64,000 nucleotides of DNA, taken from the IMG/VR virus record IMGVR_UViG_3300021400_000095; one strand, 5' to 3'. Shown here one piece after another: positions 1 through 64,000 of this stretch (position 1 is the stretch's first letter; each line of letters opens with the position of its first letter). The DNA is from a virus (Duplodnaviria; Caudoviricetes). The position numbers and the translations under genes are program-made. The notes beneath the pieces are model-generated. The model saw only the letters and a list, made by a program, of their open reading frames with translations, was not told the origin of the DNA and ran no database searches.

Positions 1-535
1 GGCAAATATGATATAGGTATTTATTTTTTATGACCTCTTCAGTTACATCAACATCAAATTTTTTTTCATATATTAATCTAATAAGATTATTATACCCATT
101 TAACTTTTCATAAATGCCACAGAACCAACCATACTTTAACAAATATTTGTCAAAATCATTTTGGTTGAAATCATTTTCATTTACATTTATTTCTATTCTT
201 TCAGTATTATTTTGGCTATATTTGTTATAAAATATTATACCATTATAATCATGATAATATTGTTGTTTATCCAAATAAAATAATATTTTGTTTTTTTCTG
301 TTAAATCAGAACCATCATATAAATTAAATAATGATTTTAATGCAAAAATAACATTTTTAATTGGATATGTAGATATTAAGCCTTCTTTTATTAAATAAGG
401 TTTTCTTTCCAACATAGTGGTATACATATTTCCAGCAGCATCATGTTTAGGTAATGTATTAAATAAAACTTCTTCAACTATTTTTTTAACCATTTTACCT
501 AATCTTTTTTCATCTATTTTAATCTTTGTTGTCAT
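1..535 (-). CDS. hypothetical protein truncated by window edge, with L/I-x-E leader; may continue into an ART-like domain
   Basis: Not in ORF track; hand translation MTTKIKIDEKRLGKMVKKIVEEVL...EGLISTYP...KYLYHIC is open to base 1. Confidence 0.75.
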   Translation of the reverse strand, partial: MTTKIKIDEKRLGKMVKKIVEEVLFNTLPKHDAAGNMYTTMLERKPYLIKEGLISTYPIKNVIFALKSLFNLYDGSDLTEKNKILFYLDKQQYYHDYNGIIFYNKYSQNNTERIEINVNENDFNQNDFDKYLLKYGWFCGIYEKLNGYNNLIRLIYEKKFDVDVTEEVIKNKYLYHIC

Positions 536-698
536 TTTTGGTTGAATTTAATTGTTTTATTAATGCATCTCCCATCCTAATTGCCATTCTGGCAACAATA
601 TCAGGTGATGCCTCTAATATTGTGCCAAGTTTTCCACTCTCTAATATTCCCTGCATTGCATTAACTGCTGCTGTAAATCTCATTTCTTCTTCTGTCAT
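519..698 (-). CDS. small hypothetical protein (MTEEEMRFTAAVNAMQGIL)
   Basis: Start moved to ATG 698, downstream of the promoter at 716-747. Confidence 0.65.
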   Translation of the reverse strand: MTEEEMRFTAAVNAMQGILESGKLGTILEASPDIVARMAIRMGDALIKQLNSTKNDNKD

Positions 699-715
699 GC
701 AATATTTTCTTTTTG

Positions 716-747
716 CAAATATATAAATAATTTTCATGATTAACAAA
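716..747 (-). promoter_or_regulatory. Bacteroidota sigmaA-type promoter
   Basis: TTTG-N20-TATATTTG. Confidence 0.7.
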
Positions 748-878
748 TTGTATTTTATATATTTACTATTAATTATTGATATTCTCAAATCAACATAAAT
801 CATTGATAATCCGAAAGTTATATGTATTTTTTCATCATTTGTTAATATTTATATTTGTATAAAAATCTATATTAAACT

Positions 879-2066
879 ATGAGTAAGTATATACATTATT
901 TTAACAATGAAAATGATTTTGATGAAATGAGGTCAGTTGAAAAATATTATGAACCTTGGCTTAGTTTTACAAAACAAAATAAAACACAAACTGAAGATAT
1001 TGATAGAAGTGACTATAACAAAACTGAAGAAGAAAAGGAAAGAGAAAGACTTAAGTTTGTACCATTAACATTTGAAATTCAAAGTGATGGTAATATTATA
1101 TGGAAATCAACAAATACAGGTGTTACAAGAACCATAGAATATAGTAAAGACAATGGACAAACATGGACAAGTATTACAAGTGCAACAGGAGATACAGCAC
1201 CAAGCATTTCTGTAGAAAGTGGTGATACTGTTCAATTTAGGGGTGACAATACAGCATATGGTACAAGTGGTTCTTATTATAGTTGTTTTAGTGGAAATAC
1301 TGCACAATTTAGTATTAAAGGTAATGTAATGAGTTTAATTAACTCAACTGATTTTAGTGATTTAACAACATTAGAAAGTGCATATACATTTGGTTATTTG
1401 TTTAGAAATTGCACTGGTTTAACAGATGCAAGTAATTTACTTTTACCAGCAACTAAATTAGCAAGTAACTGTTATTCAGATATGTTTTATGGTTGTACTA
1501 GTTTAACAACAGCACCAGAGTTACCAGCATCAGCATTAACAGAAAGTTGTTATTCTGGTATGTTTTATAATTGTAATAGTTTAACAACAGCACCAGAGTT
1601 ACCAGCAACAACATTAGAATATTATTGTTATCAATTTATGTTTTATGGTTGTACTAGTTTAACAACAGCACCTGCATTACCAGCAACAACATTAGTAAGT
1701 TATTGTTATGAATATATGTTTCAAGGTTGTACAAACTTAGTACAAGCACCAGAATTACCTGCAACCACATTAACAAAACAATGTTATATGAATATGTTCC
1801 AAGGTTGTACTAGTTTAACAACAGCACCTACATTACCAGCTACTACATTAGCACAATATTGCTATTATCAAATGTTTAGTGGTTGTAGTAGTTTAAATTA
1901 TATTAAATGTTTAGCAACTAATATTTCAGCAACTGACTGTACAAAAAATTGGGTATCTGGTGTGGCTAGTACTGGTACATTTGTTAAACCAGCTTCTACA
2001 GATTGGTCATCAAAAACAGGTGATAATGGTATTCCAAATAATTGGACTGTTCAAGATGCAAGTTAA
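879..2066 (+). CDS. Cys-rich LRR-like (BspA-like) repeat protein, 6 repeats, putative virion adhesin
   Basis: 24-aa repeats PELPATTLxxxCYxxMFxGCTSLTTA; paralog of 6183..8390. Confidence 0.75.
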   Translation: MSKYIHYFNNENDFDEMRSVEKYYEPWLSFTKQNKTQTEDIDRSDYNKTEEEKERERLKFVPLTFEIQSDGNIIWKSTNTGVTRTIEYSKDNGQTWTSITSATGDTAPSISVESGDTVQFRGDNTAYGTSGSYYSCFSGNTAQFSIKGNVMSLINSTDFSDLTTLESAYTFGYLFRNCTGLTDASNLLLPATKLASNCYSDMFYGCTSLTTAPELPASALTESCYSGMFYNCNSLTTAPELPATTLEYYCYQFMFYGCTSLTTAPALPATTLVSYCYEYMFQGCTNLVQAPELPATTLTKQCYMNMFQGCTSLTTAPTLPATTLAQYCYYQMFSGCSSLNYIKCLATNISATDCTKNWVSGVASTGTFVKPASTDWSSKTGDNGIPNNWTVQDAS

Positions 2067-2222
2067 TAATTAATTAAAAAAAATTATATTTGCATTAGTC
2101 CTAACAACCAAAGGACTTTCATGGTTAGCCATTAGCATTTTAAAAGATATTGGTGGGAGTAATTAGAATAGAATCAGTTTTAAAATAATATGAATCTGGT
2201 TCTATTTTTTTTATTATTTATA

Positions 2223-2232
2223 ACTATTTATA
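2223..2232 (+). promoter_or_regulatory. putative phage late promoter motif ACTATTTATA
   Basis: Recurrent motif upstream of structural-type genes. Confidence 0.55.
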
Positions 2233-2267
2233 AGAAAATAAGAAAGTAAAAAAATATAAATATATTA

Positions 2268-2888
2268 ATGACAGCACAAGATTATTTATTAAGTGGAGGT
2301 ACACCAGTATTTTATTCAGGTAATAGTGAAAATTTAGTATGGTGTTACACATTCAATGGTGTTGATGAGAATCTTCAATGTTATGATGTCAGTGTTGGCA
2401 AAGGAATGTTAGATGTTTCAAATTATGATAACATTCCAAGTGGACTAACAAAACTTACAGGATATAATAAAATTAAATTACCTGATGGTAATATATATGG
2501 ACTTGGGTTTAATAACATGTTATTTGGTAGTAATGAACAAGAAGAAGAAGCACCAAAGAGCAGTACCAATAATGTAACCAATCAACAAACAAAATATTCA
2601 GGTTTGATTTATTATAGTGGTGGTACACAATTTGTTGATAAATTAATTGATACAGGTGGTACATATCCTTCATTAATTTTAGTTGGTGAAAATGATGAAT
2701 ATAGTTTTTCTACACAAAATTCTAGTGAATTTGTACCAGCTGTTGCAGGAAATTATTTATTTGTAATTCCATGTAGTAATATGGCTGAAGATTCTTCACT
2801 TTACATTGGAACATTTTTAGGAAAAGATTTAACTGATTTTATTATATTAATGCAGGGTGGTACAAGTTCAGAAGGCCCAGTTGAATAA
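2268..2888 (+). CDS. hypothetical protein, paralog of 2918..3547
   Basis: Shared LSGxTP...YTFNGxDxN...KG N-terminus. Confidence 0.7.
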   Translation: MTAQDYLLSGGTPVFYSGNSENLVWCYTFNGVDENLQCYDVSVGKGMLDVSNYDNIPSGLTKLTGYNKIKLPDGNIYGLGFNNMLFGSNEQEEEAPKSSTNNVTNQQTKYSGLIYYSGGTQFVDKLIDTGGTYPSLILVGENDEYSFSTQNSSEFVPAVAGNYLFVIPCSNMAEDSSLYIGTFLGKDLTDFIILMQGGTSSEGPVE

Positions 2889-2917
2889 AGAAAATAAAAT
2901 ATAAAAATATATAAAAT

Positions 2918-3547
2918 ATGGCAAATGTTGATATAATCTTAAGTGGTTTTACACCAAGTGAAAGAGAATATTCAAGTTATGGTGATAATGAACCAGTATA
3001 TGTATATACCTTTAATGGTTTTGATGCAAATGGTAATTCATTGGACCTTAGTAATGATAAAGGAACTTATAGTATACAAGGAAATGAAAATGGTCCAGTA
3101 TTGTTAGGCTATAGTAAAGCATCTATTGAAAATCAAGTTGTTGATGTTAGTGATTTTAATAACTATGGTGATAATAATAGTAGTGGTGGTGGTAGTGGTC
3201 CTTTGAGAGAAGCTAGTTCATCAAACTCATCTGCTGGCTTAACATCTTATTATGGTATGTTAAAATGTACTTTAAATAATAATGATTATTTATTAAAAAT
3301 TGTTGGACTTACTGTAAGTAATAATTTTATTCTACTTTATTTAGTAGATAATGATAGTAATTATATGGGGGGTATTTCTTCAGATGGTGTAGTAATGATA
3401 AGTGAATCTGAAAGTTCTGAGCCTTCAGAAGTTGATGCTGGTTGGGTAATTATTTTTGGTGATAATGTATTTACTAATGGTATAAGTGCTTATAATTATT
3501 TTAGTAAAATTTTAAACATTGAAAGTGGTGAAGAAGAGAATTTATAA
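2918..3547 (+). CDS. hypothetical protein, paralog of 2268..2888
   Basis: Shared N-terminal motif; terminator-like hairpin follows. Confidence 0.7.
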   Translation: MANVDIILSGFTPSEREYSSYGDNEPVYVYTFNGFDANGNSLDLSNDKGTYSIQGNENGPVLLGYSKASIENQVVDVSDFNNYGDNNSSGGGSGPLREASSSNSSAGLTSYYGMLKCTLNNNDYLLKIVGLTVSNNFILLYLVDNDSNYMGGISSDGVVMISESESSEPSEVDAGWVIIFGDNVFTNGISAYNYFSKILNIESGEEENL

Positions 3548-3690
3548 GTTAACATTATAAAATAATAAAAATAGCCATGAGTTAAAAATTCATGGCCATT
3601 TTTTTTTTTATTATTAAAATATTTAATTTTTTAAACATCAACTATTCTCCATGCAATTAAATAAAAAAAATTGACAATAATATTTAATAT

Positions 3691-4098
3691 ATGTATTTTA
3701 ATATAAAAAGTAGATATAATAATATGGGAGTATTTAAGAACAAGAATGAAGAATTCAAAATGAATGACATTGTTACCTTTATTGGAAAGGAGGTCAACAA
3801 GGAAAATTTTTCTAATGAGTGTTACATTATAGCAGGTTTTGGTTTTGAAAAGTTCAACAGGAAGCCATTTGCAATATTATTACCTGTAACAACAACAATT
3901 GAAGAAAATGCAGAGGAAGGTCAAGATAATACAGAGAGCACAAAATCAGATACTTCTTTAGAGTTACTGAGGGAGATTAAACCAAGAAAGGTAATTAATT
4001 TTTCCACAATAAAGAAAGTAAAGAATGTAGTTATTGAGAAAGATTCCAGCAAGAAAAAGCACATACCTGAATTGGTTGCTGTAAGGTACATTGATTAA
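3691..4098 (+). CDS. hypothetical protein
   Basis: ORF; start may be 3724. Confidence 0.6.
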   Translation: MYFNIKSRYNNMGVFKNKNEEFKMNDIVTFIGKEVNKENFSNECYIIAGFGFEKFNRKPFAILLPVTTTIEENAEEGQDNTESTKSDTSLELLREIKPRKVINFSTIKKVKNVVIEKDSSKKKHIPELVAVRYID

Positions 4099-4352
4099 AT
4101 TTTATTGCCATCATCAAACATATTATCAATTTGAAAAAAGACAGGGTTGTCTGCCATATAAGGGGTAGTCATTTTCATTAAATAAAATTTCAATGTTCTA
4201 TCACCAGTATTAACTGATTCATCATTAACATAAGAATTAAATGGTGGGTTATTGGTTTTATATCCACTACATACTTCTGTTTTAGTATCAGATATAAACT
4301 TAAAAGTTTTATACAATGTATCTGGTGATAGAGTTATTTTTTTATGATTCAT
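4095..4352 (-). CDS. hypothetical protein
   Basis: ORF coupled to helicase end. Confidence 0.6.
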   Translation of the reverse strand: MNHKKITLSPDTLYKTFKFISDTKTEVCSGYKTNNPPFNSYVNDESVNTGDRTLKFYLMKMTTPYMADNPVFFQIDNMFDDGNKI

Positions 4353-5958
4353 GGCAATGTTCTTTTATTTTCAAAAATTCATTATATAAATCTTCAACAC
4401 CTGAATAAGATTTTTCAGGTGGGAATAGTTTTTCACTTATAAAGTTAAGAGATTTTTTTGCTCTTGTTATTGCAACATATAAAATATTTTGTTCAGCATT
4501 AATTTCCCATTGTTTTGTTGCCATTTTATTTGGCATCAAGGAAGGGCATAGGATATACACATTATCAGATTCCAAGCCTTTTGCTCTATGAACAGTTGTT
4601 AATTGTATTGCATTATTTTCATCAACCTTATGTTCAATAAACAGTTCATTAATTCTGTTAATAAGTGCTGTTTTATCTTTAATATTTTCAGCCAATGAAT
4701 TAAATGTCAATAGTTCATCATATGCAATCATAACATCTGATTCACCAACAACACTTTTTAGGTCAGTATGATAAATTTCTGCACAATTTTCCCAGCATTT
4801 AATTAAATTTTTTTCCAAACCCAATCTAATTTCATCAATATCATTTGTTTGGAAATTATTTAATAAACTAATTAAATTATTTGCAAAGTCATATCCTTTG
4901 ACATAAACTTGTTTATTTTGGTTAATCAATTGTATATACAATTTAACCAATGGTGATGTTAATCTACATAAAATCATATCACCATTTTTAATATTGTCAA
5001 AGCCAACATTATAATTGATTTCACCTTCAATTGCAGACTCTGATGGAACAAAATCATTAACTATTTCTCTTGCTCTTTCTGCAATTTTTTTTGCACATCT
5101 ATATGTTATATTTAATTTAAATTGCTTAATATTTGGTTTTTTATTAAATGTTTTAAATGCATCTTCATCAGAACCACACCATGCATTAATTGTTTGAAAT
5201 GAATCACCAAAAATTAAAAACCTTGTGTTTCTTTTCATGCAAATATTAATTAAATTTTGTTGTGCTGGTGATGAATCCTGTGCTTCATCTACAAAAATGA
5301 CATCATAAGATAACCATTTTATACCACCAACAATTCCAAGTTCATATGGAAGCCAAATCATATCAGTATAATCTATTTCATTAATATTTGTGCTTCCCCA
5401 TTTCATGATTTTTCTTACTGCTTCACATTCATTGGAAAAAATATTTACACCATATTTAATAACCATCTTATTGATTTCCTTAATGGATTGCATTAAATTA
5501 AATCTGGAATAATCCAATAATTTTTCAATATTTCTCATATATCTTGCCTTGTCAGCATTTGAAAAATTATCAAATTCATTATTGAACTCATGTAAATGCT
5601 GATGAATATAATCCCTATATTTGTTGTCATTAACAACAATATTCTTATATTTTGCTTGCAAAATCTTTAACCCAAGACTATGATATGTCATTACATCAAT
5701 GTGTTGCTTTCTTTCCTTAAATCTTTCTCTTAAATTTTCAGCAATATGCACATTATATGAAAGAACAAGAACAGATTTGTCCTCAGGAACAAAAAGTGTT
5801 CCAAGTTCAATTGTCTTTGATTTTCCACTACCAGCTCTTGATTCAATGGAAGCATTACCAATTCCATGTGCTATGAAATCACATATTCTAACTTGTTCAT
5901 CTGATGGTAAATTGTCTTTTAATATGCTTTTGAATCTGTTGTCTTGCTTATCTATCAT
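4342..5958 (-). CDS. UvrD/Rep-like superfamily 1 helicase
   Basis: SRAGSGKS, VDEAQD, GDxxQ, TYRC, TVHRAKGLE, YVAITRAK; start moved downstream of promoter. Confidence 0.92.
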   Translation of the reverse strand: MIDKQDNRFKSILKDNLPSDEQVRICDFIAHGIGNASIESRAGSGKSKTIELGTLFVPEDKSVLVLSYNVHIAENLRERFKERKQHIDVMTYHSLGLKILQAKYKNIVVNDNKYRDYIHQHLHEFNNEFDNFSNADKARYMRNIEKLLDYSRFNLMQSIKEINKMVIKYGVNIFSNECEAVRKIMKWGSTNINEIDYTDMIWLPYELGIVGGIKWLSYDVIFVDEAQDSSPAQQNLINICMKRNTRFLIFGDSFQTINAWCGSDEDAFKTFNKKPNIKQFKLNITYRCAKKIAERAREIVNDFVPSESAIEGEINYNVGFDNIKNGDMILCRLTSPLVKLYIQLINQNKQVYVKGYDFANNLISLLNNFQTNDIDEIRLGLEKNLIKCWENCAEIYHTDLKSVVGESDVMIAYDELLTFNSLAENIKDKTALINRINELFIEHKVDENNAIQLTTVHRAKGLESDNVYILCPSLMPNKMATKQWEINAEQNILYVAITRAKKSLNFISEKLFPPEKSYSGVEDLYNEFLKIKEHCHES

Positions 5959-5973
5959 TTTATCTTTTTTATA

Positions 5974-6005
5974 CAAATATATAAAAATATTTTGTTTTTT
6001 TCAAA
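5974..6005 (-). promoter_or_regulatory. Bacteroidota sigmaA-type promoter
   Basis: TTTG-N20-TATATTTG. Confidence 0.7.
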
Positions 6006-6091
6006 CAATTATAATATATATTATTGAATCATCTTGAAAGTGAGCATATATTTTTTAGTTACTGAGTGCCTTTTCCTGCTAATGATTCAAA

Positions 6092-6126
6092 ATAAGGGGA
6101 TATTTTTATCCCCTTATCTCTTTTTT
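6092..6126 (+). terminator. intrinsic terminator
   Basis: ATAAGGGGATA/TATCCCCTTAT stem then T-rich tract. Confidence 0.6.
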
Positions 6127-6138
6127 GTTGGTTTACAA

Positions 6139-6148
6139 ACTATTTAAT
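6139..6148 (+). promoter_or_regulatory. putative late promoter motif ACTATTTAAT
   Basis: About 35 nt before ATG 6183. Confidence 0.5.
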
Positions 6149-6182
6149 ATATAGAATAATTGTAATTTAGATATATTAAAAT

Positions 6183-8390
6183 ATGGGAAAATATTCAGAT
6201 AACATAACTCCTGAAAATTATATTAATTATTTGCATAAATTTGAAACAGTTGATGAATATGAAGAAGAAAAATATGGTTTTGGAAAACCATTTGTTTCAT
6301 GGACTGTTGAAGATGATGGTGTAAATTATAATAAAAATCTTGCAGACCCAAATATGCCATTAACATTTATTGTTTGTAGTGATGGGATTGTTAGATGGAA
6401 AGCATCTAATACAGGTGGTACAAGGTCAATACAATATAGTAAGAATGGTGGTACATGGATAAGCATTACTAGTGCCACAGGAAACACAGCACCAAGTATA
6501 TCAGTTGTTTCTGGTGATACTGTACAATTTAGAGGTGATAATAATAGTTATGCTATAGATAGTGCTAATGCAAAATATTCAACATTTTCTGGCACAACCT
6601 GTCAATTTAAAGTGCTTGGTAACATTATGAGTTTGATAAGTAGTGCTAATTATTCAACATTAAAAGAATTTCCAACAAATAGTAGTATTAATTTTGGATA
6701 TTTGTTTAGGGATTGTAGAACTTTAATTGATGCAACTTATTTAGTGTTACCTGCTACAACTTTAGCAGATAGTTGTTATATTGGTATGTTTCTTGGTTGT
6801 TATGGTTTAACTACTGTACCTGAATTACCAGCCACAACATTAGCACAACAATGCTATTGTATGATGTTTAGTGAATGTTATGCTTTAACAACATTGCCAT
6901 CTAATTTATTACCTGCAACAACAATGGCTGCAAGTGCATATACATATATGTTTTATGCTTGTACTGGTTTAACAGGTGTACCTGAATTACCAGCAACTAT
7001 ATTGGCAGATAATTGTTATGATAATATGTTTAGTGATTGTTATGGTTTAACAACATTGCCATCTAATTTATTACCTGCAACAACATTAACCCCTGCTTGT
7101 TATCAATATATGTTTGCTGGTTGTTATAGTTTAACTACATTGCCATCTACTTTATTACCTGCAACAACAATGGCTGCAAGTGCATATACATGTATGTTTA
7201 GTAGTTGTACTGGCTTAACATCAATACCATCTAATTTATTACCTGCCACCACCTTAGCACCATATTGTTATAATAGTATGTTTGGAAGATGTGATGGCTT
7301 AACATCAATACCATCTGATTTATTACCTGCTACTACATTAGCAGAGAAATGTTATAATATGATGTTTTATGATTGTTATGGTTTAACATCAATACCATCT
7401 AATTTGTTACCAGCCACCACATTAGCACCATATTGTTATAGTGAAATGTTTTGGAGTTGTTCTGGTTTAACATCAATACCATCAGGTTTCTTACCAGCCA
7501 CCACCTTAGCACCATATTGTTATAATAGTATGTTTTGGAGTTGTTATGGTTTAACATCAATACCATCTGATTTATTACCTGCCACTATTTTAGCAAATGG
7601 TTGTTATGATAATATGTTTGCTGGTTGTTATAGTTTAACTACATTGCCATCTACTTTATTACCTGCAACAACAATGGCTGCAAGTGCATATACAAGTATG
7701 TTTTGTGGTTGTAGTGGTTTAACATCAATACCATCAGGTTTCTTACCAGCCACCACCTTAGCACCACATTGTTATAGTAGGATGTTTGTTCATTGTGCTG
7801 GTTTGGAAAGCATTCCATCTGATTTATTACCTGCTACTACATTAGCAGATGTTTGTTATGCTAGTATGTTTTGTGGTTGTAGTGGTTTAACATCAATACC
7901 ATCTACTTTATTACCTGCCACTACCTTAGCACCACATTGTTATAGTGAAATGTTTATTTATTGTTCAGGATTAACCTCAGTACCATCTAATTTATTACCT
8001 GCTACAAGTTTATCTGGTGGAGAATATTGTTATCAGAGGATGTTTTGGAATTGTAGAAGTTTAACATCATTACCTTCTAATTTATTACCTGCAACTGAAT
8101 TAACAGAAGGTTGCTACTTTGGTATGTTTAGTGGATGTACTGTATTAACAACAGCCCCAGATTTACCTGCACCAACATTGATATCAAATTGTTATCAAAG
8201 TATGTTCCAAGGTTGTAGTAATTTGAATTATATTAAATGTCTTGCAACAAATATATCAACATCTAATTGTACATATAATTGGGTAAGATATGTTACATCA
8301 TCAGGTACATTTATCAAAGCAGCATCAATGTCATCATGGACAACAGGAAATAATGGTATTCCATATAATTGGACAGTTCAAGATGCTTAA
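6183..8390 (+). CDS. Cys-rich LRR-like repeat protein, 18 repeats
   Basis: 24/26-aa repeats SIPSxLLPATTLAxxCYxxMFxxCxGLT; caps shared with 879..2066. Confidence 0.8.
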   Translation: MGKYSDNITPENYINYLHKFETVDEYEEEKYGFGKPFVSWTVEDDGVNYNKNLADPNMPLTFIVCSDGIVRWKASNTGGTRSIQYSKNGGTWISITSATGNTAPSISVVSGDTVQFRGDNNSYAIDSANAKYSTFSGTTCQFKVLGNIMSLISSANYSTLKEFPTNSSINFGYLFRDCRTLIDATYLVLPATTLADSCYIGMFLGCYGLTTVPELPATTLAQQCYCMMFSECYALTTLPSNLLPATTMAASAYTYMFYACTGLTGVPELPATILADNCYDNMFSDCYGLTTLPSNLLPATTLTPACYQYMFAGCYSLTTLPSTLLPATTMAASAYTCMFSSCTGLTSIPSNLLPATTLAPYCYNSMFGRCDGLTSIPSDLLPATTLAEKCYNMMFYDCYGLTSIPSNLLPATTLAPYCYSEMFWSCSGLTSIPSGFLPATTLAPYCYNSMFWSCYGLTSIPSDLLPATILANGCYDNMFAGCYSLTTLPSTLLPATTMAASAYTSMFCGCSGLTSIPSGFLPATTLAPHCYSRMFVHCAGLESIPSDLLPATTLADVCYASMFCGCSGLTSIPSTLLPATTLAPHCYSEMFIYCSGLTSVPSNLLPATSLSGGEYCYQRMFWNCRSLTSLPSNLLPATELTEGCYFGMFSGCTVLTTAPDLPAPTLISNCYQSMFQGCSNLNYIKCLATNISTSNCTYNWVRYVTSSGTFIKAASMSSWTTGNNGIPYNWTVQDA
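6740..8220 (+). repeat. intragenic 72/78-bp tandem repeats
   Basis: Includes an 81-bp perfect duplication, 7110-7190 = 7614-7694. Confidence 0.85.
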
Positions 8391-8414
8391 AATAATATTT
8401 AATTTTACATATAT

Positions 8415-8828
8415 ATGGCAAAGATTAATTTAGATGAGGGAAAAATCAGAGAAATTGTTTCTGAAAGCATTAAGAATATATTAAAAGAAATTGATGAAAA
8501 CTACAGGCCAAAACATGTTTGGGTTGACAGTAGGGTTAAAGGTATTGGCATGTCATGGTATAGAGGTGGTCATGACGAAATGACTTTGGAACAATTGCAG
8601 CAGTTATTGGATGAACATGATGCTTGCATCTATTATGATGAACAATTTTATGATAATGTGAATGATGTTCCATTTAAACCAAAATATATTGGAATTGAAG
8701 AATTTGGAATGCCAACATATAGAGGGGTTTATTCCAACCCAAGTTGCACTGTTGTGCCAAAAGGAACAACAATGGAAGTAGGATATTGTTCAAGAAGATT
8801 TAAATTCCCTGAAAAGAAAGAAGTTTAA
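8415..8828 (+). CDS. hypothetical protein with L-x-E leader
   Basis: KINLDEGKIREIVSESIKNILKE. Confidence 0.7.
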   Translation: MAKINLDEGKIREIVSESIKNILKEIDENYRPKHVWVDSRVKGIGMSWYRGGHDEMTLEQLQQLLDEHDACIYYDEQFYDNVNDVPFKPKYIGIEEFGMPTYRGVYSNPSCTVVPKGTTMEVGYCSRRFKFPEKKEV

Positions 8829-8836
8829 ATAACAAT

Positions 8837-8869
8837 AAAAGCCATAGAAACAAATCTATGGCTTTTTTT
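8837..8869. terminator. bidirectional terminator
   Basis: AAAAGCCATAGA/TCTATGGCTTTT between convergent genes. Confidence 0.75.
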
Positions 8870-8871
8870 CT

Positions 8872-9303
8872 TTATTTGTCAAAATAATCCATTTCTTCAG
8901 TGTTATATTCATCAAAAGGTGTAATGATAACAACAATTGAATTTGTTGAGGTTGCTTCAATTTCAATTGAACTTAAATATCTTTTTGCAGGATTATAATA
9001 ACTTGTTTCAACACTTCTTGCAATGTCATATAACATATTATTTACTGAATCAATGACATTTTCCTCTTCATATTCCTCTGGAATTTCCATTTGTGAAATA
9101 TCATTTATTTGAATTGTATTACTGATGTAACCATCATCAGTAATTTCAACATTATTTGATACAATGTCAAATCCATTATTATTTAATTCTTTATTTATCT
9201 CAGTAAGAAGACTATTGAAATCAACACCTGCTTTTTCAACAAAATCAGCATATCTTCTAATAAGATTTGCTTTATATTTATATGATTCTATAATATTTTC
9301 CAT
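8872..9303 (-). CDS. acidic hypothetical protein
   Basis: ORF preceded by ACTATTTATA (9321-9330, minus). Confidence 0.65.
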   Translation of the reverse strand: MENIIESYKYKANLIRRYADFVEKAGVDFNSLLTEINKELNNNGFDIVSNNVEITDDGYISNTIQINDISQMEIPEEYEEENVIDSVNNMLYDIARSVETSYYNPAKRYLSSIEIEATSTNSIVVIITPFDEYNTEEMDYFDK

Positions 9304-9333
9304 AGTAGTGTATTTTAATATATAAATAGTTTG

Positions 9334-9888
9334 TTAAATTAAAACCTTCAATGGTGTAATGTTTATCAAACTATCCTCATCCCCATTGTTTTTAATTGCA
9401 CTAATGCTGACATTATGGGTTTCTATTGTCATTCTTGTCAATATATTGGCAAAATCATTTTCATCATATAAACAAGTTTCAATTTCACCATCATATAAAA
9501 TTTTTACATGCTTATTCCTTACCCTTTTGGTTATTTCTTTAATAATATCATCAAAGCCAAAATAGCCTGTTTTTAGGCCATTATAATCCAATAGATGATA
9601 AAGATACTGCTCAGAACTTTTAACCTTCCCAGAAAGGCTAATTTCATCCAAAAACAACATATAACCATCAAGAAATTGCATTGGATTTTTTGTATAGTTT
9701 TTCAGTATATATTCAAGTTGTTTTTTATTATTAGCATCTTCAAAAAAATGAGGTTTACAATTTTCAAGGAAGGATTGTTCAAGTTTTTTATCCTCACAGA
9801 TAAAATTAATTACAGGTAAGTTATTTTTGTGTAAGGTGTCAGGTTCATAAAACTCAACACCAAGATATATAGTTTTCTTTCTGGGCAT
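9334..9888 (-). CDS. hypothetical protein
   Basis: 184-aa ORF. Confidence 0.65.
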   Translation of the reverse strand: MPRKKTIYLGVEFYEPDTLHKNNLPVINFICEDKKLEQSFLENCKPHFFEDANNKKQLEYILKNYTKNPMQFLDGYMLFLDEISLSGKVKSSEQYLYHLLDYNGLKTGYFGFDDIIKEITKRVRNKHVKILYDGEIETCLYDENDFANILTRMTIETHNVSISAIKNNGDEDSLINITPLKVLI

Positions 9889-10061
9889 AAATAATTAAAC
9901 TTTAAATACAATTCCAATATAGTTATTCTTAAAATTAAATATCTTATAGAAAAACCTTTTGATTTTGGCAACAATTTTAGTATGAGAATAAACATAATAA
10001 AATGTTTGTTCCCAATAACCATTTTCTGCTGTTTCCCAACTAACTTCAAATTTCCACATAA

Positions 10062-10547
10062 TTAATATAAATCTTCAGAATATATCATTCTATATTTACA
10101 TTTGTTTCTTTCATCACCACCTCTCCAATGAGGTTCCTGATTTTGAAAGTCTTTCATGTATTCTTCATCACCATTCCAACTATTATTTAAGGCTCTTTTT
10201 TCATCAATTTGCCCACATAATAGTGCCAATTCTGCTGCTTGCCATCTATCAACAAATCTACCATTAGAAGTTAAAAACCCATCAACTTCATCAAAATATG
10301 CTAATGTGTCTTCATATTTTTTAATAACCATTGGGTCCTTTCCATGCCTTTCAGCAAGTTTCTTTGCATTCCATATAGGATTTGTTGCCCTGACATTAAT
10401 GCAATTACCATGCCTCCATTGTCCAATCACAACACCAGAATCAATATTTTGTGCAATCATACCTTTAAGTGATTCAGTATTGTCTTTATACCAAATAGCA
10501 GCAGATAAAATGTATTCCTTAGAATTGTCAATCATTTGATTTAGCAA
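10062..10547 (-). CDS. phage hypothetical protein
   Basis: AAIWY...RH...GFLTSNGRFVDR...YSEDLY pattern. Confidence 0.7.
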   Translation of the reverse strand: MLNQMIDNSKEYILSAAIWYKDNTESLKGMIAQNIDSGVVIGQWRHGNCINVRATNPIWNAKKLAERHGKDPMVIKKYEDTLAYFDEVDGFLTSNGRFVDRWQAAELALLCGQIDEKRALNNSWNGDEEYMKDFQNQEPHWRGGDERNKCKYRMIYSEDLY

Positions 10548-10809
10548 TTAGTTTATATTTATCAATAGCACAAGCAGTTGCTTCAAATCCATTACATTCC
10601 TGCAATGGTGAATTTGTTTTTTCATCAACAAGCAAATTTGAAATATGGTTGTCATCTTTCCATACTTCAAGAACAGTAATTTCTACTGGAGGTAAAGTAT
10701 TACCCCAATTAAGTTGTTCCTTATGTGCATATTCAGTCAGTGACTGATTAATACCAAACTGAAATCCCATTTCATTTGGTTCACTTAGTTTTGGTTTATC
10801 AAAAAACAT
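10528..10809 (-). CDS. hypothetical protein
   Basis: ORF in operon. Confidence 0.6.
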   Translation of the reverse strand: MFFDKPKLSEPNEMGFQFGINQSLTEYAHKEQLNWGNTLPPVEITVLEVWKDDNHISNLLVDEKTNSPLQECNGFEATACAIDKYKLIAKSND

Positions 10810-10822
10810 ATTAATTTATTTT

Positions 10823-11197
10823 TTACATATATTCTCCAATGTCATATCTATATGGCATTTTAAAGATTTCACCATTTTCCCTTTTATAATTTTCATGGCA
10901 AATACCCTCAACCCTAATATATGAATCAGTACAAGGTTGCCATTCACCAAACCTAGAGGATTCTTCCAAACTATCAGCATTGAAAATAACTTTATAAATG
11001 TCAGTCAAATTATTTTTATTGATATAATCAATGCATGTTTGAACTAGAATTTCCTGAAGTTCTTTAATGTGGTCAATTGTAGTTATATTAGGTTTAGGGT
11101 CATCTTCCAATCTTTCAACAATTGGATTTTCCTCCCATTTCTTTTTCAGTTCTTCCATAACCTTGGAAGGCTTTCTTCTTCTTTTTGTTTGTTCCAT
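10823..11197 (-). CDS. hypothetical protein
   Basis: ORF downstream of sigma54-like box. Confidence 0.65.
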   Translation of the reverse strand: MEQTKRRRKPSKVMEELKKKWEENPIVERLEDDPKPNITTIDHIKELQEILVQTCIDYINKNNLTDIYKVIFNADSLEESSRFGEWQPCTDSYIRVEGICHENYKRENGEIFKMPYRYDIGEYM

Positions 11198-11223
11198 ATA
11201 AATTATTATTTTGTTTATATTGT

Positions 11224-11240
11224 ATCAAAAATCATGCCAA
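11224..11240 (-). promoter_or_regulatory. sigma54-like -24/-12 box
   Basis: TTGGCATGATTTTTGAT. Confidence 0.65.
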
Positions 11241-11293
11241 AAAGAAAAAGTCCCCAACAAAAATTGTTAGGGACTACAAAATTTGTTTAACAA

Positions 11294-11689
11294 TTAAAAA
11301 GTGTCACCAGTAATCCTCTTGACATATTCCTTATTGTGGGCTTCACAATTCTCAGCCTTTTCAATAAAGTTTGCCTTAAGTGGTGCAAGACTTTCCATGG
11401 TGTCAATTACAGAATTCCACCTCCTGATAAGTTCATTCTTCACAAGCCTATAGGCCCTACCTTCAGCCTTTGCCCTTGCAACTTGCTTACCCTTCTCCAA
11501 ACTATACTTGTCATCTGGAGAACACTTAGCAACAGCCTTGACATTCATGTAGCAGTTACCAAAAAGTTCATAAAACTTCTCAGGTGCATCAAGGCAAACA
11601 TTAACCTCAGCAGTAACATTGTCACCATTAAAGTAATAATTAGTGTTAAACACAGTCATCTTAACATTACTCTTGTCAAAATTCATCAT
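11294..11689 (-). CDS. phage hypothetical protein
   Basis: AKCSPDDKYSLEKGKQVARAKAE motif; biased codon use. Confidence 0.7.
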   Translation of the reverse strand: MMNFDKSNVKMTVFNTNYYFNGDNVTAEVNVCLDAPEKFYELFGNCYMNVKAVAKCSPDDKYSLEKGKQVARAKAEGRAYRLVKNELIRRWNSVIDTMESLAPLKANFIEKAENCEAHNKEYVKRITGDTF

Positions 11690-11749
11690 AATATAAATGT
11701 TTTAAAAGTTAATAATATTTTTTTTTTCAATTTGTTTTATCTATATCTT

Positions 11750-11766
11750 ATCAAAAATCATGCCAA
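11750..11766 (-). promoter_or_regulatory. sigma54-like -24/-12 box
   Basis: TTGGCATGATTTTTGAT. Confidence 0.65.
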
Positions 11767-11775
11767 AATTTTATT

Positions 11776-12144
11776 TTAAATCAATTTTTCTAAACAATAT
11801 TTAATACCTGCTTCACAAGCTTCTTCATAGGTATCCTGAATAGGAATATTGTCTCCAAACTTTTCAGCACAAGTCCAATCTTCCAGTGTTATGACTGTTG
11901 GGTTCCAATCACCTTCTGATGGGTCAACATCAACATGTAACTTATGTACCTCTCTCAGCCACTTCATTGCCATTTGAAGTGTAGGTGCATCAAGGTATCT
12001 TTCAGGATTTCTTGACCTATCAGTTATATTATAATCACCAACAATTTTATCACTGATAAAAAATTGTTTATCTGTGTTCCAATTAAACCCCTTCTCTTTC
12101 AGGAGTTTAGCTGTTTCAAAACTTACATAATCTTCTGTAATCAT
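11776..12144 (-). CDS. family A cassette protein, copy 1
   Basis: MITEDYVSFETAKLLKEKGF / PTLQMAMKWLRE / YEEACEAxIKYCLExLI. Confidence 0.85.
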   Translation of the reverse strand: MITEDYVSFETAKLLKEKGFNWNTDKQFFISDKIVGDYNITDRSRNPERYLDAPTLQMAMKWLREVHKLHVDVDPSEGDWNPTVITLEDWTCAEKFGDNIPIQDTYEEACEAGIKYCLEKLI

Positions 12145-12147
12145 AAT

Positions 12148-12537
12148 CTAAATCAAATTTTTAAGACAATATTTAATAGCAGCTTCACAGGCTTCCTCAT
12201 AAGAAAAATAGAAGGTTTTATCATTTTCATCACCCTTAGAATCTATATAATCCACTCCATTTTCCAATATCTTTGTGATAATATACATCCACCCTAAAGC
12301 ATTTGCAAAATAAAGCCAATGAATATCAAGATTTATGTGAATATTATAATTTTCCCTCAGCCACTTCATGACCATTTGTAGGGTTGGACAATAAATTGGG
12401 AAAAAGTTGCTTGGAACTACATATGCTGATTCCATTTCTATTCCTTTTTCAGTATAGAATGTGTGCATCTTCCCTTCAAACCCCTTTTCTTTTAAGAGTT
12501 TTGCTGTTTCAAAACTTACATAATCTTCTGTTATCAT
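12148..12537 (-). CDS. family A cassette protein, copy 2
   Basis: Same three blocks; start set at MITED. Confidence 0.85.
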   Translation of the reverse strand: MITEDYVSFETAKLLKEKGFEGKMHTFYTEKGIEMESAYVVPSNFFPIYCPTLQMVMKWLRENYNIHINLDIHWLYFANALGWMYIITKILENGVDYIDSKGDENDKTFYFSYEEACEAAIKYCLKNLI

Positions 12538-12981
12538 AATTAAATCAAATTTTCTATACAATATTTAATAGCAGCTTCACAAGCATCTTTGAACATCCAA
12601 TCAAAAGATGTGTAGTTTTCTCTTTTATATTTCCCATCAAAACCAAGTACAGAGTAGGCATAATGTGGGTTTCCAATAAGGTCAATGCTCATCTTTAACT
12701 CAATGAAAAGTTTATGCATTTCCCACAACCACTTCATTGCCATTTGAAGAGTTGGGCAAGCAATAAGATGCATATCTCCTTCATGCCTCTTATGATATAT
12801 CATTTCTCCCACAACACAACCCCTTGGTTTGCCATCCCCAACAAAATAGTTTACAGATGTATTTTCATCAAACCCCTTCTCTTTTAATAGTTTTGCTGTT
12901 TCAAAGCCAACATAATCTTCAGTTATCATAATTAAATCAAATTTTCTATACAATATTTAATAGCAGCTTCACAAGCATCTT
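12530..12981. repeat. 60-bp perfect direct repeat spanning gene junctions (12530-12589, 12922-12981)
   Basis: gttatcataattaaatcaaattttctatacaatatttaatagcagcttcacaagcatctt twice. Confidence 0.9.
12540..12929 (-). CDS. family A cassette protein, copy 3
   Basis: Same three blocks; start set at MITED. Confidence 0.85.
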   Translation of the reverse strand: MITEDYVGFETAKLLKEKGFDENTSVNYFVGDGKPRGCVVGEMIYHKRHEGDMHLIACPTLQMAMKWLWEMHKLFIELKMSIDLIGNPHYAYSVLGFDGKYKRENYTSFDWMFKDACEAAIKYCIENLI

Positions 12982-13306
12982 CATAAGTTATATAACCATC
13001 ATCTTTTGATACCACAAAATTACCATCTTTATATACATCAAATTGGTAATTATCACAAGAATAATCCCCATAAGGATAGATAGCAACATGAATCTTATGT
13101 ACTTCCCTCAACCACTTCATAGCCAATTGAAGAGAGCATACTGCTATAACTTCATCATCAGAATTGTACCCATATCCAGTTCCTGGATTAAGTCTTTTGA
13201 ATATGCCATTTATATATACACCTCTGAATGAATCATATGGAATAATAAATCCTTTCTCTGTTAGGAGTTTGGCTATCTCATAACTAATGTAATCTTCTGT
13301 AACCAT
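12932..13306 (-). CDS. family A cassette protein, copy 4
   Basis: MVTEDYISYEIAKLL / SLQLAMKWLRE / YEDACEAAIKYCIENLI. Confidence 0.85.
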   Translation of the reverse strand: MVTEDYISYEIAKLLTEKGFIIPYDSFRGVYINGIFKRLNPGTGYGYNSDDEVIAVCSLQLAMKWLREVHKIHVAIYPYGDYSCDNYQFDVYKDGNFVVSKDDGYITYEDACEAAIKYCIENLI

Positions 13307-13308
13307 AA

Positions 13309-13701
13309 TCAAATCAAATTTTCAAGACAATATTTTATTGCAGATTCTGCTGCTTCTTCATAGGAAGTATAGTATTCTCTTACATAATCATCTGGTAACA
13401 TATTCTTTCCAGAAGTAGTATAATCTAAAGACATATAATAAATCTGAAAATATATGGTAGTGTGTGGTTGGAGCAAAAGGGATGTTGCATATTGGATTTC
13501 AACAAACAAATTATGTTCCTCTCTTAACCACTTCATTGCCATTTGGAGTGTTGGGGCAGATATATAATCCTTACCCCTATGGTTATATGTACAATACCCC
13601 CAATATTCACCATTGCTACTGTAATATCCACAATACTCATCAAACCCTTTCTCTTTCAATAGTTTGGCAGTTTCAAAACTTATATAATCTTCAGTAATCA
13701 T
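13309..13701 (-). CDS. family A cassette protein, copy 5
   Basis: Same three blocks. Confidence 0.85.
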   Translation of the reverse strand: MITEDYISFETAKLLKEKGFDEYCGYYSSNGEYWGYCTYNHRGKDYISAPTLQMAMKWLREEHNLFVEIQYATSLLLQPHTTIYFQIYYMSLDYTTSGKNMLPDDYVREYYTSYEEAAESAIKYCLENLI

Positions 13702-13826
13702 ATCTGTTCTTCTTTATACATTTCTTTATATGCTTTATATATGGTGCATGTCTTACATTTCTCTTTTATTGGATTACATCTTACATTACACCAATATTTT
13801 GCCATTATATATTCTGCTTTTGTCAT
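13698..13826 (-). CDS. 42-aa four-Cys microprotein inside the family A array
   Basis: MTKAEYIMAKYWCNVRCNPIKEKCKTCTIYK...; stop overlaps next ATG (ATGA). Confidence 0.6.
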   Translation of the reverse strand: MTKAEYIMAKYWCNVRCNPIKEKCKTCTIYKAYKEMYKEEQI

Positions 13827-13828
13827 AT

Positions 13829-14275
13829 CTAAATCAAATTTTCTAGACAATATTTAATAGCTGCTTCACAGGCTTGTTCATAAGTAAGAAATAGTTCTTT
13901 ACTCATTTTTGAATAAGTGTCATCCATCAAACTCTCCACAAACCAATTATATCCAACAACAGCAGGTTCCCAATCACCATATTGTACCTCAACATCTTTC
14001 CATACACCAAGGGCATAAATGTTGAGACCTTGTACATCCCTCAACCACTTCATTGCCATTTGAAGGGTTGGTGCAGAAATCATAATTGGACTCCATTCAC
14101 ATTCTGAATTAGTGTAAGCAAGTATCTGCTCACCATATCCTTCACTACAAAAAATTCCAAGTGAAGATACAAGCTGTAACTCTCCATCATGATAGACAGA
14201 AATACATCTTTCATTAAACCCCTTTTCTTTCAAAAGTTTTGCTGTTTCAAAACTTACATAATCTTCAGTAATCAT
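13829..14275 (-). CDS. family A cassette protein, copy 6
   Basis: Same three blocks; start set at MITED. Confidence 0.85.
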   Translation of the reverse strand: MITEDYVSFETAKLLKEKGFNERCISVYHDGELQLVSSLGIFCSEGYGEQILAYTNSECEWSPIMISAPTLQMAMKWLRDVQGLNIYALGVWKDVEVQYGDWEPAVVGYNWFVESLMDDTYSKMSKELFLTYEQACEAAIKYCLENLI

Positions 14276-14301
14276 ACAAATCTTATTAGTAAAAACACAA
14301 A

Positions 14302-14514
14302 CTAAACAATAAATAAAAGTGGAAATGTGTACAAAAACAGTATTAATACAGACTCTGCTGCATCTTTCCATGTCTCTTTTATTCTTTTTTTTTGAGATGT
14401 TCCTTTTATCCAACAGGTATCATCTTTTACATCTTTAAAATAATGTATAAATGTAGCAATAAAAAAAACCAATAATAAAACAAAATATAACAAAGCAAAA
14501 TGCCAAAAATTCAT
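14302..14514 (-). CDS. small two-TM membrane protein
   Basis: Two hydrophobic stretches. Confidence 0.6.
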   Translation of the reverse strand: MNFWHFALLYFVLLLVFFIATFIHYFKDVKDDTCWIKGTSQKKRIKETWKDAAESVLILFLYTFPLLFIV

Positions 14515-14517
14515 ATC

Positions 14518-14937
14518 TTATTCAGTTTTATACATTCCTTCTGGTGCTTCTATAGCAAGTCCTTTTTCAATTAAACCTCTATAATCAAAACCTTTCTTGT
14601 TAAGCCAGTCAATTGCATGTGAAAAACACAAAGCAGTTGTTTCCAACATTTTTGTGTGTTTCATTTCACAAATTTCAAGGTAATCAATGTTTTTACATTG
14701 ATGATACTCATATTCCTCATCTGCTGTCATACTTGACATTGGCCTGAGATAAGGCTTGAAATAATTTACTTCTATCCAACTCACATCACCATTATGCTCA
14801 ATTGCAATATCATCTGCAACAAAATTAGCATGTCCTTTAAGTTGAACAGTACCAAAGCCATCAATAAACCCTTTAACTCCATAAGGCAATCTTGCACAAA
14901 GGTCTTTAAGCAATAATTGTTTTTCTTCTTTTGTCAT
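14518..14937 (-). CDS. family B cassette protein, copy 1
   Basis: MTxEEKQLLLKDLCARLPYG / KPYLRPMSSMT / FDYRGLIEKGLAIEAPEGMYKTE. Confidence 0.85.
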   Translation of the reverse strand: MTKEEKQLLLKDLCARLPYGVKGFIDGFGTVQLKGHANFVADDIAIEHNGDVSWIEVNYFKPYLRPMSSMTADEEYEYHQCKNIDYLEICEMKHTKMLETTALCFSHAIDWLNKKGFDYRGLIEKGLAIEAPEGMYKTE

Positions 14938-14938
14938 A

Positions 14939-15339
14939 TTAATCTTTTAACAAATTTAAAACCTCTTCAATTTTTTCTCTTTGTTTCTTGCAATACATTT
15001 CTATATAGTCAAGTTCACCAAGTATTTGTTTGACCAACTGTTGTAACAAAATTTCATATAAAATCTGCAAGGAAACTAATGAATCTTCAGTTCATTGGAG
15101 GAATTGCTACTATATTTTTTACAAAAATACTAATAATATTTTAAATTTTATAATATTTTATTGATTTTTTTAATATTTATACTATTTATATATAAAACAA
15201 ATAATATTTAAAAAGTAAATCAAAGGCAATCAATGTCAATGATGTAAGAGCATTAGTAAACATGCCTTGCCCAAAGGTTTGTCCTTGGTCAAAAGTCCAC
15301 AAATCTTTAGTTTGTGGGTAGTTTACTTTCCTGTGTCAT
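14939..15339 (-). pseudogene. 47-aa ORF interrupted by IS605-like mini-element
   Basis: Removing 15070-15326 gives MTQEMQILYEILLQQLVKQ...NLLKD-stop abutting the next ATG. Confidence 0.6.
15070..15326 (+). mobile_element. non-autonomous IS200/IS605-like element, no transposase or TnpB
   Basis: Left hairpin CTAATGAA-TCTTCAG-TTCATTGG; right hairpin TCCACAAA-TCTTTAG-TTTGTGGG then TAGTTTAC; left boundary +/-2 nt. Confidence 0.7.
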
Positions 15340-15346
15340 ATCTAAA

Positions 15347-15655
15347 TTATACTATTTTTCCTGTTAATTCAAATATTTTATTCTTTTGTTCTTCAGTTGG
15401 GTTATGCCCTTTTTCTATCACCCAACCAATATCATCATAACCACCTGTTGCATAATTAATTAATGTTGTATATCTCACCCATCCAAGTGATTCAAGTGCT
15501 GCTGTTAAAGAACCATGCATTCTATCAAGTTCATCTATTTCCTCAATATCAAGACCTAACTTTTCTTCCATGATTCTCCAAGCATCTTGCCCATGATTCC
15601 ACTTTCCAGAGCAATAAATTACTTCACCATAAGGAGATAACCAACAATCTTTCAT
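15347..15655 (-). CDS. phage hypothetical protein
   Basis: WLSPxG...H...LESLGWVR pattern. Confidence 0.7.
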   Translation of the reverse strand: MKDCWLSPYGEVIYCSGKWNHGQDAWRIMEEKLGLDIEEIDELDRMHGSLTAALESLGWVRYTTLINYATGGYDDIGWVIEKGHNPTEEQKNKIFELTGKIV

Positions 15656-15685
15656 TATTATTTCAATTTACTTTGTTCATTTATC

Positions 15686-15702
15686 TACAAATTTCATGCC
15701 AA
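15686..15702 (-). promoter_or_regulatory. sigma54-like -24/-12 box
   Basis: TTGGCATGAAATTTGTA. Confidence 0.55.
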
Positions 15703-15706
15703 AGAT

Positions 15707-16057
15707 TTATTCTTTTTTAACAAAATTATTGTTTTCATACATTGAAACAATCATGTCAAGACATGTCGTTGGTGGAATATAACCTTTAACCTCAATCTCA
15801 TCCTTATACAAATCAAATATAACCATAAGGAGAAAATGACAATATATATAATTTTTTTTCTTTGATTCTTTTGCCATTTCAATAAGAAAGGGCATTATTT
15901 CTTTGCCAAGTGCCACAACATTTTTAACATGTACATCATCATTATTAATAATAGAGTTAAACCTATTTTCTTCAAACCATTTCTGTGCTTCATCAATTAT
16001 ATATTGTTCAGTATCAGTTTTTGGTTTTAATATAAGTGGATATGTTTCTGGTAGCAT
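15707..16057 (-). CDS. hypothetical protein
   Basis: ORF in operon. Confidence 0.6.
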   Translation of the reverse strand: MLPETYPLILKPKTDTEQYIIDEAQKWFEENRFNSIINNDDVHVKNVVALGKEIMPFLIEMAKESKKKNYIYCHFLLMVIFDLYKDEIEVKGYIPPTTCLDMIVSMYENNNFVKKE

Positions 16058-16489
16058 TTAATCAATATATTTATCTTCTATTATTTTTTTAACAATATTA
16101 TACATTGCAAGTTCAAATGATGAAAACCATTCTTGGTCATCAAATAATAAATCAAAAGATGCATTATCCACATTAATCTTATATACTTTATAAAAATAAG
16201 CAACATTGCTGTTAAGTGCAAATGTAAAACATGGATTTAATTCAATAACAATTCCTTTTTCAAACAACCAATCAATTACTTCAGCATATGATGGTGCAAA
16301 ATAATATCTTCCATGAACAGTATCACCATCATCAATCAAATCACCTTCCTTGTATTTGCCAGAACCTAAGTAATTATCCCAAGTTACTTCAACATCACCA
16401 GCAGCATATTTGTTATCAGTAAAATCTGCATATACTCTATTGTTTAAGAGTTTAGCAAGTTTAAAATCAATAGTGTTACAAAGATTCAT
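16058..16489 (-). CDS. divergent family A-like protein
   Basis: IDFKLAKLL / APSYAEVIDWLFEKGI / SFELA align with family A blocks. Confidence 0.6.
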   Translation of the reverse strand: MNLCNTIDFKLAKLLNNRVYADFTDNKYAAGDVEVTWDNYLGSGKYKEGDLIDDGDTVHGRYYFAPSYAEVIDWLFEKGIVIELNPCFTFALNSNVAYFYKVYKINVDNASFDLLFDDQEWFSSFELAMYNIVKKIIEDKYID

Positions 16490-16518
16490 GTTTAATATTA
16501 TTTAATTCTTTATTTATG

Positions 16519-17505
16519 TTATTGTTTATATGTTTGTTTTGAAATATCTATGTCTTTATTTATTAAGTCAGTTTTATTAACATTAATGATTTTCATTTTG
16601 TTATTAAAATAATATCTCTTATCAACAAAATGCTTTTTATATTCAATTCTTTTTAAGACATTTTTTATTTTTCTTCCAACAGTTGATTTTAAGTTTTTAA
16701 GTGCTTCTTCACAATCAAGTTCATTTTCAAATACCAATAGTTTCCCATTATATGTACAATTAAACCAACCATCAAATATATTATCATTAACATTTGATAT
16801 TGTTGCATTTATTGCATATAATCTATTTTCTTTTCTTTCTTCATCTTCTTTCTTATATTTTTCAATAAGTTGTGGAATTAATGCATCTTGAATGGCCTTT
16901 AATTTCTCTCTATCTTCTTCTTTCTTTAAAAATCTTGGCTCAAACTTAAACCTGAACCCCTTTTCTCCTGGTCTGTTGTACCACCCACATGCATCATTAG
17001 TTTTCTGTAAATCTCCATTATAATATTTATATGTTAAAAGACTTTCCCAATATTGGTCTTGTATTAACCAATCTTCTTTATCTTCTGGTTTAAGATATGC
17101 TGTTATAGAAAATGCAAGGCCAAAAAATACAATTGTAAAATGAGCAGGAAATTCATATCTAAAATCATCATCTGCCCATTTTGTCTTATACATTATATCA
17201 TCATTATACCAATGAAAAGCCAACCATATTGGAAGTTGCCAAACTGGTTTTTTTATTATCTTTGAAAGAATTGGATGATTTTTCTTTCCAAGTTCATTCC
17301 ATTCAACAGATTCAAGTTTAGCCCAATTCCACTTTTCAGTTATTTCACCATATTTTCCAAACCTAATTTGTGGTCCTCTTCTCCATACAGGAAGATTTGG
17401 CTCCTTTTTCCATGAGCCAAAATACCATCTGAATTTTGGTTTTATGAATATATTTTTAACACTTTTCCAAGTGTCTAAGAAATGATGTTTATATTTATTT
17501 CTCAT
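16519..17505 (-). CDS. Trp/Lys-rich hypothetical protein
   Basis: 328-aa ORF. Confidence 0.7.
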   Translation of the reverse strand: MRNKYKHHFLDTWKSVKNIFIKPKFRWYFGSWKKEPNLPVWRRGPQIRFGKYGEITEKWNWAKLESVEWNELGKKNHPILSKIIKKPVWQLPIWLAFHWYNDDIMYKTKWADDDFRYEFPAHFTIVFFGLAFSITAYLKPEDKEDWLIQDQYWESLLTYKYYNGDLQKTNDACGWYNRPGEKGFRFKFEPRFLKKEEDREKLKAIQDALIPQLIEKYKKEDEERKENRLYAINATISNVNDNIFDGWFNCTYNGKLLVFENELDCEEALKNLKSTVGRKIKNVLKRIEYKKHFVDKRYYFNNKMKIINVNKTDLINKDIDISKQTYKQ

Positions 17506-18231
17506 TTAAAATACCTCCCTATTTCCAAATTTATAAACAATTTCACCAAATCCTTCCTTTCTCCTTCTAAGTTCATTCAAGGTATCAGCACAAGGATTCA
17601 TATAACATTCAAATTCCATTGGAAATGAAAATCTCTTTAATCTGTCAGGATTATTATAATCAAGATTATTGGTCTTAATTAATGATGTATAATATTCATT
17701 ATCTGGATTATTCAAATCAACATCATCTGATGTTGCCTTTCCAACAATATCACCATTTCTATTAACATAATATGGTGGATTATCAGGGTCTTTAATCAAA
17801 ACACTATCTTGATTATACTTTCCACATAATTGAATTGCCAAAAGTTTTAATTTTGAAAAATCATCTATTTCTCCTGTTTTCTTCAAATGATTAAAGATAA
17901 TAAATGATGGTTCATAACTATCAACAATACCATCAGTACCATGATAGCCACCATATACAGGGAAATAACCATAGTCACAAGCCTTTAAATCATTAATAAG
18001 GCTTTTTGTGTTCTTATTATTAACATCATTAGGCTGGCCAGTTCTATTGGCTGAAACAATTACATAACCATCATTTCCATGCTTGTTAATAATTCTTGAC
18101 AATGTTTCCTCATTGAGTTTTTGCAAAGGATATTCATTGTCAATATTATATAATTCCTTGAAAATGGTTCTTCCATCAACTGCTTCACCAATTCTTTCCA
18201 TTAAATTCTTTATTTCATTTAAATGTCCCAT
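17506..18231 (-). CDS. phage hypothetical protein
   Basis: IVSANR...YGGY...ExSF...KYNQDSVL pattern. Confidence 0.7.
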   Translation of the reverse strand: MGHLNEIKNLMERIGEAVDGRTIFKELYNIDNEYPLQKLNEETLSRIINKHGNDGYVIVSANRTGQPNDVNNKNTKSLINDLKACDYGYFPVYGGYHGTDGIVDSYEPSFIIFNHLKKTGEIDDFSKLKLLAIQLCGKYNQDSVLIKDPDNPPYYVNRNGDIVGKATSDDVDLNNPDNEYYTSLIKTNNLDYNNPDRLKRFSFPMEFECYMNPCADTLNELRRRKEGFGEIVYKFGNREVF

Positions 18232-18245
18232 ATATTTTAATTTAA

Positions 18246-19019
18246 TTAGTTTTTATCTCTCCAAAAGCAATAAAGACAATTATTTCCACAAGGTTTTGGT
18301 TTGTCTTTAATTAATTCTGTTTTATTTTTTGCACATCCACAATGTGTTCTTGCCTCCTTGTTGCCTTCAAGTTTTATTTTATCAGTTAAACCAAGAATAT
18401 CAACATCAATTTGTGATAAACATGGTGTTGTCTTAAATGTCATTCTACTGAAGTCATAATTATATGTGATAGGTGGTTCACCACACATTTCAAGTTGCAA
18501 ACCATATTCATCACAAACTCTTCTTACTTCACTAAATGACTTTTTAATCATTTCCTTATCAGCATGAAATGTTTCATATGGTAATTCAATGTTTTCAGCA
18601 TGAAACCTTTCTTTAACATGATTATACATATCAAGAAAAGAAATTCTTATTCTTTTAAAACCAAGTGCTGAAAATAATTCAATTACATCAGTTGCTGTTT
18701 TTGTTCCTTTTTCAGTTGGAACAATGGGGTCAACTCTTAATACCATTTGTTCAACAGGAAATCCTTTTTCAATTAATTTTTTACATTGATTAAATGACCA
18801 TTCCTTTTTAGGTACAAGTGGTTCTATTTTACTGCCACCCATGCCAGTCACAGTGCAATGTAATATACATTTATCTTTATTTTCAACAAGTTTATCAATA
18901 AGTTTATCAGTCAATCTTTTTGTAATAATCAGATTTCCATCATATAACCTATCAAATATTTCAAGATGAAAGCATGGGTCTGATATTTCTGTTGTTCCAA
19001 ATTTTACAATATCACTCAT
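18246..19019 (-). CDS. DUF1848-like (radical SAM / SPL-related) Fe-S protein
   Basis: IITK, LRVDPI, ISFLD, CGE, C-terminal CGC...CGNNCLYCFW. Confidence 0.75.
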   Translation of the reverse strand: MSDIVKFGTTEISDPCFHLEIFDRLYDGNLIITKRLTDKLIDKLVENKDKCILHCTVTGMGGSKIEPLVPKKEWSFNQCKKLIEKGFPVEQMVLRVDPIVPTEKGTKTATDVIELFSALGFKRIRISFLDMYNHVKERFHAENIELPYETFHADKEMIKKSFSEVRRVCDEYGLQLEMCGEPPITYNYDFSRMTFKTTPCLSQIDVDILGLTDKIKLEGNKEARTHCGCAKNKTELIKDKPKPCGNNCLYCFWRDKN

Positions 19020-19020
19020 A

Positions 19021-19650
19021 TTAAATTTCTGGTTTTCTTCCTGTTAATTTATAAACAAAGTTTCTTAATCTTTCACTTTCATTATATTTTACTTCTGCTT
19101 TTTTAGACAATGGCATTCCATGCTCATCAAAATTTGTTTTAGCAAATATCATCAAATCCTTTCTACTATTTAGATTTCCACCATCATTTGCCCATTCAAG
19201 AGCATGTTCTTCTGAGAATTTTTTTGTCTTTAAAAACAATTCACTGGGTTCATTCACATATATTGTATAATTACTACCAATTGGGCTTCTACCATCCCAA
19301 ATATAAGCAGTTTTTAATGTAATAATATAATTATAATTATCTATATTACTTTCTTCAATTTTCAAGGCAATAAACATGCAATTGTTTTGATTAACAATTT
19401 GATAAATCTGTTTAATTGTACCAAAATCATTAATTGAATTCATTAATCTTTTTTTAAGTTCAGGCAATGCAAGTGATATGGTTGCAAAAACATCACTTAA
19501 ACTTAAATTATATTCTTTCATTCTTTCCAGAACATGTGGTTTTTTTGTTTTCTGAATAAGAACATCATCAATTTGTCCAAGATAATTTAAGTTTTTGCTA
19601 ATTGATTCTTTGATTAATTCAATCAATTTTTTCTCATTAATCTGTACCAT
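19021..19650 (-). CDS. hypothetical protein with L-x-E leader
   Basis: QINEKKLIELIKESISKNL. Confidence 0.65.
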   Translation of the reverse strand: MVQINEKKLIELIKESISKNLNYLGQIDDVLIQKTKKPHVLERMKEYNLSLSDVFATISLALPELKKRLMNSINDFGTIKQIYQIVNQNNCMFIALKIEESNIDNYNYIITLKTAYIWDGRSPIGSNYTIYVNEPSELFLKTKKFSEEHALEWANDGGNLNSRKDLMIFAKTNFDEHGMPLSKKAEVKYNESERLRNFVYKLTGRKPEI

Positions 19651-19655
19651 ATATA

Positions 19656-20111
19656 TTATATCAGTTTATCAATTAATTTTTCCAAAGCATGTGTAAAATA
19701 AAATCTTTCATTTTTCTTAATGATTTTATAACCATTTATTTCTGGCTTTGTAATACCATGTTTGTCAGTAAAATATGTTGTACACCACAATTTTGATAAA
19801 TCAATATCTAAATTTGCTTGTAATTTAAATAAATGAATATCTTTTCCTCTAATATACTCATGTATCCCAAGGTCAATTATTTCATTTCTTGCTTCACTAA
19901 CATCAAGACCAGATTCTTCTCTTAATTCTCTAATGGCAGTATCAAGGTCATTCTCACCAACATCAGAACAACCTTTAAGTAAATCATAACATTCCTTGTC
20001 ATATCCTCTTCCTGTTGGATGACCTGCTAAAATACTGCCATTATTATCAACAAGAATAATGCCACAAGTAATTATATTACCATTTTTTTGCCTTTTTAAA
20101 TTTTCTGCCAT
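19656..20111 (-). CDS. NUDIX hydrolase
   Basis: Nudix box GCSDVGENDLDTAIRELREESGL. Confidence 0.9.
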   Translation of the reverse strand: MAENLKRQKNGNIITCGIILVDNNGSILAGHPTGRGYDKECYDLLKGCSDVGENDLDTAIRELREESGLDVSEARNEIIDLGIHEYIRGKDIHLFKLQANLDIDLSKLWCTTYFTDKHGITKPEINGYKIIKKNERFYFTHALEKLIDKLI

Positions 20112-20114
20112 TAT

Positions 20115-20345
20115 TTATAGTGTTTTTACAAAATCATTAAAATCTTTTTCATAAACATTATCATCACTTTTAACATGTTCAGAACAATTCTTATTTAAAA
20201 GTAATGCCATTAATATGTCTTTGTTAAATTCTCCATCAGGTGATTCTTGTAGTATTTTATTTTTTGCAATACAACAAAAATCACCATCCCACCATGCAAA
20301 ATGCTTACAATTTACACAGTTATTTTCAGGTATCTGTATCATCAT
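20115..20345 (-). CDS. small Cys-rich protein
   Basis: CVNCKHF...CC...C; start set at MMIQIP. Confidence 0.6.
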   Translation of the reverse strand: MMIQIPENNCVNCKHFAWWDGDFCCIAKNKILQESPDGEFNKDILMALLLNKNCSEHVKSDDNVYEKDFNDFVKTL

Positions 20346-20733
20346 TTTCTTTATTAAATTTTTCAATTGCCTGTTTAATTTCAGGCTTATATTCCAAATA
20401 ATCCAAATCAGGGTCACAAACATTGTCAATCAATACATCTGCATCTGTGACAATTCTCTGAAATGAACCACAATAATTTGCTTTTTTCCATTTTAGTCTA
20501 ATAAATTCATACAAAATCAATCTATTATCCACCTCACCCCAAATGTCTGAACCTTCAGTTTCTTTTAAATCTTTCTCTATCTTAAGCAATAACTTCTTAT
20601 CTTCATCATCATCATTCCATTCTCTCCAAGATTCTTCATCAGAAAAAAATTTGTTATCAAACAAGTCATCCATTATATTGATAAAGTCATATACTTTATC
20701 AAATTCTTTACTATCTGCTTTTGCAACTTTCAT
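20326..20733 (-). CDS. acidic hypothetical protein
   Basis: 135-aa ORF. Confidence 0.65.
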   Translation of the reverse strand: MKVAKADSKEFDKVYDFINIMDDLFDNKFFSDEESWREWNDDDEDKKLLLKIEKDLKETEGSDIWGEVDNRLILYEFIRLKWKKANYCGSFQRIVTDADVLIDNVCDPDLDYLEYKPEIKQAIEKFNKENDDTDT

Positions 20734-20788
20734 GTTTTGTTAATATTTAAATTATCTCTATTTACTTGTCCTCCTTTGCTTTTACTCC

Positions 20789-21067
20789 TTACACTATTGC
20801 CCACTCTGCACCTGCTTTGAAACCATCAATACAGCCGTGGTCATAGTCAGCAATAGAGGCAATGGCATAATCCTTTGAATAAAGTTGTTTTCTAGCATTG
20901 TCTGCAAAATCTATTGCTGCCTCATCAAGATTGGAGGGGAGAGAAGGCTGCAAATTATTCACTATATCATCAGCAAATCTGTTTAACATAATCTCCAATT
21001 CTTCCTTCTCCATGGCATGACCTTCATACACAGAGATATATTGATTAATTATTTGTTCTCTATTCAT
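20789..21067 (-). CDS. family C module protein
   Basis: QPSLPSNLDEAA...GFKAGAEW. Confidence 0.65.
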   Translation of the reverse strand: MNREQIINQYISVYEGHAMEKEELEIMLNRFADDIVNNLQPSLPSNLDEAAIDFADNARKQLYSKDYAIASIADYDHGCIDGFKAGAEWAIV

Positions 21068-21259
21068 ATCATTTTGCTTTTAATCAATTAGCACTTTTCC
21101 AAGAAACTTCTTTCCCCAACCATCTTCCTCTGTCATAACCTCAACTTTATTTGGGGTAAAGTCTGCAAGACCATAAAACATTATTACATCAGCCTCTTGT
21201 GGCATCTTTTGTAATTCTTTAATTAATTCTTGAACAGTCATATCATTTTGCTTTTAATC
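21064..21259. repeat. 22-bp direct repeat flanking one microgene (21064-21085, 21238-21259)
   Basis: tcatatcattttgcttttaatc twice. Confidence 0.85.
21080..21241 (-). CDS. 53-aa protein MTVQELIKELQKMPQEADV...
   Basis: Hand-translated; below ORF-track cutoff. Confidence 0.7.
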   Translation of the reverse strand: MTVQELIKELQKMPQEADVIMFYGLADFTPNKVEVMTEEDGWGKKFLGKVLID

Positions 21260-21680
21260 TAAGTTCATAGAAGTGTTTGGCAATTGTCAATCCTACATTT
21301 CTATTTATAAGTGTGCTGAATACTGGGTCATCTTCAACATATTCTTTGTATTCCTTCTCCAAATCAATCTCAGGCTGCTTTCCATAAAGAAATTCCTGAA
21401 CAGTAGGCCCTATATTATTCCAAGGCTCCAATTCTTTCCATTCTTTTTCAAGTTGTTCTTTTGGTGTTGTATCAAGATGGTGTTTAAGTTTTGCAACTAT
21501 ATCCACCTTTGGCTGCTCCTGCTGAAGAGAGTATTGGTTTCTAACATCTTTTAATAATGTTTCAATAGCATCTTTCCTGTAATCATCACCATTAGCATAT
21601 CCTTTTGAATAAGCATAAATTCTTTCTTCAAGGTCATGAATTAGACTGTCTGCATCAATGTATTTCTCAATATATTCCAT
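21243..21680 (-). CDS. family C module protein
   Basis: KYID...SLQQEQP...DLEKE...IAKHFY. Confidence 0.7.
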   Translation of the reverse strand: MEYIEKYIDADSLIHDLEERIYAYSKGYANGDDYRKDAIETLLKDVRNQYSLQQEQPKVDIVAKLKHHLDTTPKEQLEKEWKELEPWNNIGPTVQEFLYGKQPEIDLEKEYKEYVEDDPVFSTLINRNVGLTIAKHFYELRLKAK

Positions 21681-21683
21681 ATC

Positions 21684-22076
21684 TTATTCATTTTTATACA
21701 TTCCTTTAGGTGCTTCTATAGCAAGTCCCTTTTCAATTAAACCTCTAAAATCAAAATGATGTTCAAGAGCATAATCAAGAGCATTTTCATTACAAGGGAA
21801 CATTCCTTCATAACAATTTATTGCTCTATATTCATTTTCCTCTTCCTTAGCCATACTTGACATTGACCTGAGATAAGGTCTGCAATCTTCAATAAGGGAA
21901 GATTGCTGATAATGTAATTCATTTTGCCTTGTTACAATAGTACCATTCTCAGGAATAATTGTAATAATGTTTGTATTATACCTGCTTCCATAATTGTATC
22001 TTGCACAACATTTTACTCCATAAGGTAATCTTGCACAAAGGTCTTTAAGTAATAATTGTTTTTCTTCCTGTGTCAT
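21684..22076 (-). CDS. family B cassette protein, copy 2
   Basis: Three conserved blocks. Confidence 0.85.
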   Translation of the reverse strand: MTQEEKQLLLKDLCARLPYGVKCCARYNYGSRYNTNIITIIPENGTIVTRQNELHYQQSSLIEDCRPYLRSMSSMAKEEENEYRAINCYEGMFPCNENALDYALEHHFDFRGLIEKGLAIEAPKGMYKNE

Positions 22077-22424
22077 TTACTTATCCTCCTTTCTTGCATT
22101 AGGGTCAAGGTTTAAGAAGTGACTGGCAATATTTACAGCAAAATTACTCCATGTTGGATTACTCAACATTTTCTTGTCCATTGGAGTCATATTAAACCAC
22201 ACTTCTTTTCTTGAATCATATTCAAGACAAAATTTCTCAACCTCCTTCTCCAAGTTCACCTCCAGCTGCTCCTGCTGGAGAGAGTTGATGATGTAAAGTA
22301 TATCCTTTATTGCTATTTGATACCCTCTCTCTTCCATTCCATCTTCAAAACCTTGCTCACATTGTAGACCTTTTATCCCAGCAATCAGTTTTTCTACATC
22401 AATGTATTTCTTAATATATTTCAT
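22077..22424 (-). CDS. family C module protein
   Basis: KYID...SLQQEQ...NLEKE...IASHF. Confidence 0.7.
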   Translation of the reverse strand: MKYIKKYIDVEKLIAGIKGLQCEQGFEDGMEERGYQIAIKDILYIINSLQQEQLEVNLEKEVEKFCLEYDSRKEVWFNMTPMDKKMLSNPTWSNFAVNIASHFLNLDPNARKEDK

Positions 22425-22427
22425 ATT

Positions 22428-22853
22428 CTATTCAGTTTTATACATTCCTTCTGGTGCTTCAAGAGCAAGTCCTTTTTCTATAAGACCATGTATATCCAAA
22501 TATTTTGAATATAAATAATCTGTTGACTTGATGTTATTCTCAGTAGTAGCTAACCACTTCTCTTCATTAGATGTTGCATCAAACCATTTATTTCCCATAT
22601 CAAAAGCAAAACCATTGAGAACCTTTTTTTCTTCCTCAGTCATACTTGACATTGGCCTGAGATAAGGCTTTATTTTATCAATGTTAAATACTTCTGACCA
22701 ATATTCAGAATCATTAGCAACACTTAATTCAATTAGTTCAGAGGTATTTATAGCATAGGCATAGCCAACACCATTTTCTGTTTTAACATATGTTTTGTAT
22801 GGCAGTCTTCCACAAAGGTCTTTAAGCAATAATTGTTTTTCTTCTTGTGTCAT
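22428..22853 (-). CDS. family B cassette protein, copy 3
   Basis: Three conserved blocks; start set at MTQEE. Confidence 0.85.
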   Translation of the reverse strand: MTQEEKQLLLKDLCGRLPYKTYVKTENGVGYAYAINTSELIELSVANDSEYWSEVFNIDKIKPYLRPMSSMTEEEKKVLNGFAFDMGNKWFDATSNEEKWLATTENNIKSTDYLYSKYLDIHGLIEKGLALEAPEGMYKTE

Positions 22854-22866
22854 ATTTATTTTATTT

Positions 22867-23418
22867 TTAATCCCACCATTCAGCATCATGTTCATATCTT
22901 ATTTTGTGATAAAGATATTTTGCTTTTAATAAATAAAATTCATGTGGATTATTAATATAATGTTTTTTCACATTATCATCTTTTATAAATCTGTCAATAT
23001 TCTTAGTATTTACATTTACAAGACATTTATATTTAAAATCATCACTTTTCTTTATTTCATAATTGTCATCAGATATTTTGGAAAAATATAGATTACCATC
23101 ATAATCAAATAAATTTGTTTCATTTTCCATTATATTAATAAGATTTAAACAAATCTGCATATCTCTTATTACATATTCAACACCAACAAACCTATTTGCC
23201 TTTTTATGATAATTTATCATTTCTTGAATCTTGGCCTTTTCAAGTTCATATAAAAAACTTTCCTGCCATGGATAACCTTTCAAGGCTGTTATAATGATTC
23301 TCCAAAAGTCTCTGTTAAAATGGTATTTAAACCAAGATGTAATTTCATACCATTTATTTTTTAAAGAATCTAAGTCTTTTATGCTTTTAAAAAATGATTT
23401 ACCAACTATTACTTCCAT
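22867..23418 (-). CDS. phage hypothetical protein ending WWD
   Basis: 183-aa ORF. Confidence 0.7.
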   Translation of the reverse strand: MEVIVGKSFFKSIKDLDSLKNKWYEITSWFKYHFNRDFWRIIITALKGYPWQESFLYELEKAKIQEMINYHKKANRFVGVEYVIRDMQICLNLINIMENETNLFDYDGNLYFSKISDDNYEIKKSDDFKYKCLVNVNTKNIDRFIKDDNVKKHYINNPHEFYLLKAKYLYHKIRYEHDAEWWD

Positions 23419-23420
23419 AT

Positions 23421-23684
23421 TTAATAAGTATCACCAGGGTCACTGTCTTTAACTTCAATGTAATTTGCATCATTCTCATCTAAATGAATTAAATCAAAAT
23501 TGATGCATGGAATTGTTATTTTTGAATCACAATTTGTACATTCTAAAACAACATTATTAGAATCAAAGTCTTTTAATAACATTGAACCATTTAAACATAT
23601 TGGGCATGAAATTGCATCATGTACAATATTTATAACTTGCCCATTCTTTAATGTAATCTTTCTCCTTGTGTTAATGTTTCTCAT
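23421..23684 (-). CDS. zinc-ribbon protein
   Basis: CPIC...CTNC. Confidence 0.7.
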   Translation of the reverse strand: MRNINTRRKITLKNGQVINIVHDAISCPICLNGSMLLKDFDSNNVVLECTNCDSKITIPCINFDLIHLDENDANYIEVKDSDPGDTY

Positions 23685-23703
23685 CTTATTTTGCTCTTTT
23701 TTA

Positions 23704-23757
23704 CAAAAATATAAAAAATAATTGATTATAACAAACTTATAGCAAAAATTATGCCAA
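23704..23757 (-). promoter_or_regulatory. tandem sigma54-like box (23741-23757) and sigmaA promoter (23704-23735)
   Basis: TTGGCATAATTTTTGCT; TTTG-N20-TATTTTTG. Confidence 0.7.
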
Positions 23758-23816
23758 AAATAAAAAAATTGGGAGATTTGTTTATTAAATCCCCCAATTT
23801 ATATTTAAAAACTACT

Positions 23817-25430
23817 TTACTGTACAAGAAGAAGTACTTCCTGAGTAAGTGCATCCTGAACAACTTCCTCCATTGTAGGCTGAACCTTCTTTCCAGTGTT
23901 AGGGTCAACCTTCACTTCACCTGAAAGGATGAGGCTGATAACAGAACCATCAAATCCTGAGACAAGATACTGTCCACCATGTTCCATGGTTGCAGGTACA
24001 TCCTTGCTTGCACCACTCCTACCTGCACAATACCACCAAACAACCTTGAACTCATCAACCCATTCACTTGGGAAAAATCTCCTAAGTTTTGCCATCATGG
24101 TCTCATAGTTAGTCCTACCACCACAACTATTAAACTGCATGTCACTAACAACAAGAAGAGTCTGTGGAAAGTCTTCAAGTGGCATTTCAGGATGTTCAAC
24201 CCTGGTCTTACAAATCAGGTCAATCAAACTCTGATAATTAGTACCACCCCAAGCAACTTTGCTATTCTGGATTTGGAACCACTTGTCAACAAAACTGTCT
24301 CCCTTAAGTGTCTTAAGAGTTGAAGTGTCATCAAACATTGCCACAACATTGTGGAATGCACCCTTGTTCAATTCTGAGAAATAAATTCCCAAAGAAACAC
24401 AGACATCAAAAGAAGTAAGTCCATTAGGACCACCATTAATAGGGCATGTCATAGAACCTGAGGTGTCTAGTGCACAAAGCACATTACCATTAATTGCACC
24501 ATTATTCTTAGATGCAGTTTCAATAAGATTCTTGAACTGCTTGTCAATGGTAATCTTTGTTACATCAGTAACTTCACCATAACTAGGCAACTTCATAGCA
24601 AGTTCAAATGGATAACCATTAAACTTAGCAACAGGCTGTTCCATAAGCCACTTAATATAACTGTTCTTAAGGTTGTGATTAGTAAGGAACTTTCCACTCA
24701 CAAGATTAAGAAGAGCCTTACCAGGAATAGTATTCCACTTAATGTTAGAATAGTTCCTTGCACAAATGGTCCTCTGGAATTCATGTGCCTTACCTGTTGA
24801 CTTGAACTCTCTATAGTCCTTCATAGACCAACCAACATACTTAGCAAAATCCTTTGCAAGCTGATTGGTAGACTTAGCCCAATCAGTAGTACAAAGCTTG
24901 TTACTCCTGATTCTAGGCATATACTTCTTAACAAGGTCCCTATGATTATCATCATTGATACCAAGAGCAATGACATCAAAGAACTTTTCCTTATCCAAGG
25001 AATCATCCATTGAAAGAAGCACCCAAAGGTCCTTCCAAGAACCAACAACAGGGAGAAGCCAAAGATTCCTATAGAATTCATCAGCATGATACCTTGCAAT
25101 CCAAAGGAGTCTCTTGAAAGATTCATCCTTTGCACCCTGTCCCTTCTGAACCTTTTCAGTCTTATCACCACCAATGATATTAGACTGTCTGGTAATCATT
25201 CTAAGGTAAAAAGGAAACCTGAGGGCATTGACAGGATTTTCACCCCAAAGAGTGGCCTGTTCAGCCCAAACAGTGTTAATGTCCCTACCTCTTGCAGTAC
25301 CTGCATGAGCAAACTGGTCAAGAAGTGCAGAACCTGCACTTGCATATGAAACTGCACCATTTTCAGTCCTTGCACCATTAGCACCAGCACCAATTGTGTT
25401 CACCTTAATAAAACTATTCATATTTTCCAT
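23817..25430 (-). CDS. DUF2828-like TROVE/vWA protein
   Basis: TENGA, GQG, GSWKDL, MIDAS DTSGSM, WGGTNY, VVSDMQF. Confidence 0.85.
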   Translation of the reverse strand: MENMNSFIKVNTIGAGANGARTENGAVSYASAGSALLDQFAHAGTARGRDINTVWAEQATLWGENPVNALRFPFYLRMITRQSNIIGGDKTEKVQKGQGAKDESFKRLLWIARYHADEFYRNLWLLPVVGSWKDLWVLLSMDDSLDKEKFFDVIALGINDDNHRDLVKKYMPRIRSNKLCTTDWAKSTNQLAKDFAKYVGWSMKDYREFKSTGKAHEFQRTICARNYSNIKWNTIPGKALLNLVSGKFLTNHNLKNSYIKWLMEQPVAKFNGYPFELAMKLPSYGEVTDVTKITIDKQFKNLIETASKNNGAINGNVLCALDTSGSMTCPINGGPNGLTSFDVCVSLGIYFSELNKGAFHNVVAMFDDTSTLKTLKGDSFVDKWFQIQNSKVAWGGTNYQSLIDLICKTRVEHPEMPLEDFPQTLLVVSDMQFNSCGGRTNYETMMAKLRRFFPSEWVDEFKVVWWYCAGRSGASKDVPATMEHGGQYLVSGFDGSVISLILSGEVKVDPNTGKKVQPTMEEVVQDALTQEVLLLVQ

Positions 25431-25489
25431 AATCAGAAATTTTTTATGTTAAACTTATTTTTTATTGCTGTTAAATTTCTTTTGTTTTG

Positions 25490-25567
25490 CAAATATACAA
25501 ACAAAATTTTAATATCACAAATTTATTTGATGTTTTTTTCTCTTTTATATAACAAAAACCATGCCAA
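25490..25567 (-). promoter_or_regulatory. tandem sigma54-like box (25551-25567) and sigmaA promoter (25490-25521)
   Basis: TTGGCATGGTTTTTGTT; TTTG-N20-TATATTTG. Confidence 0.7.
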
Positions 25568-25590
25568 AAACTATTCTTTTGTAAAGATTT

Positions 25591-25851
25591 TTACTTTTTT
25601 TTATTATTTGGCCTCATTCTATTGTAGAATTCTTCTGTAAAACAAGCACCACTTGGCCACATTTTAACATATTTCTGGCCTTTATAAATGAGCCTGTCCA
25701 TGACATCATCAGGGTCATCAGGATGTCTACCAATACTTGTTGCCACATCTTTCTTCCTTTCAATGTCCCAAAATATGGCAACAACTATTCCAAGTAAAAT
25801 GAGTACTAACAATGGCCACCATTGTGTTAAAAAAATCATAATCTGTTCCAT
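25591..25851 (-). CDS. small membrane protein
   Basis: N-terminal TM helix. Confidence 0.6.
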   Translation of the reverse strand: MEQIMIFLTQWWPLLVLILLGIVVAIFWDIERKKDVATSIGRHPDDPDDVMDRLIYKGQKYVKMWPSGACFTEEFYNRMRPNNKKK

Positions 25852-26140
25852 ATCAAAATTAAAAGTTAATCATCCCATGCATCAGCAAGTTTCCTCAATG
25901 CTTCTGCAACTTTACTGTTTCCAACATAATAGCCATGCTCACATAGCCAATTCATAAGTGCTTTATATCTTCTTCTTTCATTTCTAAATTAAAATTTCTA
26001 TTTAAACCAGTCTGTTCCAAATATTCTTGCAAAAAATATTCCAATAAGGCCATACTCATATATCTCTTCTTCACTAAAATGATAATAATGTTTAGCCCAA
26101 TAATTTCCAAATAGACAAACAATTATAAGTGTTATCATCT

Positions 26141-26593
26141 TTATTCAGTTTTATACATTCCATCAGGTGCTTCTATAGCAAGTCCTTTTTCAATTAAACC
26201 CCTATAATCAAAATGATGTGCAAGAAGCCAATCAACTTCATCAACATTAAAATCAAGCCCATGAGTATAAAAATGCTGTAACTCATCATACTCAAATTTT
26301 TCATCTGAAGTCATACTTGACATTGGTCTAAGATAAGGTTTAATATTTTCTATCTCCACATATTCATCAAAATCAAAGCAATATACCAAATCACTTTCAA
26401 TGTCAATTTCAGTTATTTTACTGTCACCATGTCTTAAATCAGTACATATTACACTATATGGCAACCCTCCACAAAGGACTTTTAGTAATAATTGTTTTTC
26501 TTCCTGTGTCATATTACAAAACATTCTTTTATATTCTTTCTGTAGTTCTTCATTTTCATGACCATAGAATGAAAGGATGTCAAACTTCCCCAT
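26141..26593 (-). CDS. family B cassette protein, copy 4 (core starts at 26512)
   Basis: Three blocks plus a possible 27-aa extension. Confidence 0.8.
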   Translation of the reverse strand: MGKFDILSFYGHENEELQKEYKRMFCNMTQEEKQLLLKVLCGGLPYSVICTDLRHGDSKITEIDIESDLVYCFDFDEYVEIENIKPYLRPMSSMTSDEKFEYDELQHFYTHGLDFNVDEVDWLLAHHFDYRGLIEKGLAIEAPDGMYKTE

Positions 26594-26595
26594 AT

Positions 26596-27027
26596 TTATT
26601 CAGTTTTATACATTCCTTCAGGTGCTTCAAGAGCAAGTCCTTGTTCAATTAAACCACAATAGTCAAAATGATGTGCATTAAGCCAATCAAATACTTTAAT
26701 GACACAATAATGTGGTACTTCTGAAAGATAAAATTCAAGTGTTTTGCAATTATCCCATTCTACCAATTCAAGTTGGTCATATTGCAATTCTGTTACAGTT
26801 GTCAAATTTATAAATTCTTCCTCAGTCATACTTGATATTGGTCTAAGATAAGGTTTAATATCTTCAACCTTGTACTTATATTTACCATTGTCAAATTCAA
26901 GGCAATAAACCTTATAAGGAGATACTGACAAAAGTTTCTTGGCCTGTCCAAGTCTATTACAAATCACCCCATAAGGCAATCTTGCACAAAGGTCTTTCAA
27001 CAACAATTGTTTTTCTTCTTGTGTCAT
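26596..27027 (-). CDS. family B cassette protein, copy 5
   Basis: Three conserved blocks. Confidence 0.85.
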   Translation of the reverse strand: MTQEEKQLLLKDLCARLPYGVICNRLGQAKKLLSVSPYKVYCLEFDNGKYKYKVEDIKPYLRPISSMTEEEFINLTTVTELQYDQLELVEWDNCKTLEFYLSEVPHYCVIKVFDWLNAHHFDYCGLIEQGLALEAPEGMYKTE

Positions 27028-27031
27028 TTTC

Positions 27032-27292
27032 TTACTTCTTCAAATAGTTAATAAAGTTTTCAATAATATAGTTTGACATGTCATCAGGATGATTAAAACC
27101 AAGTTTTTTAAGAGCAATCTTTAAATCTGTTTCTTCATCTTCCCATAACTTCCAGTTATTCCTAATCCATCTTCCTAAAGTGTGATGAACAGAAATTGCA
27201 CCATTTTCAATAAGATATTCTTTATCTTCATTAGTAATCATTGAATTTAGCAAATCAATGCATTCATCAATGTTATTAGGTATTTTGTCCAT
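27032..27292 (-). CDS. DUF6794-like protein
   Basis: HHTLGRWIRNNWKLW...HPDDMS. Confidence 0.7.
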   Translation of the reverse strand: MDKIPNNIDECIDLLNSMITNEDKEYLIENGAISVHHTLGRWIRNNWKLWEDEETDLKIALKKLGFNHPDDMSNYIIENFINYLKK

Positions 27293-27304
27293 ATTAGTAT
27301 TTGT

Positions 27305-27913
27305 TTAATCAGTATATCCTTTGTCTTCCCACCATTCTTTATGTAGATATTTTTCAAGTGTCCAATCATTATCATAAAGTGGATTTCTTACAAATTTATA
27401 GTTAGTTTGTCCATCATGATGTTCTTTTGGAAAATCCATTTCAGTAATATCAATACCATCAATAAGAGCATGGAGAATTGTCAATATTTTTTCTGTGGTT
27501 TCAATAAATTTACTAAGATACTTTTGTTTATAAAAAGCATTATCCCAGTTGCTTTTCAATGCCCACTTGATTCCTCTTAAATCATGATATGCTTCATTAA
27601 TAAGAGCAATATTTGGATTAGCCCAAATTTCAGCATTATCTTTAAAATGAAAATATCCATCTGGACTATTACTATCTTTATAGTGAAGCACTCTATCTCT
27701 TACATATCTGTAATAAAGATAAATTCCATTATTTGAAAGTTCATATGTGTCATACACATATCTTCCAATCAGTTTAATAATGTCATCATCATATAAATCA
27801 AAATATTCATCCAAAAGATATTTTTCTGGAGATTTTCTAAACTCATGATTTTTAATTTTATCATGCAATACTCTCAATTTGTTAAGAGTTTCTTGTGATA
27901 TTGGTTTAAACAT
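27305..27913 (-). CDS. hypothetical protein
   Basis: 202-aa ORF. Confidence 0.65.
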   Translation of the reverse strand: MFKPISQETLNKLRVLHDKIKNHEFRKSPEKYLLDEYFDLYDDDIIKLIGRYVYDTYELSNNGIYLYYRYVRDRVLHYKDSNSPDGYFHFKDNAEIWANPNIALINEAYHDLRGIKWALKSNWDNAFYKQKYLSKFIETTEKILTILHALIDGIDITEMDFPKEHHDGQTNYKFVRNPLYDNDWTLEKYLHKEWWEDKGYTD

Positions 27914-27921
27914 ATATTTAG

Positions 27922-28458
27922 TTAATTATTAAATCCCATACATTCTCTATTAAAACAAATAATAGGATTGTTCCTATCAATATATCCATGTTCAATAATA
28001 TTCCTAATAGAAGAAGGTTCATCAAAAACACATCTACTTAGAATATTACACATTAAAATATTAGATGCATCAATTAAATTTTGGTCTAATGGAAGATTAT
28101 ACCATGCTGCTTCACTAAGTTCACTGACAAACATTCCTGTTGCAAAAGCATTTAAGTTATACTTTTCAGCAAAAACATTTGCATTACACCAAAAGCAAAT
28201 AACAGGTTTATCTCTAAAAAATTGCAAATCTTCTGAGGTTATAACATACCTGTTACCAATCTTATCAAGAAGTCCATATTCAGTACCATGTCCAAGAAAA
28301 ACAATCCTGTCAGCATCTGCAAGTGCTGCTCTTATTGAGTGACTTGAAATTCTTGTACCTTCAAGTACAGTTATACCATCATTGTTTAAATAATCATTAT
28401 AAACAATGTTTAAAAACTCAGTTGAAGGGTCTGTTGGATGTATAAACAATGTTCTCAT
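27922..28458 (-). CDS. hypothetical protein, possible clan CD cysteine-protease fold
   Basis: IVFLGHG ... ICFWCNA. Confidence 0.5.
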   Translation of the reverse strand: MRTLFIHPTDPSTEFLNIVYNDYLNNDGITVLEGTRISSHSIRAALADADRIVFLGHGTEYGLLDKIGNRYVITSEDLQFFRDKPVICFWCNANVFAEKYNLNAFATGMFVSELSEAAWYNLPLDQNLIDASNILMCNILSRCVFDEPSSIRNIIEHGYIDRNNPIICFNRECMGFNN

Positions 28459-28490
28459 ATTAATTAATATATTATCTTTCTCCTTTTAAT

Positions 28491-28507
28491 ATCAAAAATC
28501 ATGCCAT
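28491..28507 (-). promoter_or_regulatory. sigma54-like -24/-12 box
   Basis: ATGGCATGATTTTTGAT. Confidence 0.6.
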
Positions 28508-28516
28508 GATTTTATT

Positions 28517-28957
28517 TTAAATCAAATTTTCAAGGCAATATTTGATTGCTGCTTCACAGGCATCTTCATAAGAAGGATAGTTAACTGCTTTATGTGGAAG
28601 ATAGGTTTTTATCTCTGTATCATGGTCTTGGACAATCTCTTTTAGGGAAGTTATTTGAATATGCCAGCCTAATCTGAAATCATAACCAACATCACAGTGA
28701 AGATTATGCCATTTTCTCAGCCACTTCATGACCATTTGGAGGGTTGGTGCTGACATTTTTCTACTTGAAATATTAATGTGAACATCTAATTCATTATTTT
28801 CTATAGATGCATTGTGATTTTCTCTTATTGGGCTATAACATAAAGTCCTTGTAACTGAATCTTCAATATAGTAACAATTTGTATTACAATCAAACCCCTT
28901 CTCTTTCAGGAGTTTGGCTGTTTCAAAACTTACATAATCTTCAGAAATCATATTCAT
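28517..28957 (-). CDS. family A cassette protein, copy 7
   Basis: MISEDYVSFETAKLL / APTLQMVMKWLR / YEDACEAAIKYCLENLI. Confidence 0.85.
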   Translation of the reverse strand: MNMISEDYVSFETAKLLKEKGFDCNTNCYYIEDSVTRTLCYSPIRENHNASIENNELDVHINISSRKMSAPTLQMVMKWLRKWHNLHCDVGYDFRLGWHIQITSLKEIVQDHDTEIKTYLPHKAVNYPSYEDACEAAIKYCLENLI

Positions 28958-29169
28958 TATGCTTCAAAATCATCTAAATATACAAACTCTCCAAATAATT
29001 CATCTGGCCCATTTTCATCATACCTAATCCCATAGACAACCACACAAGGATATTTTTCAGGGCCTACCCAAAAATCAGACACAACCCTTCCATGCTCAGG
29101 AATTATTCCAGTATGGTCATCTACAAAAGAGACAAAATCATCATAACTGTTAAGTAAAATCTTATTCAT
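28957..29169 (-). CDS. small hypothetical protein
   Basis: PEKYPCVVV...FVYLDDF. Confidence 0.65.
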   Translation of the reverse strand: MNKILLNSYDDFVSFVDDHTGIIPEHGRVVSDFWVGPEKYPCVVVYGIRYDENGPDELFGEFVYLDDFEA

Positions 29170-29172
29170 ATC

Positions 29173-29568
29173 TCATTCATTTTTATACATTCCATATGGT
29201 GCTTCAAGAGCAAGACCTTTTTCAATTAGATGATGAAAGTCAAAATGGTGGCTGTTAAACCAATCATGAAGTTCAGAAATTTTTTCTTCCAGCCTTTCAT
29301 CACAACTTTCTGCAATATTGTTTTTGTAAATTTGCCATTCTTTATCTTCTTCCTCAGTCATACTTGACATTGGCCTGAGATAAGGCTTAATACTGTTAAT
29401 TCTGAATGGGTCAGAATCAACATTTAGATAGATTTCTTCTCCATCAACTCCACATAGTAGGCATTTTTCTGGTTTACCATAAGCACCAGGATTTAACTGC
29501 ACAAGAGTGTCATAGGGAATCCTTGCACAAAGGTCTTTGAGTAGTAGTTCTTTTTCTTCCTGTGTCAT
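29173..29568 (-). CDS. family B cassette protein, copy 6
   Basis: Three conserved blocks. Confidence 0.85.
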   Translation of the reverse strand: MTQEEKELLLKDLCARIPYDTLVQLNPGAYGKPEKCLLCGVDGEEIYLNVDSDPFRINSIKPYLRPMSSMTEEEDKEWQIYKNNIAESCDERLEEKISELHDWFNSHHFDFHHLIEKGLALEAPYGMYKNE

Positions 29569-29599
29569 ATTATTTACTGTTTTTATTCATCTATTGGAT

Positions 29600-29616
29600 A
29601 TCAAAAATCATACCAA
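29600..29616 (-). promoter_or_regulatory. sigma54-like -24/-12 box
   Basis: TTGGTATGATTTTTGAT. Confidence 0.6.
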
Positions 29617-29672
29617 AGTATTAGTCTTTACTCATTTTGTCAATCTTTTCCAAGATTTCTTTTACTATTAAA

Positions 29673-29969
29673 TTAAAACAAGTGTGAACAATTAAGTAAA
29701 TTAACAATTTTTTTTGTTTCATTATCATCACAATTAAAGAATTGCTTCACATATTCAGTTATTGTTACAAAGCCATTTTCTTTATTGTTTGTAAAATATT
29801 TGTCAAGGAATTCAGAAATTGAATTCCTGATTTTTTCAGCATCTTCTTCACTATAATTCAAACCATCTTCAAGATAATGGTGTAGATATGAAACACCAAT
29901 ATTTGGATAGATGGAATTATAATCAACAAGAAGATTCTTAATATTTTCAATAATTTCAGTATTTACCAT
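29673..29969 (-). CDS. hypothetical protein
   Basis: 98-aa ORF. Confidence 0.55.
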   Translation of the reverse strand: MVNTEIIENIKNLLVDYNSIYPNIGVSYLHHYLEDGLNYSEEDAEKIRNSISEFLDKYFTNNKENGFVTITEYVKQFFNCDDNETKKIVNLLNCSHLF

Positions 29970-30049
29970 ATGTTTATCTTTTTATATTTTAAAAACTATT
30001 TATTAATATAGAATTTATTTACTTATAATGTTTTTTATTTATTTTATTT

Positions 30050-30298
30050 TTAAGTGAATAATTCAAAAAAGTCAACAATAAACCATTTAATGAACATGAT
30101 GACAATATAGAGGACTATAATTGAAAGAAAAACTAACATAAACCACCAACTAAGAAAAGACAGTAGGAATAGGAATATGTGAAAAGGTGTTAATCTATGA
30201 AATCCAACAAACTTATAATAGTTCAAGGATACAAATATAGAAAAAAAAGCAAGTACAAAACCAAGCCAATAAAAAGAAGTCATTAAAATTGTCATCAT
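30050..30298 (-). CDS. small membrane protein
   Basis: Hydrophobic; sigma54-like box upstream. Confidence 0.55.
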   Translation of the reverse strand: MMTILMTSFYWLGFVLAFFSIFVSLNYYKFVGFHRLTPFHIFLFLLSFLSWWFMLVFLSIIVLYIVIMFIKWFIVDFFELFT

Positions 30299-30326
30299 AA
30301 TAAATTAAATTTGTTGCTTGTTTAAT

Positions 30327-30343
30327 AACAAAAACCATGCCAA
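30327..30343 (-). promoter_or_regulatory. sigma54-like -24/-12 box
   Basis: TTGGCATGGTTTTTGTT. Confidence 0.6.
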
Positions 30344-30355
30344 AATATTAATATC

Positions 30356-30715
30356 ATGACAATAAAAGAACAAAATGAATTGAAATCAACAATCAAACAA
30401 ATGGTCAGGGAATCATTGTTTGATTTAATTAATAAGAATGAAACAAAGTCTTCAGAAGATAACACTGATTCTGATAATTCTAAAAAGCCAACTTCAAAGA
30501 ACAAGGAAACAAGAGTTATTCAAGCACTTAAGAGTGATGGTGTAGATATGGCACAATATGCTTATAAATTATGGCCAGATAAAGATAAAGATAGTGCAAG
30601 AAGTTATTTTTATAAATGTCTTAATAAAGAAAAAAATGATAATGGTGATACATATTCATTTAATGATGATGAATTTGTCAAACTTCACTCAATGTTAACC
30701 AATCAACAACTTTAA
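30356..30715 (+). CDS. hypothetical protein
   Basis: ELKSTIKQMVRESL leader. Confidence 0.65.
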   Translation: MTIKEQNELKSTIKQMVRESLFDLINKNETKSSEDNTDSDNSKKPTSKNKETRVIQALKSDGVDMAQYAYKLWPDKDKDSARSYFYKCLNKEKNDNGDTYSFNDDEFVKLHSMLTNQQL

Positions 30716-30876
30716 TAAAATATATAATAACATAAAAAAATATTTGTCACTATTTGATTTTTTTTCATGTTAATGGAAAATTGCTGTAATTCCTGCAATC
30801 TATTATCCAACTGTATTTTAAGAAACTAAAAGAGAAGAAGACAAAAAGGTTCAGGAATAAAACTGAACCTTTTTTT

Positions 30877-31527
30877 ATGGAAAGAATTTTAAAAGAAAAT
30901 AGAGATATTATAACACCAGATAAATTGAGAGTAAGAAATTGGCATCTTTCTCTCTTTCACTGGAATTATGATACATTAACTTTATCTTTTGATGGTGAAA
31001 CCATTTATTATGGAAATTCATCATTGAAACACCCTATTATACACATGAAATTAAAAAATAATGATTTATTTGATTTTAGATATTGGTATAATGAAAATTT
31101 AATTTGCTGTTGGTCTTATGATGAAAATACTGTTGATGTCCTTAAAAAAATTAAAAATGCATATAAAAATAATAAAATAAAAAAAATTGAAAGCCTTGAT
31201 GATAAAAGATTCTATTATTATACAAAAGACCCTAAATTTTTTGATGTAAATACAGTTGATATTATATTTGAACAAAATATTAATGATAAAAAATATATTG
31301 TTAAATGTAAATTTGATGAACTTGATAATGTTACAGAAATGTCATCAAATAACCACCTTAGGCAATACCATGTCATGCCACCTCAATTGAAATTTCAAGA
31401 ACTTTCTAGTAATAAACAACTCATGTCTGAAAGACAATACTATATCCAAGAAGGGCAAAAAGCATGGGTTGCAAAACATGGTGATATTGACCCTGCTTAT
31501 TATCATTTACTTATGTATGAAGAATAA
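30877..31527 (+). CDS. hypothetical protein
   Basis: 216-aa ORF. Confidence 0.65.
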   Translation: MERILKENRDIITPDKLRVRNWHLSLFHWNYDTLTLSFDGETIYYGNSSLKHPIIHMKLKNNDLFDFRYWYNENLICCWSYDENTVDVLKKIKNAYKNNKIKKIESLDDKRFYYYTKDPKFFDVNTVDIIFEQNINDKKYIVKCKFDELDNVTEMSSNNHLRQYHVMPPQLKFQELSSNKQLMSERQYYIQEGQKAWVAKHGDIDPAYYHLLMYEE

Positions 31528-31620
31528 TCTGAAAGTTACAAGTTTTTTTATAAAATAATATATAAAAATAAAGGTCAAGGAAAATTGTCTTCCTTGACCT
31601 TTATTAACAATAATTAAATA

Positions 31621-32037
31621 TTACTTTTTGATTTGAAGTACTCTATTAGACCCTTCTTCTTTCTTTACATTTTTCTGTGAGCATTTGATAACAAGTTCTT
31701 GTCCATCAAGTTCAGCAGCAAGTGTATTAGGGTCTGCATTTTCTGGTAATGAATATTCAAAATCACCCATCATTTTGCTATTTTTATCAGTATACTGATA
31801 TGTTACATGAACAACATTTTCATCAACAACATTAATTGAGACATGTGTGTCAGTAACTTTTTCAGGCAAATGAATTTTCACTTCATATCCATTATCAGTT
31901 TTACTAAAACCATCATTAAAAATAGATGCTTCATTAACATTTGTAAGGTTACTAAAATTATTGGTAAAAACCTTATTAAACCAATCATCATCAAGAAAAC
32001 CACCAAAAAGTGGCATTAAACCAAATCTATCTGCCAT
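31621..32037 (-). CDS. Hsp20/alpha-crystallin-like protein
   Basis: YEVKIHLP...YSLPENADPNTLAAELDGQELVI. Confidence 0.65.
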   Translation of the reverse strand: MADRFGLMPLFGGFLDDDWFNKVFTNNFSNLTNVNEASIFNDGFSKTDNGYEVKIHLPEKVTDTHVSINVVDENVVHVTYQYTDKNSKMMGDFEYSLPENADPNTLAAELDGQELVIKCSQKNVKKEEGSNRVLQIKK

Positions 32038-32074
32038 AGCATTAATATTTTTAATTTTATTATTTTATTAATTA

Positions 32075-32485
32075 TTAAAATATAATATAAAGTATAAACA
32101 AAGTCAAGAAAATTTGAACAAAATGTACAATTTGGTCTTGTACTAGTGTGATTTTTTTCTCATTTGCTTTTAAATCATCTGTGATGTAATGTATCATTGC
32201 ATTTGCAATCCAAATACAGAACACTGAAATACCAGCAGTTGGTGTTAAAAATAGTAATGGTAACAATATCATTGCAGACCAAGATAATGAGTGAATTAGC
32301 AATGCAATTTTATAATCATTTTTATAAAATTCTTGTTTTTTAAAATCATAATTTCCATTATCATCAATAAAAACATTATCAAACCACCAATCTTTCTGCT
32401 TCAATTTGGAAAGGCATATTGGTTGTAGTACAAAGTCATCAACAACATGACATATAAACATTAAGATTAATAATTTCCAAAACAT
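32075..32485 (-). CDS. DUF3307-like membrane protein
   Basis: HVVDDFVLQ...H...HYITD...DQIVH. Confidence 0.75.
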   Translation of the reverse strand: MFWKLLILMFICHVVDDFVLQPICLSKLKQKDWWFDNVFIDDNGNYDFKKQEFYKNDYKIALLIHSLSWSAMILLPLLFLTPTAGISVFCIWIANAMIHYITDDLKANEKKITLVQDQIVHFVQIFLTLFILYIIF

Positions 32486-32632
32486 ATTTAATATATTTTA
32501 TCTTTAATATTGTTGTAAACCATGTCAACAGCAGTATCTTCATCACCACCAACAAATTCATCAATCAAATCCCATCCTTGGTCTCTGACTTCAATTAGAG
32601 TAAGTCTAATTATTTCTTTTATGTCCATAATT

Positions 32633-32851
32633 CTAAAGTCTTGCAACAATTCTTCCTCTTGTCAAATCATAGGGTGACATTTCAACCTTTACCTTATCAC
32701 CAACAAGTACCTTGATAAAATTTTGTCTCATTTTACCAGATGATTGACATAAAATAACCATACCATTAGTGTCAAGTTGTACTCTGAACATTACATTTGG
32801 TAAACTTTCAAGTACAACACCTGTTTGTTCAATTAATTTCTCTTTTGCCAT
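32633..32851 (-). CDS. infA: translation initiation factor IF-1
   Basis: [12 protein letters not shown]...[31 protein letters not shown], 72 aa. Confidence 0.97.
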
Positions 32852-32990
32852 ATATTATTTTTCTTCATTAAATATTTTTTTATATATTTCTTTTGCAATG
32901 TTAATACATTCTTCAGTGCTTGGTGGTTCATTTTTGCTTTTTAAAAGCATTGCACCAAAATAAATTAAATCATTTTCACTCAACATATAC

Positions 32991-34142
32991 TTATATAATT
33001 TTCTTTCTTATTTTATCATATGAATCTTCTTCAAAGTTATAGATATCAGCCAATGTAAGACCCTTTGTCACTTGTGGAATTTCAAGTTCTTGTACATTAA
33101 TAGGGTTTTCATCATCATTGAGTTCTTTTGCTTTTTCAGTATAGATAATCTTAAGCAATTCATTAGTTTTTTCAACAGTAAGTGCTTTAAATTCATATTT
33201 ACTTACAAGTCTTCCTTTTCTCATAAGTGCAGAATCAATATCATTAACATCAGCATTGAATGTGCAGATGAATTTAAGGCCCAAATCATCAGCAAGAAGT
33301 CCATCACTCATGTTTAATAATGTTGACACAGCTGATGTTGCACCTGTGCTTTTTCTATCTCTAATTACATTTTCACAATCTTCAAGTATAATTACATGAT
33401 TACTCAAAGTACCTAAGAAACTAGTGAATGATGGTTGACCAAGAAAATTAACAAGGTCAGGTGTTACATAAACAAATTTTTTATTTGGATTTGTTGTTAT
33501 AAGATTTCTAATATAAGTTGTTTTACCTGTTCCCTTCTCACCATGAAGAATTACAAGACCACTTTTATCATTGTCATTAATGAATTTCCTAATCTTTTCA
33601 TCTTCATGTTTAAAATTATCATTATATTGTTTTTCAAGACTGAAATTTTTTACTTCCTTGATTTTTCCTTTCTGTAAAACAAAACCTGTATTTGTTTGTG
33701 CAATTTTATATAAATTGTTCTTTTCTTCTTCAGGTAAAACATAATAATCACTAATGAAATTAATGAAATCCTTTAATGCTTCAATATTTTCATTACCATA
33801 AAGAATATAACTTTCACACACATTCTTTTCAATCCTTGCAAATATGTTCTGTTGAAGAAGTATAATACAAAAACCTACTGTTTCTTCCTGTGTTGATAGA
33901 TTCTTTGTAATATATTCAATATACTCCATCTCATTTGCATTGTACTTTTCCTTCAATTTTTCCAATATTTTAAATGAATCAAAATACATATCATTTTGCT
34001 TTTGAGAATGTGTAAACATATAACAGTTTGGAAAATAGTTGTTTACACTAAAAAATAAATTTTGAAGTGAAAGCCCATCAACTTCTGAATATATTGTAGT
34101 TAATGATTTATTTAACCTTAAGTTATTTAATAATTTGTTCAT
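32991..34142 (-). CDS. AAA+ ATPase
   Basis: GEKGTGKT, ILEDCE, LLNMSDGLL, DSALMRKGR; sigmaA promoter 34162-34193. Confidence 0.88.
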   Translation of the reverse strand: MNKLLNNLRLNKSLTTIYSEVDGLSLQNLFFSVNNYFPNCYMFTHSQKQNDMYFDSFKILEKLKEKYNANEMEYIEYITKNLSTQEETVGFCIILLQQNIFARIEKNVCESYILYGNENIEALKDFINFISDYYVLPEEEKNNLYKIAQTNTGFVLQKGKIKEVKNFSLEKQYNDNFKHEDEKIRKFINDNDKSGLVILHGEKGTGKTTYIRNLITTNPNKKFVYVTPDLVNFLGQPSFTSFLGTLSNHVIILEDCENVIRDRKSTGATSAVSTLLNMSDGLLADDLGLKFICTFNADVNDIDSALMRKGRLVSKYEFKALTVEKTNELLKIIYTEKAKELNDDENPINVQELEIPQVTKGLTLADIYNFEEDSYDKIRKKII

Positions 34143-34227
34143 ATTTTAAATATGTTTTTTGCAAAAATACAAAAAATTGAAATTAAAAACAAAAAAATCA
34201 GCCAATTTCTTGACTGATTTAATTTAC

Positions 34228-34650
34228 TTATTGTGCAACAATTCCACCACCACCACTCATATATCCACTTGACCAAATAAACAATGTACTACTACTACCA
34301 TTAATCCTAAAATATAAATTAAGATATCCTGGTGTTATATCAATGTTTTTTGCTAGATATGGAATTGGCATGTTTGTGCATGATGGATAAAATACATATG
34401 GAACTAAAGCATAATGAACTGTTTGTCTAGAACTAACTTGATAAAGAATCACATCTTCACAATAATTATTTCCAATTACAGCATTGCATAATGCTGGAAG
34501 AGTATCATCATGACTGTTTACTCCAATTTTATTTTCTTTAATATTACTTGTTGTAAATATAGAAGATGATGAATTAAAACAAAATGTAATATTATTTAAA
34601 CTTTGTCTCCCATTATCATATTTACTTATTTTATTTCCAAAACATTTCAT
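34228..34650 (-). CDS. Asn-rich module, paralog of 34686..35087
   Basis: NKIxK...QxLNxxxF...NKIGVNS. Confidence 0.6.
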   Translation of the reverse strand: MKCFGNKISKYDNGRQSLNNITFCFNSSSSIFTTSNIKENKIGVNSHDDTLPALCNAVIGNNYCEDVILYQVSSRQTVHYALVPYVFYPSCTNMPIPYLAKNIDITPGYLNLYFRINGSSSTLFIWSSGYMSGGGGIVAQ

Positions 34651-34685
34651 ATATAATTGCTCTATTTTTTTTATCAATTTATTTA

Positions 34686-35087
34686 TTATTTACCAGTTCC
34701 TCCTGAATTATCTGTATATGGACTATCTGTTGTATAATTAAAATATTTACTATTATTATATAATTTAACATATTTATCCTGAAGTGAATAACCATTTAAA
34801 GAAAGATATTCTAAATGATACAAATCCCTAAGATAAAAAGTTCCATATGTTGGTGAAACAAAGGAGTTCATAACATAGTTATCTGCAAAATCCATATCAG
34901 TTGTTTTTCTTGGATAAGTGTTGTTATAGGAATTAACACCAATTTTATTACCAATAAAACAAGCATCAGAAAATATATAACCCTCCATTTTATCAGTATT
35001 GGTATTGTAGAAGAAAACATTACTATTTAAAGCTTGTTTTTCATTCACCATCCATTTATTTATTTTATTGCTGTTACAAAAATCCAT
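34686..35087 (-). CDS. Asn-rich module, paralog of 34228..34650
   Basis: NKINK...QALNSNVF...NKIGVNSYNNT. Confidence 0.6.
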   Translation of the reverse strand: MDFCNSNKINKWMVNEKQALNSNVFFYNTNTDKMEGYIFSDACFIGNKIGVNSYNNTYPRKTTDMDFADNYVMNSFVSPTYGTFYLRDLYHLEYLSLNGYSLQDKYVKLYNNSKYFNYTTDSPYTDNSGGTGK

Positions 35088-35112
35088 TGTTAATTTTATG
35101 TTTTTTTAGTTA

Positions 35113-35616
35113 TTATCCTAATTCTTCTTGAACATCACCTTCCCCATAGTTAGGGAAATATCTTGCAAACATAATGTTCTTGAAGTCATAAGGGCAATCA
35201 TTTTCATTTTCATCAATCATTCTATAGATAACACCTTTACCTGAAGAAGATGCCCATTCAAACCTGTCAGTATCATTATCAAGACAATACCATAATTGCC
35301 ATGCTTCAACATTTGAATTTTCAAAATAGCCTTGTGTATCTCTTTCACTATGCATTGCCATTGCTTGCTCTGATAAAGTATTTTCACTTAATGAAAGGAC
35401 AACAACATCAAATGGATGTGTTGCTGCTGTAGTTCCTGACTGTGATGTTGTTGTAACATAATCAGTAATTCTATAATAAGTACCAGGAACAAGATTACCA
35501 CTGTCTCTTGCAGATACAAGGTCAGCATATGTGGTTTCAATCATACCACCACCAATACCACCACCTGTCATATCAAACATTAAACCACCAATTTTAACTT
35601 TTGCAATTTTTGCCAT
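35113..35616 (-). CDS. putative tail/fibre N-terminal module
   Basis: LVPGTYYRITDY...GKGVIYRMIDE...CPYDFKNI. Confidence 0.6.
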   Translation of the reverse strand: MAKIAKVKIGGLMFDMTGGGIGGGMIETTYADLVSARDSGNLVPGTYYRITDYVTTTSQSGTTAATHPFDVVVLSLSENTLSEQAMAMHSERDTQGYFENSNVEAWQLWYCLDNDTDRFEWASSSGKGVIYRMIDENENDCPYDFKNIMFARYFPNYGEGDVQEELG

Positions 35617-35651
35617 AATTTATATATATTTTTTTTCTTTTTATTTTTCTA

Positions 35652-36200
35652 TTATTTAGTCAAATATAATATGCATTCAACATCATCACCCATATCAGGT
35701 GTTACTTCTTCACCATCAATTGTTCTTACCAAACCCTTATATGGTGTATCATTTGGATTAATTACAAGAACAAGATTATCTTCTTCAAGATATTCTTTAG
35801 AATCACCACTTATTGTATATGTTCCAAAGAAACCACTGAATGATTGTTCCAATTCTGCATCAGTTGCATATTCAGATACATCAAAAGTTTTTGCACTGAA
35901 ATTCTCAACAGGTGTTTCACCATCAATGTGCATTGGATTGTTTTCAAGTTGAAGTTCAAAAAAGATTCTTCTCTTGTCATCATAAAACAATGTATCACCT
36001 GAAATAACAACTGGTCTTGGATTATAATGTACTTTTGATGCACCTGATAGTGAGTCAACTGCTTCCATATCTACTTTGTCTTCAACAAGACACACTGATG
36101 GTAACTCATGGAAGTTCTGTTTATCAGTTAAACCAACATTGTACTCAGTCTCATTTTCTGCAAATGTTTGGTTATTATTGTATAATTTTAAATAAATCAT
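35652..36200 (-). CDS. putative virion accessory protein
   Basis: YLKLY...PSVCLVED...VHYNP N-module; ACTATTTATA at 36218-36227. Confidence 0.6.
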   Translation of the reverse strand: MIYLKLYNNNQTFAENETEYNVGLTDKQNFHELPSVCLVEDKVDMEAVDSLSGASKVHYNPRPVVISGDTLFYDDKRRIFFELQLENNPMHIDGETPVENFSAKTFDVSEYATDAELEQSFSGFFGTYTISGDSKEYLEEDNLVLVINPNDTPYKGLVRTIDGEEVTPDMGDDVECILYLTK

Positions 36201-36317
36201 AATCTATTTTTTTTTTATATAAATAGTATGAAAATAACAAAACAAATAGCCAAAAAAACATAATATCATAATTAATTATTTGTTAATTAACTACTATTTA
36301 TTAGAAAGCTTGGTCAT

Positions 36318-37151
36318 ATGGTTAATATATTTCAGTTAATTATAAACTTTTTAAAAAAAATTTTTTTAAAAAATGAAGATGAAGTCATTGTGAATACTAA
36401 TGACCCTGACATAATAACAGATATTGATAATCAGGAAGATAATCAACAGGAAAACAATGATGAACCTAAACCTGAAATAACAGATAATAATATAAAACCA
36501 ACTGAAACAAATATTGATATGGATAACTATAATGGAAATATTATAATATTGGATAATGGACATGCAAAATCAACACCAGGCAAATGTAGTCCATTATTTG
36601 AAGATGGGACAAGATTCTATGAATATGAGTTTAGTAGAGATATTGTTAAAAGAATTGCTAGTAAACTTGAAGAACTTGGTATAAAATATTATATCATTGT
36701 TCCTGAAATTGAAGAAGATATTGCATTATCAAAAAGAGCAAATAGAGCCAATAAAATTTGTGAACAATTTGGTGCAAACAAATGTATGCTAATATCTGTT
36801 CATGCAAATGCTGCTGGCATGGGTGATAAATGGATGTCAGCAAGAGGTTGGAGTGTTTGGACAACAAGAGGTGTTACTAAATCTGATGCAATTGCAACAA
36901 TGTTCTATGAAGAAGCAGAAAAAATATTACCAAAATATAATATGACATTAAGAAAAGATACAACAGATGGTGACCCTGATTATGAATCAAATTTCACTAT
37001 TATCTATAAAGCACTTTGCCCAGCAATCTTAACAGAAAACCTATTTCAAGACAATAAAACAGATGTCCAATTCTTAATGTCTGATGCTGGAAGAAATGCT
37101 ATTGCTGAAATTCATGTAAATGCAATAAAAAGATTTTGTGGATTAAAATAA
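36318..37151 (+). CDS. N-acetylmuramoyl-L-alanine amidase (endolysin-like)
   Basis: ILDNGH, E, ISVHANA, AILTENLFQDN; ACTATTTATT at 36293. Confidence 0.92.
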   Translation: MVNIFQLIINFLKKIFLKNEDEVIVNTNDPDIITDIDNQEDNQQENNDEPKPEITDNNIKPTETNIDMDNYNGNIIILDNGHAKSTPGKCSPLFEDGTRFYEYEFSRDIVKRIASKLEELGIKYYIIVPEIEEDIALSKRANRANKICEQFGANKCMLISVHANAAGMGDKWMSARGWSVWTTRGVTKSDAIATMFYEEAEKILPKYNMTLRKDTTDGDPDYESNFTIIYKALCPAILTENLFQDNKTDVQFLMSDAGRNAIAEIHVNAIKRFCGLK

Positions 37152-37213
37152 TCAAATCTATATTTGAATAATAATTTTGCTTAAATAAGCATAAAAAAAA
37201 CATTTTATATAAA

Positions 37214-38758
37214 ATGGCTGTAATTAGAAAAAATGGTATTCAATTAAACAAAAAAAGTAGTGTACTTAACAAAGCACCTGAACCTTCACAACTTCAATAT
37301 GGTGAAATTGCAATCAATTATGCAGCAGGTTCTGAAGCAATCTATATTAAAAATACAAATGATTCAATTGTAAATGTTACTGCTGGTAGTGGTGGTGGAG
37401 GTGGTGGTACTGTTGGTACTTTAACAACCACAGCAAGTACTGCATTATCAACTCAAACATCAGAATCATTATCAAATGCAGTACAACTTCATAAGGTGTC
37501 TAAAACAGGTTCATACAATGATTTAAATAATAAACCTACAATCCCTTCAGCACCAGGCACATTAACAACTACAGCAACAACAGCACAGGCTACTGCAAGC
37601 AATGAGGCATTATCTGGTAATATTGCATTACATAAAGTATCTAAAACAGGTTCATATAATGATTTAAACAATAAACCTACAGCACTTTCTTCATTTACAG
37701 AGGATGCAACACATAGATTAGTTACTGATACTGAAAAATCAACTTGGAATAGTAAAGGAAATGGTACTATTACTGGTATTAATATGAATGGTGCAAGCAA
37801 AGGCACATCAGGTGTTGTTGACCTTGGAACTGTTCTTACTGCTGAAACTCAATTATCTACAGGTACAACAAGTGGTAATGGAAATGCAGTAACAAGTATT
37901 AATGTTTCAAACCATCAAATTTCTTTAGTTAAAGATAAAACATTTACAACATCAGGTGATGTTAAAACTCAAATTGAAGGTTATAATTACTTAACAGGAT
38001 ATACAGAAACAGACCCAACTGTTCCTTCTTGGGCAAAACAAACAAATAAACCAACATATACTGCATCAGAAGTAGGTGCACTTCCAACAGGTACAACCCT
38101 TGATGGTGTTGCTGATGGTACAACAAGAAAACTTTCTGATACAATTACAGCTGTAACATTTAATGGTGCAACAGCAACTAAAACAAATAGAGTTGCTGCA
38201 ATTACAGCAACAATCCCTGCTGCACCAGGCACATTAACAACTACAGCAACAACAGCACAGGCTACTGCAAGTAATGAAGCATTATCTGGTAATATTGCTT
38301 TACATAAGGTATCTAAAACAGGTTCATATAATGATTTAAATAATAAACCTACAATCCCTTCAGCACCAGGCACATTAACAACTACAGCAACAACAAGTTT
38401 ATCTACTGCCACTAATGAGGCATTGTCAGGTAGCATTGCTTTGCATAAAGTTGCTAAAACAGGTTCATATAATGATTTAAATAATACACCTACAATTCCT
38501 ACTGTCAATGATAGTACAATTACAATTCAAAAAGGTGGCACAAATGTAAATTCATTTACAACAAATGCATCTTCAAATAAAACCATTAATATTCCAAATG
38601 AACTTCCAGCATATAGTGCATCAGATAGTGGAAAGGTTCTTTCTATTAATAGTTCTGGCCAGTTAGTTTGGATTACACCAGTTACAATTTATACAGGTAC
38701 TACAGCACCTAATAATTCACAAGGTATTGATGGTGATATTTATTTACAAACATCATAA
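37214..38758 (+). CDS. Thr/Ser-rich tail fibre-like protein, four 47-aa repeats
   Basis: GEIAINY N-motif; LHKVSKTGSYNDLNNKPT repeats; C-terminal GIDGDIYLQ. Confidence 0.7.
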   Translation: MAVIRKNGIQLNKKSSVLNKAPEPSQLQYGEIAINYAAGSEAIYIKNTNDSIVNVTAGSGGGGGGTVGTLTTTASTALSTQTSESLSNAVQLHKVSKTGSYNDLNNKPTIPSAPGTLTTTATTAQATASNEALSGNIALHKVSKTGSYNDLNNKPTALSSFTEDATHRLVTDTEKSTWNSKGNGTITGINMNGASKGTSGVVDLGTVLTAETQLSTGTTSGNGNAVTSINVSNHQISLVKDKTFTTSGDVKTQIEGYNYLTGYTETDPTVPSWAKQTNKPTYTASEVGALPTGTTLDGVADGTTRKLSDTITAVTFNGATATKTNRVAAITATIPAAPGTLTTTATTAQATASNEALSGNIALHKVSKTGSYNDLNNKPTIPSAPGTLTTTATTSLSTATNEALSGSIALHKVAKTGSYNDLNNTPTIPTVNDSTITIQKGGTNVNSFTTNASSNKTINIPNELPAYSASDSGKVLSINSSGQLVWITPVTIYTGTTAPNNSQGIDGDIYLQTS

Positions 38759-38835
38759 AATTAATAATAAAATAGAAGATTAATATAGGTTATCCCTTCC
38801 TATTAAAAAGGAAGGGATTTTATTTTTTATTTATT

Positions 38836-39684
38836 ATGAGCAGAATTCAAAATTATAGTTTTAGTGGCTATCCTTCAAGTTATGATACAGACATTTCATC
38901 ACAAAATGGAGATAGTTATACAGAAAGGGGTTGTACAGATGTAAGTAGTAGTACATATGCAAGATTTACTGGTTCACAACAAGAAAATAGAACATGGTAT
39001 TACAAATTTAATACAAGCAATATTTCACAGTTTGCTAATATAACTTCAGTATCTTGGAAAGCAAAGGTTACTGTTTCAAAAAATAAAGATACTTGGACAT
39101 TATCACTTTCTAATTTAACTACAAGTGTTGGAGACACACAAACACCTACTAGAGTAAGTACTTATACAACACCTGAAACTAATGGAGGAAATTGGAATGT
39201 AACTGATTTAAATAATTTAAGATTTAAAATTGTTCCAAGTAATAATGTAAATACTAATTATTTTTATGGTGCTGATTTATACATTAATTATTCAATTACA
39301 TGGTATTCTATTTCAACAAATTCATCTGTTGCTGGAACTTCCATTACATCTTCTGCCAGTGAAATTGAGTCAGGTAATAGTATAACATTGACAACAAATG
39401 CAAGTTCATTATCCAATATAAAAATTATAGATAATAATAATGATATTACAAATAATTTTACAGGAAGTAGTGGAAATTATTCTTATACAATATCAAGTAT
39501 TAATTCTGACCATGTAATTTCAGTATCAGAGAAATCAAGTTCATCCAATAGAATTTATCATAAAGAAAATAGTTGGATTGAATATAAAAAAGTATATAAA
39601 AAAAACAACAGTGTGTGGGTAGAACAGCCTATTTCAACAAATTTATTTGATATAGGAACTATTTATTTAAATAACAATATTTAG
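38836..39684 (+). CDS. putative virion beta-sandwich protein
   Basis: Shares domains and C-terminal KVxxK..WxEQxISxxLFD with next gene. Confidence 0.6.
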   Translation: MSRIQNYSFSGYPSSYDTDISSQNGDSYTERGCTDVSSSTYARFTGSQQENRTWYYKFNTSNISQFANITSVSWKAKVTVSKNKDTWTLSLSNLTTSVGDTQTPTRVSTYTTPETNGGNWNVTDLNNLRFKIVPSNNVNTNYFYGADLYINYSITWYSISTNSSVAGTSITSSASEIESGNSITLTTNASSLSNIKIIDNNNDITNNFTGSSGNYSYTISSINSDHVISVSEKSSSSNRIYHKENSWIEYKKVYKKNNSVWVEQPISTNLFDIGTIYLNNNI

Positions 39685-39692
39685 TAATTTAT

Positions 39693-42164
39693 ATGAGTAG
39701 ACCAATTAGTATAACAAGTGCTGCAACTTTTATTCCTTCATCATTTGATAATGTTAATTCTTCATATGCATCAAATTACAATGATGGCAGTACAGCTGTT
39801 GATGGTATTTACAATGGAAATGTAATAAGTAATGGATATACTGATAGTGGCTCAACAACTAGAGCTGCTTTTTATACAAACACAGGACAATCAGCAGAAA
39901 GTTATTTTTATTATAATTTTGATTGTTCTTCAATACCAGAAAGTGCAACAATAAATTCAGTTTCTTGTGTAGTAAAATGTGGTACACAAGGCACTAATTA
40001 TTATAATATAAGACAAGCACAGTTATGTACTAATACCACACCTAAAGGTAATGCTACAACAATAACAGGAACCAATACTAGCCCATCAACACATTCATTA
40101 ACAACAGGAACTTGGACAAGAGAAGAGTTAGCAAATTGTAAAATTAGAATGTATATAACTAAACTTAGTAGTGGGACAGGAGCAACTGGTTATTCTACAG
40201 TTTCATTTTATGGTGCAAGTTTGAAAGTTGAATATTCTGTTGAAGGTAGCATGTATGATATTAATGCTTCAAGTGATACTGATTTAGCAACAGTTGAACC
40301 TTCATCACAAGAAGTTTTTCAAAATCAAAATGGTATTGTTAAAATTAATGTTGATGATGTTAGCAGCATAATTGTTAAAGATAATAATGTTGATGTAACT
40401 GACCAATTGGTTGCAAAACAAAAAGTTACATCTGGTTCTTCTGAAACAGTATTAGGTGAATACACACTTTTAAGTGGTGGGTTTAATGGTAATGGTGCTA
40501 GTTATTTCCAAGGTCTTGTTGGGAAAGGGGTTACAGGTTCTACTACATCATCAAATTATTATAGTTCAGGTAGTAGAACTATTGCTGGTTTTACATACAA
40601 TTTAATTTTTAACAATATCCCATCAAATGCAACAATTACAAGATTATATTGTCAAGTAAATGGACATGCTGAAAGCACCTCAAATAATAATGAATACATG
40701 TGTGCTCAGTTAATACTTGGTACTACTGCAACAACATTAAGTGAAGAACTTAACTTTAAATCCATTGGTACTAGTAATTCAACACAAACAATAGAAGCAA
40801 CAACATTACCAACAGTTGCACAACTTCCAAATTTGAAATTATATTGTAGATTGGGTTATTATGGTGGTGCAATCAATGGTGCAACATGTTATGTTGAATA
40901 TACTATTCCTGATAGTGGTAATCCATATTATTATGAATATACTGTTACAAATATTACTGAAGACCATGTAATACTTGTAACTGAAAATGTTATTATACCA
41001 CCTGAGGAAGACCCTGATAAGACATATTATCCAATAACAATATCTGCAATTAATGCAACAACAACGCCATCAAAAGGTACAACAAGGGTTGAAAGTGGGA
41101 CAAGTGAAACTATTACTATTACACCATCTGACCCAAAATTAACACTTGCATTAGATAATGGTGTTGATATTACAAATCAGTTGGTGAAACATGGTAATAC
41201 ACCTACTTCAGCAATAACAACAGCACCTGGTGCAACTTATGGTTTTACATTAAATACAACAACAGGATATTATACATCAACAAATCAAGGTATTTCAAGT
41301 TCTGCATCTATTGCAAGAGTTACATTCAATTTTTCTGTTAGATACTTAGTTACTTTTGAATATATTAATTATGCTGAAGCAACATATGATTTTGGTGTGT
41401 TTGGTAAAGTTGATACAACATTATCTACATCAGGTTGGAATTCATCACAAACTGCTGGTGATACTACAACAGATGCAGGTTTAGAACAAATAAGATTAAA
41501 CACTGCATCATATAATACACCAACACCACAAACAATAACATATGAAGTGCCTTCAGGTACACATTATATTGATATTAAATATGGTAAAGATGAAGCAACT
41601 GATTCAAACAATGATAATCTTCAATTTAAGATATTATCAATGGAGCCAGTTGATGTTGATTTATATTATACATATGATTTAAATAATATAAATCAGTCAC
41701 ATTCTTTAATTTTCATTTTTGGTGATGTAACATATTACTTTGTAACATCACAAACAAATACAGATTGTAAATTATATCCAAATGGTCAAACAGTTGCATT
41801 ATTAGGTGATTCATATAAACTTACAATTGTACCATCAAATCTTACTGATACTATTTCAGTAACAGACAATGGTGTAGATGTAACAAATAATATTGAAAGA
41901 AAAGAAATAGAAACAGTTAAAGAAGGTGTCCCAACAATATTTGTCAACTATATATATAAATTAACAAATATTCAAAGTGCACATACAATTAATGTTATTT
42001 CTTCCACTGGTAATGTTTTATATTTAAAGAAAAATCAATATATAACAGTATATAAAGTTTTCAGAAAAGAATATAGTGAAAAAGAAAAACAACATATCTG
42101 GTCAGAACAAGAAATTTCTATTGATTTATTTGATAATAATACTATTTATATTAAACATAACTAA
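39693..42164 (+). CDS. large multi-domain virion/adhesin-like protein
   Basis: Repeated DNGVDVT and IPxxATI modules. Confidence 0.65.
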   Translation: MSRPISITSAATFIPSSFDNVNSSYASNYNDGSTAVDGIYNGNVISNGYTDSGSTTRAAFYTNTGQSAESYFYYNFDCSSIPESATINSVSCVVKCGTQGTNYYNIRQAQLCTNTTPKGNATTITGTNTSPSTHSLTTGTWTREELANCKIRMYITKLSSGTGATGYSTVSFYGASLKVEYSVEGSMYDINASSDTDLATVEPSSQEVFQNQNGIVKINVDDVSSIIVKDNNVDVTDQLVAKQKVTSGSSETVLGEYTLLSGGFNGNGASYFQGLVGKGVTGSTTSSNYYSSGSRTIAGFTYNLIFNNIPSNATITRLYCQVNGHAESTSNNNEYMCAQLILGTTATTLSEELNFKSIGTSNSTQTIEATTLPTVAQLPNLKLYCRLGYYGGAINGATCYVEYTIPDSGNPYYYEYTVTNITEDHVILVTENVIIPPEEDPDKTYYPITISAINATTTPSKGTTRVESGTSETITITPSDPKLTLALDNGVDITNQLVKHGNTPTSAITTAPGATYGFTLNTTTGYYTSTNQGISSSASIARVTFNFSVRYLVTFEYINYAEATYDFGVFGKVDTTLSTSGWNSSQTAGDTTTDAGLEQIRLNTASYNTPTPQTITYEVPSGTHYIDIKYGKDEATDSNNDNLQFKILSMEPVDVDLYYTYDLNNINQSHSLIFIFGDVTYYFVTSQTNTDCKLYPNGQTVALLGDSYKLTIVPSNLTDTISVTDNGVDVTNNIERKEIETVKEGVPTIFVNYIYKLTNIQSAHTINVISSTGNVLYLKKNQYITVYKVFRKEYSEKEKQHIWSEQEISIDLFDNNTIYIKHN

Positions 42165-42181
42165 TTCAAATATATAATATT

Positions 42182-42640
42182 ATGACACAAGTTAAATTAA
42201 ATGAGAAAGCATTACATAAATTAATTGCTGAATCAATTGTTAAAATATTAAAAGAGGAAAGAAGTGAAGATGTTGATAATAAAATTATTGACTTAATTTC
42301 ATTTTTACATAATGCACAAAAACCTGTTAGAGAAATTCATTGGAACACAGATAAATATGCTTTACATATGGTAACAGATGAAAGCATTGGTGAATTATGC
42401 TCATGGGAAGATTCATTGGCTGAGACTTTTATCAGTGGAAAGGATATTAAACTTTTAATTAATGAAACCAAACCATCTTCAAATGAAGATTATAAAGCAA
42501 TTATGGAAGAATTAATTAATTTAGCAAGTGAAATTAAAGAAATGATTTCAGACAATAAGGACTATGATAACATTTGTGCTGTTGTTGATGAAATTTTAGA
42601 AACCTCAAATCAATTAATTTATAAGGCTCAATTAAACTAA
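42182..42640 (+). CDS. ferritin/Dps-like (DUF5856-like) protein with L-x-E leader
   Basis: EIHWNTDKYALH...D...E; DEILETSNQLIY. Confidence 0.6.
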   Translation: MTQVKLNEKALHKLIAESIVKILKEERSEDVDNKIIDLISFLHNAQKPVREIHWNTDKYALHMVTDESIGELCSWEDSLAETFISGKDIKLLINETKPSSNEDYKAIMEELINLASEIKEMISDNKDYDNICAVVDEILETSNQLIYKAQLN

Positions 42641-42649
42641 TATATTGTT

Positions 42650-42904
42650 ATGGAAAAGAAAGTTGTTAATATAAATGAAAAAGAACTTAAATCTATGGTT
42701 GTTGAATGTGTTGCAAAAATTTTAAAAGAAGGTTCAACAAATAGTAAAGTTCTTGAAGCATGGGATGAAATGACAGAACAAGTTGGTGCACAAGCAATGC
42801 TTGATATGGTTTATTCAGCACTTAGTCATGACCAATTAGTAGACCTTATTAAATACTTCAATAGAGTATATGAATTTGGAATTGATATGGATAATATTTA
42901 TTAA
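42650..42904 (+). CDS. small protein with L-x-E leader
   Basis: NINEKELKSMVVECVAKILKE. Confidence 0.65.
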   Translation: MEKKVVNINEKELKSMVVECVAKILKEGSTNSKVLEAWDEMTEQVGAQAMLDMVYSALSHDQLVDLIKYFNRVYEFGIDMDNIY

Positions 42905-42916
42905 AATGTTTTTATT

Positions 42917-43186
42917 ATGCCAGCAAAAAGTAAATCACAACAAAGATTGTTTGGAATGGTTCATGCTTATCAAAAAGGTGAACTAAAACATCCTTCTGAA
43001 GAAATTAAAAACATTGCAAATTCAATATCAAAAAAAGATGCTGAAGATTTTGCAGAAACAAAACATAAAGGACTTCCAAACAAAGTAAAGAAAACTAAAA
43101 ATGAATCAGTTAAACTAACTGAAAGTCAATTGAATTCAATAATTACTGAATCTATTAACAAGTATATTAAAAAATATTTTAAATAA
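42917..43186 (+). CDS. DUF3008-like protein with C-terminal L-x-E motif
   Basis: MPAKSKSQQRLFGMV...DFAETKHKGLP. Confidence 0.75.
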   Translation: MPAKSKSQQRLFGMVHAYQKGELKHPSEEIKNIANSISKKDAEDFAETKHKGLPNKVKKTKNESVKLTESQLNSIITESINKYIKKYFK

Positions 43187-43234
43187 AAAAAGACCTGATT
43201 AACTCAGGTCTTTTTATTTTATTTATTATTTAAA

Positions 43235-44338
43235 TTAGTCAACATCAGCACACTCAACAACAACATATGCTGCCCTGCTTGCTTCAGGAAGTGCATTGAT
43301 ATCAAGTTCAGTAGAGGTCTTGACATTGGTTGCACCAAAGGTCTTTGCAAGATATTCCTTAACAACCTTTGCTCTCTCACTTGCAAGATAATTGTTCCTA
43401 CTCTTAGAGCCAGTCTTGGTATCAGCAGAACCAATTACCTGAACAGGACTATTCTTATCAAAAGACTTAACAAAAGTATCAAGCTTTGCCTTCTCAACAG
43501 CACTCAAAGTTGCACTACCAATAGGGAAAGAAACTACAGTTGAACCACCTTCAATAACAGGAACCTCCTTAACAACTTCCTTGACAACTTCCTTCTCAAC
43601 AACAACCTCCTTGACAACAGGCTTCCTACCTTCAAGTTCAGCAATCCTTGCCATTGCAGCATCATAATCTGCCTTACTATAAGCATAGTTATTGGTTACA
43701 AAGTTATGGGAATTAACCCTTCTATTACCAAACTTATAGGTAACACCAACAGTAAGATTAGCAAATGCATTTTCAAACTTAGGGTTGATAACATTATGGT
43801 CACTGACAGCTTCACCCCTATTCATCCAAAGAACAGCAGGTCTTACATTGATTTGCCATGCCCTTGCCTTACCAAGATTAACATTGACCTCAGCAGCAGC
43901 CCTATAGTTAAAGTAATTCCTATCCTTAAGTTCATCAAGGTTGCCATAATCATGTCCCCAACCAATACCAGGAACAGCAACTACCTCAACCCTCCTTGGA
44001 TAACCCTTATATCCACCAAAAAGATTAGAAAGGTTCAACTTACCATTAGCAAGGACACTGTGCTGGTCAACAAAAGTATGAGCACCAGGAGTTCCAAACA
44101 ATGCAGTACCCTCAACACTGAAACCCCAAACAGGAGTTACATAAGTACCAACTTCAAGAGCAGCAGTGGGTCTGGCATTATGTACAAAGTCACTGAAAGA
44201 TGCTGCATTGAGTGCAGAAACAGCACCACCATTAACATTAACATAAGGCATACCAAATGCACCTACATACTCATAATTCTGTGCAGAAGCCATAATTGCA
44301 ATGGCCATAGCTGCAATAATACTAAAAATTTTCTTCAT
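43235..44338 (-). CDS. OmpA-family outer membrane protein
   Basis: Signal peptide MKKIFSIIAAMAIAIMASA; barrel ending VGVTYKFG; GSADTKTG...NNYLASERA. Confidence 0.88.
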   Translation of the reverse strand: MKKIFSIIAAMAIAIMASAQNYEYVGAFGMPYVNVNGGAVSALNAASFSDFVHNARPTAALEVGTYVTPVWGFSVEGTALFGTPGAHTFVDQHSVLANGKLNLSNLFGGYKGYPRRVEVVAVPGIGWGHDYGNLDELKDRNYFNYRAAAEVNVNLGKARAWQINVRPAVLWMNRGEAVSDHNVINPKFENAFANLTVGVTYKFGNRRVNSHNFVTNNYAYSKADYDAAMARIAELEGRKPVVKEVVVEKEVVKEVVKEVPVIEGGSTVVSFPIGSATLSAVEKAKLDTFVKSFDKNSPVQVIGSADTKTGSKSRNNYLASERAKVVKEYLAKTFGATNVKTSTELDINALPEASRAAYVVVECADVD

Positions 44339-44405
44339 AATTTTAATTTTTAAAATGTTATTTAACAATAATTTTTTTCTTATTCAAATTGTGTAGATAT
44401 TCTTT

Positions 44406-44471
44406 ATCAAAAATCATGCCACAATCATGTTTAGTTTTGCAAATATATATTAAAAAATTTAAAAAACCAAA
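44406..44471 (-). promoter_or_regulatory. tandem sigmaA promoter (44440-44471) and sigma54-like box (44406-44422)
   Basis: TTTG-N20-TATATTTG; GTGGCATGATTTTTGAT. Confidence 0.65.
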
Positions 44472-44604
44472 TTATTTATAAAAAAAATCAAATAATTTAA
44501 ATCTTTTGCCAATTTCTTCAGGTGTCATTTCTTTAATGTCCATATCAGTTAATTGATTTAATCTTTTCCATTTCCTATAACAGAATAGTTTTTTCAAAAA
44601 TAGT

Positions 44605-45603
44605 TTAATCTCCATTTTCAGCAATTTTATTTACACAATCAGATATTGCAGATGTCCAATGTCTGATATATGATTTATTATTATTTAATGATAAAAGTTT
44701 ATCAAGGCATAAAACACTATATTCTGGCCTGATAATATTATCAAAAGGTTTTTCTCTTGGTGCAATTTGATTATTGCCATTTACAATGCCTTCAATGAAT
44801 TTTGCCATATCATACCAAGAAGCAAGTCCTAAGTTAGCAAAATTTAATATATGAGCATAATTAATTGGGTCAAAACCATTGTTCCAATTGTTATTTATTT
44901 CATTTGTAATAAAGCATCCATCTTCCATTTCAATTTTATTAATAATGAAATTTGCCAAATCCATTGCATATGTTGGTGAACCAATCTGTGTTAAAACAAC
45001 TTCAAGATTTTCACCATTGATTATTTTGTTATATATTGTCTTTACAAAATTTTTACCATATTCAGAAAATAACCAAGAAACAATAATTACAACAAATCTT
45101 GGTGTTTGTGGGATTTTCTTCATTTCATTGAATAATTCCCTTATCCCAAGCAATTTACTTAAACCATATTTATTGATTTTTTCATTGGCATATATTGCAA
45201 AATCTTCATTCTTATATGACCAATGTATTTCATTTTCTTTAATTGGCTTATTTTCATATGTTCTATACATATAATCAGTACCAAAATGTACTAAGAATAT
45301 ATCATATTTATTACATAATATGGCAAGATTTTTAACAGCATCCCTATTAATTAATAGTGCCTTTTTAAAACCATCTGTTGTTTCAGCATTTTTTACATCA
45401 GTATAAGCAGCACAATTAATAATTATTTCAATATCTTCATTGTCTTGAAGATATTTTTCCATTTGTTTAATATTAGTTATATCAAAATCAGTTCTATTGG
45501 TAAAAATATATTGGTCAATGTAAGGACTGCTTTCAATAGCCTTCCTTAAACATTGACCTAATTGACCATTTGAACCTGTAATTAAAATTTTTCCTTTAAT
45601 CAT
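44605..45603 (-). CDS. rmlD: dTDP-4-dehydrorhamnose reductase
   Basis: GSNGQLG, NCAAYTDV, TDY, YGLSK, GSPTYAMDLA, RPEYSVL. Confidence 0.88.
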   Translation of the reverse strand: MIKGKILITGSNGQLGQCLRKAIESSPYIDQYIFTNRTDFDITNIKQMEKYLQDNEDIEIIINCAAYTDVKNAETTDGFKKALLINRDAVKNLAILCNKYDIFLVHFGTDYMYRTYENKPIKENEIHWSYKNEDFAIYANEKINKYGLSKLLGIRELFNEMKKIPQTPRFVVIIVSWLFSEYGKNFVKTIYNKIINGENLEVVLTQIGSPTYAMDLANFIINKIEMEDGCFITNEINNNWNNGFDPINYAHILNFANLGLASWYDMAKFIEGIVNGNNQIAPREKPFDNIIRPEYSVLCLDKLLSLNNNKSYIRHWTSAISDCVNKIAENGD

Positions 45604-45605
45604 GA

Positions 45606-46514
45606 TTAGATAGTTTGTACAAATTCACTTTCTATATTGAATAGACTGTTGGTTGTAAATATTTTCTTAACAGTACCATTTTGAAGTCTTTCAAGTAAAA
45701 TACTCTTATCAGCATCAAGAACACTCTTTTCACAATGTGTTGCATAGGCATAAATCTCTTTTGCACCAAGTTCCTTTAATTTATCAGCACTGATTGAAAA
45801 TGTTCCACCATAAGAAATAATATCATCAACCATCAGAACAGTTTTACCTTCCAAAACTTTTACATTTTTTTTGTCAGATTTAAGTTCATAACCATTCCTA
45901 TCATTAATAGTTAAACCAAGAATTTTTCCTGTTGCCCAGTCTCTGTTTTTTATACCATAAAGAACCTCTCTATTACCAAACAAATTAGTATCACAATATC
46001 TTTTCATTGCACCATTATCTGGAAAGTAAATAACAAGTCTTTCAATCATTTTTACACATCCATCATTACTATGCTCTTGATTAAGATTAACATTAAATTC
46101 AAGGTATTCCATCACTCTCTTAACATAATCTTCCCAAGGAAGGATTGTTACATTATTAATAAGAGCAGGAGTAACATTTGAATGAGGGTCCAAAATGTAA
46201 ACATTATTTAAATTAAGTTCATTAATAAACTTTGCAAAATATTTAAGAGTAAATACTTCATCATTTGCTTTAGTTCTATCCATTCTGGCATTAGGGAAAT
46301 ACAATACATAAAGATTTATAATTGCATTTTTCTTTTTATCTCTTAAATGATTTACAGCATACCACAAAGTCATACATTCCTCTTCATTCTCATATGCCCA
46401 TGTAATAGTAAATAGATTTGGAATTTCTTGCACAAAACCAGTATCAAGTTTAAAAAATTGAGTGTTATCTGGAAAATGCTTAGTACTTATTTTTTCATTA
46501 TTAACAGAAATCAT
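45606..46514 (-). CDS. phage-type ribose-phosphate pyrophosphokinase-like protein
   Basis: FPD, YFPNARMDR, DPHS, PDNGAMKRY, VDDIISYGGTF, YATH. Confidence 0.85.
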   Translation of the reverse strand: MISVNNEKISTKHFPDNTQFFKLDTGFVQEIPNLFTITWAYENEEECMTLWYAVNHLRDKKKNAIINLYVLYFPNARMDRTKANDEVFTLKYFAKFINELNLNNVYILDPHSNVTPALINNVTILPWEDYVKRVMEYLEFNVNLNQEHSNDGCVKMIERLVIYFPDNGAMKRYCDTNLFGNREVLYGIKNRDWATGKILGLTINDRNGYELKSDKKNVKVLEGKTVLMVDDIISYGGTFSISADKLKELGAKEIYAYATHCEKSVLDADKSILLERLQNGTVKKIFTTNSLFNIESEFVQTI

Positions 46515-46525
46515 ACCTTATCAAT

Positions 46526-46942
46526 TTAATTTAACATTTTTAATGCTTCAATATAAAGATTTAATCTTTCAGTAAACTTTTTATTAATTTTTTCTTTTTC
46601 TTTCTTTTGCCAATCAAATAATTCAAGTTGCCTTTCTTTAAGCCAAAAAGATAAATTATTTTCTACAAATTTAAGGTTTTCATTAAGTATAAAAATACCA
46701 TAATTGGACTTAGACATGAATTCAACTTTATTCTTTGGGATATGTATTTTGTTTTGATTTTTTTCAAACTTTCTTTCTTCACAAGAAAATGTAATCTCAT
46801 ATAAAGTTCCTGTATCTATGATATTTTCAATTGTTATATATACAGGTAAAATAAGAAAATTTAATTTTTTTGTCTTATAATCTATACATGCTTTAGCATA
46901 ATAAAATGCTTTATGTAATATTTCTTTAATATCTTCCATCAT
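46526..46942 (-). CDS. hypothetical protein
   Basis: ORF in operon. Confidence 0.6.
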   Translation of the reverse strand: MMEDIKEILHKAFYYAKACIDYKTKKLNFLILPVYITIENIIDTGTLYEITFSCEERKFEKNQNKIHIPKNKVEFMSKSNYGIFILNENLKFVENNLSFWLKERQLELFDWQKKEKEKINKKFTERLNLYIEALKMLN

Positions 46943-47366
46943 TTTTTACATTATTAATTCCTTGATAAATTAAAGCATTGATAGCATTAATAAATGAATT
47001 ATCATTAAAAATACTACTTTGTAAATTTTTCATAAACAAATTAGCAAACATGCTTAAAGCCATTTTTTGAATACTACCTTCTTCAGTAAGATATTCTTTG
47101 ATTTTTTTCTTTACTTCATCAAATATTGGATTGCAATCAACATTATTAATAATTTTAGTAAATATTGATGATGGCTCATTTGAAATTTCTCCCCAATGAT
47201 TTCTTTTTTCAACCAAAAAAAGTTTTTTCATTTCTTCATCATTTGCAAGATACTCACTCATTGCCTTTACAATAATATCATGTAATTCATCTTTTGAGAA
47301 AGCATTTAATTCATTATCCAAAACATCTTTGAATCTTGTTTCATCTAAATTAACCTCTATCTTCAT
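46926..47366 (-). CDS. hypothetical protein
   Basis: ORF in operon. Confidence 0.6.
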   Translation of the reverse strand: MKIEVNLDETRFKDVLDNELNAFSKDELHDIIVKAMSEYLANDEEMKKLFLVEKRNHWGEISNEPSSIFTKIINNVDCNPIFDEVKKKIKEYLTEEGSIQKMALSMFANLFMKNLQSSIFNDNSFINAINALIYQGINNVKNDGRY

Positions 47367-47379
47367 ATTTTTATATAAT

Positions 47380-47643
47380 TTATACCAAGTTATATTTTAC
47401 AATAGGCCCATTATTAATATATGGAATAGCCCTGATTGTATTGTAATCAATAAACTCCATTGCATCCTCAACAGTCATACCATCTTCTTCAACAAGACAA
47501 TCTACCATTTTATCATAATCATAAATTACTCTATTGTCTTGTGAAATACCAATAAATGCATTGGCATAATCTGGATTTTCAAAAACAACTGCTTCCTCAG
47601 TACCATTATCTATTAATAATGTTTTTAATTCATCTAATGTCAT
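47380..47643 (-). CDS. phage hypothetical protein
   Basis: AFIG...IYDYDKM...DAMEFIDYN; sigmaA promoter 47661-47692. Confidence 0.7.
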   Translation of the reverse strand: MTLDELKTLLIDNGTEEAVVFENPDYANAFIGISQDNRVIYDYDKMVDCLVEEDGMTVEDAMEFIDYNTIRAIPYINNGPIVKYNLV

Positions 47644-47680
47644 AACAAATTATTTTTTTACAAATATATGATTTCTTTTT

Positions 47681-48835
47681 TTAATTAACAAACTTTTTCA
47701 TAACATAACAATTGTTAACAATAATCCATGAAATAATTGTATTAATTAATATTACAATAATAAACAATGCAATATATTCACCATTTGTCAATTGAACCTT
47801 AATATATTCAAAATCTTTGAATTCTTTTCTTTTCCAATTGTTTAGGTTTTGAATTAGCCATTCACCATATTCTGATATATTAAGTTTTTCATTATTCCTA
47901 TATTTTTCCATTGTACTAATTGAAAGAAATGGTTCATCTTCCCATGAAAAAGAATAACACCAATCAACTGTTCTATCAGAATTAACCCCAAAACAAACTA
48001 TTAATTCATTTTTATTCCCACCTTCCCAATATGCCTGTTGTTTAAATGCTTGCTCAATACCAACATTGGATGGAAATAAAAGAACAAACAATCTGAATTG
48101 TTTTAACTTTCCATAATAGCCATTAATGTATTTAATAGTTTCAATTTCCTCTTGGTTTACATTTATACTATTAGTAAGAATTGTATTTTGGTCTAAATTA
48201 TCTATTTTTGGATATTCAAACAAGTTAAGTTCTTTTGCTTGTTTTTTTGTAATTTTTTCAAATTTAAATATTGAATTTGATTTCCTGACTTTGTTTTTGT
48301 AATAATGTGTTGTTGTAATTGTCCTAATTGTGTTTCTTGTTTTTGGCCAATAATAATCCTGAGCATCACCATCCTTTCTATAATAATGCCTATGCATATC
48401 AACAAAAACTTTTTGAGGATGATTGAATCTATTTAAAATTTCATTGAATTGTTCTTTGGTTAAGATATGTTCATCTTTACTTAAATTGTCAACATATATC
48501 CAATATTCATTATGATATGCTCTATATGAACAATCATATTCCTCTGTTTTATAAATTGTATTACCATCACTATCTTCACCAACTGCAACCTCTCTGGTAC
48601 AAGTTTGTTCTATCCATTCATCCCAATCATCATAATGCCTTATCTTTTCAATATATCCACCAAAATATTCAATATCATTAGTTTTTGAACTTTTAAATAT
48701 CCAAATGAATGACAATGTAATTATTATAGAACTACATATTAGTATAATGTACTCAAAAAAAGTTACTTTTTCCTTATAAAAATTTAAAAGGAAAAAAGCA
48801 ACAATAAAAGGTATAAAAAATAAAATGATTTCCAC
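47681..48835 (-). CDS. membrane protein partnered with LemA-like gene
   Basis: N- and C-terminal TM helices; YWEGGNKNE. Confidence 0.7.
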   Translation of the reverse strand: MEIILFFIPFIVAFFLLNFYKEKVTFFEYIILICSSIIITLSFIWIFKSSKTNDIEYFGGYIEKIRHYDDWDEWIEQTCTREVAVGEDSDGNTIYKTEEYDCSYRAYHNEYWIYVDNLSKDEHILTKEQFNEILNRFNHPQKVFVDMHRHYYRKDGDAQDYYWPKTRNTIRTITTTHYYKNKVRKSNSIFKFEKITKKQAKELNLFEYPKIDNLDQNTILTNSINVNQEEIETIKYINGYYGKLKQFRLFVLLFPSNVGIEQAFKQQAYWEGGNKNELIVCFGVNSDRTVDWCYSFSWEDEPFLSISTMEKYRNNEKLNISEYGEWLIQNLNNWKRKEFKDFEYIKVQLTNGEYIALFIIVILINTIISWIIVNNCYVMKKFVN

Positions 48836-48962
48836 TACCTCAGCAAATCAATAAACATTGGAACAAAAGGTAAATACATATCAACAAGCCAATTATATTT
48901 AATGCTATTGAAAGAAAACCTTTCAAACCATATCATGAATTTGTAAAATAAAATCTTCATAA

Positions 48963-49502
48963 TTAAAATAAATTAATATTATCATCAAGTCCTGTTTCCC
49001 TAACAGTTTTTGCTATTGTAGAACTAATTAAAACATATTCAATATGAGACTTGTCCTTGATAAACCACTTTGAAGGATATGTGGAAATAAGAACCTCATG
49101 CTCTCTTACAATATCAATGAGTCTTTCCTGTGACTTTTGAAACTCAGTCCTATAAATCTCAATTGAAGCCATTAAATCTTTATACAATGAGGAATCAAAA
49201 TCTGGATTATCTTCTTGAATCCATTTCATTAAACTCCCATCACCACTTGAATATCTACCACTGATAATTTCAGGATAAATTTCCTTAAAGGCTTCCTTAT
49301 ATTCATTGGAAACCTGTGCTTTTTGCTGAAGGATTTTCCACATTTTGTCATAAACACCTTCAACCTTGTCATACTGAGCAACAGCTTCTTTCCTAAGTCT
49401 AATTTCACTGTTGTTATAACTAAAATAAAGTGAAGCACCAAGTACAACACCAATTCCAATAATAACAAAACAAATTAAGGTAATAATGCCATTCTTTTTC
49501 AT
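48963..49502 (-). CDS. LemA-like membrane-anchored protein
   Basis: N-terminal TM, helical body; sigma54-like box GTGGCATGATTTTTGAA at 49539-49555. Confidence 0.6.
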   Translation of the reverse strand: MKKNGIITLICFVIIGIGVVLGASLYFSYNNSEIRLRKEAVAQYDKVEGVYDKMWKILQQKAQVSNEYKEAFKEIYPEIISGRYSSGDGSLMKWIQEDNPDFDSSLYKDLMASIEIYRTEFQKSQERLIDIVREHEVLISTYPSKWFIKDKSHIEYVLISSTIAKTVRETGLDDNINLF

Positions 49503-49546
49503 AAATATTTTGCTTTTTGTTTATTTAAATGTTAACTCTTCAAAAA

Positions 49547-49825
49547 TCATGCCACATCTTCCTCAAAAACAAAGAAAATGTGATTATCTTCTACAACAAT
49601 TTTTGTAAGAACATAATTTTCAAGTTTAAATCCAGGGCTAATAAATGGTCCACCTGATGGGTCAAATGCTTTAATATCATTTTGCTTTCCAATTACTCTA
49701 TATGTTGCCCAATCATGTTCAGCAACAAAAATATAATAATTATCTTTTACTTTCTTAAAATAGTTCTTGTGCCCATCTCTGTTGACAGGAATTTGAATGA
49801 TGTTTGGTAAATTAGTTTTTTCCAT
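49547..49825 (-). CDS. hypothetical protein
   Basis: FDPSGGPFI; sigmaA promoter 49843-49875. Confidence 0.65.
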   Translation of the reverse strand: MEKTNLPNIIQIPVNRDGHKNYFKKVKDNYYIFVAEHDWATYRVIGKQNDIKAFDPSGGPFISPGFKLENYVLTKIVVEDNHIFFVFEEDVA

Positions 49826-50078
49826 TTCTTTATTTGTTTTTACAAAAATATAAAACATTTTTAAAAAAAAACAAAATGTCTTAATACTATCTTATGTACT
49901 ATGAGTATTTATTTAGCTAATATATATAATTAGCTTAAAATAATATATTTAGCTATTTATTTTTTTTATAATAAAATATTCTTGAAATAAAATTACTAGT
50001 ACTTATAAGTTATTGCAAGTTAAAGGAAATTTTGTTTTTCTCATTTTTTATTTGTATGTTTGGCAAAAAACTAATTAT

Positions 50079-50405
50079 ATGTCAGGAGGAAGTTTTGATT
50101 ACAAAGAATATAATATTCAATATATTATTGATGAAATAGAAGATGTTATTTTTAAAAATAAAGTTGAAATAACTGAAGAAGATAGAAGAAATAATCCATA
50201 TAATTATTATGATGAACAAAAATATCATTATAATTATAGTGATGAAACTATCAATGAATTTAAAAAGGCTGTTGATATTTTAAAGAAGGCTCAGATTTAT
50301 GCTCATAGAATTGACTATTTATTAGCAGGAGATGATAATGAAGAATCTTTTCTTAAGAGATTACATATGGACTTAGAAAAATTAAATAAAGAAAATGATG
50401 AATAA
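50079..50405 (+). CDS. phage hypothetical protein (MSGGSFDY)
   Basis: Start follows sigmaA promoter 50031-50062. Confidence 0.75.
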   Translation: MSGGSFDYKEYNIQYIIDEIEDVIFKNKVEITEEDRRNNPYNYYDEQKYHYNYSDETINEFKKAVDILKKAQIYAHRIDYLLAGDDNEESFLKRLHMDLEKLNKENDE

Positions 50406-50601
50406 AGTGCTTGAAAATAACCATTTGGTTTTTAAATTCAATGGTGGTGCTGGTGCAGTTCTTTGCTCTAATTGTAGAAAAATTATATATAGTGGTAAAA
50501 ATATACCTGAAGAAATATTAGAAGGAAAAGACACTTCACCCAAATTTTGTAGTGAACAATGTAAAAATGAATTTAATTCAAATCTAAATAATAAAACATA
50601 A
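50395..50601 (+). CDS. small Zn-binding protein
   Basis: CSNC...FCSEQC. Confidence 0.65.
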   Translation: MMNKVLENNHLVFKFNGGAGAVLCSNCRKIIYSGKNIPEEILEGKDTSPKFCSEQCKNEFNSNLNNKT

Positions 50602-50614
50602 AAATATATGAATC

Positions 50615-51259
50615 ATGAAAAGGTTAGTTATTTGTTTGATAAGTTGCCTTATATTATTTATATCTTGTTCTACAGCATACAATGGTTCAAGATATATTAG
50701 CTCTGATTATGAAATTGCTTATATTTTGGAAACAAGATATCCAAAATTATATGAGTATTATGTTAATGATGTCTTATCAGTTTCTTCTATTAGAGAATAT
50801 AAATTACCTAATGGAAATGTTGACTATAAAGTAAATTACAGATTTAAAAAACATTATTTTTATAACTATAGTGAAAGAATGACAATTCTTAAAGAAAGAT
50901 ATGCTGAACTATATGAGTTATATTGTTTGGGTTTAGTTGAAATTAATTCAATGTATATGTATGTTGATAATCATGGGAATATAAGATATAATGTATCTTA
51001 TAGAAGGATAGGTGATTATTATTATGACTATCATTATTATTATGGGAATTATCCATATTATGATTATAGATATAGGCCATTTATACTTAAAACCCCAAGA
51101 GTAAGACCTATTCCAAGACCTGAATCAAGACCACAGCCTAATGTTTCACCAAGGCCAAACAATAATCAAAGACCTCAACCTACTAATCCACAAAGAGTGA
51201 TACCAAGACAACAACCTAACAATTCATCAAGACCAAACACTAATAATAGGAGAAAATAA
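50615..51259 (+). CDS. putative lipoprotein with internal duplication and Pro/Arg-rich tail
   Basis: MKR-hydrophobic-FISC lipobox. Confidence 0.65.
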   Translation: MKRLVICLISCLILFISCSTAYNGSRYISSDYEIAYILETRYPKLYEYYVNDVLSVSSIREYKLPNGNVDYKVNYRFKKHYFYNYSERMTILKERYAELYELYCLGLVEINSMYMYVDNHGNIRYNVSYRRIGDYYYDYHYYYGNYPYYDYRYRPFILKTPRVRPIPRPESRPQPNVSPRPNNNQRPQPTNPQRVIPRQQPNNSSRPNTNNRRK

Positions 51260-51261
51260 TT

Positions 51262-52041
51262 ATGATTTTTGAAACATTAAAAGAAAAATGTAGATACTTT
51301 CAATCATTATATGATTATAAATTATTGCCAAATTGTTTTGCAATTGCACATCTTGATGGTAGAAGTTTTAGTAAATTAATAAAAAAACAATTTAAACTAC
51401 CTTTTGATGATGATTTTATTAATATGATGAATGAAACTACCAGATATCTATGTGAAAAAGTACAAAATGTTGAATTTGCATTTACACAATCTGATGAAAT
51501 AACACTTATTATTAAAGATAATAGTCAGACTGATTTACCATTTGGTGGAAGATTATGTAAATTACAATCTATACTTGCTTCAATGGCAAGTACTAAATTC
51601 AATCAATTATATTTAATTAATAAAATTAAATCACAAGAAGAAAAAATTAAAACAAATGAAGATATTTGTAATTTAATTGAAAATCATAAATTAGTAGAAT
51701 TTGATTGTAAAATTTGGTCAGTTCCATCATTAAATGATGTAAAGGCTTGGCTAATATTTAGACAAAATGATTGTATTAGAAATTCAAGACAACAAACAGC
51801 ACAAACCTATTGCAGTTATAAAGAACTTTTAAAAAAAGGTGCAAAAGAACAAGTTAATTACTTAAAAGAAAAAACTGGTATTGATTGGGATTCATTATCA
51901 GATGATAAAAAATATGGAAGAATCTTTAAAAAAGTTCAAACTGAAAAACAAAAGGAAATTAATGGTGAAACAATAACCTTTATGAGAAATACATGGGAAA
52001 TAGAATCAAAAATAATTGATTTTACTAACTTTGGTGAATAA
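51262..52041 (+). CDS. Thg1-like tRNA(His) guanylyltransferase / 3'-5' polymerase
   Basis: LDGRSFS, QSDEI, FGGRxxK, FDC, RQNDCIRNS. Confidence 0.92.
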   Translation: MIFETLKEKCRYFQSLYDYKLLPNCFAIAHLDGRSFSKLIKKQFKLPFDDDFINMMNETTRYLCEKVQNVEFAFTQSDEITLIIKDNSQTDLPFGGRLCKLQSILASMASTKFNQLYLINKIKSQEEKIKTNEDICNLIENHKLVEFDCKIWSVPSLNDVKAWLIFRQNDCIRNSRQQTAQTYCSYKELLKKGAKEQVNYLKEKTGIDWDSLSDDKKYGRIFKKVQTEKQKEINGETITFMRNTWEIESKIIDFTNFGE

Positions 52042-52068
52042 AAAAAATAAGGACTGAATTTTCAGTCC

Positions 52069-52398
52069 TTATTTTATAAATAACCAAGAAAGTATTCCAA
52101 GAATTTTATATCTTCTTAAATCTTTTTTATTAAGAACATAGTCTAAATCAACATCTTTAACTCTATCTTCATACATATTTAATTTATATAAGAAATTGTG
52201 CACTGCCCATTCCATTTTTAAATCAAAATATGTTCTGTTTTCAAACAATTTTGTGTTTGGAAATCTATATTTGATTAATTCAAATACTCTCTCAAAATCT
52301 CTTTTTCTAACCTTGTAACTATCATAAATTTTAATTCTGTCCCAGAATTCAAACATCTGTAATTCATCAAGGTCTTTTATGTATTCATTGTTTTTCAT
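52069..52398 (-). CDS. hypothetical protein
   Basis: EWAVHNFLY. Confidence 0.65.
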   Translation of the reverse strand: MKNNEYIKDLDELQMFEFWDRIKIYDSYKVRKRDFERVFELIKYRFPNTKLFENRTYFDLKMEWAVHNFLYKLNMYEDRVKDVDLDYVLNKKDLRRYKILGILSWLFIK

Positions 52399-52418
52399 AT
52401 CATTTTCTTTTTCTTTAC

Positions 52419-52856
52419 TTATTTTTTTAATTTACAATAACATTTTCCATTTTTAAGATGAACTGTTTCTATGTTAGCACATTTGTTTGCCCAAGATTCA
52501 GTATAGAAATTATAATAACATTTTGCCTTACTAAATGTTGCCCAAAAAATACTAGGAATACCAATAACAAATAAATATAGAACACCTAAAATCTTGCTTT
52601 GTACTGTGTGCCCATCTAATTCATGTGGGATACCATAATCAACTTCTGTTAATTTATAATCAACAAAACTAAATGGGCCTAAAGAAATTCCACCATGCAT
52701 TTTGCTTGCCTTGAAACATATATTAAAATGCCTAATACCAACAACTTCTAGTTTTCCAATGAATGGAATCATAACTAATGAAACTAAAAATTGTGGGAAT
52801 TGCCATATACATAACAAAACAAATATAAACCACCAAAAAAAACTTTTCTTTTCCAT
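52419..52856 (-). CDS. membrane protein with HE-x-x-x-H motif
   Basis: HELDGHTVQS...FYTESWA; ACTATTTATA at 52871-52880. Confidence 0.6.
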   Translation of the reverse strand: MEKKSFFWWFIFVLLCIWQFPQFLVSLVMIPFIGKLEVVGIRHFNICFKASKMHGGISLGPFSFVDYKLTEVDYGIPHELDGHTVQSKILGVLYLFVIGIPSIFWATFSKAKCYYNFYTESWANKCANIETVHLKNGKCYCKLKK

Positions 52857-52954
52857 AATAATACTTTTTTTATAAATAGTTTTTGTTTTTAATTAATTTG
52901 TTTGTATATTTGCTGTGAATTGAATTATTAATTATTTAAAAATATATAAAATTT

Positions 52955-53443
52955 ATGTGTATTATTGTAATTGGAAGACTTGGTAAGGATGCTGAAGTTA
53001 ATCAGACTGCCAATGGAACAAAATTTGTTAGATTTACTGTTGCTGAAAATAAGTACAAGAATGGTGAAGATAAAACCATCTGGTATGATGTTATTTCCTA
53101 TGATTCTTTTGTAATCAACACTCAAATTAAGGTTCTTAAGAAGGGTACTTTTGTTGTTATTGTTGGTGCACTTGATAGTAAGATTAATATTGGAAAAACA
53201 GGTAATGTTTACCTAAATCACAATATTACTGCTTGGAATATCAATGTTCCTAATCTTGGTGGAAAAGATAATGCAAGAACTGAAATGCCTGAATCTGCAC
53301 CTGTTGAAACACCTATTGCTCAACCTACTATTTCTCTTAGTAAACTTAGTAAACCTGAGGAAAAACAAGTTCTTAATGAAGCACCTTCACAAGTTACAAG
53401 TGGTACTTTAAATGATGATGGTGGTGATGACCTTCCATTTTAA
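52955..53443 (+). CDS. ssb: single-stranded DNA-binding protein
   Basis: IGRLGKDAE OB-fold, acidic tail DDLPF; sigmaA promoter 52882-52912. Confidence 0.92.
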   Translation: MCIIVIGRLGKDAEVNQTANGTKFVRFTVAENKYKNGEDKTIWYDVISYDSFVINTQIKVLKKGTFVVIVGALDSKINIGKTGNVYLNHNITAWNINVPNLGGKDNARTEMPESAPVETPIAQPTISLSKLSKPEEKQVLNEAPSQVTSGTLNDDGGDDLPF

Positions 53444-53572
53444 AAGGGAACAATATACTTGTTGAAGTCCAGACAAAAAAAGTCTGGACTTTTTTGTAAA
53501 AATTCTTGTTATTGCTGATAGATTTTTTAAAGATTATTATGTGGCAAAGCCAATGGCCAGTTATCCACTATT

Positions 53573-54151
53573 TTAAGATTCCCAGTGAGGTGCAATGTCA
53601 TATGTGTTCAAGTCACCACATACAGCATTATATTCATGTTCAATATTCTTTAATATAGCATAAAGTTCTTCATTTTCATACCTATATTTACCACATAATC
53701 TGGATAATTCTAAACCTAATTCTTGCACCTTTTTTCCCCAATCACATACATCTACAGGTATTTCATAATCAGAAACTGGTTCATTTGTTGCATATTCTTT
53801 CAGTACTTTCTTAACACTTTCAGCAACAATCTGTCTGAGAATGTTTTCATTTATCTTTACAAGATTCTTTTTCATATTCTTATTTGTTTTTGATTCATTG
53901 GTTATTCCATATTGTCTCAGAATACTGATAGCATCATTTCCTAATGTTTTTCCAAATCTTTAGCAACCAAATCCATAGGTAAATCATTCAAGTCAAAGTA
54001 TTTTATCTTGCAATGGCTACAACAATTCTTTGTCAACTACACACTAAACTAAAGGTTTAGTATCTTCCTTGATGATATTTTCTATGAATCTGCTCTGTTC
54101 CAACTGCATATTATCAGTAATCTATCTCCATATGGATTGTTGTTGTGTCAT
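53573..54151 (-). pseudogene. decayed gene; ORF 53573..53875 is its intact C-terminal part
   Basis: ATG 54151 is in frame with 53875; six in-frame stops; ACTATTTAT at 54170-54179. Confidence 0.6.
54032..54070 (-). mobile_element. 39-bp solo IS200/IS605-like end hairpin
   Basis: AAGGAAG-ATACTAAAC-CTTTA-GTTTAGTGT-GTAGTTGAC. Confidence 0.45.
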
Positions 54152-54346
54152 TATTTGTATTACCTTTGTAATAAATAGTTTGTAAATGTGGAAAAGTTAT
54201 GGAATACATCAATTATCAGAAAATAAGGTTAATGTTGTACAGTCCTTTGATACTGTATGGAAGCATAAGAATTCTATTGTGATTAAAATTTTTTATCCTT
54301 GCTTTTTTTATGTAAAAATAGTATATTTGTAAAAAAAAATAATACT

Positions 54347-54679
54347 ATGGTTACAATACATCAAATTGAAAATAAAGAACAATATGATTCTTTAATTAAT
54401 TCACCTGATGGGTGTGTTTTGAAAATTTCTGCTGAATGGTGTCAACCTTGTAAGATACTTACTAGAACTATTGAAAATCTTGATGTTGAAAAGGTTGGTA
54501 AAGTGTTTTTTGCAGAACTTGATGCAGATGCTGAGTTTGCTGATGATATTACTTCACAATTAAGAGTAAGAGGTATTCCAGTACTTATCTATTTTAAGAA
54601 TGGTGAAGAAATTCATAGAACAGTTGGTGCTGTTGGTTCACAAGAGATTTATAATGGTCTTGAAAAACTTAATGTATGA
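54347..54679 (+). CDS. thioredoxin
   Basis: WCQPC, VRGIP; sigmaA-like promoter 54298-54329. Confidence 0.92.
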   Translation: MVTIHQIENKEQYDSLINSPDGCVLKISAEWCQPCKILTRTIENLDVEKVGKVFFAELDADAEFADDITSQLRVRGIPVLIYFKNGEEIHRTVGAVGSQEIYNGLEKLNV

Positions 54680-54882
54680 TGTTAATTCTTAAATATATTT
54701 GTGCTGTTATTTGTATATTTTGTTTATTGGTTTTTATAAGTAACATTATTACAAATTTAACATCACCACAAGCATTTATTGTTGAAGAAGGTAAACCTGA
54801 CCCAGCAATGAAACATGCTGCACTAAGACTGATTCTATCAATAATAATTGCACTAACTTTTAGTGTTTTAATTGTATTTTGA
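54676..54882 (+). CDS. small two-TM protein
   Basis: Two hydrophobic helices. Confidence 0.6.
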   Translation: MMLILKYICAVICIFCLLVFISNIITNLTSPQAFIVEEGKPDPAMKHAALRLILSIIIALTFSVLIVF

Positions 54883-55133
54883 TGGAAAATAATATTGAAT
54901 GGTTAAATGAGAAGATAAAGTCTGTTCCCCAAAAGAATGGCCTTTATCTTTTTATGAAAATATTTCTGTTTAAATGGAAAGGTTTGTCTTATAAAGAAAT
55001 GTACCTAATTCTACAAAATCTATATCAATATAAAAGTGATGAAAAAACAGCCAAATCTAAAGCCTTAGCAGAAATTATAAGGATTTATACATATAACAAT
55101 AATAATTCCCCTAAAATAGAAGGAAATGACTGA
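54879..55133 (+). CDS. hypothetical protein
   Basis: Coupled ORF. Confidence 0.55.
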   Translation: MMENNIEWLNEKIKSVPQKNGLYLFMKIFLFKWKGLSYKEMYLILQNLYQYKSDEKTAKSKALAEIIRIYTYNNNNSPKIEGND

Positions 55134-55878
55134 TGATTACAATTTTTTTGTCACTATTGTTGCTGATGAACATCCAAAAGAACTAATGCAATATTATGAC
55201 AAAAATTTAAAAGTTAAACCTTATGTGGTTTATAAATATGAAGATGCTGGTTTACTTAAACAAAGATATATTACAATGTGTAATGCTCTTTTAAACAATA
55301 AAGAACTATCTGAAGATGAAAAATCTGATATTAAACTTACTATTGAATCTGTTTCTGATATGACAGATGATGATTTCTATTTTGATTATGTCTCTGAATA
55401 TACAATTGACCCAAAAACAGGTAATGCAATATCAGATTTAAATAAAGATGGAAAATGGTCAATGTTTCAAGATGGTAAACTTTTCTCAGTGCCTTTCATA
55501 ACACTTGATGGCAGAGAAGTATTCCAAGCAAGAAAATCTGAAATTGACTGGTCAAAAATGCATCTTGCTGGCCAGGAAATTTATAAAAGAGCATGGGAAA
55601 TGGTAATGGAAAATAGTAAACCACAAAATGATAATGAGCATATTATCTATGAAAACATGAAAAATAGAACTATGTATTTTTCAAAATTCAAAACAAAAGA
55701 AAATTATGTTATTCATAGTACAGCATTTTGGGGCTATGCTTTCCTTTCAGAAAAAACAGGTTGGAAAGAACTTGAAGAATATATGAACCAATTTGATTGG
55801 GTCTCACATTTTTATGATAATTTTATTAAGCCACTTGATGAAAATACATTGTTAACTATTTTTGAATGCAAAAAATAA
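55126..55878 (+). CDS. phage hypothetical protein
   Basis: 250-aa ORF. Confidence 0.7.
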   Translation: MTDDYNFFVTIVADEHPKELMQYYDKNLKVKPYVVYKYEDAGLLKQRYITMCNALLNNKELSEDEKSDIKLTIESVSDMTDDDFYFDYVSEYTIDPKTGNAISDLNKDGKWSMFQDGKLFSVPFITLDGREVFQARKSEIDWSKMHLAGQEIYKRAWEMVMENSKPQNDNEHIIYENMKNRTMYFSKFKTKENYVIHSTAFWGYAFLSEKTGWKELEEYMNQFDWVSHFYDNFIKPLDENTLLTIFECKK

Positions 55879-55923
55879 AGAGAGTAGAAAACTACTCTCT
55901 TTATTTGTTTAATATCATTTGTT

Positions 55924-57186
55924 TTAACTTGCTGCTTGCCAAGCAACTGTCCATCCTTTGGAAGCAGCATTATCAATTGCAGTTTGACTAATTTCTCCTT
56001 GATGTAAATTACTAAATGTAACAGTATGTGGATTTGCTGTACAATCAGCAACATTGTTTAATAAATATTCAATTGAAGTAACATCCATCTTTGGAATATG
56101 TGTATATGTTGAATCATCAGCAAAGTTCCAATCATTGTTATTAAGATTAATAAGTCTAACATCTGTTAATTCAGGACATTCAAATGTTGGACCACTTAAA
56201 CAACCATTCTGTATATTTCCATCAACTGTATGACCACTTGTTAAACTTGCTGCATTCATATTAATTCTTGGACCAAGGAATGTTAATTTCCTACAAATAA
56301 ATGCACCACCAAAATCTGCATTTCCTCTTGTACCATCAAATCTTGGATATAGTGTATTATAAATTGCATCATTTTCATTATCCCTTCCCCAACCAGTTAC
56401 ATATGGAATTGAGGTTAATTCATTACAATTGTAAAAGATATTAGTTGCAGTTCTGACTGCATCCCATCTAAAAGGTCCATTAATTACAAGTGTTTTTAAA
56501 GAAGTATCAGCTTCAAACAAACCAGCAATGTCATGACAACCAAAAATATCAGTACCACCAACATTAAGTGTAATACCTGTTGTTGTTGACATCATTGATA
56601 ATGATGTTTGAAAAACTGAACTATATTGATTTCTAATTGTAATATTTACTTGCTTAGGTGTTAAGTATGTAATTCCTGGATATGTAGTACTATATCTTCT
56701 ACCAATAATACTTGAATCACAAGTATAATAATACCCTTGATTGAATGAAAGTGAAAGAGTTTCAACATTACTCATGTCAAATGGACCACAAAACATTTGT
56801 TCCATAGGTGGTCTTGCAAGTTGAACATCATTATATTTTGCTAAAACATCTGCAATATTCCAACCATATGGAAGTTCCTCCCTCCAAACAAAGGTTACTG
56901 CACTTGTTAAATATGTATCAAAATCAGTGATATCTTCAAGTTTTACTGGACAATTTGAATGTATTTGAATTACTTGATAATCTGATTCAGAACCAGGACT
57001 TTTCCATGGACCAGCATCAGCAACATCAGTTTCTAATGTTGCATAACCTGCATCAAGTAATTCTTGCACTGACATTGTTCTATATACAGGGAATACCTGT
57101 TCATCACCCATATATGCTTTCAATACAAGTGATGAACCAAGGTATAATTGTCCTAAATCTGTAATTTGATTATTACCTAACTGCAT
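55924..57186 (-). CDS. putative receptor-binding/tip protein
   Basis: YLGSSLVLKAYMGDEQVFP N-motif; AASKGWTV C-motif. Confidence 0.6.
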   Translation of the reverse strand: MQLGNNQITDLGQLYLGSSLVLKAYMGDEQVFPVYRTMSVQELLDAGYATLETDVADAGPWKSPGSESDYQVIQIHSNCPVKLEDITDFDTYLTSAVTFVWREELPYGWNIADVLAKYNDVQLARPPMEQMFCGPFDMSNVETLSLSFNQGYYYTCDSSIIGRRYSTTYPGITYLTPKQVNITIRNQYSSVFQTSLSMMSTTTGITLNVGGTDIFGCHDIAGLFEADTSLKTLVINGPFRWDAVRTATNIFYNCNELTSIPYVTGWGRDNENDAIYNTLYPRFDGTRGNADFGGAFICRKLTFLGPRINMNAASLTSGHTVDGNIQNGCLSGPTFECPELTDVRLINLNNNDWNFADDSTYTHIPKMDVTSIEYLLNNVADCTANPHTVTFSNLHQGEISQTAIDNAASKGWTVAWQAAS

Positions 57187-57188
57187 AA

Positions 57189-60100
57189 TTATGAAGTTGT
57201 TCCTGTTATTATATATAAAGTATTAGAATCTTTTTCTGTTATTGCATTAAAGTCTGCTTGACTTCCTGACCAAATAAATCCTACACTAGAACTTCTTACA
57301 GTATTTTGTGGAATTAATGCATTAACCTCATCCTTTGTATAAACATCAGTCTTGTTAGCCTTTCTGTCATTGAGGTCATTCATTGCTGCTGAAATTACTT
57401 TACCATCATTGTCAATCTCATCCTTTGTATAGAAATTTTCAGCAACATCACCACTTGTGACTAAATTAGCAGTTGCAGTTTCAACAGCAGTTGCAATTGC
57501 AGCATCAGTTTGACCACTTGTGTAATATCCACTCAAATCAACCTGCCCTGAATTACCACTTAATTCAATAATTCTTGAATTCAAGTCATTTAATGATGTT
57601 GAAATAACAAATTCATCATTTTCCCAATCTTCTTTTGTAAGGAATTTATTATCAGCCTCTTCTTTAGTATAAACTGAACCAGTAACACTTTCTTCAAGTT
57701 CACCAATCCTGTCATTGAGGTCATTTATTGCTGCTGCAACAACCTCTTCTTTAGGGTTGAAGAAATCATATGTTACATAATATTCAGTATTAGCTGAAAG
57801 TTGATTGAGTTTACTGTTAATTGTGTTATCAGCACTCTGTCTTTCACTTCTTTCATTGTTAATTGAAGTATTTAACTCTTGCCTGAGACCATCAAGTTGG
57901 TCACTTACATCAATGTCAGCAATTAACTCATCAATTTCTTCCTTAGTATAAATGTCACCCTTAACTTTATCTTCAATACCTTCAACTCTATCATTAAGGT
58001 CATTTAAAGCAGCTGCAATTACCTTTTCATCTTCTTCAAGTTTTTCATTAATCTCATCATCATTTAAAGTTCTTTCAGTAATTTCTTGTGTTAATGCACT
58101 CCAAATGGCTGTTTCTTCAGTAATTGCTCTTTCAGTTTCAGCATCAATCTTGTTATCAAGTCTTTCATCTTCAGCAGTTCTGTCTGCTGTTTCTGCTGAA
58201 AGTGCTGATTCAATTTCAGAAACCTTATTGTCAATTTCAGTCTTGTTATAATAATTTGAAGGGTCAAATAAATCTTCAAGTGGAATTTCTATATCTTCTT
58301 TACCAGCATCAGTATTGAATCTAATTACTAAATTGCTTCCTGATACAAATACATTATCAACCATTCCATCCTTAATGAAATCAGTTGCATCAATTGTATC
58401 AATAACTTCATTATCATGTTTGAAAACAATTGTCTTTGCACTTGAAACATATTCAGCACCATTGAAAGTTCCCATGGTAGCAGCACTTAACTCTGCAAGA
58501 TTACTTTCAATTACTTTTGTTGCACCACTAAGGTTATTAAGATTGTTCTCAATAATTTGAGTTGCACCACTTAATTCACTAATATTGTCATTGATTTCAG
58601 AGATTGCAGATTCAGTTGCTGCTGAAAGTTCATTAAGATTACTTTCAATACCCTGTGTTGCAGCACTAAGTACATCAATTTTTCCTTCAAGTCTGTCAAT
58701 CTCAGATGCTGTTGCACCACTAAGTTCATTAACCTTATTCTCAATAACCTGTGTTGCACCACTTAAATCATCAACCTTTTCATTAATTTCTGAAATTGCA
58801 GATTCTGTTGCACCACTTAAATTAGTAATTTCATTTTCAATTTTATTAATTTCTGAAATTGTAGAAGCTGAAAGTTCATTAAGTTCTTCTTGGATTCTTT
58901 CTGTTGAACCAGAAATATCAATATGTGAAACAATATCATCAACTTCTTCTTTTGTATATACATCAGATTTGTTTGCTTTTCTGTCATTAAGGTCATTTAA
59001 TGAAGCAGAAATAACTTCTGACATATCATCAATTTCTTCCTTAGTATAGAAATTTGTTAATCCAGACTCAATTTCATCAAGTCTTTGATTAATTTCCTCA
59101 ATTTCTGAAGGTGTTAAACCTGAAAGTGCATTAATTTTATCTTCAAGTCTTTGGATTTCTTCATTAGTTTTTGCACTAATAGCATTGTCAGCATTTTGTC
59201 TGTTAACAATTTCAGCTGCTATTTGCTGTCTTGCATATTCATCAGTACCACTACTACCTGAGCCATTTTGAAGTTCTTGTAAAATTGTATCTAATGTTTT
59301 ACCACTTGCCCAACATACCATATCAGCAGTATTATTGGATGCATAATACATCTTCTTGCCAGTATTAGGGTCTTCATACCATTTAAGTAAATTATGTTCA
59401 GCCTCTTCAGGATTTCCTTCAGCAGCATTAATATGATTGAAAATATAATTGTTTAAACCATTATCAATGTCCTCCTTTGTATAATAGTTCTCAGGATTGA
59501 AAATGTCAGATAATGGAATATATACTGTTTGTTTACCTGCTTGTGTATTCCATTCAATAACAAGTTGATTACCAACAATTTCAACTCTATCAATCATGCC
59601 ATCAGTAACAAATTTGTTAGCATTTACTCTTGAAATCTCAGCATCATTTTTACCCTTAAGTACAATATATGTTACATCATCTTCTTCTGCAATACCAACA
59701 GTAAGATTTGTTAATAATCCTGAATTGTCTTGGGTTAAAACCTTATCAGCAGAATTAATCCTTAATGAAACAACTTTATCAGAATCACCTTCTACTAAAA
59801 TTGCACCTTCACCACTAAGTGTCTCACCTTCAAGACTATCAATTCTATCAGAAAGTGCTGAATCTGCTGATTCTCTATTGGCAATCTCATCATTTAATTG
59901 ATTTTGTAATGTTTGTTCTGCTGCTTCTGCTCTTGTTTGTTCAGCACTAATTGCATCTTGAAGAACATTTTCAGCATTCATTGCTCTTTCAATCTCATTA
60001 TTAATTGTGGTATTAAGACCACCTTCAGCAGTAATTGCTCTTGTTCTTTCATTATCAATTTCCTCTTGAAGTGTGCTTTCTACACTTTCTGCTCTTGCTT

Positions 60101-61223
60101 GTTCTATACTGATTGCATTTTGTAAACCTGAAGCAATATCAGCAGTTGCACCACTTAATTCAAACACAGCAGTATCAAGTGCATGGTCAGCTTCTGCTAA
60201 TGAATTAACCTCATCAATAAAATGTGTTGGATGGTCATGAACATATGAACCATCTGCTGCTAAACCAGCACCTGTTTGTGTGTTATCAAGTTCATCTTGA
60301 ATTGCTTGTTCTACACCCTCTGCTCTTGTTTGTTCAGCATCTTTTGCAGCATCAATTGCATCTTGAACACCTGCAACTTTAACACCATTTTCACTGACAG
60401 TTAAGAAGTTTTCAGAAGTGTCATCAATTTTTATTGATACTTCACCAGCAGCATTGACTTGTAAACCATCTTTAAATTCTGCTTCAACAATTAATTTTGA
60501 TATATTAACATAAACAGTTGTTTCAGAACCATCAGCAACAATATAGACCATTTTTAAGAATTGACCTTTATTACCTCTATCATCTTCATCAACCAATTCA
60601 ACAGATTTAAGTGTTTGGTCTTTGTAAATCTTAATTGTTTCACCAAGTTGCTCACCTTCACCTGTAACTAACTTATATGCATCTCTAACATTGGTATCTT
60701 CTGATGTTGCAGAAACAATTTTTAATCCATCAAAGTTTTCAATGAATTCAGTTAATGGGTGATTATGATGAATAAATTTTCCTTCATAACCTGCTGGTGG
60801 AAGGATATTATCAGTTGTAAGTTCAAAGTAAGCAACATTGTCTTTAACAACAGCAGTTACACCACTACCATTAACCCAATCAATTGGGTCAGTTCCATTT
60901 CTTTTAGTATTAATTTCAACACCTCTTAAAGTGCTTTCTTTAATTTCTTCAGTTGCAGCAGATAATTCTTGAATATCAGCATCAATTTTGGCTGTATCTA
61001 TAACATGGTATTTACCATCTTCTTTTGCACCAATAGCCAAAATTAATTGTTGAACATCATTATCAATATATTTCACAACAATTGGTTCACCAAGAAGGGG
61101 TTCACCAAATTTTCCTGAAATAGTTTTAGATTGGTCAACCAATGCTTCAATGTAATTTAAAGCAGCCTCTCTTGTTTCAAAAGGTGTGTCTAAATGTCTA
61201 AACTGTAATCTATTGTTTGCCAT
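57189..61223 (-). CDS. 1344-aa acidic coiled-coil fibre-like protein
   Basis: ELSGAT, YTKEEID and AALNDLNDR repeats. Confidence 0.7.
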   Translation of the reverse strand: MANNRLQFRHLDTPFETREAALNYIEALVDQSKTISGKFGEPLLGEPIVVKYIDNDVQQLILAIGAKEDGKYHVIDTAKIDADIQELSAATEEIKESTLRGVEINTKRNGTDPIDWVNGSGVTAVVKDNVAYFELTTDNILPPAGYEGKFIHHNHPLTEFIENFDGLKIVSATSEDTNVRDAYKLVTGEGEQLGETIKIYKDQTLKSVELVDEDDRGNKGQFLKMVYIVADGSETTVYVNISKLIVEAEFKDGLQVNAAGEVSIKIDDTSENFLTVSENGVKVAGVQDAIDAAKDAEQTRAEGVEQAIQDELDNTQTGAGLAADGSYVHDHPTHFIDEVNSLAEADHALDTAVFELSGATADIASGLQNAISIEQARAESVESTLQEEIDNERTRAITAEGGLNTTINNEIERAMNAENVLQDAISAEQTRAEAAEQTLQNQLNDEIANRESADSALSDRIDSLEGETLSGEGAILVEGDSDKVVSLRINSADKVLTQDNSGLLTNLTVGIAEEDDVTYIVLKGKNDAEISRVNANKFVTDGMIDRVEIVGNQLVIEWNTQAGKQTVYIPLSDIFNPENYYTKEDIDNGLNNYIFNHINAAEGNPEEAEHNLLKWYEDPNTGKKMYYASNNTADMVCWASGKTLDTILQELQNGSGSSGTDEYARQQIAAEIVNRQNADNAISAKTNEEIQRLEDKINALSGLTPSEIEEINQRLDEIESGLTNFYTKEEIDDMSEVISASLNDLNDRKANKSDVYTKEEVDDIVSHIDISGSTERIQEELNELSASTISEINKIENEITNLSGATESAISEINEKVDDLSGATQVIENKVNELSGATASEIDRLEGKIDVLSAATQGIESNLNELSAATESAISEINDNISELSGATQIIENNLNNLSGATKVIESNLAELSAATMGTFNGAEYVSSAKTIVFKHDNEVIDTIDATDFIKDGMVDNVFVSGSNLVIRFNTDAGKEDIEIPLEDLFDPSNYYNKTEIDNKVSEIESALSAETADRTAEDERLDNKIDAETERAITEETAIWSALTQEITERTLNDDEINEKLEEDEKVIAAALNDLNDRVEGIEDKVKGDIYTKEEIDELIADIDVSDQLDGLRQELNTSINNERSERQSADNTINSKLNQLSANTEYYVTYDFFNPKEEVVAAAINDLNDRIGELEESVTGSVYTKEEADNKFLTKEDWENDEFVISTSLNDLNSRIIELSGNSGQVDLSGYYTSGQTDAAIATAVETATANLVTSGDVAENFYTKDEIDNDGKVISAAMNDLNDRKANKTDVYTKDEVNALIPQNTVRSSSVGFIWSGSQADFNAITEKDSNTLYIITGTTS

Positions 61224-61259
61224 ATTATATATTTTTTTTCATATTCTAAATTATTTTGG

Positions 61260-63329
61260 TTATTCAGTTGGTAATTCACCATAGTTTCCATCAAAATCAA
61301 TTGAAATTACTTCACCATTCTTTCTTGAAAGTTTAAGGCCATCATTAACTTTAAGTGAGTGACCATTATCTGCTAAAGTAAACCCTTCAATTTCATCTTC
61401 TCTTTCAGTTGCTCTTTCAGTTTCAGCATCAATCTTATTATCAAGCATTGTTTCTGCTGAAATTGCTCTTTCTGTCTCAGCATCAATTTTCTCATTAAGC
61501 ATTGTTTCTGCTGAGATTGCCCTTTCTGTTTCAGCATCAATTTTTTCATTGATTTCTTCATCAGCAGCAACTCTGTCAGCAATTTCTTGTGTCAAGGCAC
61601 TCCAAATGGCAGTTTCTTCAGTAATTGCTCTTTCTGTCTCAGCATCAATCTTATTATCAAGCATTGTTTCTGCTGAAATAGCCCTTTCAGTCTCAGCATC
61701 AATTTTATTATCAAGTGCTGTTTCTGTTGAAATTGCTCTTTCAATTTCATTATCAATTCTTTCATTGATTTCTTCATCAGCAGCAATTCTATCTGCTGTT
61801 TCTGCTGACAATGCTGATTCTAAGTCATCAATTCTTTCATTAATTTCATCAAATTCTTTACTGAATTCTTTTTTAAGTGCTTCAACTGTATCAATAAGTT
61901 CATAGACACCATCTTCAACCTCATATACTCTCCATTCATGATAAGTATCACCTGAAGTTGCAGGGTCATTATCATAATCAAGAATAACAACTGAATCACC
62001 AGGTCTCATTTGTTTTTTGACCCATTCAGCACCATTCCATTCATTAATGAAATATAAGTCTTGTTTTTCTCTATCTTCATCAACTAATTTATTCCATTGT
62101 TTACCTCTCTTACCATCAAATTCAGGATTTGTAAAACCAATATTAACTGAAGTCCAAATTTGGCTATAGTTAGTATCAGGATTTGAAATTAAAACACAAG
62201 GAACATTATAACCAAGAATATTTGTATATTCATTAAAATCAGTACATTCCAAATTAAAATCTCTAACAAGTCTCAATGATAATCTTGAACTTGGTTTTGA
62301 AGATTCTTCAAGAACATGTGTTGAATCAAATGAGAATGTTCTTGTATATATATTTGGTTGTGCAGATTTGAATTTACTACCTGTTGGTGTGTTTGACCAG
62401 AATGATGAAACCTTTCCAAGACCTTCAATATCATAATTGAAATCACTGGTAATAGCACCTCTACTACCTTCAGCATAACCTACAGGAATAACATGGAAAG
62501 TACCATCACTACCTGTCATTGGAAGGTTATCAAGACCCTTTGTTGGATTACCATCATCATCACCATCAAAGTCTTCCCAAGATGTTGTTGATTTTGCTCT
62601 TATACCTGCAACACATCCTTTCCATTCATTGATTGAATCTGATGTATGATTTCTACACTCATCACAATATTCAGCAGAATTAAGCATTTCACCCCAGTCT
62701 TTTCTTGTAGGGACTCTCCAAGGACTGTTCATTGCAGTTAAAGCACTTTGAATTGCTGTAACACCTTCAAAATTATAAAGAAGGCCAAAAGGCTCAATAG
62801 TTTCTTTTGTTACAATTCTAAAGCCTTTACCAAGGTTATCACCATCAGGCATTGTATTTGCACTGATAGTAAGGTCAAGGAAATATTTTGCAGGAGCATA
62901 TGTACCTGTTTTTTCTACTTCACTAAGTCTAAGTGGGTTACATATTCTACCATCACCTCTAAGTGTATAATCAGTTGCTACTCTCACATCACAACCTTCA
63001 AGAACAAATCCATCTAAAATTTCTTCAGTACCATCAGGGAATGTAATAATAATCTTGCCACTCTTTTTATCAAGTTCAAAATGTGCCTTTGGCATTTCAG
63101 CAACAAGTTTATCACCATTAACTCTTGTTAAAACAAGGTCATTATCAACATATTCAGCATCTTTAATATCATATCCTCTTAAGAAATAGAAATTTTGGTC
63201 CATTTCATTAGCAAGGAGACCACAATGCTTAACATAATCTCCAGGATATTTTGATTGTAATTTAAAATATGTTACACCATTTATTGTTTGCATTACAGCC
63301 CCTTTAGATGTAGTAATATTATTTGCCAT
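61260..63329 (-). CDS. structural protein with FISUMP-like domain and 18-aa coiled-coil repeats
   Basis: GLLYN, WRVPTRKDW, FWS, SLRLVRD; IDAETERAISAETMLDNK repeats; ACTATTTATA at 63360-63369. Confidence 0.65.
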   Translation of the reverse strand: MANNITTSKGAVMQTINGVTYFKLQSKYPGDYVKHCGLLANEMDQNFYFLRGYDIKDAEYVDNDLVLTRVNGDKLVAEMPKAHFELDKKSGKIIITFPDGTEEILDGFVLEGCDVRVATDYTLRGDGRICNPLRLSEVEKTGTYAPAKYFLDLTISANTMPDGDNLGKGFRIVTKETIEPFGLLYNFEGVTAIQSALTAMNSPWRVPTRKDWGEMLNSAEYCDECRNHTSDSINEWKGCVAGIRAKSTTSWEDFDGDDDGNPTKGLDNLPMTGSDGTFHVIPVGYAEGSRGAITSDFNYDIEGLGKVSSFWSNTPTGSKFKSAQPNIYTRTFSFDSTHVLEESSKPSSRLSLRLVRDFNLECTDFNEYTNILGYNVPCVLISNPDTNYSQIWTSVNIGFTNPEFDGKRGKQWNKLVDEDREKQDLYFINEWNGAEWVKKQMRPGDSVVILDYDNDPATSGDTYHEWRVYEVEDGVYELIDTVEALKKEFSKEFDEINERIDDLESALSAETADRIAADEEINERIDNEIERAISTETALDNKIDAETERAISAETMLDNKIDAETERAITEETAIWSALTQEIADRVAADEEINEKIDAETERAISAETMLNEKIDAETERAISAETMLDNKIDAETERATEREDEIEGFTLADNGHSLKVNDGLKLSRKNGEVISIDFDGNYGELPTE

Positions 63330-63444
63330 ATTTAAATACTATTTGTCAATTATTTTTCTTATAAATAGTTGTTATTTTCAATAAATATTTGCCTAACATT
63401 ATATTTTTAAATAATAAAAACCTCTTTATATAAAGAGGTTGCAT

Positions 63445-64000
63445 TTAGTTAGATAATTTGTTTTTAATATTAAGATAATTAAGTTGGCAGTTATATATTT
63501 TAAATGTTTTTATATCACCAATAAAACTTCCACAGAAATCTTTTTCAATTGGAAAAACATAATCATTTGTCTTATAATAATCAGGCAAAATTGATTCAAG
63601 GAGACCTTGTGTTCCACCACCCAATGACATATTATAAGGGACTGCTTCTTGTTTTTGATAAGTGTCATTTAATTCCCTAAAATTAAATTCATCAAGTTCC
63701 TTAGTAACAAAAACTAAAAATCCATTTACATAAAAATATAACTTCATTTTTCTTTTTCCCTTTTTAGGGTCACAAATACCATTAAATGATGGATTTATAA
63801 TTGATATTTTAACAGTTATATAATTCCATACATCAGGTTTAATAAGACCTGGTTTTGAATATTCTTCTTTAACTGTATAATGTTGGTCATTATCTGCATC
63901 ACAATCCAAAACAGCATATTTATAACCTATTGCACCATCATCAGTAATTCTAAGGCCAAAAGAATTGTTTTTAATATCTTTATATATGTTATATGGTATT
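63445..64000 (-). CDS. C-terminal part of a LamG-like structural protein, truncated
   Basis: Frame open to window end; WNYITV, YFYVNG, FIGDIKTFKIY. Confidence 0.6.
   Translation of the reverse strand, partial: IPYNIYKDIKNNSFGLRITDDGAIGYKYAVLDCDADNDQHYTVKEEYSKPGLIKPDVWNYITVKISIINPSFNGICDPKKGKRKMKLYFYVNGFLVFVTKELDEFNFRELNDTYQKQEAVPYNMSLGGGTQGLLESILPDYYKTNDYVFPIEKDFCGSFIGDIKTFKIYNCQLNYLNIKNKLSN

Follow-up and report, generated by a model that had tools for sequence, protein, structure and literature searches.

A 64-kb stretch of jumbo phage DNA nearly devoid of the dinucleotide CG

Genes and dinucleotide composition of the window

The window, by which we mean the whole 64,000-nucleotide stretch of phage DNA analysed here, contains 99 open reading frames (ORFs), intact and covering 92% of its length. 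The DNA comes from the 353-kb genome of a jumbo phage of cattle and sheep guts (rumen). Start-codon signals suggest a Bacteroidota host. A search for the host by MAG binning was uninformative, as it gave two distant matches only, including one to a Methanobrevibacter MAG. None of the 99 ORFs was assigned to a DNA methyltransferase, deaminase or nuclease family, and a search of the window for PF00145, PF01555 and PF02086 gave no match. Thg1-like and TROVE/Ro60-like proteins are encoded, as well as a homologue of SAM lyase (Table 1), which was matched by sequence to no solved structure and which, if active, would leave the phage DNA unmethylated. Relatives G001 to G003, in which GATC is near 0, have the SAM lyase too, and it is absent in G004 and G005, where GATC is present. 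As a general correlate of the purge it was rejected, since it was found in none of 46 other records, purged or unpurged.

Table 1. Coordinates of the features discussed in the text
Feature	Position	Strand	Remarks
CG-purged DNA	1..64000	.	5 CG vs 1,343 expected, in the three codon phases and non-coding DNA; GATC absent
Surviving CG	812..813	.	the sole non-coding one; within divergent intergenic region 804-878
Surviving CG	8576..8577	+	codon junction GAC|GAA; synonymous removal possible (GAT)
Surviving CG	15767..15768	-	within Thr codon ACG, synonymous position
SAM lyase homologue	17506..18231	-	PF23780, 43 bits, cut-off 28
Surviving CG	20836..20837	-	codon junction CAC|GGC; synonymous removal possible
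Surviving CG	41065..41066	+	Thr codon ACG, residue 458 of an 823-aa protein
Small hydrophobic protein	52419-52856		145 aa, HExxH-like

The CG dinucleotide was counted 5 times, for 1,343 expected from base composition (29.2% G+C). This corresponds to an observed/expected ratio (o/e) of 0.004, a deficit of 99.6%, or a depletion of about 250 fold. Even when the expectation is lowered to the level found in relatives (o/e 0.49, ∼658 sites), the probability of 5 or fewer CG is ∼1e-274. The near-complete elimination of CG read by eye in the original prediction is therefore confirmed, down to the same five positions, and so are its remarks that GC is common (the ratio is normal, 1.12 on the given strand and 1.10 strand-symmetric) and that Arg is written AGA or AGG (441 and 128 of the 569 Arg codons, the CGN codons being 0). 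CA and TG are above expectation, at 1.45 and 1.35.

The loss does not depend on context. Each of the 16 NCGN contexts has a ratio of 0.00-0.01, and the loss of ACGT and TCGA is no more complete than that of the non-palindromic ACGA/TCGT (2/342). Nor does the reading frame matter: there are 2 NCG codons, C|G codon junctions number 2 instead of 418, and among third positions occupied by C or T the share of C is 0.001 before G, against 0.14-0.28 before A, C or T. Non-coding DNA contains 1 CG where 54 are expected. CG is thus a short word far below its compositional expectation on either strand and whatever the frame, which is how restriction-site avoidance is recognised. We conclude that the purge is real, and independent of reading frame and flanking bases.

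Whether CG is read in DNA or in RNA is a question on which the divergent intergenic regions, where the window is least transcribed, have a bearing. Recognition of CG in transcripts during infection by an RNase or RNA sensor, so that CG-free messages survive, would impose an additive cost per transcript and hence a smooth selective gradient; ZAP and RNase L are animal examples of sensing at the RNA level. RNA repair and tRNA functions are found in this phage (the Thg1-like and TROVE/Ro60-like proteins) and in the CG-purged phage crAss001 described below (TROVE, a polynucleotide kinase and a tRNA array), and the tRNA region of crAss001 contains many of its surviving CGs. However, the divergent regions, which include untranscribed promoter DNA, are purged too, with 1 CG for ∼15 expected (P=0.007 even if half of such DNA is untranscribed), and we know of no CG-specific bacterial RNase. 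Selection on RNA is in our opinion an unlikely explanation.

Words other than CG, which the original prediction did not mention, are also avoided: GATC is absent for ∼171 expected per strand, and AGCT and CTAG are depleted about 5 fold. As to the five surviving CGs, the one at 41065 is replaced by CA in contigs from 3 of 4 other runs (three studies), and is therefore polymorphic. A motif-free segment of first-entering DNA, of the T5 first-step-transfer type, was considered and rejected, since the survivors are scattered over the whole 64 kb.

Relatives and strains of the phage

Three relatives, with ∼50-58% protein identity to the window, were compared. CG o/e was 0.49 in G002, 0.53 in G050 and 0.76 in G001, and it extended from 0.31 to 1.3 across 24 IMG/VR relatives. 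Computing k-mer ratios, as had been proposed, thus sets 0.004 over the 64-kb window against 0.49-0.76 in relatives, and the purge is specific to this phage lineage.

What the relatives erase is particular sites: GATC, CGCG, CGWCG, CCGG and several CG hexamers, and further GCGC, TCGA, ACGT, ATCGAT, CGTACG, CTCGAG, GACGTC and GTCGAC, the set of avoided CG sites varying among relatives. Since they keep CG and yet erase specific sites, site avoidance is a habit of this phage family. Close pairs of CG are also depleted in the relatives, but this is due to avoidance of the specific sites CGCG and CGWCG (3/140 for the latter), CGSCG being spared (53/59), and sensing of CG clusters was rejected on this ground. 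No CG-free islands were found in the relatives. Methyltransferases are present in some of the relatives that retain CG.

A host population with numerous restriction-modification systems directed at CG-containing sites, removed singly until nearly no CG was left, would fit the long, relative-specific list of shunned sites, as well as the avoidance of GATC, AGCT and CTAG in the window. Palindromic 4- and 6-mers, however, span at most ∼1/3 of CG contexts, while non-palindromic contexts are equally purged. Furthermore, avoidance in the window is limited to 3 of the 11 non-CG palindromic tetramers, and others are at or above expectation (AATT 0.98, CATG 1.13, GGCC 1.3, TGCA 2.1). We regard this removal of ordinary sites one by one as improbable.

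Comparison with G002 shows what took the place of CG. Per 1,000 dinucleotides, the window has 11.0 fewer CG and 11.6 more CA+TG, and at conserved amino-acid pairs 34 of 38 C|G junctions have become T|G. The TG/CA excess that the original prediction expected relative to CG in relatives is thus present, and it is what mutational decay of CG to TG/CA would leave, be it through CpG methylation, with an enzyme of the host or of the phage, or through editing by a CG-context deaminase. Synonymous replacement under selection predicts an equal gain of TG/CA, so that dinucleotide counts do not separate the two readings, and the replacements seen are the sole or commonest synonymous ones. Several observations go against decay. 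Of 26 CGN Arg positions of G002, 17 are Arg (AGR) in the window as well (108 of 182 for its AGR positions), a codon change that requires a transversion, and no excess of Cys, Trp, His or Gln was detected in the window where relatives have CGN Arg. At NCG positions of G002 the window has NCA (16) and NCT (15) at equal frequency. At mutational equilibrium, CG transitions would have to be ∼900-930 times faster than the reverse.

The same comparison bears on a sequencing or assembly artefact, for instance a modified CG misread as something else. No point in its favour was found: the ORFs are intact over 92% of the window, conserved Arg codons are AGR and not conversion products, and, for a 10-kb stretch of the window, a fraction of 0.2-0.98 of the sampled 31-mers was recovered in gut runs of 14 studies. 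We consider an artefact hardly credible. Contigs of the phage in runs X3, X4, X7 and X10 are 2-3% divergent. Among the 40 strain differences of this phage listed out of 706, CG-creating ones were 0 for 2.1 expected (P=0.12); strain-level DNA of the phage was sought in INPHARED, IMG/VR, JGI metagenomes and GTDB genomes, and none was found.

CG-purged crAss-like phages as a stand-in

Two cultured Bacteroides phages, crAss001 (MH675552) and DAC15 (MT074136), have a CG o/e of 0.028 and 0.021. They are like the window in that CG is nearly gone, GC is normal, GATC is absent or low, and no DNA methyltransferase was found in the records of their clusters (PF00145, PF01555 and PF02086 were sought in 22 purged crAss-like IMG/VR records, without a match). 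Unlike it, they belong to a different order (Crassvirales, ∼100 kb) and their hosts are known, crAss001 growing on B. intestinalis APC919/174 and DAC15 on B. thetaiotaomicron. A single small window protein, the 145-aa one of Table 1, has homologues in both. A literature search returned no paper describing a CG purge in this phage or in crAss-like phages.

In three purged crAss-like strain clusters of IMG/VR, CG-creating differences were at 0.23, 0.46 and 0.09 of expectation, meaning that new CGs are 2-11 times below it, the unpurged clusters being at 1.32 and 1.07. Transitions at CG, relative to other C/G, were increased 1.5, 3.4 and 1.3 fold in the purged clusters, and 1.5 and 1.1 fold in the unpurged ones, far from the ∼930 fold excess required by decay. 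No TG<->CA tandem excess was found in the two largest clusters. A skew of CG-creating variants towards singletons was tried as a signal of selection and rejected: it is also present in unpurged clusters and therefore does not discriminate. In these stand-in phages the purge is maintained by selection rather than by hypermutation, and by analogy the same may hold for the jumbo phage. The chronic CpG methylation followed by deamination put forward in the original prediction, which had also called for a search for a C5-methyltransferase or deaminase, is not borne out. Searches of the window, where a SAM lyase homologue is encoded, detected neither a deaminase family nor a methyltransferase of the C5, N4/N6 or D12 type; the three methyltransferase families were likewise not detected in the 22 purged crAss-like records, nor was a C5 enzyme in G001 to G003. 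Together with the Arg codons kept as AGR and the crAss-like CGs that are not hypermutable, this makes mutational decay very unlikely.

Plasmid p5482, resident in B. thetaiotaomicron, the host of a purged phage, has a CG o/e of 1.19, and so has Bacteroides phage B40-8. The purge thus follows phage lineages and not hosts (p5482, B40-8 and the relatives keep CG; DAC15 and crAss001 do not), as it would if the phage itself destroyed host DNA with a CG-directed nuclease, to which its own CG-less genome is immune. Against such a weapon, no nuclease family was detected in the window. The only window protein with homologues in crAss001 and DAC15, whose gene is missing at the syntenic site of G002, was a candidate purge gene but was rejected: its family (246 IMG/VR loci) is found in purged and unpurged phages alike, including the unpurged relative G050. 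The acquisition of the nuclease while the genome still had thousands of CGs is hard to picture, and a few dozen residual CGs are tolerated. A weapon of the phage's own appears to us unlikely.

Proposed selection against CG and comparison with known systems

The reading we lean to, with moderate assurance, is an ongoing purifying selection against the dinucleotide CG as such, the likeliest agent being a restriction-like, DNA-reading activity met in the host. We infer that the reading takes place on DNA rather than on RNA, and that it is the host which supplies the agent. A putative activity of this kind, encountered during infection, would exact a cost for unmodified CG in rough proportion to the number of sites; CG would be replaced without effect on proteins (CGN Arg to AGR, NCG to NCA or NCT, NNC|G to NNT|G), and self-protection in this phage family would proceed mainly through site avoidance. 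As long as hundreds of sites are left, a classical cutter does not create a selective gradient, and we therefore assume that the cost per site is small and additive. Because p5482 and B40-8 keep CG, the CG reader is not general to such cells, unless these protect their own DNA or only certain strains possess the reader. Counting against selection on CG itself, no enzyme with plain CG specificity was found: a literature search for a CG-specific restriction enzyme was negative, and to our knowledge none with bare-CG specificity is known. The other proposal of the original prediction, selection against CG-containing targets, finds support in its general form, as the loss is independent of frame and context and extends to non-coding DNA, relatives avoid many CG-containing restriction sites, and new CGs are strongly under-represented in purged crAss-like strains. 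The target, however, has to be CG itself and not a set of longer sites.

More tentatively, some Bacteroidota, or their mobile defence islands, may carry an undescribed immunity that reads bare CG in incoming phage DNA, from which unrelated virulent phages (crAss-like phages and this jumbo phage) would escape by rewriting their genomes without CG. The implied selective agent, with its 2-bp specificity, is absent from the catalogue of restriction and defence systems. Since crAss001 and DAC15, gut phages in culture whose hosts are known, have the trait as well, this agent is open to experimental search. A ∼350-kb genome rid of one dinucleotide, with its proteins unchanged, is among the strongest compositional signals in any virus. 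Such genomes violate the assumptions behind k-mer-based host prediction, phage-host range in Bacteroidota may be predictable from CG content, and CG-free design may matter in engineering phages and DNA for Bacteroidota.

The avoidance of restriction sites by virulent phages (Rusinov et al. 2018, PMC6286503, as cited in PMC12707154) is similar in that a short word is selected out of phage DNA, with no methyltransferase found in the window, and the window and relatives show textbook avoidance of GATC, CGCG, CGWCG and CCGG. It differs in that the word here is only 2 bp long, and that ∼1,340 sites per 64 kb were lost, against tens to hundreds for a 4-mer. Methylation-driven depletion of CG reaches ∼0.2 in vertebrates. 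In Mycoplasma penetrans, an under-representation of CpG was tied to the CpG methyltransferase M.MpeI (Wojciechowski et al. 2013, as cited in PMC11282364). Our case shares with it the CG deficit accompanied by a TG/CA excess, but the window yielded no such methyltransferase, the depletion of ∼250 fold far exceeds the methylation-driven cases known to us, and the CGs of purged crAss-like phages are not hypermutable. Finally, vertebrate viruses suppress CpG in response to ZAP or TLR9, sensors which PMC11282364 describes as confined to vertebrates. There too a virus loses CG to evade a sensor that reads it; unlike there, the relatives of this phage keep CG, and the purge extends to probably untranscribed DNA. 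An immunity directed at bare CG, if true, would be the prokaryotic counterpart of animal CpG sensing.

CG loss in the window

A direct count gave five CG dinucleotides in 64,000 bases, at 812, 8576, 15767, 20836 and 41065, exactly the positions read by eye in the original prediction. At 29.2% G+C, 1,343 are expected, i.e. an observed/expected ratio (o/e) of 0.004. GC is ordinary (1.10, strand-symmetric), as the original prediction had it, CA and TG are both up at 1.40, and TA stands at 0.77. With the null set at the nearest relatives' o/e of 0.49, the probability of five CGs or fewer is ∼1e-274. That the deficit is a sequencing or assembly artefact is scarcely conceivable.

Arginine is encoded by AGA (441) and AGG (128) and never by CGN, as already remarked from the sequence alone. 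Only 2 NCG codons are present, and codon junctions read C|G twice, where 418 would be expected. Of third positions that are C or T, the fraction with C is 0.14-0.28 ahead of A, C or T, and 0.001 ahead of G. Whether a given codon is used or avoided depends on the next base alone, so neither codon preference nor tRNA supply can be the cause. All four CGs surviving in coding sequence lie at synonymous positions, and the one at 41065 is CA in contigs from 3 of the 4 other sequencing runs compared.

Non-coding DNA is affected as well, with 1 CG for 54 expected. Divergent intergenic regions, which contain untranscribed promoter DNA, have 1 CG against ∼15 expected, and P is 0.007 even if transcription reaches half of these regions. 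The signal is thus more likely to be read on DNA than on RNA, and an RNA-level reader of CG is quite unlikely.

Another explanation is that avoidance of many ordinary restriction sites, summed up, removed CG. GATC is absent from the window (∼171 copies expected per strand), with a five-fold depletion of AGCT and CTAG. However, palindromic sites account for at most ∼1/3 of CG contexts, ACGA/TCGT (2/342) are purged as thoroughly as ACGT, and 8 of 11 non-CG palindromic tetramers escape avoidance. All 16 NCGN contexts are at 0.00-0.01. Since non-palindromic contexts are equally purged, we consider it unlikely that the purge is the sum of ordinary sites.

Site avoidance among the relatives

The 24 IMG/VR relatives located via the 823-aa protein have CG o/e values of 0.31-1.3, against 0.004 in the window. 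Three relatives that keep CG were analysed in full: G002 (94.5 kb, CG 0.49, 58% identity over 24 reciprocal-best gene pairs), G050 (132.8 kb, CG 0.53, ∼51% identity over 20 shared genes) and G001 (302.6 kb, CG 0.76, few genes in common with the window). No CG-free islands were found in G001 or G002. In all three, GATC is reduced to 0-1 copies in 94-303 kb and CGCG to 1-3 copies, and CGWCG, a Hpy99I-type site, is almost wholly avoided (3/140 in G001); CGSCG is at expectation in G001 (53/59). CCGG is missing from G050 only (0/47), and the hexamers near-totally avoided by relatives include ATCGAT, CGTACG, CTCGAG, GACGTC and GTCGAC. The set of erased sites differs for each of the three. AGCT and CTAG, in more distant relatives, show a mosaic, all-or-none loss. 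Near-total loss of particular sites means that site avoidance is a habit of this family, much of it at CG-containing sites. Within the family, only the lineage of the window widens avoidance to CG itself.

Selection acting on each CG site in the DNA, in a lineage relying on site avoidance, is the best-supported reading; no modification enzyme was found for this lineage among the 99 window ORFs. The simplest candidate agent would be a restriction-like activity of the host that reads unmodified CG. We assume that such a reader spares self DNA, either because that DNA is modified or because only some strains carry the reader, and that its cost per site is small enough to leave a gradient while many sites persist. 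A CG-directed nuclease encoded by the phage itself is quite improbable, as no nuclease family was detected among the 99 ORFs and the window has no gene specifically in common with the purged crAss-like phages.

Gene content

The window is phage DNA: its products include a tail-tip domain, an endolysin amidase and a tail protein of the Fib_succ_major type, together with a UvrD-type helicase, SSB, PRPP synthase, a Thg1-like enzyme, an IF-1 homologue, a TROVE/Ro60-like protein and a SAM lyase. Coding sequence covers 92% of it, and no tRNA gene or Rfam family was matched in the 64 kb. No Shine-Dalgarno motif was seen upstream of the 99 ORFs (GGAG in 3% of upstream regions), where a tract rich in A lies between -15 and -11 and T stands at -1. 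An A-rich upstream tract without Shine-Dalgarno is typical of translation starts in Bacteroidota. When 31-mers were sampled from 10 kb of the window, they recurred in bovine and sheep gut runs from 14 studies.

Features of the window and matching loci in other phages
Feature	Genome	Coordinates	Strand	Remarks
phrog_12005 and phrog_10841 copies	window	11776-14937, 21684-22895, 26141-29568	-	small proteins, ∼130-150 aa; 7 and 6 copies
phrog_12005 match	G002	5695-6048		single locus
phrog_10841 match	G002	7195-7602		single locus
Gene row	window	16519-20111	-	Y01A-like protein, SAM lyase, DUF1848, uncharacterised gene, NUDIX hydrolase
SAM lyase homologue	window	17506-18231	-	sequence match
DUF1848	window	18246-19019	-	family tied by PADLOC to defence reverse transcriptases
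TROVE/Ro60-like protein	window	23817-25430	-	DUF7788 plus DUF2828
TROVE protein Gp96 (coordinates in locus L064)	crAss001	46870-48288
282-aa gene	window	38836-39684	+	upstream of 823-aa gene; distant partial paralogue, ∼28% identity
823-aa protein	window	39693-42164	+	>1,100 homologues
Thg1-like enzyme	window	51262-52041
Small protein	window	52419-52856	-	two hydrophobic segments, HExxH-like motif (HELDGH)

The 823-aa protein's own cluster belongs to a 352,835-base contig, so the phage is a jumbo phage. This protein is 73-75% identical even in phages sharing few other genes (G001), and is probably a structural protein moving between phage lineages. With a single G002 locus for each, both phrog families have expanded in the window's phage. 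tRNA or RNA repair functions are found alike in this phage and in crAss001, which, like DAC15, is a cultured, CG-purged crAss-like phage of Bacteroides.

Two candidate correlates of the purge, the small protein gene at 52419 and the SAM lyase, were rejected. The former belongs to a family of 246 IMG/VR loci, spread over crAss-like and jumbo phages, and purged and unpurged phages carry it alike; its homologues in crAss001 (Gp4) and DAC15 (gene 6) have the motif HExGH and adjoin a tRNA array near the genome end. The SAM lyase is common to the window and G001-G003, missing from G004 and G005, and did not turn up in 46 other records, whether purged or unpurged. The T3 SAM lyase keeps phage DNA unmethylated, and the homologue, if T3-like, would do the same. 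It could counter methylation-dependent systems or, instead, the SAM-AMP signalling of type III CRISPR in Bacteroides (PMC10600005).

Mutation, selection and the crAss-like phages

The original prediction had left two routes to the loss, selection against CG-containing targets, or CpG methylation followed by deamination. Relative to G002, the window has lost 11.0 CG and gained 11.6 CA+TG per 1,000. Synonymous replacements would give the same, so that this balance does not discriminate mutation from selection. Where G002 has a CGN arginine codon (26 positions), the window keeps Arg in 17, always as AGR, compared to 108/182 for AGR positions, and the deamination products Cys, Trp, His and Gln are not in excess at the CGN positions. 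Conserved NCG codons of G002 became NCA in 16 cases and NCT in 15. Under a pure mutation balance, CG transitions would have to outpace the reverse ∼930-fold. In the 99 ORFs, Pfam and PHROGs revealed no family of DNA methyltransferases, deaminases or nucleases, and G001-G003 have no C5 methyltransferase. Of 706 strain differences of this phage, 40 were scored; 2.1 of these would be expected to make a new CG, and 0 do (P=0.12).

Purged crAss-like phages served as stand-in: crAss001 (100 kb, host B. intestinalis) has a CG o/e of 0.028 and DAC15 (50 kb, host B. thetaiotaomicron) of 0.021. From a small membrane protein family, 80 IMG/VR loci were grouped in strain clusters, and differences were scored in consensus-polarised alignments. 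CG-creating differences had an o/e of 0.23 (38 vs 167), 0.46 and 0.09 in purged clusters A, C and D, versus 1.32 and 1.07 in unpurged clusters B and F. Existing CGs underwent transitions 1.5, 3.4 and 1.3 times as often as other C/G in A, C and D, and 1.5 and 1.1 times as often in B and F; CG was partly lost by transversions too. TG↔CA tandem changes, a marker of passage via a hypermutable CG, showed no surplus in A and D, the largest two of the purged clusters (A, 27 vs 21 in the control; D, 13 vs 12), and a small one in C (14 vs 4). No C5, N4/N6 or D12 methyltransferase was found in 22 purged crAss-like records, at least 12 of them complete. Rare CG-creating differences together with little CG hypermutability indicate that selection against new CGs, and no CG-specific mutator, maintains the crAss-like purge. 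By analogy, the jumbo-phage purge would be maintained likewise. Of the two routes, selection is thus the better supported, with CG itself rather than longer sites as target; methylation and deamination, with CGs only 1.3-3.4-fold more mutable in the purged crAss-like clusters, is very unlikely.

Literature searches returned nothing on an almost complete loss of CG in crAss-like or jumbo phages, nor any defence specific for CG; general studies of bacterial and phage CpG, and of how restriction is avoided, did come up. The present analysis adds the site-by-site avoidance spectrum for three relatives, tests at codon junctions and in intergenic DNA, a survey for methyltransferases, the rejection of two candidate correlates, and tests of hypermutability and tandem changes.

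In the 80-locus sample, a CG o/e below 0.1 mostly coincides with GATC near 0, and p-crAss-like contigs have CG at ∼0.55 and normal GATC; the first 50 kb of crAss001 contain no GATC. The B. thetaiotaomicron conjugative plasmid p5482 and the B. fragilis siphovirus B40-8 avoid CGCG (0.07 and 0.10) and CTAG (0 and 0.02), and pressure on these two words seems to be general in Bacteroides DNA. Both have a CG o/e of 1.19, meaning that CG is tolerated in some DNA within these bacteria: the CG penalty varies with phage lineage or host strain.

Follow-up and report, generated by a model that had tools for sequence, protein, structure and literature searches.

What reads a short box that stands in ten copies ahead of genes of this phage? 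The stretch of DNA analysed (64 kb, hereafter called the window) contains the box tTGGCATGaTTTTTGnTA ten times, on the minus strand only. When up to two mismatches to the box are allowed, the window has 12 matches against 2.67 expected, a number reached in none of 100 shuffles, and the pattern TGGCA[CT][GA]N4TTG has nine matches in the window against 0.65 in shuffles. The extra matches with at most two mismatches, at 6781 (plus strand) and 26030, lack the GGC core or are located inside a gene. Extra matches to a PWM, at 20048 (within coding sequence) and 26030 (reading TGGAAT), were also dropped as boxes. Sequence comparisons support the identification of the ten boxes as sigma-54-type -24/-12 promoters, and the probability that they are read by the host sigma-54 holoenzyme together with a host activator, as one of three promoter classes, is estimated at about 0.7.

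Boxes and neighbouring elements in the window

All ten boxes are located between genes or overlap a stop codon, are co-oriented with the following gene and end 28-122 nt before its minus-strand ATG. The GG at -24/-25 and the TTG are present in every box, with the GG-to-G spacing exactly as in the canonical 10 bp GG-GC arrangement, and the TGGCA core is found in nine, the box at 29602 having TGGTA. The base after TTG is A in six boxes, T in three and C in one, so that TTGC occurs only at 23743. The preliminary description of ten minus-strand boxes at gene boundaries ahead of ATGs, with exact sigma-54 spacing and the -12 C kept in a single copy, was recovered in these respects; its sites are correct, while the start coordinates it gave are 2 nt too low.

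The following features are all on the minus strand. The first box, TTGGCATGATTTTTG(ATA) at 11226-11240, is 28 nt from the ATG of a 124-aa gene (10823-11197), with a predicted +1 at approximately 11213, and directly upstream of it is an intrinsic terminator hairpin of 12 pairs followed by a T-run (11249-11275). The box at 11752-11766 precedes the ATG of a 131-aa gene (11294-11689) by 62 nt, and TTGGCATGAAATTTG(TAG) at 15688-15702 precedes that of a 102-aa gene (15347-15655) by 32 nt. The sole copy with the canonical -12 C, TTGGCATAATTTTTG(CTA) at 23743-23757, is 58 nt from the ATG of gene 23421-23684; a second terminator hairpin, of 14 pairs with a T-run (23766-23800), lies directly upstream of it, so that strong hairpins are found directly ahead of two of the ten boxes (11226 and 23743). 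Gene 23421-23684 is the first of a co-directional run to which a SAM lyase and a DUF1848 gene also belong.

The longest distance, 122 nt, separates the box at 25553-25567 from the ATG of a DUF2828/DUF7788 (Ro60-like) gene (23817-25430). Box ATGGCATGATTTTTG(ATA) at 28493-28507 lies 34 nt before the ATG of a 178-aa gene (27922-28458), and a box is also present at the homologue of this gene in one of the phage relatives described below (G002). The weakest box, TTGGTATGATTTTTG(ATA) at 29602-29616, is 33 nt from the ATG of a 131-aa gene (29173-29568), and the box at 30329-30343, in a divergent gap of 57 nt, is 30 nt from that of an 82-aa gene (30050-30298). At higher coordinates, GTGGCATGATTTTTG(ATA) at 44408-44422 precedes the ATG of an OmpA-domain gene (43235-44338) by 69 nt, and the box at 49541-49555, which overlaps the stop codon of gene 49547-49858, precedes that of a membrane-anchored 179-aa gene (48963-49502) by 38 nt. 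Pfam matches bear out the earlier labels DUF2828 and OmpA for genes near the boxes and give no support to the label 'LemA-like' for 48963-49502.

Three boxes (23743, 25553 and 44408) adjoin Bacteroidota sigmaA-type promoters of the form TTTG-N20-TAnnTTTG, in agreement with the tandem arrangement proposed earlier. At the first, TTTG-N20-TATTTTTG (23704-23735) lies between box and ATG, and at the second TTTG-N20-TATATTTG (25490-25521) separates the box from the ATG of the DUF2828 gene. The third promoter, again TTTG-N20-TATATTTG (44440-44471), ends 18 nt upstream of its box.

The flanks of the boxes have 35-41 % identity, compared with 29 % for random pairs, and are unrelated in nine of the ten contexts; only 11752 and 28493 have upstream flanks that are alike, both being ends of paralogous genes.

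The box in Bacteroidales and in two phage relatives

The host of the phage is probably a member of the Bacteroidales, an assignment which we infer. Of 30 groES genes of Bacteroidales, 28 are preceded, at a distance of 64-102 nt, by a TGGCAYR-N4-nTG box, in the form ttTGGCAYR-N4-nTGA. A weight matrix of 18 positions was trained solely on the boxes upstream of groES in 28 Bacteroidales genomes. When the window was scanned with this host-only matrix, the top nine matches were nine of the phage boxes, with scores of 16.3-19.9 bits, within the host range of 14-25 bits; the box at 29602 scored 11.4 bits. The comparison with host RpoN motifs which the preliminary description had suggested places the phage boxes among those of host groES genes. 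Boxes were also found ahead of clpB, groES, grpE and a rpoD-like gene in a Muribaculum genome, and all five Bacteroidales genomes tested contain rpoN and 2-4 true activators each.

The strict pattern TGGCACG-N4-TTGC was near control level in four other Bacteroidales genomes and found only one of the 30 groES boxes, which points to a degenerate -12 element in the host. The base at -12 is A in 18 and C in 4 of the 28 groES boxes. The loss of the -12 C in the phage is therefore typical of the host and gives no evidence for the relaxed activator dependence that had been raised as a possibility. Avoidance of TGCA, tested as a cause of the loss, had an observed/expected ratio of 0.82 and does not explain it.

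Sigma-54-type promoters have been mapped by their transcription start sites at groESL, dnaK, grpE-dnaJ, htpG, clpB and lon in Flavobacterium psychrophilum (motif SM4, PMC9723704), and chaperone genes of Bacteroidota are enriched for sigma-54 promoters (PMC12316311). The phage boxes have the same 18-nt element as these heat-shock and envelope-stress promoters, ttTGGCAYR-N4-nTG(A/C/T)nA, with the same GG-to-G spacing, and in both the canonical -12 C can be replaced by A or T. They differ in standing ahead of small genes, the Ro60-like DUF2828 gene and the OmpA-domain gene rather than chaperone genes. Compared with host groES, the distance to the ATG is shorter in the phage (mostly 28-38 nt against approximately 65-100 nt), the spelling is CATG throughout, and the phage boxes show no enrichment of the hairpin TGTCA...TGACA which accompanies many of the host groES boxes.

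Two complete phage relatives of approximately 350 kb (G001 and G002), with 62-82 % protein identity, have 32 and 17 boxes, respectively, compared with 4.2 and 2.65 in shuffles. Their boxes have the canonical form TGGCACG-N4-TTGC/T, and 13 of those in G001 and 7 of those in G002 carry the -12 C. The window contains only 5 CG in 64 kb (observed/expected 0.004, compared with 0.64 in the relatives), and CACG has become CATG in its boxes because the phage has purged CpG, as the preliminary description had supposed. Since CACG is replaced by CATG in every box and the remainder kept, the purged genome provides a natural experiment on which box positions are protected by selection. The exact 18-mer box has only five single matches in IMG/VR, and close CpG-free relatives are thus not available for comparison; megablast of 12 kb of the window against the phage collection gave no match.

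The position of the box is kept only in part at orthologous genes, the OmpA box being lost in both relatives and the DUF2828 box in G002. Upstream of the DUF2828 orthologues the window has a box and a sigmaA promoter, G001 a box only and G002 a sigmaA promoter only, so that box and sigmaA element are interchangeable as promoters. The data support three classes of promoter in this phage clade: the boxes, the sigmaA-type TTTG-N19-21-TAnnTTTG, and ACTATTTAT, which stands ahead of structural and lysis genes. The separate expression tier postulated earlier agrees with this, since the boxes mark a gene class distinct from those with the other two promoter types. The motif class is real. With 17-32 such boxes in the relatives, the regulon is larger than the ten boxes which had been claimed to define it.

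Candidate readers of the box

Sigma-54 promoters depend on an AAA+ activator, usually with upstream sites, start transcription approximately 12 nt after the GC and lose activity in an rpoN mutant. At the phage boxes, Bacteroidales RNA polymerase with host sigma-54 would contact the GG at -24/-25 and the TTG at -15 to -13, and the complex would be opened by a host AAA+ enhancer-binding activator. The +1 is predicted to lie approximately 13 nt beyond the box, at its start coordinate minus 13, and leaders would then be approximately 15-25 nt long at six sites. The phage boxes would be copies of the form which the host order uses ahead of heat-shock genes such as groES. Binding by host sigma-54, the identity of the acting activator, the timing and any coupling to host stress are what we infer, and one class of phage genes is probably tied to the sigma-54 stress transcription machinery of the host.

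Searches for phage components covered the complete genomes of G001 and G002 and, for the phage itself, the 64-kb window, approximately 290 kb of its genome lying outside. Sigma54_DBD, Sigma54_CBD and RNA polymerase beta subunit were not found in G001 or G002; the single weak Sigma54_DBD match, in G002 (E = 0.089), is to one of the small 'cassette' paralogues and is put down to chance. The preliminary description had left host and phage RpoN both open and asked for a search for rpoN or GAFTGA activators: host rpoN is present as described above, phage rpoN was not found in the relatives, and no GAFTGA protein was found in the window, G001 or G002. The PF00158 matches in the relatives are ClpB-like chaperones of 848 and 916 aa rather than activators, and a 383-aa AAA+ protein in the window is a classic-clade Afg2/Rpt-like ATPase without GAFTGA or HTH. 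In the regions preceding the boxes of the window, G001 and G002, k-mer enrichment yielded nothing beyond A/T runs and signals of paralogy, and no common enhancer or activator site was found.

That a phage factor reads the box (a sigma-70-family sigma, an unrecognised DNA-binding protein or a sigma-54 analogue), its likeness to sigma-54 promoters being convergent, is considered unlikely. Such a reader would agree with the two sigma-70-family factors in each of G001 and G002, with the lack of an activator or enhancer for the sigma-54 route in the sequences searched, and with the restriction of the own-genome search to part of the phage genome. However, the centres of the two conserved blocks are separated by 11-12 bp, which is not the -35/-10 spacing expected of factors with regions 2 and 4, and over all 18 positions the scores of the boxes resemble those of host groES boxes. 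One sigma gene of G002 sits behind two boxes, which suggests that it is a target rather than a reader, and the ACTATTTAT class would be a more natural client of a phage sigma.

It is improbable that the boxes bind host sigma-54 holoenzyme without a promoter role, either titrating it from heat-shock genes or forming closed-complex roadblocks or insulators between transcription units. Stable closed complexes of the holoenzyme do form without activator (PMC4591121), no enhancer was found upstream of the boxes, and some boxes are just past terminators or beside sigmaA promoters. The co-orientation of all ten with the next gene at promoter-like distances argues against this, as do the six sites with no second promoter consensus between box and gene and the replacement of a sigmaA promoter by the box at orthologous genes.

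Still less probable is an unusual Bacteroidota sigmaA promoter, in which GATTTTTG would act as the -7 element (TAnnTTTG) and be extended upstream by TGGCAT. Although GATTTTTG agrees with TAnnTTTG at seven of eight positions in the window copies, no conserved -33 TTTG is found upstream of the boxes, a separate complete sigmaA promoter is present beside the box at three sites, and in the relatives GG and TTGC are the conserved bases, while spacers such as GACC or GTCC break TAnnTTTG. A chance, compositional or repeat-derived motif without function is effectively refuted, for although the genome is AT-rich and two boxes are beside paralogous gene ends, the shuffles never reached the observed count, and the motif occurs in nine independent contexts, on one strand, between genes or at a stop codon, and is kept in relatives of 62-82 % protein identity.

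Related systems and implications

Phage YuA is a siphovirus of approximately 58 kb which infects a proteobacterium. Its development in Pseudomonas aeruginosa depends on host sigma-54, as cited in later reports (Ceyssens et al. 2008 via PMC5053324, bioRxiv 10.1101/2023.10.13.562163). On the proposed reading the phage described here resembles YuA, a lytic phage without its own sigma-54 which has part of its programme driven from promoters of the host sigma-54 type. YuA differs in having very few such promoters, with one sigma-54-like start confirmed by ONT-cappable-seq, whereas the Bacteroidota megaphage clade, with genomes of approximately 350 kb, has tens of boxes patterned on the host heat-shock class. 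Enhancer-dependent promoters of proteobacteria (glnAp2, nifH, pspA) have the consensus YTGGCACGrNNNTTGCW, as quoted from Barrios et al. (1999) in PMC9723704. The phage boxes share with these the TGGCA core, the purine after CAYG, the T-tract before the -12 G and a distance of exactly one helical turn from GG to G(C). They differ in lacking the -12 C in nine of ten copies, in having T for C at -19 and in that no upstream activator or IHF-like sites were recognised.

It is a tentative and on balance doubtful proposition that this megaphage clade drives a gene class from copies of host-type sigma-54 heat-shock promoters without its own sigma-54, enhancer-binding ATPase or visible enhancer, the trigger being proteotoxic or envelope stress caused by infection and transmitted by the host heat-shock activator from solution, or an unrecognised phage protein replacing the AAA+ activator. 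The latter case would provide the first known example in nature of an activator bypass of sigma-54.

The gene programmes of phages are usually ascribed to host sigma-70, phage sigma factors or phage polymerases. To our knowledge, use of sigma-54 is known in few phages and documented essentially for YuA alone. If the reading by host sigma-54 is correct, giant phages of gut and rumen would couple part of their programme to the host heat-shock circuit, which is run by sigma-54 in Bacteroidota, and the boxes would offer both a concrete mechanism joining infection to the stress state of the host and a collection of natural sigma-54 promoters that are compact and have no visible enhancer.

Sequence, number and placement of the boxes

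With two or fewer mismatches, TTGGCATGNTTTTTG matches the window 12 times against 2.67 expected, a number attained by 0 of 100 shuffles, and ten of the matches are the sites of the preliminary description, all on the minus strand (11226, 11752, 15688, 23743, 25553, 28493, 29602, 30329, 44408 and 49541). Alignment of these ten boxes gave tTGGCATGaTTTTTGnTA, with the information content limited to approximately 18 nt and no conserved element found further upstream of the aligned boxes. All ten are intergenic or overlap a stop codon, and the distance from the box end to a minus-strand ATG is 28–122 nt (28–38 nt at six sites). The flanks are unrelated (35–41 % identical compared with 29 % for random pairs), with the exception of the upstream flanks of boxes 11752 and 28493, which are paralogous gene ends; a mobile repeat is therefore not the source of the boxes. 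Boxes 11226 and 23743 each follow a strong terminator hairpin, which ends 8–9 nt before the box. Next to each of boxes 23743, 25553 and 44408 is a complete sigmaA promoter of the Bacteroidota type (TTTG-N20-TAnnTTTG), and TTGC is retained at box 23743 only. Boxes 11226 and 30329 are among those that lack a second promoter. The facts reported in the preliminary description of the boxes were confirmed, apart from a coordinate offset of 2 nt and the label 'LemA-like' for the gene downstream of box 49541 (48963–49502), for which no support was obtained.

Small paralogous 'cassette' gene families with conserved ends (e.g. the C-terminus ...CEAAIKYCLENLI) are located at 11776–14413 and 26141–29568 in the window and at 153–155 kb and 141–165 kb in the relative G002; boxes 11752 and 28493 are each directly 3' of the end of one cassette gene. 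The run of genes that follows box 23743 includes a SAM lyase, whose type of function is anti-restriction, and a DUF1848 gene (17506–19019), and an RmlD-like reductase and a PRPP-synthetase-like gene (44605–46514) are found downstream of the LemA-labelled gene region.

Similarity to host groES boxes

The gene rpoN is present in all five Bacteroidales genomes tested, together with 2–4 genuine activators in each (220–244 bits). In one Muribaculum genome the pattern TGGCAYR-N4-TTGYW occurs at 25 sites, compared with 3 for a control pattern, and the sites precede clpB, groES, grpE, an rpoD-like gene, ftsY, a TolC-like gene and a Bax1-I gene. In Flavobacterium psychrophilum, -24/-12 promoters (motif SM4) mapped by their transcription start sites drive groESL, lon, dnaK, grpE-dnaJ, htpG and clpB (PMC9723704), and a comparative study of Bacteroidota found sigma-54 promoters enriched at chaperone genes and describes groES and grpE of B. 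thetaiotaomicron as dependent on sigma-54 (PMC12316311).

Among 30 groES loci from Bacteroidales genomes, 28 have a ttTGGCAYR-N4-nTG box 64–102 nt ahead of groES. Of these 28 boxes, 27 have G at position 14, whereas the canonical -12 C is kept in only 4 and is replaced by A in 18 and by T in 4. A matrix made solely from the 28 host boxes was run over the window, and its nine best matches were nine of the ten phage boxes, at 16.3–19.9 bits, the host boxes themselves scoring mostly 14–25 bits; the tenth box (29602) scored 11.4 bits. The loss of the -12 C had been read as pointing to a relaxed dependence on activators, a reading which the A in 18 of 28 host boxes removes. Since the host boxes mostly have A at this position and their matrix finds the phage boxes, the missing C is simply how the box is written in the host. 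A near-identical element, TGTCAGAATGTCA-N5-7-TTCTGACA followed by a T-run, is common to many unrelated Bacteroidales genomes 30–140 nt upstream of the groES box (groES upstream regions L160, L162, L165, L174, L176, L177, L180 and L182); it may represent a conserved terminator, or else the site at which the heat-shock activator binds.

Relatives of the phage and candidate readers of the box

The window has a G+C content of 29 %, and no close relative of it was found in the phage collection. Its DUF2828/DUF7788 protein matches two IMG/VR contigs, G001 (363 kb, 82 % identity) and G002 (345 kb, 62 % identity), which identifies the window as part of a megaphage genome. The nearest genes to its RmlD gene are from Bacteroidales, mostly Muribaculaceae (34–38 % identity), and its ordinary promoters are of the Bacteroidota type. 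Only five CpG occur in the 64 kb (812, 8576, 15767, 20836 and 41065; observed/expected 0.004, compared with 0.64 in the relatives). GATC is absent from the 64-kb window and likewise from all pieces of G001 (L015–L033) and G002 (L034–L051), and AGCT and CTAG are also depleted.

G001 has 32 copies of TGGCA[CT][GA]-N4-TTG, compared with 4.2 in shuffled sequence, and G002 has 17, compared with 2.65; they are mostly 20–70 nt ahead of co-oriented genes and clustered in particular regions. The box in the relatives reads TTTGGCACGgnnnTTGCAA or TTGTAA, the textbook sigma-54 consensus, and CATG in the window boxes is thus a CpG-free spelling of CACG. The DUF2828 orthologue is preceded by a box and a sigmaA promoter in the window, by a box only in G001 and by a sigmaA promoter only in G002; this mutual replacement argues that the box acts as a promoter. 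Box position is otherwise patchily conserved between the window and the relatives.

A sigma-54 encoded by the phage itself, proposed earlier beside that of the host, is not supported in the relatives: neither Sigma54_DBD nor Sigma54_CBD was above noise in G001 or G002, no RNA polymerase beta subunit was found in them, and the activator motif GAFTGA was absent from every frame. PF00158 matches in G001 and G002 were rejected as activators, being ClpB-like chaperones, as was the AAA+ protein of the window, a classic-clade ATPase. The ClpB/ClpC-like double-AAA+ chaperone has 848 or 916 amino acids (G001 284085–286628, G002 237060–239807); the relatives thus have a heat-shock-type protein of their own together with borrowed heat-shock-type promoters.

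G001 and G002 each encode two sigma-70-family factors. Their client is likelier to be a third promoter-like motif, ACTATTTAT, than the sigma-54-type box. This motif has 12 copies in the window (2.7 expected; 2223, 9322, 36219, 36293, 39658, 42141, 52872, 63361 and others), and 62 and 60 copies in G001 and G002, respectively, mostly ahead of genes. It is situated 15–36 nt ahead of structural and lysis genes; the genes that it precedes are an amidase gene, an 823-amino-acid gene, a 689-amino-acid tail-fibre-like gene and others. It probably represents a late class recognized by a phage sigma factor. Two sigma-54-type boxes (G002 190600–190685, piece L043) are upstream of one of the phage's own sigma-70-family genes on the minus strand (189619–190470), suggesting a cascade in G002 in which host sigma-54 acts ahead of a phage sigma factor.

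Proposed mode of expression

Two reports call phage use of sigma-54 rare, with YuA as the example (PMC5053324; bioRxiv 10.1101/2023.10.13.562163), and literature searches on sigma-54 promoters of Bacteroidota phages found no paper. The most likely mechanism is that the box would be bound by the host sigma-54 holoenzyme and the closed complex then opened by a host activator. No shared activator site was found upstream of the boxes, and the conserved hairpin close to many host groES boxes was not enriched at the phage boxes. A T-rich -17 to -14 region strengthens sigma-54 binding and can permit activation from solution. The outcome would be a class of genes separate from the sigmaA and ACTATTTAT classes and, since the box is modelled on the host heat-shock promoter, the expression of this class may follow the stress caused by infection.
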